Shown here piece after piece: positions 1 to 63,769 of a stretch of 63,769 bases of DNA (within the stretch, counting starts at the first letter, position 1; each line of letters opens with the position of its first letter). The notes under the pieces were generated by a model. That model saw nothing but the letters and a program-made list of their open reading frames with translations. It ran no database searches and was not told where the DNA came from. The DNA is from a bacterium (lineage in GTDB: Bacteria; Patescibacteriota; Dojkabacteria; B142; OLB20): NCBI GenBank assembly GCA_037138855.1, contig JBAXHO010000002.1, positions 1 to 63,769 on the forward strand, in the 5' to 3' direction. The translations under genes and the position numbers were made by a program.

Positions 1-84
1 TACAGCTCGATTTATTTCGGGATTAAAGTGAAACTTTTAGCGGACAGCAGTGATTCTTTTTACAAAAATAATTAAAAAAATGAA

Positions 85-1107
85 ATGTTCGCGGAGCTTG
101 CAAGAGCACAAATTGAAGGAGATTATCGAAGACAAGCTCTTCTTACTACCCCAGATGGTCGTCAATATTCTGCCCATACTTTAACTCCCAATCGATTTGC
201 AAATGCACAAGAATTTGATGATTTTATGCAATTATTAGCGACAGCCTATGGACAAAGAGATCCAAATCGAGTAAAACAATGGGCAACGAACCAAGGTCAA
301 GCAGTAAATCTTTTAACCTTACTTTATGATGATAACCAAAAATTAGTGTCGGTTGGAGCAGCTTGGTTACCAGTGCATGATCCACTAGTTCAATCTGAAA
401 TACAAGAGACACATAATGTCGTTTGTTTACATTCTGCTGCTACAGCACTAGACATGAGAGGAAAAGGATTAGCTGAAATGGTACTTTGCGAACTTCTGGA
501 TACCCTATCTGACCCAGATTTTTTTAAACAATTCAAAGACGATGTGAATTTAAATTCGCTTTATAAACGTTATATTCAAGGAGCGTCAGCCTTAGCTTGG
601 GCTGATATAGCCAATTTTGGTCACCTTACCAATATTTTGACCTCAAATAATTTAAAGATAATTTCCCCTGAAACCGTTTTACTTCACCCCCAAAATACCA
701 ATTGTATAAATTTAGAAGAATCTAGAATAAGAGTTGAAACCGCAGCAGAGCTTGCTACCTTTGCAGAACAACCATTTTGGGAAAAATGGCGACATGAATT
801 TCATTTTCCGAATTCCGATGCAACTCAATTAGCAACATTATTTTCCGATATTGCAGCAATTAATGATCCTGAAGAAATTCTGCGGAGACTGAAAGAAGAT
901 TATAAAATTATTCGGCCGGATTCACAACACACTCAACTACCGACAGATATTGCTTCAGTAAGTGAATTTATCGAAGGAATGAAAGCTAAACAAGCTGAAG
1001 CACTATCTCAATTGCAACAACTGCAAGCAACTGCCACTGAACCAACCGTTTTAGTTATTCCAGCAAAGCCAATATGTACGGTGGTGATGGAGAAAGCGAT
1101 AGTTTGA
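85..1107 (+). CDS. hypothetical protein; possible GNAT-type acetyltransferase core
   Basis: 340-aa ORF ending in TGA. HSAATALDMRGKGLAEMVLCEL resembles the R-x-x-G-x-A acetyl-CoA loop of GNAT enzymes. Nothing else recognised. Confidence 0.3.
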   Translation: MFAELARAQIEGDYRRQALLTTPDGRQYSAHTLTPNRFANAQEFDDFMQLLATAYGQRDPNRVKQWATNQGQAVNLLTLLYDDNQKLVSVGAAWLPVHDPLVQSEIQETHNVVCLHSAATALDMRGKGLAEMVLCELLDTLSDPDFFKQFKDDVNLNSLYKRYIQGASALAWADIANFGHLTNILTSNNLKIISPETVLLHPQNTNCINLEESRIRVETAAELATFAEQPFWEKWRHEFHFPNSDATQLATLFSDIAAINDPEEILRRLKEDYKIIRPDSQHTQLPTDIASVSEFIEGMKAKQAEALSQLQQLQATATEPTVLVIPAKPICTVVMEKAIV

Positions 1108-1196
1108 GCAAAAGCAATAGAGAGTAATACCTTTATTTGCACCTAACTACTCGCACTATTGCTACTTGCTATTGCTGAAATTCTTCTACAAATCCA

Positions 1197-2570
1197 TCAA
1201 TTAGGATAGAACTTATTATCAATTTTTTTAATTTCACAATTTCCGGATTCTTGATCAGCAAAGTCAGTGGCGACGAGCTTAGCTGAATTGAAGGTGGTGG
1301 TCGCTGTGAGGCCTTTGTTGATGACCAATTTGAAATATGAGTCATTATAATCAATTTGTTTTGAGGCAAAATCACTCTCTGGCACCTGTTTGCCGTCCAG
1401 GTAAACAAGAATATCATTTAAATTTTTAAGCTCACCTTTGAACGTACCAGTGATCGTTAAGGTATAAAGACGCTGAGTGGGATGAAAATTATCCTTTTTA
1501 TCAATTAAACGGAAGTCATAAATTTCAAAACTAGCAGAATTACCGACAAAGTACTTGGCATCATCTGTTTTAGCTTTGAAAATTGCATTTATTTGAATTA
1601 GCTTCAAGTATTTACGACGTGGATCATCTAAACTAGCAAAATCCTTGACAATATTTTGATATTTATCTGCCTTATCAAAAGGTTGCTGTAATATTTCATC
1701 AGTAAGATCGGCTGCTGTCAACAAGGGAACCCGTTTCGTCAAATCATTCGCCTGGATATCGAAAGCATTTTCATATTTGCTTTGACCAATCTTAGCGATA
1801 AAGTCTGCCCCAGTGATATCTGGTAAAACTACACTTGTAATAAACTTTTCCAGATCAACAGACTTTTTTGCTGGGAAATATTGATACGAAATCACAACAA
1901 ATCCTTTGTCACTTTTCTGGTAATAATCTACATATTTATTTACTGTGTAGTCAGCAATTTTGTCATCATATTCTTTTACGGTATATGTATTGCCATTAAT
2001 TGTTTTTTCAGAGGAATTAGTTAACTCTGCTTTCCAATTACGCATCGCAAATTCATCTCCTGCCACTGCTTGCTTTTGCAAATATAATATCAAATCATCC
2101 AAACTCATCGCCCGAAATTCATCATTCCAAAAATAACTGAATTTAACCCGATTATTCATCCCTCTGGATGAGATAGAGTTATCTGTAGCATTGTAAGTCA
2201 GTGTCCCGTCCTGCACGGAAATCTGATTGACATAAGGAGCAGCGACACTGAAATTCTGAGGGTAATCAAAGGAAAAGCCAAAGTTTGAACTCACATAAGT
2301 ACTAGTATTTGCATCCTTCTGCAACTTATATCCATAAGGATAACGATAAAAAATTTCATAAAAGCGATCATAATCTTCAGTTTTTATCGCATCCTCATTT
2401 GATTTAGTAGAATCAATTTGCTTCTTCTCAATTTTATTCCTTAAAATCAGCATTGAAATTATCCCGCTGCAGAGACAAATTAACAAAATAACTGTAATTA
2501 TACCGATTATAATAATCCATTTTTTCTTTGTCATATTTTGAAGTTTAGAGATAAAAAGAGTCTGATTCAA
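1197..2570 (-). CDS. membrane-anchored hypothetical protein
   Basis: 457-aa ORF with one N-terminal TM helix (WIIIIGIITVILLICLCSGIISMLIL). The track start is TTG; ATG at 2534 (MTKKKW) is the more likely start. No family recognised. Confidence 0.5.
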   Translation of the reverse strand: MNQTLFISKLQNMTKKKWIIIIGIITVILLICLCSGIISMLILRNKIEKKQIDSTKSNEDAIKTEDYDRFYEIFYRYPYGYKLQKDANTSTYVSSNFGFSFDYPQNFSVAAPYVNQISVQDGTLTYNATDNSISSRGMNNRVKFSYFWNDEFRAMSLDDLILYLQKQAVAGDEFAMRNWKAELTNSSEKTINGNTYTVKEYDDKIADYTVNKYVDYYQKSDKGFVVISYQYFPAKKSVDLEKFITSVVLPDITGADFIAKIGQSKYENAFDIQANDLTKRVPLLTAADLTDEILQQPFDKADKYQNIVKDFASLDDPRRKYLKLIQINAIFKAKTDDAKYFVGNSASFEIYDFRLIDKKDNFHPTQRLYTLTITGTFKGELKNLNDILVYLDGKQVPESDFASKQIDYNDSYFKLVINKGLTATTTFNSAKLVATDFADQESGNCEIKKIDNKFYPN

Positions 2571-2770
2571 ATGTTAACATATTGTAGCAAATCCAGATTG
2601 ATAAAATTTTAAATAAGCTGATTGGAAAGGAATAAATTTTAAGAAATACAAATCTGCATTATTACTAATGGCCAATACTGAACTATCTTGCAACTGAATT
2701 CATTTGTTTTGCTATTTCCAGATTTTTTAGTATAAAATTAATATATTATATTTTTTTAAATTTTTAAAAA

Positions 2771-3379
2771 ATGAAAAAATTAAGTATTACACTTTTTGTT
2801 TTTTGTTTCACCATATTTTTTCTTTCTGGCTGTGGTTTAAAATCAACCAATACTTCCAAAACTAACGCTAATACCTCTGGAGAAGCAGTTGAGACTGCAA
2901 AAACATTAATGAGTATTACTGATGACCAGAATCTGTTTCCAATAAAAGATTTCTACATTCAAGTTGCAGATAACTGGAAATTTTCCAAAGATTTACAAAA
3001 ACCAGCAACTTTTAAAATTCAAAATAGTAAGAATCAGTTTACTATCTTAATCTCAATCATTCCATATGAAGCAACTGATGAAGGTTTAAAAAGTTCGATA
3101 AACAAAAGTAAAGAAAGCTTATTATCCGATGCTGTAGAAAAGGATTTAACTATAAATTCATTTTCAGGAAGTAAAATCACCGGATATTATACTAGCCAAT
3201 CTACTGACAAAAATTATGTCGGGAAAAAGCTACCGGAAGGTCAATGGTTAAACGCAATGCAGGGATGTTTTACAACCAGTAGTTATTCCGGTACTTTTAC
3301 ATTTTTATATAACACATCTGACACTACTCAGATTAATGAAGCGCTTAAAATGATTGAAAGTATTGGAATTATAAACTAA
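2771..3379 (+). CDS. putative lipoprotein
   Basis: Signal peptide ending in the lipobox LSGC (MKKLSITLFVFCFTIFFLSGC). No catalytic motif. Confidence 0.6.
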   Translation: MKKLSITLFVFCFTIFFLSGCGLKSTNTSKTNANTSGEAVETAKTLMSITDDQNLFPIKDFYIQVADNWKFSKDLQKPATFKIQNSKNQFTILISIIPYEATDEGLKSSINKSKESLLSDAVEKDLTINSFSGSKITGYYTSQSTDKNYVGKKLPEGQWLNAMQGCFTTSSYSGTFTFLYNTSDTTQINEALKMIESIGIIN

Positions 3380-3512
3380 ATTTTAATAATTGGGTTTATT
3401 AAATAAAATCTTGGTGTAATACACATTAAATTCGAACCATTATTTCAAAATTGATAAATTTTATTGGAGCACAATTTAGTGTTATGATAAATATCTAAAT
3501 CAATTTGAAATT

Positions 3513-4811
3513 ATGAATCAAATTTCTCTTTTTGAGAAGAAAATAAAAAAAACAAAAAAAATACCTCCATTTACATTTGTAGACTTGTTTTCGGGCATAG
3601 GTGGATTTCGAATCGCTTTAAATTCACTTGGAGGAAAAGCCATAGGCTTTTCTGAAGTATTTCAACCTGCCATTGATACCTATAAGATGAATTTTCATAC
3701 TGAAAAAGAAATTGAGCTAGGCGATATTACTAGTTTAACGTCTATCCCATACGGTGACATTTATACTGGTGGAGTACCTTGCCAATCCTGGTCAGTTGCA
3801 GGTAAAAAGAAAGGGTTTGATGATCCGAGAGGGAAACTATGGTTTGATACAATACGGCTCACAGCAATTGGCAAACCAAAAGTTTTTATCTATGAAAATG
3901 TAAAAGGTCTAGCTGACCCTCGAAATAGAGAGAGCTTAAACTTAATAATTCAGGAACTTAGCAAGATCGGTTATGATGTCAATTGGAAAGTTCTAAATGC
4001 ATTTGATTTTGGCCTTCCTCAAAACAGAGAAAGAATTTTCATTGTTGGTTTTAGAAAAGACTTAAACGTGAATAGTTTCGAATTCCCAAAGAAATATCCT
4101 ACTCTACCAAATCTGTCTTCAGCACTAGATGGAAATATAGTTAAAATGGTCGAGAAACTAAATCCAGTAGATGACATGAATAGCTTTAACCTTTCGTATA
4201 TTCATAACGCCGGAAAATTCTATACATTCTGTGACACTAGAAACGGCTCAAGCACAATTCATTCTTGGGATTTGACTGATACTACTTCTGAAGAAAAGGA
4301 AATATGTATGGCAATCCTCAAGAATAGAAGAAAGTCAAAATATGGGGAAAGAGATGGTAATCCATTATCTATTAATGATTTAAAGGACATTATAGGAAAT
4401 ATATACCAATCAGAGCTTGATAGTTTAGTTACTAAAAGAATTTTAAGACAAATTGAAGATAAATATGATTTTGTAAATTCTAAGAACTCTGCAGGAATAA
4501 ATGATATATATCGAGTTTTTTTTCCAAATTCACATGTATTTTCAACACTAACAAGAACAGGATCTAAAGACTATATTGCTACTATTCCGATACCTGAAAA
4601 TATTAAAAATAAAAAAATATTTTTTATAAATCAAATATATAAGAAAAAAAAATTCCGTCCAATTACTGTAAAAGAAGCACTTAGAATTCAGGGATTTCCT
4701 CAAACTTACAAGTTTTCTGTACCAGATAGAACTGTCATGCAATTATTAGGAAATGCAGTTGCTGTAAATATTGTAAAAGAAGTAACCAAATCAATTTTTA
4801 ATCATTTATAA
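3513..4811 (+). CDS. DNA (cytosine-5)-methyltransferase, type II
   Basis: All canonical m5C MTase motifs are present: FSGIGGF (I), GGVPCQSWS (IV), ENVKGL (VI), QNRERIFIVGF (VIII), GNAVAVNIV (X). Confidence 0.92.
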   Translation: MNQISLFEKKIKKTKKIPPFTFVDLFSGIGGFRIALNSLGGKAIGFSEVFQPAIDTYKMNFHTEKEIELGDITSLTSIPYGDIYTGGVPCQSWSVAGKKKGFDDPRGKLWFDTIRLTAIGKPKVFIYENVKGLADPRNRESLNLIIQELSKIGYDVNWKVLNAFDFGLPQNRERIFIVGFRKDLNVNSFEFPKKYPTLPNLSSALDGNIVKMVEKLNPVDDMNSFNLSYIHNAGKFYTFCDTRNGSSTIHSWDLTDTTSEEKEICMAILKNRRKSKYGERDGNPLSINDLKDIIGNIYQSELDSLVTKRILRQIEDKYDFVNSKNSAGINDIYRVFFPNSHVFSTLTRTGSKDYIATIPIPENIKNKKIFFINQIYKKKKFRPITVKEALRIQGFPQTYKFSVPDRTVMQLLGNAVAVNIVKEVTKSIFNHL

Positions 4812-4865
4812 ATTATATATTCAAAAAAAACAGAGCTAGTAGTTCAAAATATATTAAAAGATGCT

Positions 4866-5585
4866 TTGGCTTCCAAACTCCAGAGATACAAACCAGAATC
4901 AAACAACATGCCTTTTCATTGGGCTTTATTAGGAAAAGATAGAATGGCTTTGTTCTCTTTTATTCAATCGATCAATACAACCCTTGGAATGAGCATTTTC
5001 GAAAATATAATTTTTGAAATTGGTCAAGAAAATTTCAAAATCGTGAAAAGACAACACGTCATTGGGACTCAAATTTCTGAGTCTTCAATGCAGATAATTG
5101 ATAAAATTATGACAAATCTGGAAACAACAGAACAATCTCCAAATGCAGAAAATGAATATGAATTGCTTAAAAATAGCATCTCTACTACAAATATTAAACG
5201 GCGATTAACTAAGGTTGATATTTATTTAGAATCTACTGATGGTAACGTCTATTTAATTGATGTAAAGACAGCAAAAGGTAATTCCGGAGAATTTAAAGGA
5301 TTAAAAAGAAATCTCCTTGAGTGGAAAGCTACTGCTTTATTAGCGGATAATACCAAAACATATCATTCGCTCCTTGGAATACCATATAATCCTTACGAGC
5401 CACAACCTTACCAAAGATGGACACTGAAAGGAATAATAGATGTAAAAGATGAACTGAAAGTTGCAAAGGACTTGTGGGATTTTGTTGGTGGCGAAGGAGC
5501 TTATGAGCAAACACTAAAAATCTTTGAAGAAGTTGGTCTTAAAATGAAAAAAGTAATTGATGCCTATTTTGAAAACTTTCACTGA
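4866..5585 (+). CDS. putative type II restriction endonuclease (PD-(D/E)xK, TdeIII-like by recollection)
   Basis: Lies 55 nt downstream of the MTase on the same strand, with a TTG start. VDIYLES...YLIDVKTAK fits a D...(D/E)xK nuclease core. The family assignment is from memory and unverified. Confidence 0.5.
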   Translation: MASKLQRYKPESNNMPFHWALLGKDRMALFSFIQSINTTLGMSIFENIIFEIGQENFKIVKRQHVIGTQISESSMQIIDKIMTNLETTEQSPNAENEYELLKNSISTTNIKRRLTKVDIYLESTDGNVYLIDVKTAKGNSGEFKGLKRNLLEWKATALLADNTKTYHSLLGIPYNPYEPQPYQRWTLKGIIDVKDELKVAKDLWDFVGGEGAYEQTLKIFEEVGLKMKKVIDAYFENFH

Positions 5586-5646
5586 ATTTCTTTTGAAACA
5601 TAGCTATTTACAAGCCTTCCTTGCACTATATGCTATTCACTATTTG

Positions 5647-6300
5647 CTAAAATTCTCTAATAATTTTTTGTAGCTTTGAATAAACTAAATCAGAAATTAG
5701 TTGATGGCCTTGTTGATTCGGATGCAAGCCATCTCGAAAAAGGTATTTAGCCTTCCATTCCTCTTCGCTTACTGAAATTTCAACAAAAGTGATTCCTCTT
5801 TGTTCTGCCAATTCCCGTAATTTTGCTTCGAACTTTTTTTTGCGAGAGTTCTGGAAATATGAGTTGCCTCCAATATCTGGGTTAAAAATTGGGTTTGTCT
5901 TAGACTCATCGAAATATCCACTCCCCACAACAATAACATGTGTACTTAATTTTTTAAGCTGATCCAGTAATTCAATCATTTCTGTCTCGTATTTTTCAAG
6001 CGTCGAAACAAAGTTATCTGGACGACCAATAGCTTTGGAATTATTACCACCAACAGAAACAATAGTAATTAAATCACCACCCCGATAATACTGATGTAAC
6101 TGCTTCGGGTACTCATTTTTTACGAAATCAATTGTTGCTCCTGATTTTCCCAAATTATATATTTCGAACTTTTCACCCAAACCATTCTCCGAATACATTT
6201 TCTTATGCAATTTCTGTTTAAGCAAGTCAGCCCAACCTGCCTGCTCTGCTCCTACTCCGTAAACATTGCTAGAACCGACGATAAAAATTTGAGTAATCAT
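5647..6300 (-). CDS. SGNH/GDSL-family hydrolase
   Basis: Block I IFIVGSSNVYG, block III VGGNN, block V DGLHPN. Confidence 0.8.
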   Translation of the reverse strand: MITQIFIVGSSNVYGVGAEQAGWADLLKQKLHKKMYSENGLGEKFEIYNLGKSGATIDFVKNEYPKQLHQYYRGGDLITIVSVGGNNSKAIGRPDNFVSTLEKYETEMIELLDQLKKLSTHVIVVGSGYFDESKTNPIFNPDIGGNSYFQNSRKKKFEAKLRELAEQRGITFVEISVSEEEWKAKYLFRDGLHPNQQGHQLISDLVYSKLQKIIREF

Positions 6301-6379
6301 TTCAGATATTAACTAAAGATTAATTCTAGCAAACGGGAATTAGTTAGGCAAAGAAAACAAAAAACAGTTACGGATTTTC

Positions 6380-6454
6380 TGGTGAGTCAGGCGGGATTTG
6401 AACCCGCAACCAATGGATTAAGAGTCCACTGCTCTACCATTGAGCTACTGACTC
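6380..6454 (-). tRNA. tRNA-Lys (CTT), CCA encoded
   Basis: Reverse complement folds as a cloverleaf: GAGTCAG acceptor, TAGCTCAATGGTAGAGC D-arm, anticodon loop CTCTTAA, GGGTTCAAATCCC T-arm, ACCA tail. Confidence 0.9.
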
Positions 6455-6567
6455 ATAGAAAATTTTAATTTTTAAACTAAATCTATATATGAAAAATCAA
6501 ATTTTCTTGAGTCCTGTACCTTTATGGTACTAAGGCTCTTTTGATTTTTAAAATAAATTGAAAGAAC

Positions 6568-6641
6568 TGCGCCCTAAGGGATTCGAACCCCCAACCCTCG
6601 GTTCCGAAGACCGATGCTCTATCCAGTTGAGCTAAAGGCGC
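6568..6641 (-). tRNA. tRNA-Arg (TCG), no encoded CCA
   Basis: Reverse complement GCGCCTTTAGCTCAACTGGATAGAGC..TCGGT CTTCGGA ACCGA..GGTTCGAATCC..AGGGCGCA. The T-stem needs two G-U pairs. Confidence 0.85.
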
Positions 6642-6746
6642 AATTTCACTAAATCCTTGCGATGATAATTCTATCATATATTTAAATTAAAACGTAGTAC
6701 GGATCTGTGGTGTATTGCAGTAAGAGCGAATGGTGTATGGACGCCC

Positions 6747-7511
6747 CTACCCCTTATCGCCCAAATACACCGGAGGCGCCAATACGGCGACATTCCAGAA
6801 GGCGTAAATGGTGGCGAAAAACTCTCGGAAATTCAGATAATTAATATCCTGATACACATTACGATCAGCACTGTAACCAATTACTTTGATACCAAAGGAC
6901 GAACAAAAATATAAGGCACGCGGTAAATGAAATGACTGAGTAATCAGAATCGCTTCATCGATATTGTAGATTGCTCTAGCACGGTAGCAGCTGTCATAAG
7001 TACGCACACCATACATATCAGAAATCAAATCGAATTCACGGACACCTAAACTTTTTGCATAATCAACCATAATTTTTGGCTCATCATGTGTCGGAGTTTG
7101 GTTATCACCAGTCATTAATATTTTTTTTACTTTACCAGCATTGTATAAATCCACTGCAGCAGCGACACGATCTTTCAAAATATCACTCGGCATTGTCCCA
7201 GATTCAGCTAAACCTGCTCCAAAAACAATTGCAACCTTCTCAGTTGGCACGTCCTTGAGATTATAATAAATTTGCGGTTGATATTCATGTTTAATTGTAA
7301 GAAATACAGTCAACGGGGCAATAATAATTGCAATTAATACCAAAGTTACAAATTTGGATATTGCCTTCCAGCTGATTATCGAGCGTAGACTGATTTTCCA
7401 GCTCACTATTCTCTTTAGTTGTCTTCTTCTGCTAAGATATTCCATAAGTTCAAGAATTCTTGATAAAATGACTCTAAATTTAATCTTAAAGTAAGCATAA
7501 AAAATTTGCAA
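6747..7511 (-). CDS. SanA/YdcF (DUF218) family membrane protein
   Basis: N-terminal TM helix, then VAIVFGAGL...KKILMTGDN...YDSCYRA...ILITQSFHLPRALY, typical of DUF218/SanA. The true start may be the internal MEYLS (about 7445). Confidence 0.75.
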   Translation of the reverse strand: MQIFYAYFKIKFRVILSRILELMEYLSRRRQLKRIVSWKISLRSIISWKAISKFVTLVLIAIIIAPLTVFLTIKHEYQPQIYYNLKDVPTEKVAIVFGAGLAESGTMPSDILKDRVAAAVDLYNAGKVKKILMTGDNQTPTHDEPKIMVDYAKSLGVREFDLISDMYGVRTYDSCYRARAIYNIDEAILITQSFHLPRALYFCSSFGIKVIGYSADRNVYQDINYLNFREFFATIYAFWNVAVLAPPVYLGDKG

Positions 7512-7513
7512 AA

Positions 7514-7957
7514 ATGAAAAGAGACAATCACTGGCTCACTGAAATAATGTTTGAATTATGGGAAAACCATTTTGTCGACATCCCGCGCAAAAATCATGTG
7601 GTCATTAAATTTGGTAAACGAGCGAAACGACAATTAGGCTGTATCAAATGGGCTGAAGACCCGGTAAAAAGAAAAGTGGCCACCCACGTGGCAGATGATC
7701 AGCGCATTTCCCAGATTAATATTACCCGTTATTTTGAAGATGATAATATCCCAGAAGAAGTGGTAATTGCCACCATCGCCCATGAGATGTGCCACTATGC
7801 CCATGGCTTTAATTCGCCTCTCCAACAGCAATTTAATCATCCCCATAAAGGCGGAATCATCAGAAAAGAGTTGATAAAACGCGGTCTTGGCGAATATTAC
7901 CGGATTAGTAGAAAATGGTTAAAATTAAATTGGCTTAATTATTTAAAAACTCATTAG
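7514..7957 (+). CDS. SprT-like zinc metallopeptidase-fold protein
   Basis: HExxH motif in IAHEMCHYAHG. Small (147 aa) and divergent from the DUF218 gene. Confidence 0.55.
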   Translation: MKRDNHWLTEIMFELWENHFVDIPRKNHVVIKFGKRAKRQLGCIKWAEDPVKRKVATHVADDQRISQINITRYFEDDNIPEEVVIATIAHEMCHYAHGFNSPLQQQFNHPHKGGIIRKELIKRGLGEYYRISRKWLKLNWLNYLKTH

Positions 7958-8586
7958 TTAGTACCAGATTCAATAATCACATCATACCCAAATTCTGAAA
8001 CCAGTAATTTTAACACTTCATTACTGGATTTTTGCGCTTCCTGAAAAATTTGCGGATCTTTTTCAATTGCCACAGCAGCCTGATTAGTCAGTTCTTTAGC
8101 AGCTTGATTGCGGTCAGCACTAGGATCATTAGCCAGTAAAAGTTTCAAAATGCCACTTTTCGAAGTTACTTGAATATCACCAGTGGGATTGATATCTAAA
8201 ATCTTTGCATCAGGAACAATAATTTTTACAGTTTTATTGAGGTGATCAATTTTGATATTTTCCGCTTTGATTTGCGCATAATCTACCCCGACATCTGCTC
8301 TGATTAATGCTTCAGCATTAATTGTCTGCCCCCACCAAAAATTATTCCAATCTGATCCCTGATCGACTTTGATATCAGTTTTTTGGTTAAGGTAAACTGT
8401 TTTAGTAACCAAAAAGGCCTGATCGGAAATTTTGTTGACAATTGTTTGTGCTGTGACCTTTTCAGTTGTAGAAGCGACACGACTCTTCTGATAAAACATC
8501 CCTGAGAAAAAACTAGCAAGGGTAATTACCACCAGCAAAATAATGGCAAAGAGAAAAAGATAAAGCTTGAGTTGCAGTTTGGCCAT
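7954..8586 (-). CDS. membrane-anchored DUF4230-like protein
   Basis: N-terminal TM helix. ADVGVDYAQIKAENIKIDHLNKTVKIIVPDAKILDIN resembles the DUF4230 core as I recall it. Confidence 0.5.
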   Translation of the reverse strand: MAKLQLKLYLFLFAIILLVVITLASFFSGMFYQKSRVASTTEKVTAQTIVNKISDQAFLVTKTVYLNQKTDIKVDQGSDWNNFWWGQTINAEALIRADVGVDYAQIKAENIKIDHLNKTVKIIVPDAKILDINPTGDIQVTSKSGILKLLLANDPSADRNQAAKELTNQAAVAIEKDPQIFQEAQKSSNEVLKLLVSEFGYDVIIESGTN

Positions 8587-8670
8587 GGGAAGAAAGAATA
8601 AATTAAAAGATTAACAAAATAACAACTTAAAAAGCTTTTAGTAAAATCAAGTAGCAAAATTATAAATTAA

Positions 8671-10008
8671 TTACACTATTCCCTGTTCCAGCATTGCTGC
8701 TGCAACTTTTTTAAAACCACCAATATTGGCTCCTTTTACATAGTTAATATATGCCTCTTCCTTACCATTCTCAAGACAAATCTGATGAATATTTTTCATA
8801 ATACTTTGTAATTTGGCATCCACATCTGCCCTATTCCAACTAAGACGCTGTGAATTCTGGCTCATTTCTAAACCTGATACTGCCACTCCTCCAGCATTCG
8901 ATGCTTTTCCCGGAGAAAAAAGAATCTTTGCCTCATGAAATAGTTTAATCGCTTCAAGTGTAGAAGGCATATTGGCTCCTTCTGCCACAATTGAAATCCC
9001 ACTTTTAATTAAATCGGCGGCATCCTTTGCATCAATTTCATTCTGCGTTGCACATGGCAAAGCTATATCCGCCTTTTGTTTCCAGGGTTTTTGTCCTTCA
9101 AAATACTGAGCTTGCGGATACTTTTTCAAGTATTCTTTAATCCGACCACGCAAGCGATTTTTTATATCAAAGATATACGCCAACTTTTCTGAATTAATAC
9201 CGGATTGATCAAAAATATACCCACTGGAATCAGACATAGTTACTACTTTGGCTCCCAAGGAAATTGCTTTTTCTACGGCATATTGTGCTACATTTCCCGC
9301 ACCTGAGACTAATATTGTTTTGCCTTTGATTGAATCTCCTTTAGTATGAAGTATTGCTTCTGTAAAATAAACTAAGCCATAACCTGTAGCTTCAGGGCGA
9401 ATCAAACTACCGCCAAAACTAATACCTTTACCAGTAAATGTACCGGTAAACTCATTTACTAACTTTTTATACATGCCAAACATATATGCTACTTCCCGAC
9501 CGCCTACGCCGATATCGCCGGCAGGAATATCACAATCTGATCCAATATGACGATATAATTCAGTCATAAAAGCCTGGCAAAATCGCATAACTTCTCCATC
9601 TGATTTGCCATGAGGATCAAAATCACTACCCCCTTTACCACCTCCCATTGACAAACCGGTAAGACTATTCTTGAATGTTTGCTCAAATCCCAAAAATTTC
9701 AAAATACTTAAATTGACACTGGGATGAAACCGTAAACCACCTTTATATGGCCCGATCGCTGAATTAAACTGAACCCGAAAGCCACGATTTACTTGAATTT
9801 CACCCTGATCATCCACCCAAGTAACTCGAAAAGTAATCATCCGCTCTGGTTCAAGCATCCGTTCCAGAATTTTATTTTTCTCATAGCGCTGATCGCTGTT
9901 TACAAAATCAATTACTGAGTCCAGAAATTCCTCTACTGCCTGCAGAAATTCTGCCTGTTGCGGATCACGCTTTAAAATCTCTTGAAGAAGTGTTTCTTTT
10001 TTGTACAT
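8671..10008 (-). CDS. gdhA: NAD(P)-specific glutamate dehydrogenase
   Basis: Signature GGGKGGSDFDPHGKSDGEVMRFCQAFMTEL, GAGNVA dinucleotide fold, 445 aa. Confidence 0.95.
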   Translation of the reverse strand: MYKKETLLQEILKRDPQQAEFLQAVEEFLDSVIDFVNSDQRYEKNKILERMLEPERMITFRVTWVDDQGEIQVNRGFRVQFNSAIGPYKGGLRFHPSVNLSILKFLGFEQTFKNSLTGLSMGGGKGGSDFDPHGKSDGEVMRFCQAFMTELYRHIGSDCDIPAGDIGVGGREVAYMFGMYKKLVNEFTGTFTGKGISFGGSLIRPEATGYGLVYFTEAILHTKGDSIKGKTILVSGAGNVAQYAVEKAISLGAKVVTMSDSSGYIFDQSGINSEKLAYIFDIKNRLRGRIKEYLKKYPQAQYFEGQKPWKQKADIALPCATQNEIDAKDAADLIKSGISIVAEGANMPSTLEAIKLFHEAKILFSPGKASNAGGVAVSGLEMSQNSQRLSWNRADVDAKLQSIMKNIHQICLENGKEEAYINYVKGANIGGFKKVAAAMLEQGIV

Positions 10009-10025
10009 TTTATTAATAATAAAAA

Positions 10026-11387
10026 TTAATTAACTACTACTGCTTTGATGTTTGCAAATTCATATAAAGCATATTGTGATAACTCACGACCATATCCGGA
10101 TTTTTTTACTCCTCCGAATGAAAGTCTTGGATCAGATGAAGCTTTATCATTTACAACTACTAATCCAACATATAATTCTGAAACATATTTATTAACTAAT
10201 TCTAAATTATTTGTCCAAAGTGAAGCTGATAATCCAAATTCACTATCATTAGCAATTCTAATTGCATCTTCATTATCTTCGGCAGATATCACTGCACAAA
10301 CTGGACCAAAAACTTCTTCGTCATAACAAGGCATACCTTTTTTAACTCCAGTAATAATTGTCGGTAAATAAACCGTACTACGATCACCTACCTTACCGCC
10401 AAAGAGAATTTTCGCACCAAGCTTCACTGAAGCTTCCACTTGTTTGGCGACAATAGCAACTGCTTCTTCTGAAGCAAGCGGACCAATTTCAGTTTCCTTT
10501 TCTTCAGGATTGCCCACACGTTTCAACTTGATTTCCCGTAATAATTCATTGGTAAATTGTTCTAATCTGGATTTGACAACAATCATCCGTTTAGGTGAAT
10601 TACAAATTTGACCGGCATTATGTAACCGCATATTACAGCCGACTTTAGCTGCTTTATCAACATCTGCATCCTCGAGAATAATAAATGGGTCATTACCACC
10701 AAGTTCCATTAAAGTTTTTTTTAACTGAGATCCAGCCTGAGCAGCCACAATCTTTCCGGCAGTTTCACTACCAGTAAGAGAAATCGCCCGCACTAAAGGG
10801 TGGTTAATCACTGCTTCCACTTTTTTTGAGGAAATTAATAAAGTCTGCAATACGCCAGCAGGAAATCCAGCTTCAACAAAAGCAGATTCGATTGCAAGAG
10901 CAGCTTGAGGTACATTACTAGCGTGTTTCAAGGTTACTGTATTACCGACAAGTAATGTCGGAACCATCATTCTAATAGCTTGCCAAAAAGGAAAATTCCA
11001 GGGCATAATTGCAAGAATAACTCCTAAGGGCTCAATTACCATTTTAGCCTCCACTGCTTCAGTTTTAACAATTTCGGGTGTCATAAATTTGGGTGCATTT
11101 TGCACATAATAATCACAAACCCAAGCACACTTTTCGATTTCAGCCATTGCTTGTGTGATTGGCTTACCCATTTCCGCTACAATAATCCTGGCATACTGTT
11201 CCTGATTTTTACGTAATACTTCAGCTAATTGCTGAATTTTTTCTATGCGCTCACTAAGTTTTACAGAACGCCATGATAAAAATGCTTTATTCGCCTTTGT
11301 AATTTTCATAAATATTGTTTCACTGGTTTCCTCAGGAAAATCAGCTAATATTTTATTGGAATAAGGATTTTTTGATTGAATCGCCAT
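10026..11387 (-). CDS. gabD: NAD(P)-dependent aldehyde dehydrogenase, short succinate-semialdehyde dehydrogenase type
   Basis: ALDH motifs ELGGNDPFIILEDAD and catalytic Cys region NAGQICNSPKR. 453 aa. Confidence 0.75.
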   Translation of the reverse strand: MAIQSKNPYSNKILADFPEETSETIFMKITKANKAFLSWRSVKLSERIEKIQQLAEVLRKNQEQYARIIVAEMGKPITQAMAEIEKCAWVCDYYVQNAPKFMTPEIVKTEAVEAKMVIEPLGVILAIMPWNFPFWQAIRMMVPTLLVGNTVTLKHASNVPQAALAIESAFVEAGFPAGVLQTLLISSKKVEAVINHPLVRAISLTGSETAGKIVAAQAGSQLKKTLMELGGNDPFIILEDADVDKAAKVGCNMRLHNAGQICNSPKRMIVVKSRLEQFTNELLREIKLKRVGNPEEKETEIGPLASEEAVAIVAKQVEASVKLGAKILFGGKVGDRSTVYLPTIITGVKKGMPCYDEEVFGPVCAVISAEDNEDAIRIANDSEFGLSASLWTNNLELVNKYVSELYVGLVVVNDKASSDPRLSFGGVKKSGYGRELSQYALYEFANIKAVVVN

Positions 11388-11405
11388 CTCTAAATTTCAG
11401 TAAAA

Positions 11406-13040
11406 TTATAATTTATTTGTTAAGGCAATTAATTCTTTAAAAAAAATCTGATCATTTGGTCGATAATCAATTTCTAAATCAATTAAATGAACACCACTTG
11501 TATTGATAGCATGATCAAGAATCTCCTCAAATTGTAATACTGTTTTGGGACGATATCCCTTCACGTCATATGATTTAGCTAAATCAACAAAATCTGGATT
11601 ACCAAAATCTAAACCGAAAGCCGGAAATTTTTTCATATTTTGTTCCCAACGAATCATTCCCAAACCATCATCACGCAGCAATAGAATTACTAAATCAATG
11701 TTTAAACGCACAGCAGTTTCCAGTTCCTGAGAATTCATTAACAAACCTCCATCGCCTGTAACTACTAGCACTTTTCGGTTAGGGTAAACTAATTTCGTAG
11801 CAATTCCACTAGCAAGCCCGGCACCCATTGTGGCCAGTGCGTTATCCAATAAAACCGTATTGGCACTATATGCCTTAAAATAGCGGGCAAACCAAAGTTT
11901 ATACATTCCATTATCTAAAGCCAATATTCCATCTTCAGGTAAAATCTTTCTCACTGAGCTTACAAAACGTTGTGGAATAACAGGAAAGGATGTATTATCA
12001 ATTTCTGTTTGCAACTGATTATATTGTGCCTTTTGAATACTTTCTATCTTTGTAAAATCCCATTTTTGTAATGTAATTTTTTCTTTAATTTGCCAAATTG
12101 CGTTCGCAATATCGCCGATTACTTCCACTTGAGGAAAATATTCATTGTTTACTTTTGCAGCATAAAAATTAACATGTAATACCTGTTTTTCTCGAGTCAT
12201 GAAAAAAGGTGGCTTTTCGTTGATATCATATCCTACATTGATAATTAAATCTGATTTTTCAATCATTTTATGAACAAAATCATGATCAATAATTGCCGTT
12301 GTGCCTAAAAATTTCTTAGAACGTTCATCAATTACTCCCTTTCCCATAGGAGTCGTGATAAAAGGAATGCCAGTATATTCCATAAAATCCTGCAATGATT
12401 TAGAAGTTAATTTACGATTAGCTCCGGCACCAATCAATAATAAAGGAGTATGTGCCTCTTCAATCATTGTAACTGCAGCATTAATTGCTTTTATCTCCGC
12501 AATTGGTCTACGTAATCGCTTTGTTATAAAAGGAGGATTATTACTTTCTTCAATTAAAATATCTTTCGGTACCTCGACTAAAACCGAGCCCGGTCGCTCT
12601 TCCTGGGCGATTTGAAATGCCTCATGCACAATTGGAGCAATATGATTGGCAAAAACTACCTGTTTCGCCATTTTTGTTATCGGTGTAAATATATTTACCA
12701 GGTCAATGATTTGATATTGCGCTTGCCGTTCAGTCCGAATTGGTTTTTGTCCGGTAAGCATTACCATGGGCATTCCTCCCAGATAAGCATATGCAGCAGC
12801 AGTAACCAAATTTGTCGCTCCCGGACCAAGAGTAGTTAGACAAACACCAGCCTTTCCGGTGAGCCGGCCATATGTCGCAGCCATAAAGCCAGCAGCTTGT
12901 TCATGCCGAGTCAGGATAAATTTGATTTTTGATGTTCTTAAAGATTCGAGTAAATCGAGATTTTCTTCGCCGGGATAACCAAATACATATTCCACTCCTT
13001 CATTCTCTAGACATTTAACTAATAAATCTGCTCCTTTCAT
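11406..13040 (-). CDS. thiamine-pyrophosphate enzyme of the acetolactate synthase large-subunit family (substrate uncertain)
   Basis: N-terminal Pyr domain (GYPGEENLDLLESL), TPP-binding GDGGLLMNSQELETA. 544 aa. Confidence 0.85.
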   Translation of the reverse strand: MKGADLLVKCLENEGVEYVFGYPGEENLDLLESLRTSKIKFILTRHEQAAGFMAATYGRLTGKAGVCLTTLGPGATNLVTAAAYAYLGGMPMVMLTGQKPIRTERQAQYQIIDLVNIFTPITKMAKQVVFANHIAPIVHEAFQIAQEERPGSVLVEVPKDILIEESNNPPFITKRLRRPIAEIKAINAAVTMIEEAHTPLLLIGAGANRKLTSKSLQDFMEYTGIPFITTPMGKGVIDERSKKFLGTTAIIDHDFVHKMIEKSDLIINVGYDINEKPPFFMTREKQVLHVNFYAAKVNNEYFPQVEVIGDIANAIWQIKEKITLQKWDFTKIESIQKAQYNQLQTEIDNTSFPVIPQRFVSSVRKILPEDGILALDNGMYKLWFARYFKAYSANTVLLDNALATMGAGLASGIATKLVYPNRKVLVVTGDGGLLMNSQELETAVRLNIDLVILLLRDDGLGMIRWEQNMKKFPAFGLDFGNPDFVDLAKSYDVKGYRPKTVLQFEEILDHAINTSGVHLIDLEIDYRPNDQIFFKELIALTNKL

Positions 13041-13058
13041 GATGGATAATACTAATAT

Positions 13059-13790
13059 TTAAGCTAATTTCTGATCGGTAAACACTGTCAACTTCGTCTG
13101 ATCCAAATATAATGCTGGAAACAAATGATAAAAATCTTTTCTGGCTGCCATTTTATCATCCTGCATTAACAACGCAAAACGCTTCAGGACATCACTTTTA
13201 TCTGCTCCAACGGCAAAGAGAAGCACTTCGCTAATGTGTGGGAATAATTCCGGAGTAATCGTAATTCTTTCGGCATAATCAGTCCCAAATTTATGAGCTG
13301 CTGTAAAATGCCCATCCAAATAAGTCTGTTCAAAAACTAATTTTACTTTATGGGGAATAATACCAGCAGTATGACCATCCTTGCCAATTCCCTGCAAGCT
13401 AATTATTTTATAAGCACTAGCGAGCTTTCTTTCAATAAAATCAGCAAAACGTAGTGCTTCATTTTCCTGCGTAGCTCCAGTTAAAATCGAAAAAATTTCT
13501 GCACCCTGCTTTTTCAAAATTGACCAAATCGGAGCGCTGGCAATCAATGCCCAATTGGCTTTGTCATGCAAAGGATTTTGATTCCAACGTTCATCACCCA
13601 TAGCGATTGCTAAATTATGATAATCCAATTCCGGATCAAAATATTGATCGAGAATTTGATACACTTGTGATGCACTTCCTCCAGAGAGAAATAACAAAAC
13701 TTTTTGAGACTGCTTTATGTTGGATATGATAATTTTAGAGAGAACTTTTGCAATATCTTGAGCTGGTTGCGTTGTAGAATTAAGCTTCAT
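13059..13790 (-). CDS. 6-phosphogluconolactonase / glucosamine-6-P isomerase superfamily protein
   Basis: LFLSGGSASQVY and LQGIGKDGHTAGIIP match the Pgl/NagB motifs. Confidence 0.65.
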   Translation of the reverse strand: MKLNSTTQPAQDIAKVLSKIIISNIKQSQKVLLFLSGGSASQVYQILDQYFDPELDYHNLAIAMGDERWNQNPLHDKANWALIASAPIWSILKKQGAEIFSILTGATQENEALRFADFIERKLASAYKIISLQGIGKDGHTAGIIPHKVKLVFEQTYLDGHFTAAHKFGTDYAERITITPELFPHISEVLLFAVGADKSDVLKRFALLMQDDKMAARKDFYHLFPALYLDQTKLTVFTDQKLA

Positions 13791-13849
13791 TTAATCAAAA
13801 GTAATAATTTATTATATATTTATCTTATCATAATTATCATTAAAATCAG

Positions 13850-14344
13850 ATGAACAATAAAATTTTATCAATTCCAGTTCAGGATTTAGCAGGTAAACCA
13901 GCACAACTTATGGATTTGAAGGGAAGTTATGTGGTACTTTACGTTTATCCCAAAGACCAGACACCTGGTTGTACCGTAGAAGCTTGTGAATTCAGAGATT
14001 TCAACAATGACATTAAAAAAATGGGAGTGAAAGTCATTGGTATTAGTGGCGATTCTGTAGCATCGCATCTTAAATTTCAGGAAAAACATCAACTAAATTT
14101 CACACTTTGGTCAGATCCGGAACGAAAATTATTAACAGAATTAGGTGCAATTAAACAAAAATCCATGTTTGGCAACACTTTCCTCGGAATTATTCGCAGC
14201 ACCTATATTTTTGATCCTCAAGGAGAATTAATTAAAACCTGGCCCAAAGTTAAGCCATTAGGACATGCCAAGGAAGTGTATGAGTATCTGAAAACTGTGA
14301 GCGGTGATCGGGAGGGAAAAATATTGGAAAATGGTGCTAACTAG
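13850..14344 (+). CDS. bcp: thiol peroxidase / peroxiredoxin Bcp
   Basis: YPKDQTPGCTVEACEFRD peroxidatic Cys motif. 164 aa. Confidence 0.9.
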   Translation: MNNKILSIPVQDLAGKPAQLMDLKGSYVVLYVYPKDQTPGCTVEACEFRDFNNDIKKMGVKVIGISGDSVASHLKFQEKHQLNFTLWSDPERKLLTELGAIKQKSMFGNTFLGIIRSTYIFDPQGELIKTWPKVKPLGHAKEVYEYLKTVSGDREGKILENGAN

Positions 14345-14456
14345 TATATCGGTAGATTCCGGACAGCAAGCAATTCTAAGCTATCACTAAGAATTGCTAA
14401 CTTCCGGAATGACGTTTAGGGCTATTTGAAACTTTTAGTATGCCATTAAAACCTAG
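14342..14456. repeat. ~115-nt structured intergenic repeat, copy A (candidate sRNA/terminator/MITE-like)
   Basis: About 80% identical to 26590-26702. Nested hairpin: ATTCCGGA (14356-63) pairs with TCCGGAAT (14403-10), and AGCAATTCT (14369-77) pairs with AGAATTGCT (14390-98). Confidence 0.7.
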
Positions 14457-14513
14457 CTAGCAGATACTTTCTAGATACTAGATACCAGCTACCAGATACT
14501 TTTCTCACTACCT

Positions 14514-14541
14514 GATACGTGATACATGATACTTGATACTA
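14514..14541 (+). repeat. GATAC-heptamer tandem array (4 units)
   Basis: GATACGT GATACAT GATACTT GATACTA, ending 6 nt from the pyrD stop codon. Extra spaced GATAC words occur at 14463-14499. Confidence 0.9.
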
Positions 14542-14546
14542 TCCAT

Positions 14547-15659
14547 TCATTTCCCCGCTTTCACTCCAATTGCTTCGCTAATATTTTTATAACCGTCTTG
14601 CTTTAATAATTTCACCAAACCTTTATTGATTTGACCGATTAATTGCGGACCTTCAAAAATCATACCGGTAATGAGTTGTACCAATGTAGCTCCCAGTTTG
14701 ATTTTTTCATAAGCATCCTCTGCAGAAAAAATTCCACCAACGCCAATTATTATCAATTTTTTTCCAAATTGTTTATATGTTTTTTCAATTAATTTATTGC
14801 CGAGTTTCCAGGTAGGCTTACCACTGATGCCACCTTTCATCTCTTCTGTTACTTTATCTTTTGAAGAAATATTGCTGCGATCTTTATTTAAATTTCCAAT
14901 AATCACTCCTGTGACCTCATATCTCACTGCTACTTTCAACAATTGAGCAATCCGATTCCAACTGAGATTAATTGGCATTTTGATAAAAAGCGGACGGGCA
15001 GATTTGATTTCCCGGATTTTTTTCAATAATGCATCAAGCTTTTCCGGAGTAGTAAAAGGCTCTCCGCCAAAAGTATTGGGACAGGAAATATTTAAAGTAT
15101 AGAAATCACCTAAATTTTTTTCATTTAGTAATTTATATGAATTAAAATAATCCTCGATACCTTGATCAATTGTACAAGTTTCAGGAGAATTAGTTTTGGC
15201 TATGGAAATACTGAGAGGAATGTTTGTTTTACCATGTTTTTCCAAATTTTCAGAAATTTTCTTGGCACCAATATTTTTCAAGCCATAATTGACAATGATT
15301 CCTCGAGAATTGGGTAATCGTATCAACCTTGGCTTGGCATTACCAGCATAAGAAAACCAGGTAATTGAACCGATTTGATTAAAACCGAAACCCACTTCCG
15401 GTAGGATATCAATTAGATTGGCATCTTTATCAAATCCTTCGGATAAGCCTACAGGATTTTTAAAAGTAATACCGGCCACCTCTTGCTCCAGCATGGGATT
15501 ACGATAGCGAAAAAACAACCGGGTGAAAAATCTAGTAATTGCAAATTTCCCCAGTATATTACCAATTTTTATAAAACTATCATGTACATCTTCAGGATCA
15601 CGTTTAAAAAGAATTTTTTTTAAGAAATTTTGATAAACCCAGGCAATTAAACTTCGCAT
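14547..15659 (-). CDS. pyrD: dihydroorotate dehydrogenase (quinone), class 2
   Basis: N-terminal extension, GLSEGFDKD, NISCPNT, GVGGI motifs. 370 aa. Confidence 0.92.
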   Translation of the reverse strand: MRSLIAWVYQNFLKKILFKRDPEDVHDSFIKIGNILGKFAITRFFTRLFFRYRNPMLEQEVAGITFKNPVGLSEGFDKDANLIDILPEVGFGFNQIGSITWFSYAGNAKPRLIRLPNSRGIIVNYGLKNIGAKKISENLEKHGKTNIPLSISIAKTNSPETCTIDQGIEDYFNSYKLLNEKNLGDFYTLNISCPNTFGGEPFTTPEKLDALLKKIREIKSARPLFIKMPINLSWNRIAQLLKVAVRYEVTGVIIGNLNKDRSNISSKDKVTEEMKGGISGKPTWKLGNKLIEKTYKQFGKKLIIIGVGGIFSAEDAYEKIKLGATLVQLITGMIFEGPQLIGQINKGLVKLLKQDGYKNISEAIGVKAGK

Positions 15660-15763
15660 CAGTATTTACTCAGTTGAATTAATATTGGTAAGCTGAATTT
15701 TACCTTGATTGCGAAAAATTAACAAGGATTCGAGATTCGGATTCGAGATTCACTTCTTGCCCT

Positions 15764-15865
15764 AATTTGCTATAATAAACGTGTTAATCAGAATCCGGAT
15801 TCCAGTTTCTCTTTTTACTACTTGACACATGATACTTGATACATGATACATGATACTTGATACTA
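15764..15865 (+). repeat. promoter/leader cassette, upstream copy
   Basis: AATTTGCTATAATAAA..ATCAG..TTCCAGTTTCTCTTTTTACTACTT followed by 6 GATAC heptamers. About 80% identical to 22157-22265, with a 24-nt perfect core (15800-15823 = 22193-22216). Confidence 0.85.
15768..15776 (+). promoter_or_regulatory. extended -10 promoter TGCTATAAT
   Basis: TGnTATAAT about 130 nt upstream of the GTG start at 15909. The same nonamer occurs at 22161 and 47834. Confidence 0.5.
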
Positions 15866-15908
15866 ATTTAAATTCCAGTTTTCAATTTTCCTTGCTATAC
15901 TGATTATA

Positions 15909-18900
15909 GTGAAAGAAAAACGCACAATAAAATTACTGTACCCAGGTATGATAATTTTGACATTAGTAATGTTTTTTTTGGTATGGGGAAATATTCTGAC
16001 TAAGAACTCAATCAAAGAGCTTCAGACAGGTAACTACCTTAAACAATACGTCACAGAAGAAAAATTGTTGCAATACGAACCTTATGATATCGCACTCCAA
16101 TATAGCGACGGGAAAAAGGAAAGTGCCCGAATTATCAATGCTACCATTGATTCCAGTAATCTGATTGGTGGCTTGGAATTTGAAACAAAATCTGGAAAAA
16201 CATTGATCCTAAATACTTATCACTCAGTGGTTACCCTCTCCGAATCCAATGTGCAATCCATTACCCTGACTGAACTGGCAGACTATGAACCAGCCAATAG
16301 AAGTCTTGCCGGGATAAAATTGCAATTAAAAACAATTACAAGCGTAGAACTTGCTGATGGTAGTATAGTCACTAGTAAACTTGCTGATGCCACGATCACT
16401 GGTGGTAAGATTCAGACTGGAGTAATTGAAACTAGTCATCTTAATAATGGTATAGTCACTTCAATAAAATTTGCCGATGGTACACTCACTACTACCAAGA
16501 TTCTTAATGGGACAATTCAAGGAGAGGACTTGGCTGATCAAACGATCACAACAGATAAATTAGCAGATAATGCCGTAACTGCTGACAAAATTGAAAATGG
16601 CACAATTAATAATCCAGATTTAGCAGACGAAAGTATCAATGATGCAAAAGTAGTAACCGGTGCAAATATCGATTGGAGTAAAATCAGTAAAATTGGTTCC
16701 AGTATTGCTGATCTGACAAACCGTAATTCTACTGATCTTGCGTTAGCTGATTTAGGAAACTTTTTTACAACATCCAATATCGAAGGTGCTTTGGCCGAGC
16801 TGGCAGTAGCTGAAGCCAGTATTACCAATGATCATTTACGAGTGGATGCTTCCAATGGACCTGTATCTGGTACACTCATTCTAAAAAATCTCAATGACGC
16901 ACCAGAATTAGTGATCAAGGATAAAGTCGGTCAGACAGCCAATCTACAGGAATGGCAAGATAATAATGGAAATATTTTGAATGTAATTGATTACAATGGT
17001 AATCTCGGCGTCGGGACATCGACAACAGCTAACTATAATGTATTTGTAGCCGGCAGCGGCAAAGTGACTGGAAGATTTTCCGCACCGGAAATGGATCGCT
17101 GGCTCCAAGTTCCTGATTTAAATCGCAATATTACAACAAAACCTTTGACAATAAATACCGGTGGAATTCCTAGAGGATTAGCTTTTGATGGTAGTTATCT
17201 CTGGACGGCAAATGATGTAATTAATACAATTTCCAAAATCGATGTCAATACTGGACAAATTGTCGCTACATTATCTGACCCTGCGATGTCAGGTCCGCAT
17301 ACAGCATTATTCGATGGCACTTATATCTGGATGCTTTGTTGGAACAGTACTCTTGTGAAAGTTGATATTAATAAAAATATAATCCTTGGCGTTTATAACT
17401 ATAACAATTTCGCGGGCACTGCTTTAGCTTATGATGGAAGATATATCTGGGCTTCAGCAAGTAATAATAATATTTACAAAATTGATCCAGAAACTGTAGC
17501 CATTGTCGCTACAGTAAATAATCCGGGACATGGTTGGGGTTATGCTACTTTTGATGGAAAATATCTCTGGAGTATCGATGGAATTGGAACTGTAACCAAG
17601 CTTGATATAGATACAAATACAATTGCTGGTTATTTTTATGTTGGAAACGGCTTATTAGGAATTGCTTATGATGGTACTAATATCTGGGTAGCCAATGGTA
17701 GTACATATACTTATTCAAAAATTGATTCTAAAAGTGGAGCAGTTTTAGCCGATATTCCTGCAAATGCTAGTTGGCCACTTGGAATGACTTTCGATGGTAC
17801 TTATGTTTGGGTAGCAAATTTTGGTGGTAATATTTCAGCGATTGACCCCAACACCAATACAGTAGTTCAAACAATTGGGAGCTTTGGCAATCCTCACCAA
17901 ATCTTATTTGACGGTCAAGCAATCTGGGTTTCCAACTCCAATGCAGGTGCTGTGAGTAAATATAATGTTGCTACTTCTACATCCACTAGTTTAACGAACC
18001 GAAATGAGTTCTATGTTGGTCAGCAAAAAACAACCGCAGTATTAGGTGTGGCGAACTCTGAAAACTTTAATGATGTCATTACAAATTATAATGGTTCCTT
18101 AGAATCAGTCAGTGCTGAGGCGAGTACGTCTGGGGGTACAGCATTTGACTTACTACAAAATATCAACTCATATTTGTATGTAATGCGTAAAACACCGTTT
18201 CAATCAGTTTATTTCAATCTTCAGACAAAAGCAGTTGGCCTAACTCTAGCTGTAGAATATTGGAATGGCAGTACCTGGATCAACCAGACTTTTAGTGATA
18301 ATACAACGGATCTAAGCAATAATGGTACATTAGTATTATCATCGGTACCTTCAAATTGGCTGTATTCGACTGTCAATGGCACCACTGGATATTTTCTAAG
18401 AATTAGGACGGTTACAAATCCTTCGACAATTTCAGCTGCATATGCAGTGTTACCAAGTGACCGTGATGCATTGTATGTGAATGCTCAGCTTTATGACCCT
18501 TATCCAGCATTTTTTGTGAGTAAGGATAGTTTAATTGGAATTGGAACAGCCAATCCTAAAGCACAATTTGAGGTTAATGCTGTAGTGGATTTGACTCAAA
18601 CGCTAATCAAAGCTAATGCTACCCAGACAGCAAATCTCACTGAGTGGCAAGATAATTCAGCAGCTGTTCTCGCATCAATCAATAAAGATGGTGGGATAGT
18701 TCTAAATGAAAATGGAGTTGGAACAAATATTCGCTTTGAGGGCGATAATAATCAGAATTCATTTATTATTGCAGGAGTGTCAGATAAAATCGGAATTGGA
18801 ACAAACGTAGCCAAAGCTACACTTGATGTGGATGGCTTTATTCGTTTGAAAAATAATAATGCTGCCCCAGCAATTTGCACTGCAAGCAATGAAAGCTCAA

Positions 18901-18986
18901 TTGCTATTACTTCTGGTTACGCAATCTGTATTTGCAATGGTAGCGCCTGGGTTCAGCTAAAAGATGGTATAGCATGTACTTGGTAA
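15909..18986 (+). CDS. large membrane-anchored surface protein, paralogue 1
   Basis: N-terminal TM helix; run of ~11-residue repeats (LADxxITxxKIxxGTI); 7 blades of FDGxYIW(V/T)AN-type YVTN-like beta-propeller; two TANL(Q/T)EWQD motifs; C-terminal CxCxNG..C tail. Confidence 0.6.
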   Translation: MKEKRTIKLLYPGMIILTLVMFFLVWGNILTKNSIKELQTGNYLKQYVTEEKLLQYEPYDIALQYSDGKKESARIINATIDSSNLIGGLEFETKSGKTLILNTYHSVVTLSESNVQSITLTELADYEPANRSLAGIKLQLKTITSVELADGSIVTSKLADATITGGKIQTGVIETSHLNNGIVTSIKFADGTLTTTKILNGTIQGEDLADQTITTDKLADNAVTADKIENGTINNPDLADESINDAKVVTGANIDWSKISKIGSSIADLTNRNSTDLALADLGNFFTTSNIEGALAELAVAEASITNDHLRVDASNGPVSGTLILKNLNDAPELVIKDKVGQTANLQEWQDNNGNILNVIDYNGNLGVGTSTTANYNVFVAGSGKVTGRFSAPEMDRWLQVPDLNRNITTKPLTINTGGIPRGLAFDGSYLWTANDVINTISKIDVNTGQIVATLSDPAMSGPHTALFDGTYIWMLCWNSTLVKVDINKNIILGVYNYNNFAGTALAYDGRYIWASASNNNIYKIDPETVAIVATVNNPGHGWGYATFDGKYLWSIDGIGTVTKLDIDTNTIAGYFYVGNGLLGIAYDGTNIWVANGSTYTYSKIDSKSGAVLADIPANASWPLGMTFDGTYVWVANFGGNISAIDPNTNTVVQTIGSFGNPHQILFDGQAIWVSNSNAGAVSKYNVATSTSTSLTNRNEFYVGQQKTTAVLGVANSENFNDVITNYNGSLESVSAEASTSGGTAFDLLQNINSYLYVMRKTPFQSVYFNLQTKAVGLTLAVEYWNGSTWINQTFSDNTTDLSNNGTLVLSSVPSNWLYSTVNGTTGYFLRIRTVTNPSTISAAYAVLPSDRDALYVNAQLYDPYPAFFVSKDSLIGIGTANPKAQFEVNAVVDLTQTLIKANATQTANLTEWQDNSAAVLASINKDGGIVLNENGVGTNIRFEGDNNQNSFIIAGVSDKIGIGTNVAKATLDVDGFIRLKNNNAAPAICTASNESSIAITSGYAICICNGSAWVQLKDGIACTW

Positions 18987-19010
18987 CATTTTTATGATTT
19001 AATTATTTTT

Positions 19011-22000
19011 ATGAATAATATTGTGAAAACCGAAAAGCAAAAATGGCAAATTTTCACTGGAAGAGTGTTACTTGTGATTTGCTCTATTTTAACTTTATGG
19101 CTTGTTTGGCAAGTTCTAGCAACAAATCGCTCGATTAAAGAATTAAAAAATGGCGATTATTTAAAGACATATATTGATGAAGAATTGTTAGCAGAATTAG
19201 CGCCTTATGATATTGAAGTACTTCCAGAAACAGGAAAAAAAGAATATGCCAAAATTATTAATGCCACTATAACAGAAGGTAATGTAATTAGTGCATTGGA
19301 GCTAGAGCTGGAAGATGGAAAGACGCTTACTGTGAATACATTTAAACAAACGAATATTTTAACCGAAGCTAATGTAGAAGAGATCAGTTTAACCGAATTG
19401 TCTGAATATGAGCCAGCAGAGCGAAGTATCAGTGGGATCAGGTTAAAATTAAAAACTATTTCCAGTGAAGAACTGGGCGATGGTAGTGTCATTACGAGTA
19501 AGCTGGCCAATGCTAGTATCAGTGGTGGCAAAATCCAAACAGGAGTAATAGAAACCAGTCATTTAAAAAATGGAATTGTAACAGAAGTTAAAATTGCAGA
19601 TGGAGCAGTTACAACAACGAAGATTTTAAATGGCACTATTTTGAGAGAAGATTTGGCTGATCAAATAGTTACGAACGAGAAATTGGCTGATAATGCTGTA
19701 ACCGGAGATAAAATAGTTAATGGCACAATTGAAAATCAGGATTTAGCAGATGGCAGCATTAATAATGCAAAAGTAGCGGATGATGCGAATATAGACTGGA
19801 ATAAAATTAGTAAAATTGGATCGAGTATTGCCGATTTGACTAGTAAGAACTCTAGTGATGTCTCGATTACTGATTACGGTAATTATTTTGTCGCTACTAA
19901 TGTCGAAGATGCACTTACAGAATTAGCCAGAAGTGAATATCTTAAAGTGGATGCCTCCAATGGCCCGGTTACTGGTACTTTAACTATGCAAAATGTTACG
20001 GATGCTCAGGAGCTGATTGTCAAAGCGAAAACTGGACAAACAGCCAATCTTCAAGAATGGCAGGATAGCAGTGGTACAGTTTTGAATGCAGTTGATAAAA
20101 GTGGAAATTTAGCAATTGGTACGAATACAACATCAGATTACAAAGCGTATGTGTCAGGTAGTGAAAAAGTTACCGGAAGATTTACAGCTCGTAATATTGA
20201 TCGTTGGTTTATGGTACCAGAACTTTATCGCACGATGACTGTCAGACCTTTATCCGTCACTGTTGGGGGGACTCCACGAGGTATGACATTTGATGGTAAT
20301 AGTATCTGGGTGGCGACAGGAAATGATGTAAAAAAGATTGATGTCAATAGTGGGCAGATTGTTGCTACGATAACTGATGCGACATTCAGTACTACATACA
20401 TGACTTTATTCGATGGCAATTATTTGTGGGTAACGAACTGGAATGGCAATCTTGTCAAAATCGATATAATGACAAATCTTGTTTTAGCTTCATATCATAT
20501 TACCACTAGCGGTGGTGGTATCGGTGGTATTGGTTATGATGGTAGTAATCTTTGGGTGGCTGACATTAATTCAGACGGTTCTTGTGTTTCCAATTCCAGC
20601 GTATATAAGATCAATCCTGCGGATGGTTCTATAGTTGCAACTGTAACTGTCGGCACCTGCCCTAGTTATTTTGCCTTTGGCAGTTCTTATTTATATGTAT
20701 CCAACAGTCTATCCAATAATATCAGTTTAATTAGTATTTCTTCTAATTCAGAGATTGTTCGAAGACCAGTTGGCCAAAATCCACAGGGAATGGCTTTCGA
20801 TGGCTCAAATCTCTGGGTTGCCAACTCCGGCTCCGGAACTTATACAAAACTGAGTAGTACTTTATCAGTTTATATGGATATTCCAGCCGGTGGTGATAAT
20901 CCTCATGGAATGGTCTATGATGGCAAAAATGTCTGGGCTGCCAATGGAAATAATAGTCTTTCTGTAATAAATCCTTTAACCAATGCGATTATTCAAACTA
21001 TTGACAGTCTTGGTACTCCTCAACAAATTATTTTTGATGGACAGGCAATTTGGGTTGGAAATTCTGGATCTGGACAAGTGACAAAATATAATAATACTGC
21101 CTCCTCAGGAACGACTACAACCATGCGAAATGTTTTTTATATTGGTGGAGCGACTGGTTCAGGGATGCTTAATGTTGCCAGCCCTGATTATTTTTATGAT
21201 GTAATTCTTGATAATAGTGGTGTCCTGAGCTCAGTGGCAGGTGAAGCTAGAAATTCAGGTGGTACTCCATTTGAGTTTCTAAAAACTACAAATTCATATC
21301 TCTATGTAATGCGAAAAGTATCATTCGGTACAATTTATTTTAATTTACAAACTAAAGGATCTGGACTAACACTGGCAGCAGAATACTGGAACGGCACCGC
21401 CTGGACTGCTTTGACAATTACAGATGGTACCACAGGTTTATCAAACAATGGCTCAATCACTTTTTCCAATCTTGCTGCTAACTGGGCATATACAACTGTA
21501 AATGGACAAGCGGGATATTTTGTGCGAATTAAAACCACTTCTATCCAGACTACTGCGCCCAAGGCCTATACAGTAGTACCTTCCAGCCGTAATGCCTTAT
21601 CAGTTTATGGTCAATACCTTGATAATTATCCGGCATTTTCTGTAAATAGAGATGGGTTGGTTAGTATTGGTACCTCCAGTCCTACCGCACAATTCCAGAT
21701 TAATGGGGTGATAGATATTCCCCAGTCAATTATCAAAGGTTTTTCAGCTCAGACAGCAAACCTTACTGAGTGGCAAAATAGTAGTGGTGTAGTTTTAGCT
21801 TCAATCAATAAAGATGGTGGCATGGTTCTTAACGAAAATAGTTTAGATACTGATATTCGCTTTGAAAGTGATAATAATCAAAATATGTTCTTCTTGGATG
21901 CTTCAGCAGATAAAATTGGGATTGGAACTGCTACTCCACAGGCGACGCTGGATATCAATGGCTTTTTACGCTTAAAAAATAACAATGCCGAGCCAATAGC

Positions 22001-22112
22001 TTGTTCAGTAGAAGTAGAAAGTGCTTTAGCAATTAGTTCCAGCTATGTAATGTGTATCTGTAATGGCACCAGCTGGCTAAATGTCCTAGATGGATCTGCT
22101 TGCGTATGGTAA
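19011..22112 (+). CDS. large membrane-anchored surface protein, paralogue 2
   Basis: Same architecture as 15909-18986, 24 nt downstream. Long shared peptides (GGKIQTGVIETSHL, KISKIGSSIADLT, GQTANLQEWQD, NSYLYVMRK, FDGQAIWV). The propeller blades are the most divergent part. Confidence 0.6.
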   Translation: MNNIVKTEKQKWQIFTGRVLLVICSILTLWLVWQVLATNRSIKELKNGDYLKTYIDEELLAELAPYDIEVLPETGKKEYAKIINATITEGNVISALELELEDGKTLTVNTFKQTNILTEANVEEISLTELSEYEPAERSISGIRLKLKTISSEELGDGSVITSKLANASISGGKIQTGVIETSHLKNGIVTEVKIADGAVTTTKILNGTILREDLADQIVTNEKLADNAVTGDKIVNGTIENQDLADGSINNAKVADDANIDWNKISKIGSSIADLTSKNSSDVSITDYGNYFVATNVEDALTELARSEYLKVDASNGPVTGTLTMQNVTDAQELIVKAKTGQTANLQEWQDSSGTVLNAVDKSGNLAIGTNTTSDYKAYVSGSEKVTGRFTARNIDRWFMVPELYRTMTVRPLSVTVGGTPRGMTFDGNSIWVATGNDVKKIDVNSGQIVATITDATFSTTYMTLFDGNYLWVTNWNGNLVKIDIMTNLVLASYHITTSGGGIGGIGYDGSNLWVADINSDGSCVSNSSVYKINPADGSIVATVTVGTCPSYFAFGSSYLYVSNSLSNNISLISISSNSEIVRRPVGQNPQGMAFDGSNLWVANSGSGTYTKLSSTLSVYMDIPAGGDNPHGMVYDGKNVWAANGNNSLSVINPLTNAIIQTIDSLGTPQQIIFDGQAIWVGNSGSGQVTKYNNTASSGTTTTMRNVFYIGGATGSGMLNVASPDYFYDVILDNSGVLSSVAGEARNSGGTPFEFLKTTNSYLYVMRKVSFGTIYFNLQTKGSGLTLAAEYWNGTAWTALTITDGTTGLSNNGSITFSNLAANWAYTTVNGQAGYFVRIKTTSIQTTAPKAYTVVPSSRNALSVYGQYLDNYPAFSVNRDGLVSIGTSSPTAQFQINGVIDIPQSIIKGFSAQTANLTEWQNSSGVVLASINKDGGMVLNENSLDTDIRFESDNNQNMFFLDASADKIGIGTATPQATLDINGFLRLKNNNAEPIACSVEVESALAISSSYVMCICNGTSWLNVLDGSACVW

Positions 22113-22156
22113 CAACAATACCTCCAAAGAGAAATTCCCTGTTCGCTTCCTGACAA

Positions 22157-22265
22157 AATTTGCTATAATAAAATGAATTATCAGGATTCGACTTCCAGTT
22201 TCTCTTTTTACTACTTAATACATGATACTTGATACTTGATACTTAATACATGATACTTGATACTT
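22157..22265 (+). repeat. promoter/leader cassette, downstream copy
   Basis: Same module as 15764-15865, with 7 heptamers (AATACAT GATACTT x3 AATACAT GATACTT x2). Ends 22 nt before the ATG at 22287. Confidence 0.85.
22161..22169 (+). promoter_or_regulatory. extended -10 promoter TGCTATAAT
   Basis: Identical nonamer and flanks (AATTTGCTATAATAAA) to 15764-15779. Confidence 0.5.
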
Positions 22266-22286
22266 TTTAACTGTTACACATTCATC

Positions 22287-22727
22287 ATGAAATATAAAGA
22301 ACTAATCACTACCAACCGCCTCATCATCTTACTTTGTGTCCTGGGACTGGCGCTTTCTGCTTATCTCTGGGCTGTCCAGGTGCAAAGTCCCAATAATGTA
22401 ATCGTCCCTTGCTTTACTGGAGGAGGCTGTGAAAGTGTCCTCAATAGTAAATATGGCGAAATGTTTGGTGTACCCATGTCAGTTTTTGGATTTTTCTTTT
22501 ATGCATTTCTAATTTTTACTGCTTTATTAAGAGAAAAAATTAAGGATAAATTATTAACCTGGATTTTACAGGCAGAAGTATTTTGGGGAGTTTTATTTTC
22601 TTTGTATTTACGTTATCTGGAATTTGTGGTAATCCGCCATGTCTGCAGCTGGTGCTGGATGTCGGTGATAATAATTATTTTACTTGCTGCTGCTCTAGCC
22701 TATGAACAAAGATCCCCAAAAATTTAA
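22287..22727 (+). CDS. vitamin K epoxide reductase (VKOR) family protein
   Basis: Four TM helices, loop cysteines (PCFTGGGCESVLNSKYGEMFGVPMSVFG) and a CSWC redox motif. ATG at 22287; the track start at 22257 lies inside the heptamer array. Confidence 0.75.
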   Translation: MKYKELITTNRLIILLCVLGLALSAYLWAVQVQSPNNVIVPCFTGGGCESVLNSKYGEMFGVPMSVFGFFFYAFLIFTALLREKIKDKLLTWILQAEVFWGVLFSLYLRYLEFVVIRHVCSWCWMSVIIIILLAAALAYEQRSPKI

Positions 22728-23256
22728 TGTTATTACACAGCTCAAAACTGAAACAGTTTTGGGAAAAGAAAACCGTATTCTGCAATCACGCTTCATTTTT
22801 CGGGAATCAGTTCGGGCTATCATAGTAAATGAAAAAAAACAAATCGGTTTGATGCATGTGGGCAAACAAAATTACTACAAACTAGCCGGTGGTGGTGTTG
22901 AAAGTGGTGAAACATTAATTGCTGCTTTAAAGCGCGAAATATTAGAAGAATCAGGATATCAAATGACAAATCAACAATATTTAGCTTCTATACTGGAATT
23001 TCGTGAAGAAACCGGATATCCGGATGGCCTAATCCAATTTGATCATCTCTTCTTGATAAAAGTTAAAGGCAAACAACAAGCTCTCCAATTAACAACAAAA
23101 GAATTACAGAATAATTATGGTTTTGTCTGGATTAATTCTGATCAAGCTTTATCATCAATGCAACAAGCAAATGCAATTGATAATAATATCAAGTTTATTA
23201 TCGCTCGGGAAATTAAATTTCTGGAATATTATCTGGAAAATATTAAACAAAAATAA
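22702..23256 (+). CDS. NUDIX hydrolase
   Basis: Nudix box GGGVESGETLIAALKREILEESG. Overlaps the VKOR 3' end by 26 nt. Confidence 0.85.
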   Translation: MNKDPQKFNVITQLKTETVLGKENRILQSRFIFRESVRAIIVNEKKQIGLMHVGKQNYYKLAGGGVESGETLIAALKREILEESGYQMTNQQYLASILEFREETGYPDGLIQFDHLFLIKVKGKQQALQLTTKELQNNYGFVWINSDQALSSMQQANAIDNNIKFIIAREIKFLEYYLENIKQK

Positions 23257-23469
23257 ATCCTTCCACTGGAAAGATTTATTAAGATAGACACAATTCCTGA
23301 GAAATTATCTATTACGTAATGAGATTTTTTTGCCAGTTTTCTTGCTGTGTTTTTTCTTGGCAAGAAGTTTTCTTTTGTTCATATTATAAAATTTGAATAT
23401 GCTCAATGATACAAGGTGAGCCTAGTCGTTGGCAAGGGGAAAAATTGTTCGTGGGGCGTTGGGGCGTAT

Positions 23470-23489
23470 GGGCGTATTGCAATACGCCC
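23470..23489. repeat. perfect 20-nt palindrome GGGCGTATTGCAATACGCCC
   Basis: Self-complementary. Embedded in a GC-rich block (23453-23513) that overlaps the malic-enzyme stop codon (palindrome itself 10 nt 3' of it). A related copy is at 46833-46852. Confidence 0.85.
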
Positions 23490-23499
23490 GTACATACGA

Positions 23500-24633
23500 T
23501 TAGCGTATCGCCCCGACAACAGCCTCCAGAATTCCTTTTTCAAATATTCCTGGAATAATTCTTTCTGCAGTTGGCTCAGTAACAATCTTTGCTAAAGCAA
23601 TCGCAGCATTAATTTGCATCTCGATAGTGATATTTTTAATGTGTCGATCCAGAGCACCACGGAAAATTCCTGGAAATACTAAGGCATTATTTACCTGATT
23701 GGAAAAATCTGATCTGCCTGTCGCTACCACAAGCGCACCATTGGCTAGAGCCAGATCCGGCATAATTTCCGGGACAGGATTGGCAAGCGCAAAAACAATT
23801 GCTTGAGCATTCATTGATTTTATCATCGCTTCCGTCACAATTCCTGGAGCTGAAACGCCAATGAAAATATCTTTTCCTGAGATCGCTGAAGCTAAATCAC
23901 CCGGGAGATCTTCCTGATTAGTCAATTCTGCCAGCATTTGCTTATGCGGGTCCAAATCAGCTCAAGATTTGGCAATAATTCCTTTACTATCTACCATCAT
24001 AAAATTTACAAATCCTGCTTTTAACAAAATTCTCATAATAGCTGTACCAGCTGCACCTGCACCGGAGATAACAATTTTTACTTTTTCCTTTTGTTTATTG
24101 ACAACCTTGAGAGCATTAAACAAACCAGCTAATACCACTACGGCTGTCCCCCACTGATCATCATGAACGACAGGAATATCCAGACGTTTTTTTAAAGTTT
24201 CCTCAATATAAAAGCATTTCGGGGCAGCAATATCTTCCAGATTGATTCCGCCAAAGCTAGGGGCAATCATTTCCACTGCTTTAATAATTTCATCCGGATC
24301 CTGAGTATTTAAGACAATCGGAATGGAATCAATATTAGCAAAATGCTTGAATAACAAAGCTTTGCCTTCCATGACAGGATATGCGCCATAAGGACCGATA
24401 TTACCAAGACCAAGAACTGCTGATCCATCTGAGATTACAGCCACGGAATTGCCCTTGAAAGTATATTGACCAGTTTCCTCCGGATGAAGAGCAAGATAAC
24501 GACTTACTTCAGCCACACCTGGTGTGTAAGTCCAGGACAAATCATGTTTATCTTTTAAGGGAAATTTTAGTTGTGTAGTAATTTTACCTTGATGCTCCAG
24601 ATGTTTAGCCAGTGATTCCTGATAGATGTCCAT
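23500..24633 (-). pseudogene. NAD(P)-dependent malic enzyme interrupted by one in-frame TGA (pseudogene, split gene or read-through)
   Basis: The two track ORFs (24633-23962 and 23955-23500) are in the same frame, separated by TGA at 23964-23962. Conserved motifs are intact on both sides (GNIGPYGAYPVMEGK; ALANPVPEI; ATGRSDFSNQVNNALVFPGIFRGALD). Confidence 0.85.
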
Positions 24634-24736
24634 AAAAAGAATGATAAATATGTATGTGATAAGTATATCGGAAAAAGGGAAAAGTTAGAAGTAGTATATC
24701 GTTAGATTAGCTATATGCTCCTATTTTTTTCTACAT

Positions 24737-24785
24737 GATACATGATACTTGATACTTGATACTTGATACTTGATACTTGATACTA
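24737..24785 (+). repeat. GATAC-heptamer tandem array (7 units)
   Basis: GATACAT, GATACTT x5, GATACTA. Lies 97 nt upstream of the capA-like start. Confidence 0.9.
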
Positions 24786-24881
24786 TTAACTTACCACAAA
24801 ATTATCAATATGAAAAATATTCTATATTGTTCAAATGCATTTTATGCCATAATTATTACATTAAATAACTAATTTATTGAT

Positions 24882-26417
24882 ATGAAAAAAATCATTCTGA
24901 TTGCTGCTCTTATTATTGCAATTACAAGCGTTGGCGTTTTAATATTATGGCAAAATGGCTCATTAAATAATTTAATAAATAAAAACGATACCAGTTTTGC
25001 TCAAGCTTTTCTACCCCAAATCAAGCAGATTTATTATCGACAAGACATCTTAATCCCGGTCAGCAAATTTAAAACCTATAAAATTCAATATTCGCTAGCA
25101 GAACTTACCAAAGATAAATTAGTTACTTTGGCAGCAAATAAAAATCTCTTGCCAATAGGATATGAAGATATTGTTCTGATCCTACCTGAAGATTTGGAAA
25201 AAAATCTTCAGGCAGATAAAATCGCCCTACTTACTCCAGATCAGGTACTTCCCAAGTATCGTACTTTGCAAATTGACCAGCAATCATTTTGGCAAAAGAA
25301 TTTTCAAATTCAAAATTATCCATTGAAAAAATTAATCGCTAGTTATGACGCCACAATAATTACCGATGAAAAGCCCATCGTAATCTTTGCTACCGGCGAA
25401 ATCATTCCTGCCAGAGCTGTCGACCGGCTTGGTTTTAATAAATATAATAATTTCACCTATGTCTATGATTTTTTTAAAAATGATATTGCCAGTGCTGATA
25501 TCGCTATTGCCCAACTAGAAAATTCTTTATTAGGCAATCCCAAACCTTGCTCCGGATGTATGGCATTTATCGGAGATGATCAAGTAGCAAACAGCTTGAA
25601 AGAAGAGGGATTTGACTGGGTCAATACGGCCGGCAATCACGCAGGAGACGCCGGACAAAAAGCCTATGGCAATACTATCAAACTATTTACTGATCTAGGC
25701 ATACAAGTGACAGGAACAGGCAAAACCGAAGAAGAAATATTAAAACCAGCTATCAACGAAATAAATGGCAGAAGGATTGGGTTAATCTCTGCTGATGATA
25801 TTGCCAATTACTACTGGAATTTAAGTCCCAACAATACCACTTATGGTACTAATTATTTTTCCAAATCAAATAATGGTGCTCTCAGTGTCGATACTGCCCG
25901 AGTAGCAAAAATTGCGACTATCAAAAAGGATAATAATCTTGATTATTTAATTGTCTATATGAGCTGGGGAATTGAATATACCAATAATTCCACAAAACAC
26001 CAACAGGAACTGGCACACAAACTAATCGATAATGGTGCCGATTTGATCATTGCTTCACATCCACATTGGGTGCAATCTATAGAAGAATATAATGGTAAAA
26101 TGATTCTTTACAGTATGGGTAATTTTATTTTTGATCAAACCCATACCACTGAAACCCGCCAGGGCTATGTAACCAATCTGGACTTCTGGAAAAATGAGTT
26201 AAAAAATATTGAAATAATCCCGCAACAAAGCTGTGGTTATCATCAAACTACTAATGATCTGATTCCCAAATATTTAAATAACGAAATCACACTTGAAGAA
26301 GTTTATAATACAGCAGATAAAAGTGGATGTGTCTATTGGCAGCCAAAGAAGCTAAAAGAAGATCATCCGGCCTATAAACAAATTTTAGACAGGATTTATC
26401 AGTATACGGAGTTATGA
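24882..26417 (+). CDS. CapA-family (poly-gamma-glutamate capsule synthesis / metallophosphatase-fold) protein
   Basis: N-terminal TM helix; GNHAGD, SWGIEY, ASHPHWVQ, GNFIFDQ motifs. Confidence 0.85.
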   Translation: MKKIILIAALIIAITSVGVLILWQNGSLNNLINKNDTSFAQAFLPQIKQIYYRQDILIPVSKFKTYKIQYSLAELTKDKLVTLAANKNLLPIGYEDIVLILPEDLEKNLQADKIALLTPDQVLPKYRTLQIDQQSFWQKNFQIQNYPLKKLIASYDATIITDEKPIVIFATGEIIPARAVDRLGFNKYNNFTYVYDFFKNDIASADIAIAQLENSLLGNPKPCSGCMAFIGDDQVANSLKEEGFDWVNTAGNHAGDAGQKAYGNTIKLFTDLGIQVTGTGKTEEEILKPAINEINGRRIGLISADDIANYYWNLSPNNTTYGTNYFSKSNNGALSVDTARVAKIATIKKDNNLDYLIVYMSWGIEYTNNSTKHQQELAHKLIDNGADLIIASHPHWVQSIEEYNGKMILYSMGNFIFDQTHTTETRQGYVTNLDFWKNELKNIEIIPQQSCGYHQTTNDLIPKYLNNEITLEEVYNTADKSGCVYWQPKKLKEDHPAYKQILDRIYQYTEL

Positions 26418-26428
26418 TGAGGAGGAAA

Positions 26429-26459
26429 CGGTGATCGGTAATCGGTTGTCGGTGATCGG
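26429..26459 (+). repeat. CGGTGAN-heptamer array (4.4 units)
   Basis: CGGTGAT CGGTAAT CGGTTGT CGGTGAT CGG, starting 12 nt after the capA-like stop. Confidence 0.85.
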
Positions 26460-26589
26460 AATTGAAATTAATATATTGTTAAATTCCGGACAGTGCTGTA
26501 GGCTGAAGTCCGTAGACAATAGACGGTAGACGGAAAATCTGGAAGAATTATGCAATTTGGAAATTGCAAATTGGATAAATCGTATTAAT

Positions 26590-26702
26590 TAGTATATCGA
26601 TAGATTCCGGACAGAAACTATTCTAAACTATCGCTAAGAATAGCTAACTTCCGGAATGACGTTTGGGCTTTTTGACACTTTTAAAATGCCGTTAAGACCT
26701 AG
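26590..26702. repeat. ~115-nt structured intergenic repeat, copy B
   Basis: Aligns to 14342-14456. The outer stem ATTCCGGA/TCCGGAAT is conserved. The inner stem CTATTCT/AGAATAG carries a compensatory A:T to T:A swap relative to copy A. Confidence 0.7.
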
Positions 26703-26755
26703 ATACTAAATAGTAGCTACTAGCTACTATTTTTACTACTTGATACTTATAGCAC

Positions 26756-26775
26756 GGGTTGCAGATCTGCAACCC
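26756..26775. repeat. perfect 20-nt palindrome GGGTTGCAGATCTGCAACCC
   Basis: Self-complementary, with conserved flanks AGCAC...CTCC. Other copies at 46415, 59857 and 61481 (1 mismatch). Confidence 0.9.
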
Positions 26776-26796
26776 CTCCTATTTAATACTGATCTT

Positions 26797-27957
26797 ATGA
26801 CCAAAACTTTTATTAAAATTGCAATTGTAATAATTATAATCTTCGCGAGTGTTGGAGTTATTCTGGCTTTAGTGGTATTAAAAAAAACTACAAATTCCCC
26901 ACTAACGCCTTCACCTACCCCGACACTTCTTGCTTCTCGAACTCCAAGCCCGAGCTATACGCCTATGCCTACTCGAATTCCCACCAAAGGTGCCTGGATC
27001 CCAAATTGGGGAAGTACAGCCGGTCTAGCTAGCCTCAATACCAAATCTAAACAATTTCAGGATATTTCACCAGTCTGGTATGAAGTAAACATTGATGGCA
27101 CTTTGATCAATAAACGCCCCAAAGAAGCAGCTCAAATTATCTCAGTTTTGACAAAAAATAACGTTAAAATCATTCCCGCTATTGCCATGTTTGATCATGA
27201 AATTTTTTCCCCGGTTCTCCAAACCCCGGAAAATCTCGACCGTCATGTCCAAGCAATTTGTAGCGAATCAGCCAAACAACAATATGACGGGATCGATCTC
27301 GATTATGAATCAACTAAATTAAGTGATAAAGAAAAATATTTCGAATTTATTAGTAAACTTTCCCAGTGTCTGCATCAGCAAAATGATTTACTCTATGTAA
27401 CTGTATTGGCAAAATGGGGTGATGATATCAGCTATCCTTCTTTACCTGAAACAAGAGAGGTGCAAGACTGGTCAGAAATTGCCCGATTTGCAGATCAAAT
27501 CCGCATTATGGCTTATGATTATACTTATTCTCAGGCTGCTTTTCCCGGACCGATTGCCCCACTTAGTTGGATGGAACAAATTTCAGAGTATGCTGTCACA
27601 AAAGTAGACCCGGATAAATTAGCCCTGGGAATTCATCTCTACGGCTATGAATGGTTTAGTACCAATGAATCTGATCTGACTTTTCATCCGGTCAATGAAG
27701 AATCATTATTAACTGGAAACAAAAATGTCCGTTCGTATACTTATGATACTATTCTTGGTATTTTAAAGAATTACCCGGCAGGTGAACTCAGTGATTTTGA
27801 GGGTGAAAAAGTTTTTAAATACAAAAAAGGGAATGAATATCGTGTGCTGGTATTCATCGATCCTGCAGGAATCCAAGCGCGTATCAATTTAGCTCAAAAG
27901 TATCATCTCAAAGGAGTTGTATTCTGGCGTTTGGGTGGCGAATCAAGTTTATTATAA
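26797..27957 (+). CDS. glycoside hydrolase family 18 (chitinase-like) protein, membrane anchored
   Basis: TM helix, Pro/Ser/Thr linker, catalytic DGIDLDYE (DxxDxDxE). ATG at 26797; the track extension to 26740 translates the palindromic repeat. Confidence 0.85.
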   Translation: MTKTFIKIAIVIIIIFASVGVILALVVLKKTTNSPLTPSPTPTLLASRTPSPSYTPMPTRIPTKGAWIPNWGSTAGLASLNTKSKQFQDISPVWYEVNIDGTLINKRPKEAAQIISVLTKNNVKIIPAIAMFDHEIFSPVLQTPENLDRHVQAICSESAKQQYDGIDLDYESTKLSDKEKYFEFISKLSQCLHQQNDLLYVTVLAKWGDDISYPSLPETREVQDWSEIARFADQIRIMAYDYTYSQAAFPGPIAPLSWMEQISEYAVTKVDPDKLALGIHLYGYEWFSTNESDLTFHPVNEESLLTGNKNVRSYTYDTILGILKNYPAGELSDFEGEKVFKYKKGNEYRVLVFIDPAGIQARINLAQKYHLKGVVFWRLGGESSLL

Positions 27958-27977
27958 CTATCCTGCCAGAAATTAAG

Positions 27978-28757
27978 TCAGGAATTATCCTGACTTTTAT
28001 CATTATTTAAACAATATTCCCCAACACACGTCCGACGAATCGCAAAAGTAACGGCTGGAATTTGAATCATTTTTCCCAATTCCTGAACTAGACTTCTCAC
28101 ATAAGTTCCACTGGAACAAGTAACCTCCAAATTTAGCAATATAAAGCTTTGATTTTTATCAAACTGATTTAATTGTTCTTGCCAAATATCCTTAATTTCT
28201 TTTTGGCGAAAATCACCGTGCACCAGTGCTAATCTATTTTTTATTTCTATTAACAAATTTTTAGATTTGATTTCTGTAATATTAATCAGCTGTAAATTCT
28301 TGATTTGCACTGCTTTAGTAGGAATAACAATTTGTGCTAACTTCTCTTCACGGGCATAACGATAAAGTGGTATCCCGGCAATAGTTTTAGCTGAATATGG
28401 TGGATAAGGCATCGACCACTCGCTGGGAAAATCTGTAATTGCGGAACGCACTAGTTGTTCAATATTATTTGGAATATTTTTCGCAGTAAAGTAAGTGAGC
28501 TTTCCTAATAAATCATAACTATCAGTTGAAAAACCTAAAAGAACTGTAAATAAATAATGCTTCTCAAGATTTTGAAATTTGTCGCGTTCCTGACAGGTCG
28601 CACCAGATAATATTAACAACAAGCCTGTAGCCATTGGATCAAGTCGGCCGGCATAAGCTAACTTCACGCCTTGTAGATCAGAATGTTTAGTCCGAAATTG
28701 CTCAAGCGCCTCTAGTGGTGTCTGACCAAGCGATTTATCAAGACAAAATACTGCCAT
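27978..28757 (-). CDS. truB: tRNA pseudouridine(55) synthase
   Basis: GRLDPMATGLLLIL catalytic Asp motif. The start abuts the stop of the upstream kinase gene. Confidence 0.9.
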   Translation of the reverse strand: MAVFCLDKSLGQTPLEALEQFRTKHSDLQGVKLAYAGRLDPMATGLLLILSGATCQERDKFQNLEKHYLFTVLLGFSTDSYDLLGKLTYFTAKNIPNNIEQLVRSAITDFPSEWSMPYPPYSAKTIAGIPLYRYAREEKLAQIVIPTKAVQIKNLQLINITEIKSKNLLIEIKNRLALVHGDFRQKEIKDIWQEQLNQFDKNQSFILLNLEVTCSSGTYVRSLVQELGKMIQIPAVTFAIRRTCVGEYCLNNDKSQDNS

Positions 28758-30590
28758 TTAAAGTAAGGAAAAATAAAAAATTGTCCCCTTATTGAGCTTA
28801 GATTCAAACCAGATTTTTCCACCATGTCCTTCAATAATTGCTTTGGAAATATAGAGTCCGAGACCAGTTCCTTCAGTTTGTGTTTTCACTGCATTATCAG
28901 CCCGGAAAAATTTTTTAAACATATCAGAGTAACTTTTTTTGGGAATTCCCAGTCCTTGATCTTTTACTGAAAATATATGTTCTTTACCTTTCAAATGATA
29001 GGAGATTTCAATCTTTGTACCATTTGGTGAATATTTAATAGCATTACTAACAAGATTTTTTAAAACCTGGGCAATTTTTTCAGGATCAATATGTAATCGT
29101 AAAAACTTCGGAAACGACTCATCAACAATAATTTGAATCTTTTTTTGATCAGCAATAATCTTCTGATCTTTGATTGTTTCTTGTACTAAAGGAATAAAAT
29201 CAGTAATTACCTTGCTAATACTAAACTTTCTGCCAACTTCAATCCTGGAAACATTTAGTAAATCTTCTACTAGCTTTATCATCCGGTTATTACTTTCTTC
29301 AATATTATTAAAAAATTCACGCTGTTCTGCTGAAAACTTACCAAGACCACTATCTTTTAGTAATTCCAAATACCAGCGAATTCCAGTCAAAGGTGTCCGT
29401 AATTGATGTGAAGCCACTGAGACAAATTCCGATTTCATACGATCCACTTCCCTTTCTTTTGTAATATCACGAAAAACAACGACACAACCTATTACTGCTC
29501 CTTCAGAATTGATTATTGGTGAAGAAGAATCTCCTACCGGCATTTCTACCAGATCTTTTTTAATTAATAACGTACCAGGATTAATTTGCGAAACTACTCC
29601 CTTATCAAAAACGTTATCCAAAAATCGATAATCACTTTCTCTCGTCTTTTCATTAATAAACTGCAATTTTGTCCGGAATTTTTTCTGCATTAACTCTTCA
29701 AGTTGAAATCCAGTAAGCATCTCCACAGACTCATTCGCCATAACTACCCGTTCATTGATATCCAATACCACTACTCCATCACCAATACTATGTAAAATTG
29801 TATTTAATCTTTCTTTTTCTTCAAAAACCTTATATTTTTCTTCTTCTACATCTTCAAAAACATTTAGTATAGCTGCTTCAGCATTTTCTAAAGTACTATT
29901 TTTTATTTCCAGTTCTTTGAAATGCTTATCTAATTCTTTTTCTGATTGCTGCAATTTAGAAACTTGCAATGACAAATTCCGATTGATCAACTGTAAATCA
30001 TCTTTTTGTGCAGCAATTTTCAACTGTGCTCCTTCATTTATACGTTGATAAGCAATCACTAATAACGAAACTCCAGAAAAACTAAGAATATAGATTAAGT
30101 TTTGAATATTAGTATAAGGTAATTCAATAAATCCTAAATTTCTTAACAATCCTAAAATAATAACAATCATAAAATATAAAAAGGTATAATAAACACCATA
30201 AGCCACACCTACTAATAAATAGACTATTACTGGAAAAAAGAAATTAAGATAATAACCAGTATGATCAAATCCCCCAACGATCGTATTATTAACAAGCATA
30301 ATTAAGGTAACTAATACACCCAAATGCATCGGAAAAGAAGAACGTGGAGCTTTCCACTGCAGATAAAATGCCACTAAAATACATAATGACAAGGTCAATT
30401 CCAAAAAAGCAGCAAAATAATCCCGAACCAAGAAGTTCGTGACTGAGAATGAAAAAATAATTACTAAACCAAACAAACCAATAATCTGTATCGTGAAGCG
30501 TCGATAATATTCAGAATTACCAACTTCTAATAAGTGTTTTTCAGCAATTTTTTTAATTAAATTATTCAGCATTTTTATCCTGATTTTCAA
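28758..30590 (-). CDS. multi-pass membrane sensor histidine kinase (TM region, coiled coil, PAS, HisKA, HATPase)
   Basis: H-box SHQLRTPLT, N-box LVSNAIKYS, G-boxes DQGLGI and GTGLGL. About 6 N-terminal TM helices. Confidence 0.9.
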   Translation of the reverse strand: MKIRIKMLNNLIKKIAEKHLLEVGNSEYYRRFTIQIIGLFGLVIIFSFSVTNFLVRDYFAAFLELTLSLCILVAFYLQWKAPRSSFPMHLGVLVTLIMLVNNTIVGGFDHTGYYLNFFFPVIVYLLVGVAYGVYYTFLYFMIVIILGLLRNLGFIELPYTNIQNLIYILSFSGVSLLVIAYQRINEGAQLKIAAQKDDLQLINRNLSLQVSKLQQSEKELDKHFKELEIKNSTLENAEAAILNVFEDVEEEKYKVFEEKERLNTILHSIGDGVVVLDINERVVMANESVEMLTGFQLEELMQKKFRTKLQFINEKTRESDYRFLDNVFDKGVVSQINPGTLLIKKDLVEMPVGDSSSPIINSEGAVIGCVVVFRDITKEREVDRMKSEFVSVASHQLRTPLTGIRWYLELLKDSGLGKFSAEQREFFNNIEESNNRMIKLVEDLLNVSRIEVGRKFSISKVITDFIPLVQETIKDQKIIADQKKIQIIVDESFPKFLRLHIDPEKIAQVLKNLVSNAIKYSPNGTKIEISYHLKGKEHIFSVKDQGLGIPKKSYSDMFKKFFRADNAVKTQTEGTGLGLYISKAIIEGHGGKIWFESKLNKGTIFYFSLL

Positions 30591-31881
30591 ATTTATATAA
30601 ACGCTGTTTCAAATCCAGCATCTTAAGTTCTCTGCCAATCATCGCGCGATTTAATTTTTCCAATTGTAGCACTTTATTATTTAACTTTTGCGTTTGGAAA
30701 AGTACTTTTTGTTCCTCATTTTCCCGTAACACCAGTAATTTATTAATCATCTTATTAAATGCTCCAGCTAGGGTACCAATTTCATTATCAATAGTTTCAT
30801 CTGCCTGTAGTTCATAATGCCCGGAAGCAATCCGGTTAGCGATAAATGTGATTTTTCGCAATGGTTCCAATGTTTTAGAAATTATAATGCCCAGCAAAAT
30901 GCTCATACAAAATAACATTCCAAGAATCATTAACCCCTGTCGCATCACACTAAAATCAATACTTTGAATATTTTGTGTAATATCAGTTTCCAGCACCAGA
31001 TAATATCTGGTATTAGGAATTTGATTGATATTAAATAAAATTTTATTACTGCCTTGCGAAGTGATCTGATTTAAAAAATATGTTTGATCAAGATACTGAT
31101 TCTGTAGGAAAGAAAAATCTGGCACTAATCCTATGGAATTTAGCGATTGATTTGAATATCGCTGCTCTTTTTTAAATATAGCAAGCGTTTCAGGTGAAAG
31201 AGGTGCTACACTGGAAAATACTTCTGAAGGATCACAGGAATGAACTATTACACCGTAATCATCCAGAATTTTAAACATGATTTGATTATTCCTAGCAGCA
31301 GCTTCTTTTAATAAATAATTTTGAAATTGATCAGCGTTCATACTTCCAGAAATGATTCCAATAATTTTTTCATTCTGATAAATTGGAATTGCAATATAAT
31401 AACTATAAACATTAGATGTCATACCTATTGCTCCATAAATTGAAGCTTTGCCCTGAATACTTTCCTGAAAATAGGGACGAAAACTATAATCAATACCAAG
31501 ATTTTTAGAATTGCTTGAAGCAATCGCAATTCCTTTTTGATCCAAAATATTAATCACATCAAATAATTTCAAATTATTTGAATATTTTAAAATTTCAGAA
31601 ATATTTGATTCCTGGTCTTTTTGGGGGGCTTGAATAAAATCAATAATCTGCAAATTCTGGGCAATCCCTGCTAATTCCTGATGAGGATTATCAAATAATT
31701 CATAGATATTTGTGACATAATGATCGGCATATACTTCAGAAAGCTTTTTTTGTTCTGATAATAATGTCTGGCGTATAGTAATGTAATAAAAGAAAATAAA
31801 AATTGCACCAAACAATGTGAAAAAGAATACAATATAAGTAATTATTCGAAATGATAATGATTGTATGCGTTTAGTCTTCAT
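30562..31881 (-). CDS. dCache-HAMP sensor protein without output domain
   Basis: TM, Cache-like ectodomain (YFQESIQGKASIYG...IAIPIYQNEKIIGIISG), TM, HAMP. Ends in the helix LNRAMIGRELKMLDLKQRL. No kinase, MCP or GGDEF motifs. Confidence 0.75.
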   Translation of the reverse strand: MKTKRIQSLSFRIITYIVFFFTLFGAIFIFFYYITIRQTLLSEQKKLSEVYADHYVTNIYELFDNPHQELAGIAQNLQIIDFIQAPQKDQESNISEILKYSNNLKLFDVINILDQKGIAIASSNSKNLGIDYSFRPYFQESIQGKASIYGAIGMTSNVYSYYIAIPIYQNEKIIGIISGSMNADQFQNYLLKEAAARNNQIMFKILDDYGVIVHSCDPSEVFSSVAPLSPETLAIFKKEQRYSNQSLNSIGLVPDFSFLQNQYLDQTYFLNQITSQGSNKILFNINQIPNTRYYLVLETDITQNIQSIDFSVMRQGLMILGMLFCMSILLGIIISKTLEPLRKITFIANRIASGHYELQADETIDNEIGTLAGAFNKMINKLLVLRENEEQKVLFQTQKLNNKVLQLEKLNRAMIGRELKMLDLKQRLYKFENQDKNAE

Positions 31882-33271
31882 TTTTTAATTTGGCTATTTC
31901 TTTTTTTAATTCGATCATTTTTAATTCTCGACCAATCATCAAGCGATTGATCTCTTTTAATTTTTCATTCCGACCGGCAAGTATTTGATTTGATTGCTCC
32001 AAATTTTTCTCCACATCAGTACGATGAATTGCTAATCCAATCATTTGAGCTGCAGTCTGAAGAGCATCAATCTCAATCACTGACCATGTCTTAGCTGAAA
32101 TACAATCATCAAAACCAATAAACCCCCACCAGTGCTTTTCAATCCAGATAGGAACAATTAGAATAGAGATAATTTTTTGTTTGGTCAATATCAACTGCTC
32201 TGCTTTGGGAAAATCAGCCACTATTCCAGCAATTATTTTCTGATTACTTAAAAGCTCAACCCATCTTTGAAATCCTGAGCGTTGATAAGCAAATCCTTGT
32301 AAAGACTGATTATTGATTTCTGAAACTATTCCATGATTAGTCCATTCAAAAAGTTGCTTCGCTGATAACTGATTAGCTTCATTAGTATAGTTCTCAAATA
32401 GGTATATACGACTAACATCAGCTGCTTTTCCAAGTTTTTCAAGCACTGACGGAATTTTATCTGACCAGACATTAGCAATTAAGAATTTCCCAGCAACAAA
32501 ATTGATTGCTTCAATAATTTTTTCACGTCGTTCTGTTAATAACGTTTGTTCCTTTTGTGCAGAAATATCATCAATTACTAACAATACTCCCAGACTTTGC
32601 AATTCTTCTTTGACTAAAAAGCCTTTTACATCTAAGGTAATTAATTTTCCTTCGACTTCCTGAACCAACTCGAGACGATGATTGACATCTTCTTTAATAA
32701 TTTTCGTAAATAGTTGATCAAGTGTGGTTAAATTTTTTTTGCTAAATATGTGTGCTAATTGAGCATGTGACGCTCCTGAAAAACCTTTCCTACTAATCCG
32801 AAATAATTGATAGAAAAATTTATTTGCTTTAATAATATCCTTCTGAAGATTAATAATCAAAATTGCGCTATCCCAAACTTCAAGCAATAAATCAGTAGTT
32901 AGTTCTGATTTTCCTAAATGTAAATGTGTCCTGTTATTTTCATTTTTTAACCAGCGCAAATAATTGAGGAAATAAGTGAGTCGCTCTGCTAGAGAAAGTT
33001 TGATATGCAAATTGTCTGGAATTAATTCTTTTGCTAGCCCGGCAAATTCTTCTAGAATTGCATTTTGATCAACAAGCTGTTTTTCTGTTTGCAGGATCTC
33101 TTCCACATCTTTGTTGTCTTTAGCTGTTATTTTTTGTTGTAACAACAAGATTTGTTTTTCAAATTTTTGGTATGACTGATCGACTTGTGCCAACAATTTT
33201 TGCTCAGCTTTCGACAAATCGGAAATGCTATGAATACTAGTTTTAATTTGGTTGCGGAGCAGTTGATTCAT
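31871..33271 (-). CDS. cytoplasmic coiled-coil/PAS/GAF sensor protein without output domain
   Basis: GAF hallmarks (VSRIYLFEN...IVPIWIEKHWWGFIGFDDC). Ends INRLMIGRELKMIELKKEIAKLK. Overlaps the next gene by 11 nt. Confidence 0.7.
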   Translation of the reverse strand: MNQLLRNQIKTSIHSISDLSKAEQKLLAQVDQSYQKFEKQILLLQQKITAKDNKDVEEILQTEKQLVDQNAILEEFAGLAKELIPDNLHIKLSLAERLTYFLNYLRWLKNENNRTHLHLGKSELTTDLLLEVWDSAILIINLQKDIIKANKFFYQLFRISRKGFSGASHAQLAHIFSKKNLTTLDQLFTKIIKEDVNHRLELVQEVEGKLITLDVKGFLVKEELQSLGVLLVIDDISAQKEQTLLTERREKIIEAINFVAGKFLIANVWSDKIPSVLEKLGKAADVSRIYLFENYTNEANQLSAKQLFEWTNHGIVSEINNQSLQGFAYQRSGFQRWVELLSNQKIIAGIVADFPKAEQLILTKQKIISILIVPIWIEKHWWGFIGFDDCISAKTWSVIEIDALQTAAQMIGLAIHRTDVEKNLEQSNQILAGRNEKLKEINRLMIGRELKMIELKKEIAKLKNED

Positions 33272-33431
33272 TTTTACTGAAATATTCTCGAAAACACATT
33301 ACAAATATACACGCTTTTCAACACGATGACAATAAGTACTTCTTCGGCTCAGATCTTATTGGGAGCTTGATTTGAAGCTACTTGTTATATAAGTTTAAAA
33401 AATATATATTATGTATAATTAAAATATTTTT

Positions 33432-34955
33432 ATGAATGTACATTTTTCTTGGATTTCTCTGATTTTAATCTACAATACCTTTGTTTTACTCTTTTTAGGC
33501 TTCAATACCAGCCAGAAATTAAATACGTTAGGAGCTAAATATTTCATGGGTTTAATGTTTGCTGGTGCTTGGTGGAATGCCATGGTCGCTCTGGAAAGCA
33601 TTTCACTGAGTCTAAATTTGCGAATTTTCTGGTCACAGTTATGTTATCTTGGTATTGTATCTGTACCTGTCTGCTGGCTGCTTTTCTGCATCGAATATAC
33701 CAGAAAAAAAAGTCTTTCCCAATATTATTCCCGTTTTTTGCTTTGGATAGTTCCTATTATTACCTTATGTTTAGTGGCTACTAATAATTATCATCATCTA
33801 ATTTGGACCAGTTTTTCACTAAATGGTAATTCAATACTTTCAGGCGTAGTCTATCATCATGGAGCATTATTTTATTTTCATATGATCTATGCTTATTTTC
33901 TGCTTTTCGTAGGTGGAATTCTCCTTTTTCAGGAATTAGTTACCAATAAAAAAATCAAAAAACAACGCGCAATGATTTTATTAGTTGCTATTTTGTCACC
34001 TTGGCTAGGTAACATCATTTATAATTTCACCCCGCTTAGTCAATATTTCAGTGTCGAGTTTACTCCGATTGCTTTAGCAATTACCGGGCTGGTAATCACT
34101 TATGGGATCAGACGCTTTCAATTTCTCAATGTATTACCCGAAGCAATTGACAGTGTATTCGAAAGTTTGACAAACGCTTTAATAGTGATAAACAATAATC
34201 AGGAAATTATTGCCTTTAATTCTGCTGCTCAAAAAATTTTCAATCAGGAATTAAAAAGTGGAGTTCTCATCAAAACCCTAAATATTCCAGATTTAAACTT
34301 ATCCAAAATGCTTCAGAGAAAAAATACCTCTTATAACTATTTCAATTCTCAATTAACCAAATGGCTCGAAATATCATACTTTGAATTAAATACTAAAAAT
34401 AATCAGCTAATTGGCAAAGTAATTCAGTTTAATGATATTTCCCGGATTAAAGAATCAGAAAATTATTTAAGTACTATTATTGATTTTCTTCCTGATGCCA
34501 CATTTGTAATTGATACCAAGGGAAAGATTATTATTTGGAATAAAGCAATGGAAATTCTCTCTGGAAAAAAAGCACTGGATATAATTGGTAAAGGAAATCA
34601 TGAAGCAGCTATCGCCTTTTATAATAAACGTCGTCCCATGTTGATTAATTTTGCCTTAACTCAAAACATTGCTGAAGCAGAAAAACTTTATGAGAATTTT
34701 GATTACCAGGGAAAAACTTTTTTTGCAGAAATCTTAAATACTACTTTACGTAACCGTGGCACTTATTTATGGAATATCGCCAGACCAATTTACAATAGTG
34801 AAGGAAAAACGATCGGGGCGATAGAATCAATTCGTGATATCAGCGATTCCAAGCGAACTGAGAAACAATTACAAGCGAAAATAAAAGAGCTCTCCAGCTT
34901 AAATGAATTAATCACTGCCAGAGAGCTCAAATCAATTGATCAAGAAAATCAATAG
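33432..34955 (+). CDS. 7TM-PAS-PAS sensor protein without output domain
   Basis: Seven N-terminal TM helices (histidine-kinase 7TM-type), two PAS-like modules. Ends LNELITARELKSIDQENQ. No H-box or ATPase. Confidence 0.7.
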   Translation: MNVHFSWISLILIYNTFVLLFLGFNTSQKLNTLGAKYFMGLMFAGAWWNAMVALESISLSLNLRIFWSQLCYLGIVSVPVCWLLFCIEYTRKKSLSQYYSRFLLWIVPIITLCLVATNNYHHLIWTSFSLNGNSILSGVVYHHGALFYFHMIYAYFLLFVGGILLFQELVTNKKIKKQRAMILLVAILSPWLGNIIYNFTPLSQYFSVEFTPIALAITGLVITYGIRRFQFLNVLPEAIDSVFESLTNALIVINNNQEIIAFNSAAQKIFNQELKSGVLIKTLNIPDLNLSKMLQRKNTSYNYFNSQLTKWLEISYFELNTKNNQLIGKVIQFNDISRIKESENYLSTIIDFLPDATFVIDTKGKIIIWNKAMEILSGKKALDIIGKGNHEAAIAFYNKRRPMLINFALTQNIAEAEKLYENFDYQGKTFFAEILNTTLRNRGTYLWNIARPIYNSEGKTIGAIESIRDISDSKRTEKQLQAKIKELSSLNELITARELKSIDQENQ

Positions 34956-34959
34956 CTAA

Positions 34960-36426
34960 TTAACGCTGCACGAAAGTCAATGCTTTTCCCTGCTGATCAC
35001 CACGACCGGTTCGGCCAATTCGGTGAACATAATCATCAAAAGTGTTTGGTTCATCGAAATTGATCACATGAGAAACATTGGAAATATCTAAGCCACGTGC
35101 TGCTACATCAGTTGCTAAAAGAATATTAACCACACCCTTTTTAAAATTTTGAATCGAACGATTTCGTTCATTTTGACGTTTATCACCATGAATGGAAGCG
35201 ACGCCTATACCTTTTTGACTCAAGGCTTTTTGTAATGTATCAACATAACGTTTCGTACCAACGAAAACGAGCACTTTCGTGGCTGTTTCATCACGTAAAA
35301 TCCCTTCCAATAAACCAAGTTTTTCCTGACGGTCACTAAAACGGATAACGTCTTGGTCCACATTTTGAGAAGTATCAGCACTTTTCACGGAAATTTTGAC
35401 AAATTCATTTTGCATAATTTCTGTAATTAGTCTTTCTACTTTTTGATTAGAAGTCGCTGAAAAAAATGAAGTATGTTTCTGTTTTGGTAAACAAGCGACG
35501 ATCTGACGAATTGGATCGACAAAACCCATATCCAGCATCCGGTCAACTTCATCTAAAACAAGATTATTGATCTGAGAAAAATTGATGATGTTACGTTTCT
35601 GTAAATCCAATAAACGACCAGGTGTACCAATAATAAAATTATAGCCACGGCGAATATTATCGATCTGCCAGTTAATATTGGTTCCGCCAGTACAACGTAC
35701 CGAATAAAGTCGTAAATTTCTGCTTAAAGCGTAAAATTCTTCATTGATCTGATCAGCAAGTTCTCTTGTTGGTGTGACAATCAAGACTTTTTGCCCCGGA
35801 AGATTAAGTGATTTCTGAATTAAAGGAATCAAAAAAGCTGCAGTCTTACCGGTACCGGTATTAGCTATACCTAAAATATCTTTTCCCTCAAGCATTTTTA
35901 GAACAACATCATTTTGAATTGGTGTGGGTACTGTATACCCTTTATTTAAAATATTTTTTGCCAAATCTGCATGCAAATCAAGATCTGCATATTTAAAAGC
36001 AGGAGTAAAAACAGCTTTATTTTCCACAGGGACAGCCTTTCTAATATACATTGCTGTGTTTAAAGTTTCCTTGCGGATTTTATTTTTAGAATTACCAAAA
36101 CGACTGTCGGAAAAGGAACGCTGTGGAGGACGATTGCCTCCAAAATTGCCTTTACCGCGGTTATCATTGAAACGATTTCCATTATAACCACTGCGTTCAC
36201 CCCGATCCGAATAAGATCTGGAATATGAATCACTATAAGTCCTTCGTGGACTAGCTACATTGCCAGACTCCAAAGAACGCTTTGGAAAAGAATTACTGTA
36301 AGATTTGCGTGGACTGACAGCATTACCTGATTCTGGTGAACGTTGTGGAAAAGATTTCCGAAACGGTCTACTCTCGCGATTATTAAAATTGGACGTTCGC
36401 GGTCCCTGATTTTGAAATTTCAACAT
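34960..36426 (-). CDS. DEAD-box ATP-dependent RNA helicase with N-terminal low-complexity extension
   Basis: Q motif/TPIQ, ANTGTGKTAAF, DEVD (a DEAD variant), SAT, HRIGRTGR. About 115 N-terminal residues are rich in R/S/G/N and include a 19-aa tandem duplication. Confidence 0.92.
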   Translation of the reverse strand: MLKFQNQGPRTSNFNNRESRPFRKSFPQRSPESGNAVSPRKSYSNSFPKRSLESGNVASPRRTYSDSYSRSYSDRGERSGYNGNRFNDNRGKGNFGGNRPPQRSFSDSRFGNSKNKIRKETLNTAMYIRKAVPVENKAVFTPAFKYADLDLHADLAKNILNKGYTVPTPIQNDVVLKMLEGKDILGIANTGTGKTAAFLIPLIQKSLNLPGQKVLIVTPTRELADQINEEFYALSRNLRLYSVRCTGGTNINWQIDNIRRGYNFIIGTPGRLLDLQKRNIINFSQINNLVLDEVDRMLDMGFVDPIRQIVACLPKQKHTSFFSATSNQKVERLITEIMQNEFVKISVKSADTSQNVDQDVIRFSDRQEKLGLLEGILRDETATKVLVFVGTKRYVDTLQKALSQKGIGVASIHGDKRQNERNRSIQNFKKGVVNILLATDVAARGLDISNVSHVINFDEPNTFDDYVHRIGRTGRGDQQGKALTFVQR

Positions 36427-36644
36427 GAAAATTCATTAAAAAATAAGTCCCCTTAGCTTTGGAAACAGCTCGCCAGTGCACGTAAACACATGTGATAAAC
36501 TCAAACGAAAGAAATTAAGGGAGATTCCTTCCGGAGTGAAGACTCCGAAAGTTCAAAACATTTTGAAACGAAGCCTGCTGAATACAAGGTTTAATTATAC
36601 TCTAAATATATAAGAATAGGAAATGAAAGGAGAGAAAATGATTT

Positions 36645-37823
36645 TTACCCTAATTGTCCTCCCCAGATATAATCTTGAAAAGACTTATTTAAATTCTTAC
36701 CAACTAAAAAAACATTTTTCAATTGTAATTCACTAGCACGATTTTGTAATAATACTAAATCCTGATTGGTAGGTGTTTCCTTTGCCTCGATTGCAAAACT
36801 GGAATCCACAATAAAATCAATTTCCTTAGTGCGATTTTCAAAGTAATTTAACTGTTTCGAGTAAGCTAATTGGGAAGCAATGGCATTTTCAAACTTAGCT
36901 CCAGAAGAAACTATAGCATTCTGATTTAAAATACCATTATCAATGAAATATACCTTCTCCTGTTTCCTTGCTTGAACATCAGCTGAATAACTAAAAACTT
37001 CTACCAATTTTATCAAATATGTTTTGGACATAAACTCCAAATATGCATCAATGGTAATTCTGGAAATCCCTAGTACTGCTCCTAACTCAGTTGTATTTAG
37101 TTTAGAACCTACTCTAGCTGCAAGTAATTTTGCAAGTTTTCGAAACTCATCCAATGACTTGAAATCTGAAAGCGACTGTACATCCAAATTAATATATGAA
37201 CTATATGCATCTTCTAATAAAGCTTTCTTATCTGAAAGCTTAGCAGCTAAAACTACTTGAGGTAATCCGCCATATTCAATATATTCATCATAATAAGTCT
37301 GATATTTATTAAACATTTGTAAATTTAAAGAACCTGGATTAGTAAAATCAAATTCTGACTGGTAATTTATATCTTTAAATACTAAAAATTCAGAAAAAGT
37401 AAGTGGATACAGTTCAAAAATAATTTTACGACCAGCCAAAGATTCAGAAAAAAGATTTTTTAAATAATATGAACTTGATCCAGATAAAATAAATTTCACT
37501 GGATAAGTATCCTGAAGATATTTAACGATACTTGGTAAATTTTTCACAAATTGAATTTCATCAATTGCAATATAGATTTGTTCTGCCAAATTCAGTCCCA
37601 AATTTCGAAATTCATTTAATAAAGCATCATAATCATTAATAGAAAAAAGATCCCGATTAGCTACATTTTCCAGATCAAAATAATATTTATTTTCTGAATT
37701 AATCTGGCTCAATAACCATTTTATTGTGGTAGTTTTCCCTACTCTCCTTGGACCAGTAATTACAATAGTTTGTGCGTCAGACAAATGCTCCTTGAGCCTC
37801 GCCCATATTTTGCGATTATACAT
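36645..37823 (-). CDS. AAA+ ATPase (AAA_14 / DUF4143 family)
   Basis: Walker A ITGPRRVGKTT, Walker B IAIDEIQ, C-terminal DUF4143-like region. Confidence 0.85.
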   Translation of the reverse strand: MYNRKIWARLKEHLSDAQTIVITGPRRVGKTTTIKWLLSQINSENKYYFDLENVANRDLFSINDYDALLNEFRNLGLNLAEQIYIAIDEIQFVKNLPSIVKYLQDTYPVKFILSGSSSYYLKNLFSESLAGRKIIFELYPLTFSEFLVFKDINYQSEFDFTNPGSLNLQMFNKYQTYYDEYIEYGGLPQVVLAAKLSDKKALLEDAYSSYINLDVQSLSDFKSLDEFRKLAKLLAARVGSKLNTTELGAVLGISRITIDAYLEFMSKTYLIKLVEVFSYSADVQARKQEKVYFIDNGILNQNAIVSSGAKFENAIASQLAYSKQLNYFENRTKEIDFIVDSSFAIEAKETPTNQDLVLLQNRASELQLKNVFLVGKNLNKSFQDYIWGGQLG

Positions 37824-37923
37824 AGTCAGTTATACGAAATTAATGTAAAATAGTATAGCACGCTATACAATAATGCACAATGTGCTTCAATTATTTTTAT
37901 TAATAAAACTGGAGTCACGTTTT

Positions 37924-38307
37924 TTAATTAGCTACATTCTCAATTGGGTCTTGAAGCAAAAAATCACAGATATTTTTTTGTACTTGAATCGGTAAAACAT
38001 CATAAAATCGCCGTTCATTTGTATTGACCAGAAAAGTAACTTTTTCTGAAATACTTTGATATTTTAAATAATCATTAACATCAAAATCATTTTTATACTT
38101 TACTTCATAATAGCTTTTATGATCTTTAAAATAAAAATCAATTTCCTGATCTTCAATAAAGGCATAATAAATCTGGGAATATTCTTTATAAATTGATAAT
38201 CTTCGTAACTGAAGATACACAGCATTCTCTGCTAAAATCCCAATTTTGATATTATTTGACTTGATACTAAGCACGCCAGTATCATTGAAATAATATTTAG
38301 GTTGCAA
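37924..38307 (-). pseudogene. 3' remnant of a second DUF4143-family ATPase gene
   Basis: The 127-aa ORF aligns only to the C-terminal third of 36645-37823 (YYFNDTGV..ENAVYLQL..EIDFYF..YEVKY versus VYFIDNGI..ENAIASQL..EIDFIV..IEAKE). No Walker motifs. Confidence 0.5.
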
Positions 38308-38312
38308 TGATA

Positions 38313-38546
38313 TTAATCGATATTTATTTCCAAAATTTTAACTTTTGTATGTGCCCCACTTTTAATGCGAACTGTGCCCTGCATTACTCTGAAGTATTCA
38401 GCAGCAAGCCGAACAACAGAGAGGTTGGCTGCCCCTTTACTGGCAATAGCCTTCACTTTCGCCAGATAGCAATTTGGTCCAGATACATTATCTATCATAA
38501 AAGAATTCTCTTTTGCTCTCGTTTTAACTTTAACCTTGATGATCAT
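38313..38546 (-). CDS. DUF167 (YggU-like) protein
   Basis: 77 aa. KVKTRAKENS...ASKGAANLSVVRLAAEYF...RIKSGAHTKVKILEI matches the DUF167 pattern. Confidence 0.7.
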   Translation of the reverse strand: MIIKVKVKTRAKENSFMIDNVSGPNCYLAKVKAIASKGAANLSVVRLAAEYFRVMQGTVRIKSGAHTKVKILEINID

Positions 38547-38868
38547 TTTGTAAAGCAGCTAATTTCTCCAGCTTTCCCTGGTAACGTTTGAACGTATAAT
38601 TCATAGCTGCTACTAGATCAATATCTAGCTGGTTTGCCAACTCACAAACTGTAAAAAGTACATCGCCAAATTCTTCCTGGAGATCTGCATGATCTGCAAG
38701 AGCGGATTCACCGCTACCGGATTTACGATCTCCTAAATGAACTGTCAAGGCCTCACCAAGCTCTGCTACTTCTTCAACAAGGTGGACATACTGTACATAG
38801 TTTGACCAGTTAAATTTAAATTTCATTGCCACTTCGTGGACATCTTTTTGGAGTTGAGGGAGGTTCAT
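38530..38868 (-). CDS. MazG-like nucleotide pyrophosphohydrolase
   Basis: EEVAELGEA and EEFGDVLFTVCELANQLDIDL (ExxE...ExxD metal motifs). Confidence 0.8.
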   Translation of the reverse strand: MNLPQLQKDVHEVAMKFKFNWSNYVQYVHLVEEVAELGEALTVHLGDRKSGSGESALADHADLQEEFGDVLFTVCELANQLDIDLVAAMNYTFKRYQGKLEKLAALQNDHQG

Positions 38869-38910
38869 AGATAAATAGATAAAAAATAAAAATTAAAAGT
38901 TAGAAGTTAA

Positions 38911-38938
38911 GTATAATGTATCAAGTATCAGGTATAAA
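38911..38938 (-). repeat. GATAC-heptamer array, reverse orientation (4 units)
   Basis: GTATAAT GTATCAA GTATCAG GTATAAA. Lies 43 nt upstream of the minus-strand MazG-like start, so it is sense to that gene. Confidence 0.8.
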
Positions 38939-39244
38939 GTAGAGAATTGGTAGTTAGTAGCTGGTAGCTACAAAAATTAAAAAATATTAGTAAGTAAATT
39001 TGTACTTTCTGGATTGTAGCATGTGGTAATTATTTTTAAAACCTGACTAAATTCAACTTAGAATTTTTCCGAAAACACGTTACAATATCAAGCAAATTTT
39101 AGACTTAATCAAAAGAATTGATAAATTCCAGATTAGGGAAAAATTAAAAAAGACAGCTAAAAGCTGTTAAAAGTGAGTTATGCTTTGGCGGCAATTCTGT
39201 TATGATTATTTTTTAATAAGCTCCAATTAATCTTGTAAATAATT

Positions 39245-40999
39245 TTGGTAATGCAGCAAAATACCATACTTCAAGGTGTAAAAAATTTGACTAAAAAAAT
39301 AAAGAAATGGCATTTAATAATGCTTTTTGGGTTAATTATTATAATGTTTGTAAACGGCACACCATTCTACTTTGGTGATGCTTATGGCTACTATCATCCA
39401 GCTAAAACTTTGGCGACACAAAACTCTCTGATAAGTGATACCATTCCTGAATACAAACCATATGCAGGGCATGGCGTGGTGATTCGTCAGGATGGCCAAG
39501 CAGCCAGTTTTTATCCACCTGGTACAGCTATTCTCTGGTATCCCTTTCTCAAAGTAGCCAGTTTTTTTGACTCCGGGACAATTTATACCAATTATTTTAA
39601 AGCATTCAATGGTCACTCTTTGGCTGATGGGCTGGCAGTACTCGCTGCATCCACGTTCTATACTTATGCTGCAATTCTACTTTTAGAAAAATTATTACGC
39701 CAAAAAGGATTTTCTTTAAAAGTTTCTTTAATCGCCATTAGCAGTGCCTACTTTGTCACCTTTGCCTTTAGTTATGTCACAGAACAACCGGGTTATGCTC
39801 ATCCCTATGAAATTTTTGCCTTCACGCTATTTTTATTCTTGCTGGAAAAATTTCGCAAGACATTATCCAATAAGGTGGCAATTGGAGTCGGTTTCGCAGC
39901 TGCCATGCTTGTCACCATCCGCAGCGTCGATTTTGTGCTATTTCTCCCGATGCTGATTGTCATGCTGAAATATTGGAAAAAAGCACCCTGGTTTATTCTC
40001 GGTACGCTGCCATTTATCGGATTTCTTTTTTACTATAATTATCAAAGTTATGGCAATATTTTGGCCACCGGTTACCAGGCACTAGGTGGGCAGAACTTCA
40101 ATTTCCGACAATTCAAGTTATTCCAGTTATTATTCTCAGATTTTCGTGGTCTTTTCATCTGGTCACCAGCAGTTTTACTTGCGTTATTTGCAATCTGGAA
40201 GAAAAGCCGTACCAGCTGGAATATCTGTATTTATGCACTGCCACCTTTATTTTTAATTTTAATCTATTGTTTCTGGCCAGTCTGGTGGGCTGGTGATAGT
40301 ATCGGGGCGCGATTTTTTATTGTTCTTTTACCAATCGTTGCTTATGGTTTAGCGTTACTTTTTCAAAATTACCAGACTCAAAAAAACAAATGGCTACTCG
40401 TCATAGTAATTGCAACGATTAGCTATTCTATGTTGCTCGGGCTATTACAACGTTTTTCACCAACGAATCGCTTGAGCGCTTCTGATTCCCCAAAAGCGCT
40501 CCATTTCAAATCAGAAAATATTGATCCTCAGGATCTCGCTTCTCCCCTGGATATGCTGCGCTACCAGAAAACATTAATTACCAACGCTCAATCACTTTCT
40601 GACTACTACCAGCAGTTACAAAAAGGTTTTAACGGTGGCCGCAGTTTACTATTGATTTCTTTAGGAATGACTAATCCTTTAGCCATAGCGAAGGTTGAAA
40701 ATATTGATAAAATTGAATTAAATTATTTAGCCAATCCCGGCAGTAAAAAATCATCAGGCAATTTGGATTTATATTTTCAAAATAAAGATTATTATTTAGA
40801 GTTTGCCAATGTCGATTTTTCTCAAAACCATTCTTATCTAATAGATTGCAGTAGCGAGTTTTGTCAAACAATACCAACTGCCAATATTATCCATGTGAAT
40901 AAAATGATTGAACCAGACCAATATCAGGAAGTGACAGGTCATATCAAGATTTATTTGGAAGGAGAAGAAAAAATCAGGATTGCTAATGATAAGCTGTAG
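39245..40999 (+). CDS. polytopic membrane protein, probable GT-C fold glycosyltransferase (GT39/ArnT-like)
   Basis: About 12 TM helices followed by a ~190-aa soluble C-terminal domain. The family call is from topology only. ATG at 39251 is the likelier start. Confidence 0.4.
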   Translation: MVMQQNTILQGVKNLTKKIKKWHLIMLFGLIIIMFVNGTPFYFGDAYGYYHPAKTLATQNSLISDTIPEYKPYAGHGVVIRQDGQAASFYPPGTAILWYPFLKVASFFDSGTIYTNYFKAFNGHSLADGLAVLAASTFYTYAAILLLEKLLRQKGFSLKVSLIAISSAYFVTFAFSYVTEQPGYAHPYEIFAFTLFLFLLEKFRKTLSNKVAIGVGFAAAMLVTIRSVDFVLFLPMLIVMLKYWKKAPWFILGTLPFIGFLFYYNYQSYGNILATGYQALGGQNFNFRQFKLFQLLFSDFRGLFIWSPAVLLALFAIWKKSRTSWNICIYALPPLFLILIYCFWPVWWAGDSIGARFFIVLLPIVAYGLALLFQNYQTQKNKWLLVIVIATISYSMLLGLLQRFSPTNRLSASDSPKALHFKSENIDPQDLASPLDMLRYQKTLITNAQSLSDYYQQLQKGFNGGRSLLLISLGMTNPLAIAKVENIDKIELNYLANPGSKKSSGNLDLYFQNKDYYLEFANVDFSQNHSYLIDCSSEFCQTIPTANIIHVNKMIEPDQYQEVTGHIKIYLEGEEKIRIANDKL

Positions 41000-41052
41000 A
41001 ATCGAATCTCGAATCTCGAATCTCGAATCTCGAATCTCGAATCTCGAATCTC
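40999..41052 (+). repeat. GAATCTC-heptamer array (7 perfect units plus a partial)
   Basis: GAATC then (GAATCTC)x7 at 41004-41052. Begins at the last base of the TAG stop of the preceding gene. Confidence 0.95.
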
Positions 41053-41195
41053 GAAAAAAAATTATAGTTACAGGAAAAGTTATATCAAATTTACTTCCGA
41101 AATTCGAAATGCGAGTTTCGAAATTCGATTTTCCATTTTCTGTTTTCCGATCTTTTATATTATAATCAAAAAGTTACAACGTAATATTTCTTTTC

Positions 41196-41279
41196 GCTGA
41201 TGTGGTGAAATTGGTATACACGCTACGTTCAGGTCGTAGTGGGGGAAACCCTGTGAGAGTTCAACTCTCTCCATCAGCA
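41196..41279 (+). tRNA. tRNA-Leu (CAG)
   Basis: GCTGATG acceptor, anticodon stem CTACG/CGTAG with loop TTCAGGT, long variable arm TGGGGGAAACCCTGT, T-arm GAGAGTTCAACTCTCTC. Confidence 0.9.
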
Positions 41280-41288
41280 TTTAGTAAA

Positions 41289-41316
41289 GTATCATGTATC
41301 AAGTATCATGTATCAA
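41289..41316 (-). repeat. GATAC-heptamer array, reverse orientation (4 units)
   Basis: GTATCAT GTATCAA GTATCAT GTATCAA, between tRNA-Leu and tRNA-Pro. Confidence 0.9.
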
Positions 41317-41402
41317 GTAGAGAAAATTCAGTTAAGCTAAATCGCATTTCCTCATAGTTTCTTACCCGAAATGCCAAATACGAACTGCGAAATGCGTACT
41401 CA

Positions 41403-41475
41403 CGGGATATAGTTCAATTGGTAGAATGTACGTTTCGGGTACGTATGGTTCCCGGTTCGAGTCCGGGTATCCCGA
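41403..41475 (+). tRNA. tRNA-Pro (CGG)
   Basis: CGGGATA acceptor, anticodon stem TACGT/ACGTA with loop TTCGGGT, T-arm CCCGGTTCGAGTCCGGG. Confidence 0.9.
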
Positions 41476-41675
41476 TTTTTGAAAACAAAACTCCAGAAAG
41501 TATTGATAAATCATCGTTATCACGATGTGCACTAGATGTTACATCAAAATTCCCTCAAATTAATTATCACTCGGAAACCCTATTGCATGGGGCTTTCTTA
41601 TATGTAATTTTCGTTCAAGTCTCGTCGCCCCTACTTTGTTATTATTCTTCTATTAACTTATTAAGATTAATAAAA

Positions 41676-41966
41676 ATGGATAGAGACAAAGTTGAGAGAT
41701 ATTTGAAGAATTATAAATGTTTCGACGATAATCAATCTGAAGAAAAGATTATGGAATGGCTTAAAACTAAAATTTCAGAAGGCAAGTATCCAAATTTAAA
41801 GAATTATACTCAAGAACAACTTGAAAAGTATGTCAGATTTATTAAGCCATATATTAATATACAGTTAAGAACGGCAAATAATATTGTTAAAGGGAGGATA
41901 TCAGAAAAGTTATTAAATGATTTGAAAGAATCAGTTCTTAGGGTTAAATCAAAACAAAAGAATTAA
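41676..41966 (+). CDS. hypothetical protein (96 aa)
   Basis: ATG at 41676 (MDRDKVERYL...). The track ORF start at 41418 lies inside tRNA-Pro and is not credible. Confidence 0.35.
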   Translation: MDRDKVERYLKNYKCFDDNQSEEKIMEWLKTKISEGKYPNLKNYTQEQLEKYVRFIKPYINIQLRTANNIVKGRISEKLLNDLKESVLRVKSKQKN

Positions 41967-42045
41967 ACCTGTATGTATAATATGAATCGCTTCGCAAAAG
42001 TTAATTATGATGTTAATATTATGTTTAAAGTTAAACATTAAAAAT

Positions 42046-42813
42046 ATGAATAGAAATTATAAAACAATATTAATTACAGGTGCATCTTCTGGATTTGGAA
42101 AAGCAACGGCAGAAGTCCTTGCAAAAGAGGGTTACAAATTGATTCTAATTGCTAGAAGAATAGAGAACCTAAAGAAAATCAAATCTAAGCTTGGATCAAA
42201 TTGCCTTGTCTATAATGTTGATGTAACTGATAAAAATGCAGTAACAAACTTATTTACAAACTTTCCTGATGATTTCAAGGATATCGATATACTTATTAAT
42301 AATGCGGGTTTAGCTGCTGGGCTCGATTTAGCACAGGATTCCTCTTTAGAGGACTGGGAGGCTATGATTAATACAAATAATTTAGGTCTCGTTTACTGTA
42401 CACATTTTGCATTACAAGTTATGAAGATAAGGAATTCAGGTTTAATTATTAATATTGGTTCTGTAGCTGCAAGTGCACCGTATCCCAAAGGAAATGTATA
42501 TGGAGCAACAAAGGCATTTGTTAGACAGTTTTCTCGAAATCTACGAGCCGATTTAATTGGAACTAATATTAAAGTTTCAAATATTGAACCAGGTATGGCA
42601 GAGACTGAATTTTCAATTGTTAGATTCAAAGGTGATATAGAGAAGGCAAATAAGTTATACGAAAATACAAGGTTTCTAAAAGCAGAGGATATTGCAAACA
42701 CAATCAAATGGATAATTGATCAGCCGGAGAATGTTAACATTGATAATATTGAAATAATGCCTATCGACCAAACATTTGGAGGATTAGTAATACATAGAAC
42801 TAATCCTAAATAG
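42046..42813 (+). CDS. short-chain dehydrogenase/reductase (YdfG-like)
   Basis: TGASSGFGKA cofactor motif, NNAG, catalytic YGATKAF. Confidence 0.88.
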   Translation: MNRNYKTILITGASSGFGKATAEVLAKEGYKLILIARRIENLKKIKSKLGSNCLVYNVDVTDKNAVTNLFTNFPDDFKDIDILINNAGLAAGLDLAQDSSLEDWEAMINTNNLGLVYCTHFALQVMKIRNSGLIINIGSVAASAPYPKGNVYGATKAFVRQFSRNLRADLIGTNIKVSNIEPGMAETEFSIVRFKGDIEKANKLYENTRFLKAEDIANTIKWIIDQPENVNIDNIEIMPIDQTFGGLVIHRTNPK

Positions 42814-43011
42814 TTAGTGGACATAATTCTGATATAAATTTCCACTTAGTTTCAAGTTCGGAAATATGTTCCCAAACTATCTCAAATAACTTACCAATCC
42901 GTTCGTAACTAATCTCGTCGCCCCAAAAAAGACAAATCCGGTTCTCCCGACTAGACAGTCTGGATTATCTGAGAGTAAACTGTTAATGAATTAAATTTAC
43001 CAATAACTATT

Positions 43012-43365
43012 ATGAATTTCAAAACAAGTGACGATTATATGATTTTGGTATATGTTACCTGTGATTCTGTCGAACAGGCAGAAAGCATTGGTAAGGAAAT
43101 TATGAAAAAGCATTTATGTGCATGTGTAAATATCTTCAAGGAAATGCAGTCGATGTTTTTTTGGCCACCGAAATCTGAAAAAATTGATAAAAGCAAAGAA
43201 GTCGTTTTGATTCTTAAAAGTTTAAAATCAAAGTTTCCAGAAATTGAAGCAGAAATAACAAAACTGCACTCCTATGATGTGCCATGTATACTTGCCTTGC
43301 CAGTAGTTTCCGTTTCAGATAAATATTTGGCTTGGATAAAAGGGGAAATGGCAGTTTCGGATTAA
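43012..43365 (+). CDS. cutA: divalent-cation tolerance protein CutA
   Basis: CACVNI, FFWPPKSEK and HSYDVPCILALPV motifs. 117 aa. Confidence 0.85.
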   Translation: MNFKTSDDYMILVYVTCDSVEQAESIGKEIMKKHLCACVNIFKEMQSMFFWPPKSEKIDKSKEVVLILKSLKSKFPEIEAEITKLHSYDVPCILALPVVSVSDKYLAWIKGEMAVSD

Positions 43366-43530
43366 GGAATTATAATTATCCAAAGAATTTAAATGCTTTA
43401 CAATTAAAAATATTACTAAATAGGTAACTCTCAGCTGAAGAGTCCCCGGTATCCCCCCAAAAGCTCATCAGGATAATTGCCACTTATTTCAATATTCTTC
43501 TTCTCAAATTAGAACTCAAGTAATTAGAGA

Positions 43531-44172
43531 TTAAAAAAGTGTCCATAACAAAAGTGCTGCTAATGTATATGCTCCTAAATGAATTATATAGTTGTATATA
43601 GAACCATTTTTCACTTTTAAAATCAGATATGGGAATACAACCGAGAAGATTAACGCAACAAGCGTATAGCCAAGACCAACAAGTAGATTTGTTTTAAAAA
43701 TTTGAAAAATATGAATAATCCCAAAACCGAAAATAAAAATTGTGGTGATCGATTTAGCTTTTAGTTTAAGTTCCGCAAGTCTTGTAACCAATAATGTAAT
43801 CAATAATTGCTGAACAAAGACGTCAATTGGTTTAGCCCAAATGAAATAATTGTTTAGTAAAAGAAAAGATGATCCTGTCGTACTAAAAGGCCAAAGAGGT
43901 CTTTTGATATAAAACAGGATAAGATAGGAGGCTGTGAAATGAATAGTTAATGATAGCAACAAAAATAATAGCCAGGTTTTATCAAGTTTTTGGTAAATTT
44001 GCATAAATGTATGACTAAAACAAAGAATAATTATCAATGCCACTAAACTTAAAAATATTATGTTTAGTATGTAATTATCCATTGTAATTATTTGGCTCGA
44101 TGTTAATGAAATAATACCAAAAACACTGGCAAATATTACCGTTGTAAATATTACTTTATATTTCATATTCAT
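43531..44172 (-). CDS. polytopic membrane protein, unknown function
   Basis: 213 aa with about 6-7 hydrophobic helices. No motif recognised. Confidence 0.5.
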   Translation of the reverse strand: MNMKYKVIFTTVIFASVFGIISLTSSQIITMDNYILNIIFLSLVALIIILCFSHTFMQIYQKLDKTWLLFLLLSLTIHFTASYLILFYIKRPLWPFSTTGSSFLLLNNYFIWAKPIDVFVQQLLITLLVTRLAELKLKAKSITTIFIFGFGIIHIFQIFKTNLLVGLGYTLVALIFSVVFPYLILKVKNGSIYNYIIHLGAYTLAALLLWTLF

Positions 44173-44370
44173 TAAATTAAAACATAATCTAGTTATTCTA
44201 CACCCTTTTATCCAAAAAGAAACACGAGAAGCCTTCTACAATTTGGATTATTTATAATATTTTTGGGATTTAAGATTAAAGCAATTGTTCATCAATAATC
44301 ATTTAATTTATAGTAGAATTAAAAGATTAAAAAGCCAATTTATTATTTTGCAAAAAATTTATATCAAAAC

Positions 44371-44913
44371 ATGCATAAAAAATTATTAATTGTAATTATA
44401 ATGTTATTTTCAATTACAACATTCTTATTTGTAGTTTTAATCTGGACAGGAATTCTCGGTTTCCAGACTCCATGTGGCTGGAAAAATGGTCATTTATTAT
44501 TGACTCCAACCAAAGAACTAACATGCCATTGCCTGGGATTAACTGATATTCTTTCTACTTCATACAATGACAGATCTTTCTGCACTGGTATTAATATTTC
44601 ATACAACAAATTAAGCACATTTCATAATAATGAAAGCGGGATCATCTATTCCAAGGAAACAAAATATACATTGTCTGTAAATATTAAGTCTGCACCCCTA
44701 GGAAACAATTTATCCAATATTCAAATCGGACTTTATAACGAAAAAAATAAGCTACTTTCCAGTACTACCAGCGACAGTAATGGAATCGCCAGTTTTTATC
44801 TTCCCACCGGGACATATATTCTCAAACCTGTTTCCGGATATAGCGGAATACAGACAGTAACAGTTAGTGAAAACCTACAAACTAAATTAGAGGTTCTCCC
44901 AATATTGAACTAA
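44371..44913 (+). CDS. membrane-anchored hypothetical protein
   Basis: N-terminal TM helix. The C-terminal SDSNGIASFYLPTGTYILKP resembles carboxypeptidase-regulatory-like beta-sandwich repeats (weak). Confidence 0.4.
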   Translation: MHKKLLIVIIMLFSITTFLFVVLIWTGILGFQTPCGWKNGHLLLTPTKELTCHCLGLTDILSTSYNDRSFCTGINISYNKLSTFHNNESGIIYSKETKYTLSVNIKSAPLGNNLSNIQIGLYNEKNKLLSSTTSDSNGIASFYLPTGTYILKPVSGYSGIQTVTVSENLQTKLEVLPILN

Positions 44914-44934
44914 AATTTTTTATTTAATTAAATC

Positions 44935-45306
44935 ATGCGCACAAAAGTTGAATTCACTTATACTGCTCCAGATTTCTGGGAGAAAGTTTCCAAATGGGAA
45001 AGCAATACAGGTTGGAATTTAGAGCAAAAAGCAGCAAACTCCCGACTTTATCAGAAAAAATTTTTATTATCCGGTCCCAAATCAAAGATTCAAATTGATC
45101 ATCAAGACGGCAAAGTAACTGTTGCTGCTTGGTTAGAATCAAATAAAATCATCCGCTTACTAGGATTAGCATCAGGATCAGAAGTTGGAGTAGATACAGC
45201 CAATAAATCACTAATTGATAATTTTGTTGGTGTTTTGCCTAAAATGAATACAAGGTCTGCCCTGAATACTCTACTTGAGAAGTTTAATCAAGAGCAGATT
45301 AGATAA
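44935..45306 (+). CDS. hypothetical protein
   Basis: 123-aa ORF, 21 nt after the previous gene. No motif recognised. Confidence 0.4.
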   Translation: MRTKVEFTYTAPDFWEKVSKWESNTGWNLEQKAANSRLYQKKFLLSGPKSKIQIDHQDGKVTVAAWLESNKIIRLLGLASGSEVGVDTANKSLIDNFVGVLPKMNTRSALNTLLEKFNQEQIR

Positions 45307-45331
45307 ACTGAATTAAAGAAAAAAGAAAAAG

Positions 45332-45352
45332 TTTTTGTTCACTACATTTTCT
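45332..45352 (+). repeat. 21-nt perfect direct repeat TTTTTGTTCACTACATTTTCT, left copy
   Basis: Identical 21-mer at 46378-46398. A 13-nt reverse match is near 57036-57048. Confidence 0.85.
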
Positions 45353-45363
45353 TTTTTTCTTTC

Positions 45364-45384
45364 TTGATACTTGATACTTGATAC
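45364..45384 (+). repeat. GATAC-heptamer array (3 units)
   Basis: (TTGATAC)x3 between convergent genes. Confidence 0.9.
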
Positions 45385-45393
45385 CTGCAATGC

Positions 45394-46182
45394 TCAAGCC
45401 CCATTATATTCACCAGGATAAAACTTAACAATTAATTCATAACTTTGAGGAAAATCCGGATCTTTCAAGCTGATCGTTTCTGTTAATATTACATCACCCG
45501 CCCTGGATTCCACTAACCTTAAAGTAGTTTCATCTTCCCAAATAATTTGACTAATATTGACATCACTAGTAATTGTCTTAGTATACCCTCCTTGCCACAC
45601 AATATCCTCCTCATTTTTATACTCCGGTGAAATTTTCCCAAATTCAATAAAATATTCATTTCCAATTGCTCTCCCGGGAAAGACATTTTGACTTACAATT
45701 ACAGCAAATTGTTGATTGGGTGATTTCGAAATAATTAGATCAGATCCTTTAATTTCAATAAAATTGACTGTCAAACCATCAACTTGTACCGACTTTGGTG
45801 GTCTACTGGAGAAATCATATTGATCAAAACCAAAATAATAATAAATATTTACTTTTTGCTCCGCTTCCAACCAGTCCACATTTTCAGCGATCACCTCAAT
45901 ATGGCCATAAAACAAAAACTCTTTTGAATTGTGCTTATTTTTATCAATCAAATAAAATGAACTATGATCATTATCATCAAGCGGAGTAATTTGTGTTTCA
46001 ATCTTAAGCTGATAACGACCAGAATTTGATGCAATCACTTCTGAATCATAATTATTGAAAACACTAGCAAAAAATAAAGTTATTACTCCACAACAAAAAA
46101 GCAACCCACATAATAAAATTGTGCCGATCAAGAAAAGCAACATGAGAATCTGCTTAACTTTTTTTTGTTTGCTCTGCATCAA
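45394..46182 (-). CDS. membrane-anchored hypothetical protein
   Basis: 262 aa with an N-terminal TM helix (ILMLLFLIGTILLCGLLFCCGVITLFF). No motif recognised. Confidence 0.45.
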   Translation of the reverse strand: MMQSKQKKVKQILMLLFLIGTILLCGLLFCCGVITLFFASVFNNYDSEVIASNSGRYQLKIETQITPLDDNDHSSFYLIDKNKHNSKEFLFYGHIEVIAENVDWLEAEQKVNIYYYFGFDQYDFSSRPPKSVQVDGLTVNFIEIKGSDLIISKSPNQQFAVIVSQNVFPGRAIGNEYFIEFGKISPEYKNEEDIVWQGGYTKTITSDVNISQIIWEDETTLRLVESRAGDVILTETISLKDPDFPQSYELIVKFYPGEYNGA

Positions 46183-46286
46183 TAATTTTAAAATATTTAT
46201 GAATATTTTTTTTCCTTAACACATCTAATCAATAAACGCCCAAGGCTAGAAGGCATTACAAAGCCAGAATTGTTAAAAAGTACTCA

Positions 46287-46328
46287 TTGGAGACGACGAC
46301 GTCTCCCCTATAGGATGTTCAACCAATC
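46287..46328 (+). repeat. 42-nt hairpin-containing repeat TTGGAGACGACGACGTCTCCCCTATAGGATGTTCAACCAATC
   Basis: Stem GGAGACG/CGTCTCC. Second copy at 59782-59823 with 2 substitutions. Both lie upstream of a GGGTTGCAG palindrome. Confidence 0.85.
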
Positions 46329-46377
46329 AACTACAATAATTTCCTGTTTTCTTTATTTTCATTAAACAAAACAAAAT

Positions 46378-46398
46378 TTTTTGTTCACTACATTTTCT
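46378..46398 (+). repeat. 21-nt perfect direct repeat, right copy
   Basis: Identical to 45332-45352. Confidence 0.85.
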
Positions 46399-46414
46399 AC
46401 TTGCTACCCAGCAC

Positions 46415-46434
46415 GGGTTGCAGATCTGCAACCC
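46415..46434. repeat. perfect 20-nt palindrome GGGTTGCAGATCTGCAACCC
   Basis: With the flanks TTGCTACCCAGCAC...CTCC, this makes a 38-nt string identical to 59843-59880. Lies 5 nt 3' of the GIY-YIG stop. Confidence 0.9.
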
Positions 46435-46439
46435 CTCCA

Positions 46440-46691
46440 TCATGATACTCCCCCCAATCCAAGCCTCGCGATCTTTTCCGTCCTGCTCCAGCTTTTTACC
46501 TCAAGTTCACGTTTCAGGGCAGTAGATTTGTCACTCTGCTCTTCCTGATAAATTAATTTCACCGGCAACCGGGAACGCACATATTTGGAGCCTTTGCCAC
46601 TTTGATGCACTGCCAGCCGGTTCTTAATATCGTCAGTGATTCCTGTGTAAAGAGAGTTATCAGCACAGAGTAAGAGATAAAGGTAGTACAT
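46440..46691 (-). CDS. GIY-YIG nuclease-family protein (UPF0213-like)
   Basis: YYLYLLLCADNSLYTGITDDIKNRLAVHQSG..GSKYV...ALKRELEVKSW. ATG at 46691; the track start at 46718 lies in the heptamer array. Confidence 0.85.
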   Translation of the reverse strand: MYYLYLLLCADNSLYTGITDDIKNRLAVHQSGKGSKYVRSRLPVKLIYQEEQSDKSTALKRELEVKSWSRTEKIARLGLGGVS

Positions 46692-46710
46692 TGTTTTAAA
46701 TATGTAAAAA

Positions 46711-46770
46711 TGTATCATGTATCATGTATCATGTATCATGTATCATGTATCATGTATCATGTATCATGTA
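46711..46770 (-). repeat. GATAC-heptamer array, reverse orientation (8 perfect units)
   Basis: (TGTATCA)x8 plus TGTA. Lies between the promoter at 46776-46803 and the GIY-YIG start, so it is predicted to be transcribed as (UGAUACA)8. Confidence 0.95.
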
Positions 46771-46775
46771 AAAAA

Positions 46776-46803
46776 ATTGTAAAAGAAATATTACTAGTGT
46801 CAA
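46776..46803 (-). promoter_or_regulatory. near-consensus sigma70 promoter TTGACA-N16-TACAAT
   Basis: Read on the minus strand: TTGACA (46803-46798), 16-nt spacer, TACAAT (46781-46776). A paralogous copy is at 50226-50253. Confidence 0.6.
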
Positions 46804-46832
46804 TTTGCCAACATCTTATTCCGGAAGATTGC

Positions 46833-46852
46833 GGGCGTATGGCAATACGCCC
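46833..46852. repeat. palindrome GGGCGTATGGCAATACGCCC (1 mismatch)
   Basis: Related to 23470-23489. Abuts the stop codon of the zinc-ribbon gene. Confidence 0.8.
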
Positions 46853-47494
46853 CTACGCGATTTTCGCGCCGCAGCCAGCGCAGAATTTCTGACCGGGTTC
46901 TAATTTTGCCTGACACTGAGGACATTCGGTCTTGGCATCTAGTGCTGCGCCACAATCACCACAAAATTTGGTGTGAGCTTTCACAGCAGCACCACACTTG
47001 GGGCAAGCTACTTTTTTCTGATCATTCCAGTCTTCTTCTCCAAGATGTTTCTCATCTGAAGACATTCGGGCATGAGCCCAGGCTTCGTCTTTGCTATGAG
47101 TGGCTTGTGCAGAAGCCATTTCTTCGCCAAGAATCGGAGCGCAATCTTTACACAAACCACGTTCAGCATTCCAGCAAATTTCCTTACAAAGCCATTTTCC
47201 ACAACGTTTACACTGCACAAACTGTGGTCTGATTTCTTCAACTGCTTTTTGGAGAGCTTTATCATGCTGCGGACCAGCCACCATTCTCTGGACCTGATCT
47301 GATGTACTGGCGAGGCTACTACCTCTCCCACCAAGTAAACTACTGAAAGCACCTAATACTCCGGTAATCATACCTGTCGAAGATTTATCAAAGGAACTCA
47401 TATAGCCATTACCACATTTCTGGCAGTTAAATTTGAACTGGTAGCCAGTATCATTGGATAAATCTTCATAGTTGTCGGTAAAAGGGATGTTCAT
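46853..47494 (-). CDS. multi-zinc-ribbon protein
   Basis: Four or five CxxC pairs (CQKCG, CKRCGKWLC..CKDC, CPKCG..CGDCG, CPQC..CAGCG). Markedly higher G+C than its neighbours. Confidence 0.7.
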   Translation of the reverse strand: MNIPFTDNYEDLSNDTGYQFKFNCQKCGNGYMSSFDKSSTGMITGVLGAFSSLLGGRGSSLASTSDQVQRMVAGPQHDKALQKAVEEIRPQFVQCKRCGKWLCKEICWNAERGLCKDCAPILGEEMASAQATHSKDEAWAHARMSSDEKHLGEEDWNDQKKVACPKCGAAVKAHTKFCGDCGAALDAKTECPQCQAKLEPGQKFCAGCGAKIA

Positions 47495-47652
47495 AGTTAG
47501 AATATTAAAAAATTAATTATTAACGAGTTAACGGGTTAATCCTGAAATATGTTCAGGAAAAAGATTAAAATGAAAAGACAATAGTTAAAAGATAATAGTT
47601 AGAAGTTAAGAATTTAAGAATCTAAGGAAACGAAGATCGAACCTCGAATTCC

Positions 47653-47708
47653 GATACTAGATACTAGATACTAGATACTAGATACTAGATACTAGATACT
47701 AGATACTT
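47653..47708 (+). repeat. GATAC-heptamer array (8 units)
   Basis: (GATACTA)x7 plus GATACTT, about 125 nt upstream of the TGCTATAAT promoter of the PfkB gene. Confidence 0.95.
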
Positions 47709-47780
47709 AAAATATTATATCCCTATCCCTAAAAACGAGCAAGCACATGTAATGACACTTGGCTAGAAAATCAATAATCC

Positions 47781-47810
47781 CAAATTGCAAATTTCAAATT
47801 TCAAATTGCA
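47781..47810 (+). repeat. CAAATTG-heptamer array (4 units)
   Basis: CAAATTG CAAATTT CAAATTT CAAATTG CA. A related GGAAATTGCAAATTGG is at about 26559-26574. Confidence 0.85.
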
Positions 47811-47833
47811 TTTGCTTCCAGATCACCATTTTC

Positions 47834-47842
47834 TGCTATAAT
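47834..47842 (+). promoter_or_regulatory. extended -10 promoter TGCTATAAT
   Basis: Lies 24 nt upstream of the ATG at 47866. Confidence 0.5.
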
Positions 47843-47865
47843 AACTTTTTATTAAATCAGATTTT

Positions 47866-48804
47866 ATGAGGCGTACAAAAGCATTAGTTGTCGGATCAGT
47901 CGCTTACGACGTGGTATTTGAAGTACATAATACTTTTTCCAAAGAAGTAATTGTCAAGCAAAATCAAATCCAAAACATGAGTATGATGCTGACTGCCAAA
48001 AATAAGAAAATTTTTTATGGGGGCACAGCAGGTAATATCGCCTATGGATTGGGTCTCCTTAAAGTAAAGCCTCTTCTATTTTCTGTAGTTGGAGGTGATT
48101 TCAAAGCGGATTATCAAGCACACTTATCAAGTCACAATGTTGATCTAAAAGTAGTTATTATGCCAGATGAATTTACAGCCACATTTTATGCGATTTCTGA
48201 TCAGAAAAGAGAACAAATCGGAATTTTCCAGCCAAATAGCCATGGCGATCATATGGATAATATCCAACTACAAGATAAACTAACAGCTTCAGATTTCGCT
48301 GCAATTAAAGTAGCAATTTTTTCACCTGGTACCGGCCAAAGTATCTTCCACCACCTCTCTCAATTACGCCAAAATGCAGGTCAGGAACCAATTGTAATTT
48401 TCGATCCTAGTCAGATTCTTTCAATTTTTTTTACAAAAGAATCACTAATAACCTGTTTAAGAATGTCCAATATCTTAATCGGTAATGAAACTGAAATTGC
48501 TCAATTTAAAACACTTTTCAAGCTCTCCACTAAAGATATTCTAGATCTCGGACTTGAATATGTAATTGAAACTTTGGGAAAAAATGGTAGCATTATATAT
48601 ACTAAAAAAGACACCAAAAAAATTAACCCACTTCCTGTTAAAAATTTCGTGGAACAAACAGGAGCTGGAGATGCCTTCAGAGCAGGATTTATCAAAGGCC
48701 TTCTCGATGATAAATCCATTGAAGCATGTTGCAATTTAGGTTCAATAATGGGGGCGCAAAATGTCCAGAGTGAAGGTGGACAAAAATATCGACTCGACAA
48801 TTAA
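47866..48804 (+). CDS. PfkB-family carbohydrate/nucleoside kinase (adenosine-kinase-like by context)
   Basis: GGTAGNIA and the C-terminal TGAGDAF motif. Immediately upstream of ahcY. Confidence 0.8.
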
Positions 48805-48823
48805 TTTTTATAAATCAAATGCA

Positions 48824-50215
48824 ATGAATTACCAAATTAAAGATATTCTCTTAGCAAAATGGGGGCGTCAGGAAATCATTATGGCAGAACAAGAAATGCC
48901 TGGACTTATGGCTCTCAGAAAAAAATATTCCAAAAACAAACCATTAAAAGGGGCTCGCATCACTGGTTCATTACATATGACTATTCAGACTGCAGTTTTA
49001 ATTGAAACATTAGTAGCATTAGGTGCCAAAATCAGATGGGCAAGTTGTAATATTTTTTCCACGCAAGATCATGCTGCTGCAGCAATTGCCAAAGCCGGCA
49101 TTCCCGTATTTGCCATCAAAGGCGAATCTTTAGAACAATATTGGGACTTCACTGATAAAATTTTTGACTGGGGAAAAAATACCGGGCCAAATATGATATT
49201 GGATGATGGTGGTGATGCCACTTTATATTTACACCTGGGATTTCGTGCTGAAGAAGACAAGACAATCCTTGATCAGACACCAGGCAGTGAAGAAGAAACA
49301 GTGCTATTTGCCCAATTAAAAAAATCAATCAGCAAAGATCCAAAACGATTTCATCGTATCATCAAAGAAATCAAAGGTATCTCCGAAGAAACTACGACCG
49401 GTGTACATCGTCTCTATCAAATGCATGCTCGCGGTGAATTAAAAATTCCTGCCATCAATGTCAATGACTCAGTCACCAAATCAAAATTCGATAATTTATA
49501 TGGTTGCCGTCATTCAGCTGTAGATGGAGTAATGCGGGCGACTGATGTCATGATCGCTGGTAAAACTGTCGTGGTAGCCGGTTACGGCGACGTAGGTAAA
49601 GGTACAGTACAAGCTTTCAAAGGTCAAGGGGCACGAATTATTGTCACGGAAGTGGATCCAATTTGTGCGCTCCAAGCTGCTATGGAAGGATATCAAGTGA
49701 TGCCCATGCAGGATGCCTGCAAAATTGGTGATATTTTTATAACTGCTACAGGCTGTGTCGATGTCCTCACAGAAAAACATTTATTACAAATGAAAGATCT
49801 GGCAATTGTAGGAAATATTGGTCATTTTGATAGTGAAATCCAAATCTCAGCTTTAAAAAAATATCACTGGGAAAATATTAAACCACAAGTTGATATTATT
49901 CATTTTCCAGACAAACATAGAGTTGTCATTCTTTCCGAAGGTCGACTTTTGAATCTGGGAAATGCTACTGGACACCCAAGTTTCGTCATGTCTAATAGTT
50001 TTACCAATCAAGTACTTGCACAAATTGAACTATTTACCAACACGAAAAAATATCCTGTCGGTGTATATACTTTATCCAAAGAAATTGATGAGGAAGTTGC
50101 CAGATTACACCTGGAAAAAGTAGGAGCCAAACTAGACAAACTAACGAAAAAACAGGCTGATTATTTAGGAATTAAAATCTCAGGACCTTATAAAGCTGAA
50201 CATTATCGCTATTAA
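48824..50215 (+). CDS. ahcY: adenosylhomocysteinase
   Basis: [18 protein letters not shown]..., [24 protein letters not shown] fold, [11 protein letters not shown]-terminal YRY. ATG at 48824 avoids overlap with the kinase. Confidence 0.95.
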
Positions 50216-50225
50216 ACTCGAAAAA

Positions 50226-50253
50226 ATTGTAATAAAAATACTACTCGTGTCAA
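50226..50253 (-). promoter_or_regulatory. near-consensus sigma70 promoter TTGACA-N16-TACAAT, pointing antisense into the ahcY 3' end
   Basis: Minus strand: TTGACA (50253-50248), 16-nt spacer, TACAAT (50231-50226). About 85% identical over ~40 nt to the cassette at 46770-46812. Confidence 0.45.
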
Positions 50254-50409
50254 ATTTGTATATGTAGATGGTAGGTTGCGAAGTCTACCCTATATTTTTT
50301 GCTTACGAAATTCGTTATTCGTCTTCAGATTTCAGATTCCGGATTCCAGTTTTCAGTTTGATTATTTCATTAATCAAATCATTTTAAGCTCGATTGACTT
50401 AATAACTTT

Positions 50410-51882
50410 TTATGAACCAGCTAGATACACCAGCCTGCCTTCCACTTTGCTCTGCAAATTCTGATGAGTTTTCAGGTACTCTTCCAGCACTTCCTGAGCT
50501 GAGGTAGTCACTACCTTGGACTTTCCGGAAGCTGTTAATGTTTCATTGGAAATATTGAGATAATCTGCTGACTGGGAGAAATGAAAACCCTGTAAACAAA
50601 TTGAGTATTTTGCTTTTTCGCTGATAGCTTTTCCATTAATTTTAAGTTCAGTTAATTGCGCGAGTTTTTCGTCATAAACCGCCTTTACTGCTTGATTTAC
50701 TTGATAACACTCTCCTTCACCATCGCGATTATCCTTGCGCATAATATGGGCAAAAATCTGCTTTAGTTCTACTCCAGTGATTTCATATTTACTCAAAGAA
50801 TCATCATAAGGAAAACAGGAAATAAAATCCATTAGAGTGACGATAGGGCCGAGCTCTTTGACCCGGATTGAACCGCTACCGACAAGCACGACATCGCTCT
50901 GGGCAGTTTCAGCAAAAGCGTCTGCAATCAAATTTCCCAGACTGGTTTCCACCTCGCGATTCGGATGAGTAAGCTTAGTTGCCAGTTTGCAAATAATTGT
51001 ATTGTATTTATTGTCGACTACTTTCTTGAATGAATTGATCAACTCAGTGAGGCGCTCATCCGGCTGAGCAATCTCGTCATTGATCGGAATTAATTGCCAG
51101 GTGTAATCCACAATACTATTTGTATCATCATCAACTTCGATATCAAAACGACCAATCTGATTGGTACCAACTCCAGCCTGGGCAATTAAAATTTTATTCA
51201 CTTCTTCAGCTTTTTCAAGGACAGTATGTGAATGTCCACCAATAATCATGTCCACACCCCATTCCGGGCGTAGCATGGCAGCCAGTTTCTTATCAGATTC
51301 AAAACCAATGTGAGTCAGCAAAATTGTTAAATCAATATCATCATTTTTGTAAGCATTACAAATGATCCCCACTTCTTTACTAGCATCTTCTAGAGAAATG
51401 AAACTGCCAACTAGCTTATCTTGATTGATACTGGCCATAATATCTTCAGTGATAATCCCAGTAAAAAGAATCTCAAAACCATCTTTGGTGATAATTTCAA
51501 ATGGTTTCATCAGGCGCTTGCCATACTTTTTGATATACAAATTGGCATTAACGATCGGAAAATTGGCAACCTTTTCCAGAAAAAGCAAATGTGGTAGACC
51601 ATAATCCACTTCATGATTACCAATCGCAACGACATCCGGTGCCAGATAATTCATGATTTCAATCGTGGAAAGACCCTTATATTCTGTATCAATAATCGAA
51701 CCCTGAAGCATATCACCGGCAATTACATAAAGCACATTTTCTTCCTTAGCTCTTACCTGATTGATATATCCAGAAAGCAATGCCAATCCTCCAATCATTT
51801 TGCCCCGCTCCTTTTTATTCTCAGAAAGAATATCCCCATGCATGTCGTTGGAGTGAAGAATTGTAAATTTTTTGGTGTGCAT
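50410..51882 (-). CDS. bifunctional metallophosphatase / 5'-nucleotidase (UshA-like), no signal peptide
   Basis: HSNDMHG, GDMLQG, GNHEVDYG and GGHSH metallophosphoesterase motifs, plus a C-terminal 5'-nucleotidase domain. Confidence 0.85.
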   Translation of the reverse strand: MHTKKFTILHSNDMHGDILSENKKERGKMIGGLALLSGYINQVRAKEENVLYVIAGDMLQGSIIDTEYKGLSTIEIMNYLAPDVVAIGNHEVDYGLPHLLFLEKVANFPIVNANLYIKKYGKRLMKPFEIITKDGFEILFTGIITEDIMASINQDKLVGSFISLEDASKEVGIICNAYKNDDIDLTILLTHIGFESDKKLAAMLRPEWGVDMIIGGHSHTVLEKAEEVNKILIAQAGVGTNQIGRFDIEVDDDTNSIVDYTWQLIPINDEIAQPDERLTELINSFKKVVDNKYNTIICKLATKLTHPNREVETSLGNLIADAFAETAQSDVVLVGSGSIRVKELGPIVTLMDFISCFPYDDSLSKYEITGVELKQIFAHIMRKDNRDGEGECYQVNQAVKAVYDEKLAQLTELKINGKAISEKAKYSICLQGFHFSQSADYLNISNETLTASGKSKVVTTSAQEVLEEYLKTHQNLQSKVEGRLVYLAGS

Positions 51883-51891
51883 GGTTAAGAA

Positions 51892-51922
51892 CGGTGTCCG
51901 GTGAGCGGTGAACGGTGACCGG
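51892..51922 (+). repeat. CGGTGAN-heptamer array (4.4 units)
   Basis: CGGTGTC CGGTGAG CGGTGAA CGGTGAC CGG, 10 nt upstream of the minus-strand 5'-nucleotidase start. Confidence 0.85.
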
Positions 51923-52040
51923 ATTTAGAATGAAATAATAATGAGTAATTAAATCGAATTATCTTATTAAACGTTTAAAAACAAACATCTTACAAATCTC
52001 GAAACTCAGATTCCAGATTCCAGTTTTTCGGTTTCTCCAT

Positions 52041-52054
52041 GATACTTGATACTT
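52041..52054 (+). repeat. GATAC-heptamer array (2 units)
   Basis: GATACTT GATACTT, preceded by CAGATTCCAGATTCCAGTTT (a variant of the leader cassette). Confidence 0.7.
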
Positions 52055-52063
52055 CTCTCCCCT

Positions 52064-52885
52064 CTACTCATAACACTCCTCTGCTCCCACGCCTTTCATA
52101 TCATTATAACAATCACCAGCGACATTCAAGATTCTCACTGACTGAATGGTCGGGAATTGTTTCAAGGTTTTCACGATTTGCTGTTCGACAATAAATCCTG
52201 ACATATCACCAGATAAAGTAGTACTACGGCAAAATTTAACTGTTGCTTTGCCACTGTTAATTGAAATCGTAAAATCGTTGCCACTGCAATTGGAATTCCC
52301 GGTGAACCAAGTAAAAGAATCCTTTTTGAATGTCTGCCCTAATCCTTGGTTAATTTCTGCTGCACTCGGGCCTTTAATAATTTCTTCCACAGCAAAAGCT
52401 GCGATATCCTTTCTGGTAGTAGTTCTTGTTACTTTAGTTACATAATCAGAATTGGGATTATCACTTTGGTTAAATTTTTTCTGATCAAATAAATAAACAT
52501 CAATTGTTGCCTTAGGTAAATCAGTTACTACTGCAGTGCTAGGACTACTTTTGGTAGGATTGCTTGTCGTAGAAGGCACTAGACACTCGCCGCGATAAAA
52601 AGCCCATTCCTCACATTCTGAGCCTGCTGCAAAAGTACAATATCCCGTTTGTCCAACTGTCGTTTCTCGTATTTCCGATTTACCTCCATTTTCCTCACAA
52701 AAAGTAGCAGCAGGATTAGCTAAACCTGGTGTAACTTCAAGCATTTCCGTAGGAATTACATTAGAAATTTTTTCCTCTGCTTTATTTTTTAACATACTAA
52801 TGGCTAAAATCGCTCCTCCTCCAAACACAACTAAACATACAAAGATTATAATTATTCCCCCAATCACTAAATAAGTTTTTTTCAT
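52064..52885 (-). CDS. membrane-anchored protein with a DUF333-like Cys domain and a GerMN-like domain
   Basis: NPAATFCEENGGKSE...GYCTF..GSECEEWAFYRGEC resembles DUF333. The C-terminal half resembles GerMN (AVEEIIKGPSAAE). Both calls are from memory. Confidence 0.45.
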   Translation of the reverse strand: MKKTYLVIGGIIIIFVCLVVFGGGAILAISMLKNKAEEKISNVIPTEMLEVTPGLANPAATFCEENGGKSEIRETTVGQTGYCTFAAGSECEEWAFYRGECLVPSTTSNPTKSSPSTAVVTDLPKATIDVYLFDQKKFNQSDNPNSDYVTKVTRTTTRKDIAAFAVEEIIKGPSAAEINQGLGQTFKKDSFTWFTGNSNCSGNDFTISINSGKATVKFCRSTTLSGDMSGFIVEQQIVKTLKQFPTIQSVRILNVAGDCYNDMKGVGAEECYE

Positions 52886-52986
52886 GAAAAATCTGCAATA
52901 AAATATATTATTATTATACGCTCCTGAAAATTCAGGTAAAGCATCTTTTAAAACGGAAAATGCTAATAATAGTCACGAAAAAATGT

Positions 52987-54204
52987 TTAAATAGCTGGTA
53001 GGATAATCTTAAATTCAGTTTTGCCAGGTTTACTTTGCAAAGTTAATTGCCCCTGATGTTCAGCAATAATTTTTTGAGTAATGGCTAAACCTAATCCAAA
53101 ACCACCAGTATCGCGACTACGGGAATGATCGATGCGATAAAAACGTTCAAAAATTTTACTTTGTTCTCTCTCAGGAATACCTGGACCATTATCACTGACA
53201 ACAATTGTAATTTGTTGTTCGGTAGCAGTTAATTTTACTTCAATAATTGGACTCTTTACCTGATGCGAATATTTTATTGCATTTTCTATCAAATTAGCAA
53301 TTGCTCGACCAAAACTAACTGATTCAATTTGATAAAAAATTGCTTTCTCTGGAAGATCAGTTTGCAATTTCACCTTTTTGAGCCAAAGGCTTACCAGCCT
53401 ATGGCTGGAACTTTTAGATAAATCTGTTAGAGAATCAACCACCTCATTAATCACAATCTTTAAGTCAATCTGTCTCTTTGGCAATGCTTCAGTTCTAGTT
53501 AAATCTAAAAAATATTCAGTCAATTGATTGACCCGTTTCACCCCTTCCAAAGCTTTGGCCACAGAAGCATGCATCTCAGCTTGCGATGCTGTCTGGTCAT
53601 CCAAAATCCCATCCAAATTAGCCTGAATAATCGTAAGAGGAGTTTTGAGTTCATGAGAAGCATTTTGGAGAAATTCTGCTTGTGCATCAAAAGCCTTTTT
53701 CAGTCTCAGCGACATCTTGTTGAAACTACTAATCAATTCTCCAATTTCATCTTCACTAAAAACCTCTAATTCCACACCCAAATCAGCGTCATTTAATAAA
53801 GCAATCTTTTTCTGCAGTATCCCCAATGGTGCTAAAAATTGCCCGGAGATATAATAACCTAGTACAAAACTGGTGATAAATACCGGAATTAATGCATAAA
53901 CACTGGCAAGTTGAATATTATGAAGATCCTGTCTGCGGATATCCCGAATTTTCTGACGTTGCTCTTCATTAAACATCATCTGAGGCGATATTTGCCCAGG
54001 CATCATCTCTTCATTAATGATCTGATTGGAATTATTTCGTAAATAATTTGGTTCAGCTTTAAAATACTGGTTCAGATAAAGATTCACTACCAGAACAAAA
54101 CTGGAAATAAAGATAAACATCAGGCCGGAATATATTAAGGTTAATTTGAACCTGATCGAACTGAAAATTTTTGTCAGTTTAACGGATAACATAACCTTTA
54201 CCAA
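52987..54204 (-). CDS. sensor histidine kinase (TM, HAMP, HisKA, HATPase)
   Basis: H-box SHELKTPLT, N-box ENAIKYS, DNGPGI, GGFGLGL. Confidence 0.9.
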   Translation of the reverse strand: MVKVMLSVKLTKIFSSIRFKLTLIYSGLMFIFISSFVLVVNLYLNQYFKAEPNYLRNNSNQIINEEMMPGQISPQMMFNEEQRQKIRDIRRQDLHNIQLASVYALIPVFITSFVLGYYISGQFLAPLGILQKKIALLNDADLGVELEVFSEDEIGELISSFNKMSLRLKKAFDAQAEFLQNASHELKTPLTIIQANLDGILDDQTASQAEMHASVAKALEGVKRVNQLTEYFLDLTRTEALPKRQIDLKIVINEVVDSLTDLSKSSSHRLVSLWLKKVKLQTDLPEKAIFYQIESVSFGRAIANLIENAIKYSHQVKSPIIEVKLTATEQQITIVVSDNGPGIPEREQSKIFERFYRIDHSRSRDTGGFGLGLAITQKIIAEHQGQLTLQSKPGKTEFKIILPAI

Positions 54205-54838
54205 TAATAGTGTGAATAATTTTCTTCTCAGGATCTACTTTTTTACGGAGTGTTTTAATATTTGTCCTGACGGTTTGTGTAAAAATATCAATTTCCTGAT
54301 CCCAAATATGTTCCAAAAGCTCTTCAGTACTCACTACTTTACCTTGGTTACGTAGCAAATATTCCAAGATTCCAAATTCTTTCTTATTTAAAGCAATTTC
54401 CTGTTCATCCCTAAAAACCTGGCAAGAAAGAGGTTTTACCATTATATTAGCTGTACTTAAAGCCTCATCTTGATTTTTACTATTACGTCTAATCAAAGCC
54501 TGTACGCGGAAAATCAATTCCTGCAAATCAAAAGGTTTGGTAAGATAATCATCGGTACCGGTTGCAAATCCTTGCCAAATATCTTTTTGAGCAGTACGTG
54601 CTGTCAGCATCAAAATTGGTGTATTGATTTTCTGCTCCCGCATTCTTTTAGCAATTTCCAAACCATCTAGGCCTGGCAAATTTAAATCTAAAATTAGACA
54701 ATCATATTTATTAATTTCCAGTAAGCTCAAGCCTTTTTTACCGTCACCCGTATAATCCACAGCTATCGATCTGCGCATCAATGCCTTTTTGATCGGCTCG
54801 GCAATATTGGGTTCATCTTCAATGATCAGAATTTTCAT
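54179..54838 (-). CDS. OmpR-family response regulator
   Basis: MKILIIEDE, receiver Asp in LILDLNLPG, winged-helix C-terminus (LTKKEFGILEYL..GKGY). ATG at 54838. Confidence 0.92.
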   Translation of the reverse strand: MKILIIEDEPNIAEPIKKALMRRSIAVDYTGDGKKGLSLLEINKYDCLILDLNLPGLDGLEIAKRMREQKINTPILMLTARTAQKDIWQGFATGTDDYLTKPFDLQELIFRVQALIRRNSKNQDEALSTANIMVKPLSCQVFRDEQEIALNKKEFGILEYLLRNQGKVVSTEELLEHIWDQEIDIFTQTVRTNIKTLRKKVDPEKKIIHTIIGKGYVIR

Positions 54839-54898
54839 ATGTTTGTTTTCAATTTGTGTAGGGATGTATGACAATACATCCCTACACATTCTATCATT

Positions 54899-55396
54899 TT
54901 ATTCCCACATACCGAAACCTTTCTCGCCCATCATTTCTCCGCCCATCCCGCCTTTGCCACCACGTTCTCCACCCATCATACCACCACCAATGGCTATTTT
55001 ATTTTCAGTCTTCCAGGTCTGAAAATCAGTCATGACTTTTTGAATTTCTGTTCTGCGTTCTGCTTCAGTCAAAGATTTATTATTAATTTCAGTAATTTTC
55101 GCCTGAATTTCATCTTCTTTGGCAATTAAAGCTGTCTTTTGCGCTTCAGTAATCACCCCATCAGTGACTAATTGATTGAGATGATCGAAACGGTTTTGAT
55201 TTCGAGTCTCGGTAAATACTTGAGCTACATCAGCAGGTTGCGCATTAAATTTCGCTGCAAGGTTTTTAATAATTGCAGGATAATCGCCATTATTTACTGT
55301 CGCTGCTACAGCATGAAGCCCAAAGGCACCGGCAATAGAACTCAGTCCTATCACTCCTAATGCCCCTACGGTAATGAACAATGTTTTTTTATTCAT
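54899..55396 (-). CDS. secreted helical protein with a Gly/Met-rich tail (Spy/CpxP-like?)
   Basis: Signal peptide MNKKTLFITVGALGVIGLSSIAGAFGLHAVAA, two xTxxQ/E helices (ITEAQKTAL, LTEAERRTEI), tail GGGMMGGERGGKGGMGGEMMGEKGFGMWE. ATG at 55396. Confidence 0.35.
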   Translation of the reverse strand: MNKKTLFITVGALGVIGLSSIAGAFGLHAVAATVNNGDYPAIIKNLAAKFNAQPADVAQVFTETRNQNRFDHLNQLVTDGVITEAQKTALIAKEDEIQAKITEINNKSLTEAERRTEIQKVMTDFQTWKTENKIAIGGGMMGGERGGKGGMGGEMMGEKGFGMWE

Positions 55397-55475
55397 GGAT
55401 AATTTAAATAATAAATAAAATAATAATTTATAATACAAAATTGGATGTGAAAAAGCGGTGAAGTGGATGGAGAAT

Positions 55476-55503
55476 CGGTGATCGGTCACCGGTGAGCGGT
55501 AAA
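55476..55503 (+). repeat. CGGTGAN-heptamer array (4 units)
   Basis: CGGTGAT CGGTCAC CGGTGAG CGGTAAA. Confidence 0.8.
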
Positions 55504-55769
55504 TGAAGATCGAATGACGAATTTCGAATTTCGGAAGAGGTACAAAGTAGAAGATCGGTAGATTCCGGACAGTAATATTTTCTAAACTAAAGTTAAGAGT
55601 TAGAAGTTAGTAGCTAAATAGCAGCTTACTGGAATCTCGGTAGATTACGCTTAGTACTGTAGTCGGAATACAGTAGACAGAAATTCGGGAATAATAAATG
55701 TCAAAACTAATAATCTATTCATTAACCTCCTATCTAATAGCTTTTAACTTCTAACTTTTAATTTTACTA

Positions 55770-55790
55770 GATACTAGATACCAAATACAC
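55770..55790 (+). repeat. degenerate GATAC-heptamer array (3 units)
   Basis: GATACTA GATACCA AATACAC, followed by TTTTCTACTTTCTACTTGCTACTTGATA words. Confidence 0.6.
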
Positions 55791-55837
55791 TTTTCTACTT
55801 TCTACTTGCTACTTGATATTTACTACTTACTTTCCCC

Positions 55838-56872
55838 CTACTCTACCTTCTTTTTAAATAAATGGCGAATATCTACTACTGTCATTGTATAACCTACGAT
55901 TACTGGAATCCAAAGTGAGACAAGACGATAAAGCATGATAGCTGTGATAGCCTCACTGAGCTCAAAACCCATTGGTTTCAGAATCAAAGGAACACTTCCT
56001 TCGACAATACCTGCTCCTTGTGGTGTCGGAGAAATAATACTAACTAAAACCACTGTACTATATACGATAAAAGCATCAATATAACTAATTTGCATACCAA
56101 TACTTCCAAAAGTGATAATTACAATAAAAACCTGAATTAAGTGAGCAATCAATAATAATGGAGTAATTTTCAGATGCTTGATGTACTGATTTTTTAATAA
56201 ATCTCTTAAATCTAAATAATGCTCCATTTTTTTGGTGATCGATTCTTTATTAATCACATGCTTTCCAGTTAATGCTTCAACGAAATTATTTATTACATCA
56301 GCAACTTTATGTAACAATTGATGCAAAAGATGGGGAGAAGCAATAGCCAAAAAGAATGCCACCAACACAGCTGTAAGAAATATGGCATATAAACCCGTTT
56401 CTAGCTTGCCATAATTAGTAAGCTCATGACGAAGTGAAAGGATAAATGCACTAAGAAAAACAAAAATTCCAATAATAAAAAAATTGAAAACTGAAACAAT
56501 AATATAACCCACACCAGTTTTGGCTAGGGAATGTTTCTGTCTCCTTCCGGTATCCATAAATGAAATTGTCCCACCTATACCACCAATAGACGCAATTAGA
56601 TTAAAGAAATACATTTTTAAAATACTATAATACATATCGCTTAATTTGAACTTTAACCCGATATATTCATAATTTAATTGAAAAAACTGAGCATAAGGCG
56701 CTATATAAATAAATTGCAGAATTAAAGCAATAAATAAATAAAGAAAATCAGCATTGGAAATACGATGGAGGACTGCAAAAAATTCCCCGGAGTTCTTCAG
56801 AAGCAAATATGTTAAAATAGCTAAGACAATGATAAAAAAACTGATCTGAATTTTGTGACGTACTTTAGTCAT
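55838..56872 (-). CDS. UPF0104 / lysylphosphatidylglycerol-synthase-TM-like (flippase-like) membrane protein
   Basis: About 8 TM helices. SPTPQGAGIVEG resembles the conserved PGGxGxxE motif. ATG at 56872 (MTKVRHK) is the likely start. Confidence 0.55.
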   Translation of the reverse strand: MTKVRHKIQISFFIIVLAILTYLLLKNSGEFFAVLHRISNADFLYLFIALILQFIYIAPYAQFFQLNYEYIGLKFKLSDMYYSILKMYFFNLIASIGGIGGTISFMDTGRRQKHSLAKTGVGYIIVSVFNFFIIGIFVFLSAFILSLRHELTNYGKLETGLYAIFLTAVLVAFFLAIASPHLLHQLLHKVADVINNFVEALTGKHVINKESITKKMEHYLDLRDLLKNQYIKHLKITPLLLIAHLIQVFIVIITFGSIGMQISYIDAFIVYSTVVLVSIISPTPQGAGIVEGSVPLILKPMGFELSEAITAIMLYRLVSLWIPVIVGYTMTVVDIRHLFKKKVE

Positions 56873-57158
56873 ATTATTGAATAAGGAGTAAAAGAAATCA
56901 GAATAAATTGTTGTAATTATCTTTTTATTATATAGCAAAATATAATAAAAAGATAAAAGTTCCAGCCATAGGCTGGTAAGCCTTTGGCTTAAAAAGTTAT
57001 AAGCTAGAAATAAGAAGTAAAAAGAAATTAAAAAATAGTGAACAAAAAAAATTGTTCTGTTAGAATGTGAAAAAAGAAAGAAACTAGAATAAAAGAATCT
57101 AGGAATCTATGAATAAAAGAATTATCCTTTTCCAAGATTCAAAATTCGCCTACTGTGT

Positions 57159-57187
57159 TTGTTAATCTAGAATCTGCAGTATATAAT
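57159..57187 (+). promoter_or_regulatory. sigma70-like promoter TTGTTA-N17-TATAAT
   Basis: TTGTTA at 57159-64 and TATAAT at 57182-87, 28 nt before the ATG at 57215. Confidence 0.45.
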
Positions 57188-57214
57188 AGAAATATATTTT
57201 TTATCTTCTCTTTT

Positions 57215-58564
57215 ATGAAAAAACTTTATCAAGGAGAAACTGCCAAAGCAATTGCCAACTTCCAAATTTCCGGACAACCTGTCAATTTAATGCTGATTAA
57301 TGCTGTAGCTACTGTCAAAAAGGCAGCAGCACTTGCAAATTTCCAGACAGAACGCTTTGATAAAAAAATTTATAATGCAATTAAATTTGCTGCTGACCAA
57401 ATTATCCAAGGAAAATATCCTGAACAATTTGTCACTGATCAAGTCCAGGGTGGCGCTGGTACTTCTACTAATATGAATGTCAATGAAGTAATTTCATCTT
57501 TAGCTGTAGAATATTTAAAAGGTAAAGTGATTATCCACCCCAATGACCATGTCAATCTTGGTCAATCGACCAACGATGTCATTCCTACTGCCATCAAAGT
57601 GATGTTGCTCCGGCAAATTGATGAATTAATTTCAGCTATGAAACTGCTGGAAAAAGAATTTCAGAGAAAAAGCATTGCTTACAAAGATATTGTCAAAGTA
57701 GGAAGAACGCATTTACAAGATGCTGTGCCAATTACTTTAGGACAATCATTTGGAGCTTATGCCACTTTTATGAAACGCAATATTCAACGTTTTGAAGAAA
57801 ACAAAAAATATCTTTATCAAACTAATTTGGGTGGTACTGCTCTTGGTTCAGCAATCAATTCTTCGCAATCATATCTGAAATTTGCCAATGCTGAACTAGC
57901 AAAACTCACTGGTTATCCTTTTAAACCAGCCCCGGATCTCTTTGATGCTACACAAAATTCAGATGATTTTTTACATATTGCAAATATTTTAAAAACCTTT
58001 ACTGCTGGTTTGTCAAAAATCTGTAATGATCTGAGAATGCTAGCTTCCGGACCACGTGCCGGCCTGGGTGAATTAATTCTACCTGAAGTGCAAAAAGGTT
58101 CTTCGATCATGCCGGGTAAAGTAAACCCAGTCATCCTGGAATTAATGAACCAAATTTGTTATCAGGTTTTTGGTAATGTGGAAACAGCTTTTCATGCAGC
58201 TCTTAACTCCCAGTTTGAATTAAATGCAATGCTGCCGATTTATGCCAAAAATATGAATGAAGCCTTTATCTTGATGACTAATGGCCTCAAAACTCTCACC
58301 GAAAAAGCAATTAAAGGTCTAAAACCCAATGAGAAAAAAATTCAAGAACTGTTTGATAACAGTCTTTGTACTGCTACAGCGCTCAATCGCTACCTTGGCT
58401 ATGATCAAACCGCTAAACTCGTGAAAAATGCTGTGAAAAATCAGACACAACTTATTGATGAACTTAAAAAAGAAAAATTGCTTGATGAAGCAGCTCTCAA
58501 GAAAATCCTGCAAGCAAAAGCCTTGACAGAACCAAGTGATGAATTTCTTAGTCACCGCAATTAA
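57215..58564 (+). CDS. aspA: aspartate ammonia-lyase (class II fumarase/aspartase family)
   Basis: Signature GSSIMPGKVNPVILE (PV rather than the fumarase PTQ), TNMNVNEV, GRTHLQDA. Confidence 0.8.
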   Translation: MKKLYQGETAKAIANFQISGQPVNLMLINAVATVKKAAALANFQTERFDKKIYNAIKFAADQIIQGKYPEQFVTDQVQGGAGTSTNMNVNEVISSLAVEYLKGKVIIHPNDHVNLGQSTNDVIPTAIKVMLLRQIDELISAMKLLEKEFQRKSIAYKDIVKVGRTHLQDAVPITLGQSFGAYATFMKRNIQRFEENKKYLYQTNLGGTALGSAINSSQSYLKFANAELAKLTGYPFKPAPDLFDATQNSDDFLHIANILKTFTAGLSKICNDLRMLASGPRAGLGELILPEVQKGSSIMPGKVNPVILELMNQICYQVFGNVETAFHAALNSQFELNAMLPIYAKNMNEAFILMTNGLKTLTEKAIKGLKPNEKKIQELFDNSLCTATALNRYLGYDQTAKLVKNAVKNQTQLIDELKKEKLLDEAALKKILQAKALTEPSDEFLSHRN

Positions 58565-59087
58565 AATTACCGCTACCCAACCAACAATCATATTGCTCAG
58601 TTGAGATCAGATATGAAAAAAAAGCACCTGTACCAGAAAGATTCTTTTCCATTGATTGTTGGTCTAAATATGGAGTCAATTGTTTTGTCTCTACATCATA
58701 AATGAAAAAAGTATTATCAGTTAACTTTCCCCAGATTTGCTGACAATTGTAATTAAAACGACTAATGTAATCAGAATTGTTGATAATAATCAGTTCATTA
58801 TCAGGATTACTAATTTGAGTAACTTGACTCTCATCGACAAGTAAAGGATGCTGAAAAGGCAAATCAATGGTATGAATACTATAAGGATAAAATAGCGGAT
58901 AACGCCACCAGTCACGATACCCTGGATAATTATAGAATTCATTCGTGCTATCTTCCGGTAAATCATGGCAACTCAAGGGCTTATACTCCTCCCACCAGCT
59001 TCCTTGAGGAGTCACCAGATTACATACCGAAAGTGGTAAAACACAAAATAACAATGGCACTATTGTTAAAAATACAGGAAGTTTCAT
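58548..59087 (-). CDS. hypothetical secreted/lipoprotein
   Basis: Signal peptide with a possible lipobox LSVC. No other motif. Overlaps the aspA 3' end by 17 nt (convergent). Confidence 0.4.
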   Translation of the reverse strand: MKLPVFLTIVPLLFCVLPLSVCNLVTPQGSWWEEYKPLSCHDLPEDSTNEFYNYPGYRDWWRYPLFYPYSIHTIDLPFQHPLLVDESQVTQISNPDNELIIINNSDYISRFNYNCQQIWGKLTDNTFFIYDVETKQLTPYLDQQSMEKNLSGTGAFFSYLISTEQYDCWLGSGNFNCGD

Positions 59088-59170
59088 TTAGGCTAATAGA
59101 TAAAAGTTAATAGTCAAAAGTTAAAAGTGAAAAAAAACGAAGAGCGGGCACCAGTGATCAATTATAAGAT

Positions 59171-59479
59171 TTAATCCCATTCTTCACGATAAGCAATTTT
59201 AATAACTTTCTGATATTTTTTAAAGCTAAAAAGATTGATTATCTTAAATAAATAAAGACCTAAGCTCAGACCTGAGATAGAGAATTTTCGATAATTTATC
59301 CGTGCCTGTTTCAAACTAATGTTACCATTGGCACCAAGAACACCTGTCTCTTCACCATGAAACTGTTCTGGATCATCTTCCCAGAGGCATACCGGACAAA
59401 TATCATAGGTACCATTTGGTCTATCAAAAACAAGGTGAGCACAAACTGGACAGGAATATAATTGTTTCATTTCAAGCAA
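59171..59479 (-). CDS. CPCC-family cysteine-rich protein
   Basis: YSCPVCAHLVFD...YDICPVCLWEDDPEQ matches the CPCC domain pattern. Confidence 0.65.
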   Translation of the reverse strand: MLEMKQLYSCPVCAHLVFDRPNGTYDICPVCLWEDDPEQFHGEETGVLGANGNISLKQARINYRKFSISGLSLGLYLFKIINLFSFKKYQKVIKIAYREEWD

Positions 59480-59480
59480 A

Positions 59481-59714
59481 TTATTTCTTAAATATCAATT
59501 TACCTAAATAATAACTTAAAACCAAACCTATTAAAGCAGCTGTAAATGCAATTATCATCTCCACCATAATAAAATATCTTTCATATCCTTCTTCACAATA
59601 GCCATCATTACAAAAACTATATCCAACCAATGCCAGAAAACCAAAAAATAAAGATGTAACACAAGCGGTTAAAATAATACCGGATATCGATATTAACTTA
59701 ATTTTTTTGTTCAT
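59481..59714 (-). CDS. small two-TM membrane protein
   Basis: 77 aa, two hydrophobic helices flanking a CNDGYCEEGYERY loop. 1 nt upstream of the CPCC gene. Confidence 0.4.
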   Translation of the reverse strand: MNKKIKLISISGIILTACVTSLFFGFLALVGYSFCNDGYCEEGYERYFIMVEMIIAFTAALIGLVLSYYLGKLIFKK

Positions 59715-59781
59715 AAATTAATTATAACTTAAATTGATGGTTACGAAAATTTGTTATTTTATTAATAATACAAACTAATAG

Positions 59782-59823
59782 TTGGAGACGACGACGTCTC
59801 CCCTATACGATGTTCGACCAATC
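59782..59823 (+). repeat. 42-nt hairpin-containing repeat, second copy
   Basis: TTGGAGACGACGACGTCTCCCCTATACGATGTTCGACCAATC. Compare 46287-46328. Confidence 0.85.
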
Positions 59824-59856
59824 TCGAGATTTAATTTTCCGATTGCTACCCAGCAC

Positions 59857-59876
59857 GGGTTGCAGATCTGCAACCC
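59857..59876. repeat. perfect 20-nt palindrome GGGTTGCAGATCTGCAACCC
   Basis: With its flanks, identical to the 46401-46438 copy. Confidence 0.9.
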
Positions 59877-59885
59877 CTCCTACTT

Positions 59886-59913
59886 GATACATGATACCTG
59901 ATACATGATACTT
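59886..59913 (+). repeat. GATAC-heptamer array (4 units)
   Basis: GATACAT GATACCT GATACAT GATACTT, ending 6 nt from the NRAMP stop codon. Confidence 0.9.
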
Positions 59914-59918
59914 TTCTT

Positions 59919-61178
59919 CTATTTTATTTGCAGCACCAGCATCACTACACCGGCTATGGCCATAACTAAAGTCGCTGCGCCACCAACAATATTTAAAATA
60001 AATCCATTTTTCTGTTTTCCCATCAATTTTCTCTTATTGGAAAGTAACATAATTACTATCATCAAAGGCGGTGCAGTAATGCCATTCAAAATTGCTGTGT
60101 AGTATAAAAGCTGAAACGGTTTAATCGGTAAAAGCGTCAATAATGCACCACAAACAACAGAAGCAATAATCACTAAATAAAACTTTGGCGCCTGATGAAA
60201 ATGTAAATTCAAACTATGTTTCCAATTATACATCTCGGAAATGGCATAGGCACTTGCTCCCGCTAAAATTGGAATTGCTAGTAAACCTGTACCAATGATA
60301 CCAATCGAAAAAATTAAATAAGAAAAGTTACCAGCTAAAGGTCTTAAAGCAATTGCTGCCTGATCTGCAGTTTCAATTGTAGTAATCCCTGCTCTTCCAA
60401 GTGTCGCCGAGGTGGTTAAAATAATGGCATACATGATCAAATTGGCAAAGATCATACCGACCAAAGTATCAAGTTGTACGATTTTAATTTTACGATTATT
60501 AATTCGAAATTTGGAATGATTTATTTGCTGTTCATGATTTACCTCTTCTACCACTTCACTAGTCTGCCAGAAAAACAAATATGGAGAAATGGTTGTTCCA
60601 AGCACAGCGACAAGATTCATCATACCTGCTTTAGTTAAATCCAACTGGGGATGGAAAGTATCATGAAGAATCAAGCTCCAATCCTGTTTCACCAAAAGAG
60701 CAGTTATAAAATAAGCAATTAAACTGAAGGTTAGCCATTTTAAAATCCGTGCATATTTTTTATAAGGAATAAAAATTTCTAAACCAATTGTAATCAAAGT
60801 AATTCCCGCAATTGCCAAAAGTGGTTTAATATCTACCAATAAATTTAAAGCAGCAGCCATCGCTCCCAGATCAGCACCGATATTAACTGTGTTGGCAATA
60901 AAAAGAATAAATACTGAAAAATATAGAATTTTGGGATAATTTTCTTTAATATTGGCTGATAAACCCTTGTGCGTGACTAATCCTATTTTGGCACACATAT
61001 ATTGAATAGCAAAAACAAAAGGAATGAGGAATAAAGCCCGCCATAAAGTTGAATAACCAAACATAGAACCAGTTTGCGAGTAGGTAGCGATTCCTGAGGG
61101 ATCGTCGTCAGAAGCTCCGGTAATTAGTCCAGGACCAAGGAAAGCGAAAAATTTTTGTAACTTTTTATACATGGCCAA
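59919..61178 (-). CDS. NRAMP-family divalent metal transporter
   Basis: GPGLITGASDDDPSGIATYSQTG N-terminal signature, about 11 TM helices, 419 aa. Confidence 0.88.
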   Translation of the reverse strand: MAMYKKLQKFFAFLGPGLITGASDDDPSGIATYSQTGSMFGYSTLWRALFLIPFVFAIQYMCAKIGLVTHKGLSANIKENYPKILYFSVFILFIANTVNIGADLGAMAAALNLLVDIKPLLAIAGITLITIGLEIFIPYKKYARILKWLTFSLIAYFITALLVKQDWSLILHDTFHPQLDLTKAGMMNLVAVLGTTISPYLFFWQTSEVVEEVNHEQQINHSKFRINNRKIKIVQLDTLVGMIFANLIMYAIILTTSATLGRAGITTIETADQAAIALRPLAGNFSYLIFSIGIIGTGLLAIPILAGASAYAISEMYNWKHSLNLHFHQAPKFYLVIIASVVCGALLTLLPIKPFQLLYYTAILNGITAPPLMIVIMLLSNKRKLMGKQKNGFILNIVGGAATLVMAIAGVVMLVLQIK

Positions 61179-61304
61179 ATAACACTAATTATGTCTTGGC
61201 CAAAAGGACATCATCTTTCAGAAAAAATTATGTTCTTCTGGTAGCTACGTTTTAGCGAAAAAACCTGAAAAAAGTTTAATCACGAAAAGGTATTTTATAC
61301 CTAA

Positions 61305-61334
61305 ATTATACTCGTGTAAACTGATTAATGTCAA
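61305..61334 (-). promoter_or_regulatory. sigma70-like promoter TTGACA-N18-TATAAT for the NRAMP gene
   Basis: Minus strand: TTGACA (61334-61329) and TATAAT (61310-61305). Implies a ~120-nt leader. Confidence 0.45.
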
Positions 61335-61362
61335 TATAGTGAATATATAATAACCGAGAGCT

Positions 61363-61386
61363 CGGTGTCTGGTAAGCGGTGATCGG
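61363..61386 (+). repeat. CGGTGAN-heptamer array (3.4 units, degenerate)
   Basis: CGGTGTC TGGTAAG CGGTGAT CGG. Confidence 0.7.
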
Positions 61387-61477
61387 AGGAATGAAAAGAG
61401 TTAAAATTAGTATATCGTTTAAATCAGCTACCAACCTTAGGTCAAACGATGTGAACTACCCACCCTATACTAAATTC

Positions 61478-62227
61478 TCACTTCCGGCACGGGTTGGAGA
61501 TCTGCAACCCCTCCGTGGCACCAATACAGGCTATTTGCTCAAAATATCTTTTCTCCTTATCATTTAATTGATCCCAGTTCACTCCAGGAAGTTTACCAGC
61601 AGCGACAATTTGTTGATAAGCTGCTAATGACGCTACTTTTGCACCAGGAAGGTAAATACTGAGACAGGCAATTTCTGGAACTTTTTTTTTCAGGATTTCC
61701 TGTAATTGCGTTGTGTTTTCTAAGTCAAAATTTGAAAATACTCGAATCGCGCCTATGGCATTGACATTGGTTTCTTTAATTAATTGCTGATACTTTGCCA
61801 AACGAATATCTTCAAACTGCCAATGTGCTTCCGGGATCAATGCTTCAGGATAATTAAAAACCCATTCCTTGACAAAAGCATGCAAAATAATCCGTTCCCT
61901 ACCCAATCGTGTAATAATCTTTTTCACCATTGGGAAAACCCGCTCATCTTTGAGATCCAAAACCACCATTACTTCTGGTGCTTTTTCGAGCATGGCTATA
62001 GCCCGCTCCAAATCAATATTGTTTGGTAATGGCAACTGTTTCACTTCAGTGTAAAAATTCAAAGGATGACCAATATAAACTGCATTTGTTTCCGGATTGT
62101 ACGCCAGGTCAAGTTCGATACTAGCCTTCTGTTCTATCGCTACTTTTACATCAGCTACTTTAACTGTATGAGTATGCCAGAAAATCAGAGGTTGGTGATC
62201 ATTTAGTTTTGTTGTGAAAGGATTCAA
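61478..62227 (-). CDS. hypothetical protein (weak GDPD/PLC-like TIM-barrel resemblance)
   Basis: 249 aa. ASIELDLAYNPETNAVYIGHP is faintly like the GDPD E-x-D...H motif. The last ~8 codons are read from the palindromic repeat. Confidence 0.3.
   Translation of the reverse strand: MNPFTTKLNDHQPLIFWHTHTVKVADVKVAIEQKASIELDLAYNPETNAVYIGHPLNFYTEVKQLPLPNNIDLERAIAMLEKAPEVMVVLDLKDERVFPMVKKIITRLGRERIILHAFVKEWVFNYPEALIPEAHWQFEDIRLAKYQQLIKETNVNAIGAIRVFSNFDLENTTQLQEILKKKVPEIACLSIYLPGAKVASLAAYQQIVAAGKLPGVNWDQLNDKEKRYFEQIACIGATEGLQISNPCRK
61481..61500. repeat. palindrome variant GGGTTGGAGATCTGCAACCC (1 mismatch)
   Basis: Fourth member of the GGGTTGCAG family. Overlaps the 3' end of 61478-62227. Confidence 0.8.
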
Positions 62228-62231
62228 GTAA

Positions 62232-63740
62232 TTAGTTTAGAGTTAAATTATTTATTAAGAGCTCCAGATCTGATAATGCTTGTGATTGTGTTACTTCCCG
62301 ATCATAACTAAACTGGATCGTAATTTCATGAAGATTATCTGCTAAAGGAAAATGTACTTGTAAATATGAATCATTCCTTCCATCAGCCATGGGGCATGAC
62401 AAAATTTGGTATTGGTTTAATTGTTTAACAATGCTGCAACCATCAGCTTCCTGACCAAGTTTCCCGTTGCGAGCTGTCAAAATTGCTGCTTCTGATTGTG
62501 AATTAATCACAAAAGTTACATTATTAATCGCTTCATTGGGCAATGTCTCCTCACCAGACCAGAAAATATTTTTTTCAGTATATGTCCAAGTGTTCGGATA
62601 AAGAAGTTGATAATTATACTTAGCGTTCTGATAGACTAATTCATTTATACAGCCAGTCTGAGTACAAGCTACTTCACCATTCGTACAAGTACAAGAATTA
62701 CATGTGTCTCCAGCACTAAATGTTTCATTTGCTTGATAAACTTGGCCTTTATAATTACATACCTTAGCTTCAGGTGCTGAACTAACTGCTGTAGTTACTA
62801 ATAATTTATTATTATCTGGTACCTCAGAAGTTGCTGAGGATTGGCTATTTCCCTTACCCAAATTATATGCTGCATAACTTGTTCCACCAATAACTGCGAT
62901 TGCTCCAATTATGGCAACTGCAACAATAATTATTTTTGAGCTTACAACTGAAGAAGCAGTAGCCATTGGTGTGATTGTAGAAATTGGCAAGCTAGTCGGA
63001 GCTTGTTGTGAAATTGGATTTTCCATTTTTGAAATATTTAAATTTAAATTAAATTGTTTTGTTAACTGCAATAATAAATTGCTTTGAAAATCTGCTTGCG
63101 GTAAAAAGCTTGAAAGAGATTTTAATGCTTTTAAACCCGCAAATATCGCTATTAAATTGAAAGAATAAAGCTTTTTTGAATTATCCTTTTCTGCAAGTTC
63201 TTTCATCTTTTCAATTCCTCTTTGGAAACGCATCTTTACTGCTGACAATTTCATTTCCATAAAATCGGCAATTTCTTCAAATTTCATTTCTTCCCAGATC
63301 CTCAAACAGATAATTTCTTTAGTGATTACCTCTAGAGTCTCAAGTAAAACTTTTAAGTCATTCTTCAATTCTTCGGTCAAAACAAGCTCCTCAATTGGTA
63401 CATTTTCAAAATCAATGATATTAATATCTTCATTTAAAGTTTCTGAATCTGTTTGTCGATAACCTTTATAAACTAAATTTCGCGCAATTTTTAAAAACCA
63501 AAATCTAATACTAATTCCTTTAAAATCATAATTTGCTATTTTTTCAAATCCTTGTAAAAATGTTTGTGAAACAAAATCCTCAGTTTTGTGTACATCTTTC
63601 ACAATTACAAAAACATAACGATAAATATCTTCAAGGTATGCCTCGTAAAGCAAAGCAAACTTTTCATGATCCCCTCCCTGTATTTGTTTTAATATCTCCT
63701 GCTCTTTATCCAATGTCATTGCTGGTTTTATTTGATCCAT
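62232..63740 (-). CDS. ECF-type sigma-70 factor fused to a TM helix and a Cys-rich extracytoplasmic domain
   Basis: Region 2 (DIYRYVFVIVKDVHKTEDFVSQTF) and region 4 (IICLRIWEEMKFEEIADFMEMKLSAVKMRFQRG); TM helix IIIVAVAIIGAIAVIGG; then CNYKGQVYQANETFSAGDTCNSCTCTNGEVACTQTGC. Confidence 0.8.
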   Translation of the reverse strand: MDQIKPAMTLDKEQEILKQIQGGDHEKFALLYEAYLEDIYRYVFVIVKDVHKTEDFVSQTFLQGFEKIANYDFKGISIRFWFLKIARNLVYKGYRQTDSETLNEDINIIDFENVPIEELVLTEELKNDLKVLLETLEVITKEIICLRIWEEMKFEEIADFMEMKLSAVKMRFQRGIEKMKELAEKDNSKKLYSFNLIAIFAGLKALKSLSSFLPQADFQSNLLLQLTKQFNLNLNISKMENPISQQAPTSLPISTITPMATASSVVSSKIIIVAVAIIGAIAVIGGTSYAAYNLGKGNSQSSATSEVPDNNKLLVTTAVSSAPEAKVCNYKGQVYQANETFSAGDTCNSCTCTNGEVACTQTGCINELVYQNAKYNYQLLYPNTWTYTEKNIFWSGEETLPNEAINNVTFVINSQSEAAILTARNGKLGQEADGCSIVKQLNQYQILSCPMADGRNDSYLQVHFPLADNLHEITIQFSYDREVTQSQALSDLELLINNLTLN

Positions 63741-63769
63741 AAATAATAGAATCCAAAATTAAATAAATA

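Follow-up and report, generated by a model that had tools for sequence, protein, structure and literature searches.

The short tandemly repeated repetitive (STRR) heptamers of cyanobacteria have the units CCCCAGT, TTGGTCA, and CAACAGT. Like the GATACWW units studied here, they belong to several tandem-heptamer families dispersed in the non-coding DNA of one genome, although the unit sequences are unrelated and the STRR hosts are heterocystous cyanobacteria. Heptamer repeats have been described or cited for Calothrix and other cyanobacteria, Beggiatoaceae, Bacteroidetes, and Xanthomonas (PMC4679880, PMC4692102), including the three tandemly repeated heptanucleotides of Calothrix PCC7601, as cited in PMC4692102. 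They share a strong preference for intergenic DNA, the mixing of several heptamer families in a single intergenic region, strain-to-strain indels that come in steps of 7 nt, closeness to one neighboring ORF, and an unknown function (PMC4679880, PMC4692102). The long simple sequence repeats (LSSRs) of Mrazek et al. (2007), as summarized in the same two papers, have heptamers as the dominant unit size, occur sporadically across taxa, are biased toward intergenic DNA if the unit length is not a multiple of three, and are proposed to originate by polymerase slippage.

We analyzed a stretch of 63,769 nt (hereafter, the window) from an uncultured, divergent Patescibacteria/CPR bacterium. The preliminary description had found no named repeat class for its GATAC arrays; this was wrong, as they fit heptanucleotide LSSRs, with the cyanobacterial STRRs, the TAACTGA repeats of Beggiatoaceae, and the GGGAATC-type repeats of Xanthomonas and Nostoc as the closest systems. 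We regard this assignment, taken jointly with an origin by slippage from seed modules, as probable. CRISPR, REP/BIME, and iterons had been correctly excluded. With the LSSRs, as far as these are summarized in the papers above, the arrays share head-to-tail 7-nt units, a length far above chance, sporadic occurrence, and intergenic bias; they differ in the Patescibacteria/CPR host, the GATACWW unit, and a very high density. The kind of repeat is thus known from other bacteria, while the host phylum and the dominant unit, GATAC(T/A/C)(T/A), are new; in the literature searched, we found no report of simple sequence repeats or heptanucleotide LSSRs in Patescibacteria/CPR.

The Xanthomonas and Nostoc GGGAATC / GGGGA(C/T)T repeats (Rehm et al., 2015; PMC4692102) are likewise a genome-specific heptamer family at many intergenic loci, much closer to one neighboring ORF whatever its orientation, next to genes of all functional classes, variable in length among close relatives, and of no established function. 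However, their units are G-rich, form G-quadruplexes, and have a preferred array size of four, whereas GATACWW has no G-tract and cannot form a G-quadruplex; in addition, the nearer ORF there lies 5′ of the repeats as read on the G-rich strand, whereas here the nearer gene boundary lies 3′ of the array as read on the GATAC strand. The TAACTGA repeats of marine Beggiatoaceae, some cyanobacteria, and Bacteroidetes (MacGregor, 2015; PMC4679880) resemble the arrays in their contiguous heptamers of two to many copies, often directly upstream of start codons in sense orientation, in the other heptamer families of the same intergenic region, in the 7-nt-step indels between strains, and in contigs that end within arrays. 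As read from both sequences, TAACTGA and GATACWW units contain stop codons, so arrays of at least three units close all three frames. Apart from the different unit and phylum, most TAACTGA arrays of the Guaymas Beggiatoa are a few nucleotides from a start codon (PMC4679880), whereas half of the arrays here are oppositely oriented and directly adjoin the 3′ ends of genes. Contiguous, spacerless 7-bp repeats of about 3–10 units also occur in pSM19035, where a ribbon-helix-helix ParB (omega) dimer binds contiguous heptads of parS and operators (PMC9499535), and in Vibrio cholerae, where regulators are recruited to the TTTTGAT heptads of the ctxAB promoter (10.1101/2021.05.14.444153). Unit number matters for the function of these sites; however, each of these systems is confined to one or a few loci and its binding protein has been identified, whereas the window holds at least 12 chromosomal loci, for which no binder was found.

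All 12 GATACWW arrays previously listed were found, with matching coordinates and unit counts. On the plus strand, the array at 14514–14541 (four units, GATACGT/AT/TT/TA) ends 5 nt from the stop codon of the minus-strand pyrD gene and lies 170 nt beyond the AhpC stop; its bases are the same in ENA contig L122. The array at 15824–15865 (six units, the first GACACAT) starts about 41 nt past the transcription start predicted for a TGCTATAAT promoter (15768), ends 43 nt upstream of the start of a 1025-aa surface-protein ORF, and is paralogous to 22142–22257. In the latter region, the array at 22217–22265 (seven units, two of them AATACAT) likewise starts some 41 nt past the site where a TGCTATAAT promoter (22161) is predicted to initiate transcription, and ends 21 nt upstream of the VKOR start (22287); the bases are the same in contig L207, and Logan contig L208 starts within the array. 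The seven units at 24737–24785, also unchanged in L207, lie in the divergent gap between a malic-enzyme fragment and a CapA-like gene, end 96 nt upstream of the CapA start, and are followed by a TGCCATAAT box, read by eye. The convergent gap at 45364–45384 holds three units, identical in L205, that end 9 nt from the stop of the minus-strand gene 45394–46182. The perfect array at 47653–47708 (seven GATACTA and one GATACTT) is located in the divergent gap between a zinc-ribbon gene and PfkB. Two GATACTT units at 52041–52054, which follow CAGATTC and related heptamers in the same register, end 9 nt from the stop of the minus-strand DUF333 gene. The degenerate array at 55770–55828 (GATACTA/GATACCA/AATACAC; three units at 55770–90) keeps its 7-nt register through TTTCTAC/TTGCTAC/TTGATAT units, up to about 9 nt from the stop of a minus-strand LPG-synthase-like gene, and the four units at 59886–59913, with a GGGTTGCAGATCTGCAACCC hairpin directly on their 5′ side, end 5 nt from the minus-strand NRAMP stop.

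On the minus strand, the array at 38911–38938 (four units, two of the TATAC type; same bases in L123 and L124) lies about 68–95 nt past the predicted transcription start of a TGCTACAAT promoter (39021) and ends 42 nt upstream of the MazG-like start. The four units at 41289–41316, in the gap between tRNA-Leu and tRNA-Pro, start 9 nt past the tRNA-Leu 3′ end, read AAGTATC on the tRNA strand, and have the same bases in L123. The array at 46711–46770 consists of eight perfect TGATACA units (8.7 by TRF), starts approximately at the predicted transcription start of a TTGACA-16-TACAAT promoter (46803–46776), and ends 19 nt upstream of the GIY-YIG start (46691).

The excess of these units is extreme: GATACWWGATAC had 40 matches in the window against 0.04 expected (100 shuffles). 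Exact tandem runs had a period of 7 (n = 11) or 14 (n = 5), with a single 10-nt run of period 4; none was found at the remaining periods between 2 and 15. Within the window, the 7-nt periodicity was strongly intergenic. The lag-7 identity was 0.378 in intergenic DNA, vs. about 0.29 at lags not divisible by 7, and 0.264 in coding DNA. Approximately 30 seven-periodic segments were present within 64 kb, covering 1125 of 7874 intergenic nt (about 14%) but only 89 of about 55,900 coding nt (0.16%). The commonest heptamer in the non-coding gaps was GATAC plus two variable bases. Beyond what had been noted before, the GATAC arrays are one family inside a general 7-nt intergenic periodicity made up of several heptamer families.

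As claimed earlier, no array lies inside a credible CDS; a TTG-start ORF at 22257 overlaps its array by 9 nt, but an independent gene call puts the VKOR start at 22287. Pfam confirmed the names given to the neighboring genes (pyrD, VKOR, PGA_cap/CapA, MazG, PfkB, Nramp, and DUF333), and the GIY-YIG gene is genuine (46440–46691, minus strand, 83 aa, PF01541). The reported spacing was also borne out, both for arrays said to lie 20–160 nt upstream of a start codon (43, 21, 96, 42, 19, and 157 nt from array end to start) and for those said to lie 6–10 nt from a stop codon (gaps of 5, 5, and 9 nt for pyrD, NRAMP, and the DUF333 gene). However, a sense orientation upstream of a start codon, as ascribed to these arrays, is automatic in divergent gaps; the co-directional gaps (n = 6) contained two sense and four antisense arrays. 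This inconsistency with respect to transcription argues against a purely sense-RNA role. The gene boundary on the 3′ side was the nearer one for 12 of 12 arrays, two of them near-ties; among the cross-phylum GATACNN matches listed, the same side was nearer in 37 vs. 19 arrays (p = 0.02), a statistic that rests on a crude ORF caller. The ATAC core was invariant in 61 units, and 16 of the 22 variable states within arrays fell on unit positions 6–7 (p = 2e-5). An invariant core and polar placement at gene ends are compatible both with a protein-binding platform and with a transcript-boundary role. With respect to promoters, which like all transcript ends are predicted here from sequence, the arrays lie upstream, at the transcription start, at about +41, at about +68, or after stop codons.

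Apart from differences in the arrays, further assemblies of this organism were identical to the window. Across 3.86 kb, the ENA contig L205 had the same base at every aligned position, the one exception being a 7-nt unit absent at 46711–70 (seven units vs. eight), and at 47653–707 it carried at least 16.9 GATACTA units vs. 7 + 1 in the window; these are short-read assemblies that possibly share raw data, so the differences may partly reflect assembler handling of a heterogeneous population. The earlier suggestion of contingency-type length variation was supported for two arrays, which differ by whole units, whereas five imperfect arrays were base-identical in every assembly that covered them. 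ENA contigs containing both flanks carried the arrays at 14514, 22217, 24737, 38911, 41289, 45364, and 46711, and only the last of these differed. The right-hand ENA contig and Logan contigs break within arrays, and the array at 47653–47708 breaks both ENA and Logan contigs. In a second CPR organism, one 28-nt block (four units) differed between two samples that were 99.95% identical. Paralogous modules within the window also differ in unit number: four units at 14514 vs. one at 26738, and four at 59886 vs. one at 46440 (module 46392–46448). The GATAC arrays are lineage-specific and sporadic. Relatives with a CPR-type pyrD (about 60% PyrD identity; 80 loci, 742 kb in total) had none, and heptamer-periodic DNA amounted to just 0.26% there; GATACNN arrays occurred in at least 118 DNA stretches from many phyla.

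We propose that a seed heptamer would be carried on short intergenic modules, such as a promoter-plus-leader module and 3′-end hairpin modules, copied to several loci, and we infer that the arrays then change by slipped-strand mispairing, with whole 7-nt units gained or lost. Perfect arrays would consequently be hypervariable in the population, older units would decay by point mutation, and, since the unit length is not divisible by 3, arrays would persist only outside coding sequence, piled against gene boundaries. Stepwise 7-nt changes in the length of 5′ leaders, upstream regions, and 3′ flanks would likely modulate the expression of neighboring genes. Assembly artefact, in which the arrays or their lengths were made by the assembler, has a negligible probability: two assemblers' contigs do end within the longest arrays and unit counts differ between assemblies, but all seven arrays spanned with both flanks were present, the only difference was one whole unit, the five arrays mentioned above were invariant, the arrays (14–60 nt) do not reach the length of the k-mer, 141 nt to judge from the "k141" in the contig names, and degenerate units with in-register flanking heptamers are unlike assembler-loop products. 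Classical phase variation, with unit gain or loss toggling genes such as those for large surface proteins, would fit the whole-unit polymorphism of two arrays and the array upstream of the 1025-aa surface-protein gene. It is nevertheless very unlikely: no array lies in an ORF or between −35 and −10, where gaining or losing 7 nt would turn expression on or off, the two arrays that are polymorphic lie next to the zinc-ribbon gene, the GIY-YIG gene, and PfkB rather than next to surface genes, and the neighbors are mostly housekeeping genes (pyrD, tRNAs, NRAMP). Rehm et al. likewise concluded against such a role in Xanthomonas (PMC4692102).

Module dispersal with slippage may not cover everything. 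Random slippage alone does not explain a 5-nt core recurring at 12 loci, the focus of variation on unit positions 6–7, or the 12 of 12 arrays nearer to their 3′-side boundary, and module dispersal accounts for only part of the core recurrence. The invariant ATAC core and polar placement suggest an added constraint, perhaps a factor that recognizes the core. A sequence-specific protein might read ATAC once per heptad and polymerize along the units, with unit number setting occupancy and the arrays serving as operators, roadblocks, or nucleoid-organizing sites. The constant core next to variable positions 6–7, the two orientations in informative gaps, the closeness of several arrays to predicted promoters, and the prevalence of arrays with at least four units, the threshold of contiguous heptads for full activity in pSM19035 (PMC9499535), would agree with this, as would unit junctions (TTGATA or TTGACA) that by eye resemble a −35 hexamer, with TTGATA-18-CATTAT listed at 45378. 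As the main explanation it appears unlikely, since no candidate binding protein was found, unrelated heptamer families in the same intergenic regions would each need their own factor, positions relative to predicted promoters are inconsistent, units are co-oriented within each array whereas direct and inverted heptads are mixed at the omega sites (PMC9499535), and arrays are missing in the relatives. An RNA-level role seems about equally improbable. Transcribed (GAUACUU)n in 5′ leaders could form an unstructured landing pad or a site for a translation regulator, as proposed for TAACTGA repeats (PMC4679880), while (AAGUAUC)n located past stop codons, or past the 3′ end of a tRNA, would mark the 3′ ends of transcripts or protect them, and the two perfectly complementary forms could pair in trans. 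Four sense arrays that have a predicted strong promoter on one side and a start codon on the other, and six that start 5–10 nt past a gene 3′ end with AAGTATC on that gene's strand, fit this picture, as do leaders with no folding advantage over shuffled controls (z = +0.4 to +1.2), terminator-like hairpins that are not enriched between 44 and 62 kb (13 vs. 11.2 expected), and, among the cross-phylum GATACNN matches listed, a sense excess within 15 nt of start codons (9/26 vs. 1/29). Yet that excess depends on the same ORF caller, promoters and transcript ends are all predictions, the arrays at 24737 and 47653 have their best promoter match downstream, and, with arrays in opposite orientations, a single sequence would have to serve two different functions.

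Besides GATACWW, the window contains other heptamer families. A perfect TCGAATC block of 7.7 copies (41002–41055, plus strand) starts 2 nt past the stop of ORF 39245–40999, and Logan contig L124 ends within it. The CGGTGAT-type block (4.4 copies, 26426–26459, plus strand) starts 8 nt past the CapA stop and has related blocks at 51889–51922, 55474–55500, and 61360–61402, while CAAATTG (4.3 copies, 47781–47810, plus strand) precedes the PfkB TGCTATAAT box (47834) by about 24 nt. TTCAGAT/TCCGGAT (family D12; 4.7 copies at 50324–50356, plus strand) forms a module that also leads into GATAC arrays, at 15788, 22181, and 52006. Upstream of the 14514 array and in register with it, the CTAGATA/CCAGCTA block at 14465–14500 (plus strand) includes GATACTAGATAC, and its paralogue at about 26699–26745 ends in the single GATACTT unit. 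GATAC units at 14474–85 and 26738–44 are additional to those in the preliminary description.

Tandem Repeats Finder (TRF) detected period-7 arrays at all the loci named in the preliminary description, and the units and counts reported there matched the sequence read at those coordinates. The GATAC arrays (tandem heptamers of the unit GATACWW) had a period of 7, 0% indels, and 2 to 8.7 copies placed head-to-tail without a spacer. The motif GATACWWGATAC was observed 40 times vs. 0.04 times expected from dinucleotide-preserving shuffles of the window. Exact tandem runs in the window numbered 11 at period 7 and five at its multiple 14; a single 10-nt run was present at period 4, and none was found at the remaining periods within 2–15. 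The gene context described earlier was also confirmed. Pfam supported DHO_dh (pyrD), VKOR, PGA_cap, MazG, PfkB, Nramp, and DUF333, and the GIY-YIG gene (83 aa, 46440-46691, minus strand) was recovered by an independent gene call. The distances between arrays and start codons were 19–157 nt, and the gaps between arrays and the three stop codons singled out previously were 5–9 nt, in agreement with the earlier values. A search of the window for known RNA families with Rfam at gathering thresholds returned four tRNAs only.

The GATAC arrays are one family inside a larger 7-periodic phenomenon. The comparison of 7-nt autocorrelation between intergenic and coding DNA, which the preliminary description had called for genome-wide, was performed on the window and gave a lag-7 identity of 0.378 in intergenic vs. 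0.264 in coding sequence. Apart from multiples of 7, where harmonics were seen at 14 and 21, the intergenic identity was approximately 0.29, and the coding DNA of the window showed the usual 3-periodicity only. Altogether, 30 heptamer-periodic segments covered 1125 of 7874 intergenic nt (14%) vs. 89 of ~55,900 coding nt (0.16%). The further families included a perfect TCGAATC array of 7.7 copies at 41002-55, as well as CGGTGAN, CTAGATA/TAGCTAC, CAAATTG, TTCAGAT/TCCAGAT, and AAGTTAN. Entire intergenic regions were in a 7-nt register, forming chains of heptamer blocks with gradual transitions from one to the next, e.g., ...ATTCCAG TTTCTCT TTTTACT ACTTGAT ACTTGAT...

By the defining features tested, the arrays of the window are heptanucleotide long simple sequence repeats (LSSRs). 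Like LSSRs, they consist of a tandem unit within the range of 1–11 nt without a spacer, exceed chance expectation, and are restricted to non-coding DNA, the unit length not being a multiple of 3. Copy-number change by whole units was found at 46711-70 and 47653-707 in short-read assemblies that possibly share raw data. According to the work of Mrazek as summarised by MacGregor (PMC4679880), long SSRs with heptanucleotide units outnumber those of any other unit size, and their distribution is sporadic. The TAACTGA arrays of Beggiatoaceae, cyanobacteria, and Bacteroidetes are likewise intergenic, are accompanied by heptamers of other kinds, change in length by steps of 7 nt, and cause contig breaks (MacGregor, PMC4679880). 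In Nostoc, contiguous heptamers located near start codons or promoters are reported to affect reporter expression (preprint 10.1101/2022.06.06.494920). For Patescibacteria/CPR, a literature search yielded no description of either SSRs or heptanucleotide LSSRs. The host phylum and the unit GATACWW are new, and the repeat class is already known.

The earlier exclusion of other repeat types was justified. CRISPR arrays are built from repeats of ~23–55 nt and unique spacers of similar length, whereas the units here are 7 nt long, contiguous, and without spacers. The arrays are direct repeats and not palindromic stem-loop units of the REP/BIME type, with separate palindromes (GGGTTGCAGATCTGCAACCC, four copies) adjoining some of them; GAUACUU-type leaders are unstructured and fold no better than shuffles. 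Iterons are also excluded, since their units are ~17–22 bp and cluster at a replication origin beside a rep gene, and the 7-nt units of the window occur at 12 dispersed loci with no rep gene nearby. Among the heptamer repeats, assignment to the cyanobacterial short tandemly repeated sequences (STRR) sensu stricto was rejected because the unit is GATACWW and the best named matches of the marker proteins are Patescibacteria and not (heterocystous) cyanobacteria. The TAACTGA family was rejected because the TRF output contained no TAACTGA array in the window.

Contigs of the same organism were retrieved by exact window-protein sequence from the ENA assembly ERZ27300156 and the Logan run SRR7053653, and unit counts were compared across these short-read assemblies, which may share raw data. 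Over tens of kb, every base of these contigs agreed with the window, with two exceptions. At the perfect array 46711-70, the ENA contig k141_1154925 carried exactly one 7-nt unit fewer (7 vs. 8 in the window); at 47653-707, the same contig had at least 16.9 GATACTA units reaching the contig end, vs. 7 plus 1 in the window, and the adjacent ENA contig began inside this array. The Logan contigs terminated inside arrays at 22245, 41031, 46746, and 47682. Five imperfect arrays (14514, 22217, 24737, 38911, and 41289) were identical wherever covered. The preliminary interpretation therefore stands in part: the length variation that it offered as a possible role is real at 46711-70 and 47653-707, as whole-unit differences between otherwise identical assemblies, but the statement that the arrays belong to no named repeat class has to be replaced by the known class of heptanucleotide long SSRs. 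A classical phase-variation locus, in which a hypermutable SSR within an ORF or between -35 and -10 would switch expression as units change, was rejected; hypervariability was observed, yet none of the arrays falls within an ORF or a predicted -35/-10 spacer. In practice, such arrays break short-read assemblies of these genomes and could serve as strain markers.

Several arrays were located on repeated intergenic modules. The regions 15749-15864 and 22142-22257 were 82% identical, each consisting of a TGCTATAAT box, leader heptamers, and an array. A common module of ~160 nt with a long hairpin was found at 14330-14545 and 26578-26745, ending in four GATAC units in one copy and one unit in the other. 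Similarly, 46260-46448 and 59755-59913 had the common hairpins GGAGACGACGACGTCTCC and GGGTTGCAGATCTGCAACCC, followed by one unit in one copy and four in the other. These pairs with 1 vs. 4 units would fit a module-borne seed unit that was later expanded in place, and module dispersal is part of the reason why one unit recurs at many loci.

The neighbouring elements deserve a separate description. GGGTTGCAGATCTGCAACCC is a perfect 20-nt palindrome with four copies (26745-26779, 46404-46438, 59846-59880, and 61480-61514), one of them with G for C, and with conserved flanks CACG...CTCC; its usual place is directly past the 3' end of a minus-strand gene, adjoining GATAC units. It looks like a REP-like element or a 3'-end hairpin without a U-tract. 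The second conserved hairpin, GGAGACGACGACGTCTCC (46274-46328 and 59769-59823), lies ~60–120 nt from GGGTTGCAGATCTGCAACCC and forms with it a module of ~120–190 nt in two copies, one with a 53-nt insertion. This insertion destroys any shared ORF, and a small peptide encoded in the module was therefore rejected. Around the long hairpin AGATTCCGGACAG ... CTTCCGGAATGAC, a repeated intergenic element of ~100 nt was present in two full copies that were 82% identical (14338-14440 and 26586-26690) and two partial copies (26465-26494 and 55544-55601); it may be a MITE-like element, an sRNA, or a terminator element. In addition, the arms of a 43-nt inverted repeat (98% complementary) at 53374-53416 and 56954-56996 enclose four genes on 3.5 kb. 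A terminator-like hairpin, CCAGCCTATGGCTGG, is present in both arms, and the repeat could be a shared terminator pair or could delimit a segment that is invertible or mobile.

The units of the GATAC arrays were not uniformly variable. Over 61 units, positions 2–5 (ATAC) were almost invariant, position 6 was T35/A21/C4/G1, and 16 of the 22 extra states within arrays fell at positions 6–7 (p = 2e-5). The placement was polar: for every array, with two near-ties, the nearer gene boundary was on the 3' side in the GATAC direction. Six arrays started 5–10 nt past the 3' end of a gene (pyrD, ORF 45394-46182, the DUF333 gene, the LPG-synthase-like gene, the NRAMP gene, and tRNA-Leu), reading AAGTATC on the strand of that gene. 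Four arrays lay between a strong predicted promoter and a start codon, the promoters upstream of the arrays being TGCTAnAAT at 15768, 22161, and 39021 (the last on the minus strand) and TTGACA-16-TACAAT at 46803-46776, upstream of 46711-70. The 3'-side lean was also seen outside this genome. Arrays of GATACNN were collected from at least 118 DNA stretches of many phyla, in a scan anchored on GATAC and thus silent on GATAC vs. other cores, and were analysed with a crude ORF model; among the matches listed, the downstream boundary was the closer one for 37 of 56 (p = 0.02), and arrays close to a start codon were in sense orientation with hardly an exception. For the GGGAATC repeats of Xanthomonas and Nostoc, an asymmetry of this kind has been described (Rehm et al., PMC4692102). 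Core conservation and polarity are features beyond slippage alone.

A strand rule relative to transcription was rejected, with two sense and four antisense arrays in six co-directional gaps. Hairpin formation by the arrays was rejected too, as just GAUACAU x8 self-pairs, and weakly (z = -2.55). Only three arrays have a plausible -10 at 16–18 nt, which speaks against their being -35 boxes (TTGATA/TTGACA), and promoter-like matches were not enriched over shuffles (72 vs. 67.7). TGA or TAG occurs in each of the units GATACTT, GATACAT, and GATACTA; however, by inspection the TCGAATC family has no stop codon on either strand, so three-frame stops cannot be the general rationale. Terminator-like hairpins were not enriched in 44-62 kb of the window (13 vs. 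11.2 expected). [quoted passage not shown]

We consider it probable that the arrays are to be understood, in class and in origin, as heptanucleotide long SSRs derived from module-borne seeds by slippage. Seed heptamers would be borne on dispersed intergenic modules, slipped-strand mispairing would expand and contract them, and the resulting arrays would be tolerated only outside coding sequence. A factor that reads the ATAC core on DNA would be compatible with this origin, and functional heptad arrays with known binders do exist: omega/ParB of pSM19035 needs at least four contiguous heptads (PMC9499535), and the TTTTGAT heptads of ctxAB have a known binder (10.1101/2021.05.14.444153). An operator or centromere of the omega/ParB type would consist of contiguous heptads bound cooperatively by a cognate (RHH) protein encoded nearby; the window has contiguous heptads, and Pfam scans of it revealed neither par genes nor an RHH gene. 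We regard a DNA-level role as unlikely. Reading of the ATAC core on RNA, equally compatible with slippage, is in our opinion unlikely to the same degree.

A more far-reaching proposal is that the GATAC heptads are sites for a dedicated factor of the CPR lineage, which would read one ATAC core per 7 nt and mark or couple transcript boundaries genome-wide, with the unit number tuned by slippage. The proposal derives from the occurrence of (GAUACUU)n at predicted transcript starts and of the complementary (AAGUAUC)n directly past gene 3' ends; such a system might act as a protein roadblock or 3'-end protection, or through trans pairing of leader and 3' tail. We judge it improbable. Why the unit is 7 nt and what role tandem heptamer arrays play are questions of decades' standing. 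With this contig, the phenomenon reaches Patescibacteria/CPR, whose genomes are small and normally compact, and ~14% of repeat in intergenic DNA is therefore less easily dismissed as junk. It is also a clean case, with a single dominant unit, an invariant core of 4–5 nt, polar placement at gene ends, paralogous modules at 1 vs. 4 units, and length heterogeneity within the population.

The affiliation of the contig, which has a G+C content of ~35%, was assessed with two marker proteins. PyrD was at most 63% identical to any entry of the protein collection, the named best matches being Dojkabacteria, Woesebacteria, Magasanikbacteria, and WWE3; TruB was at most 47% identical, with named matches in Nomurabacteria, Paceibacteria, and Levybacteria. 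These identities and matches indicate that the contig comes from a divergent Patescibacteria/CPR bacterium. A cyanobacterial or Beggiatoaceae origin, suggested by the likeness to STRR and TAACTGA repeats, was rejected, since the best named matches of both proteins were all Patescibacteria.

No GATAC arrays were found in 80 loci around PyrD homologues (44–62% identical), and 7-periodicity was low across them, except for one organism and a few weak cases. That organism is represented by a CPR-type contig found through PyrD in two samples (JGI Ga0265296 / Ga0265292; L162 4383-5050 and L163 1-305). It carries (GAAATTA)n of ~260 bp and (GAAGACT)n of ~190 bp, with an inverted family (AATCTTC)n after the long arrays, just upstream of ATG; a single 28-nt block (four units) distinguishes the two samples, whose flanks are 99.95% identical. 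By a strict test, the outside stretches L119-L121 had no GATAC arrays. In L120 (a MAG, GCA_027002475.1; PyrD ~61% identical to that of the window), degenerate ACAAAnn runs face nnTTTGT runs at 11164-11488 and 14297-14483, as intergenic, inverted 7-periodic blocks that could pair. Four GATACTT/GATACCT arrays in 4.3 kb were present in an unrelated Bacteroidota contig (L086 632-2808, MAG DC_SW_03), and a Desulfococcaceae contig had ten heptamer arrays in 7 kb. Therefore, dense single-unit families recur in distant phyla (L086, and also the stretches L008 and L074).

Other genes of the window were also of interest. Two paralogous ORFs of ~1030 aa in tandem (15909-18986 and 19011-22112) have internal repeats and lack a strong match in Pfam, and along a stretch of 300 nt their DNA is 70% identical; they are likely surface proteins. 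A type II restriction-modification pair at 3513-5585 consists of a C-5 cytosine methyltransferase followed by a TdeIII-family endonuclease. Three consecutive overlapping ORFs with dCache-HAMP, GAF, and PAS-HisKA-HATPase domains (28758-33271, minus strand) look like one large sensor kinase in pieces or a three-gene sensor array. A malic-enzyme gene is divided between two adjacent minus-strand ORFs, 23500-23955 and 23962-24633, one part encoding the N-terminal domain (223 aa) and the other a 151-aa Malic_M fragment. Since this split is also called in the ENA assembly, it did not arise by a mistake in the window assembly, and the gene may be a pseudogene or a case of programmed splitting.
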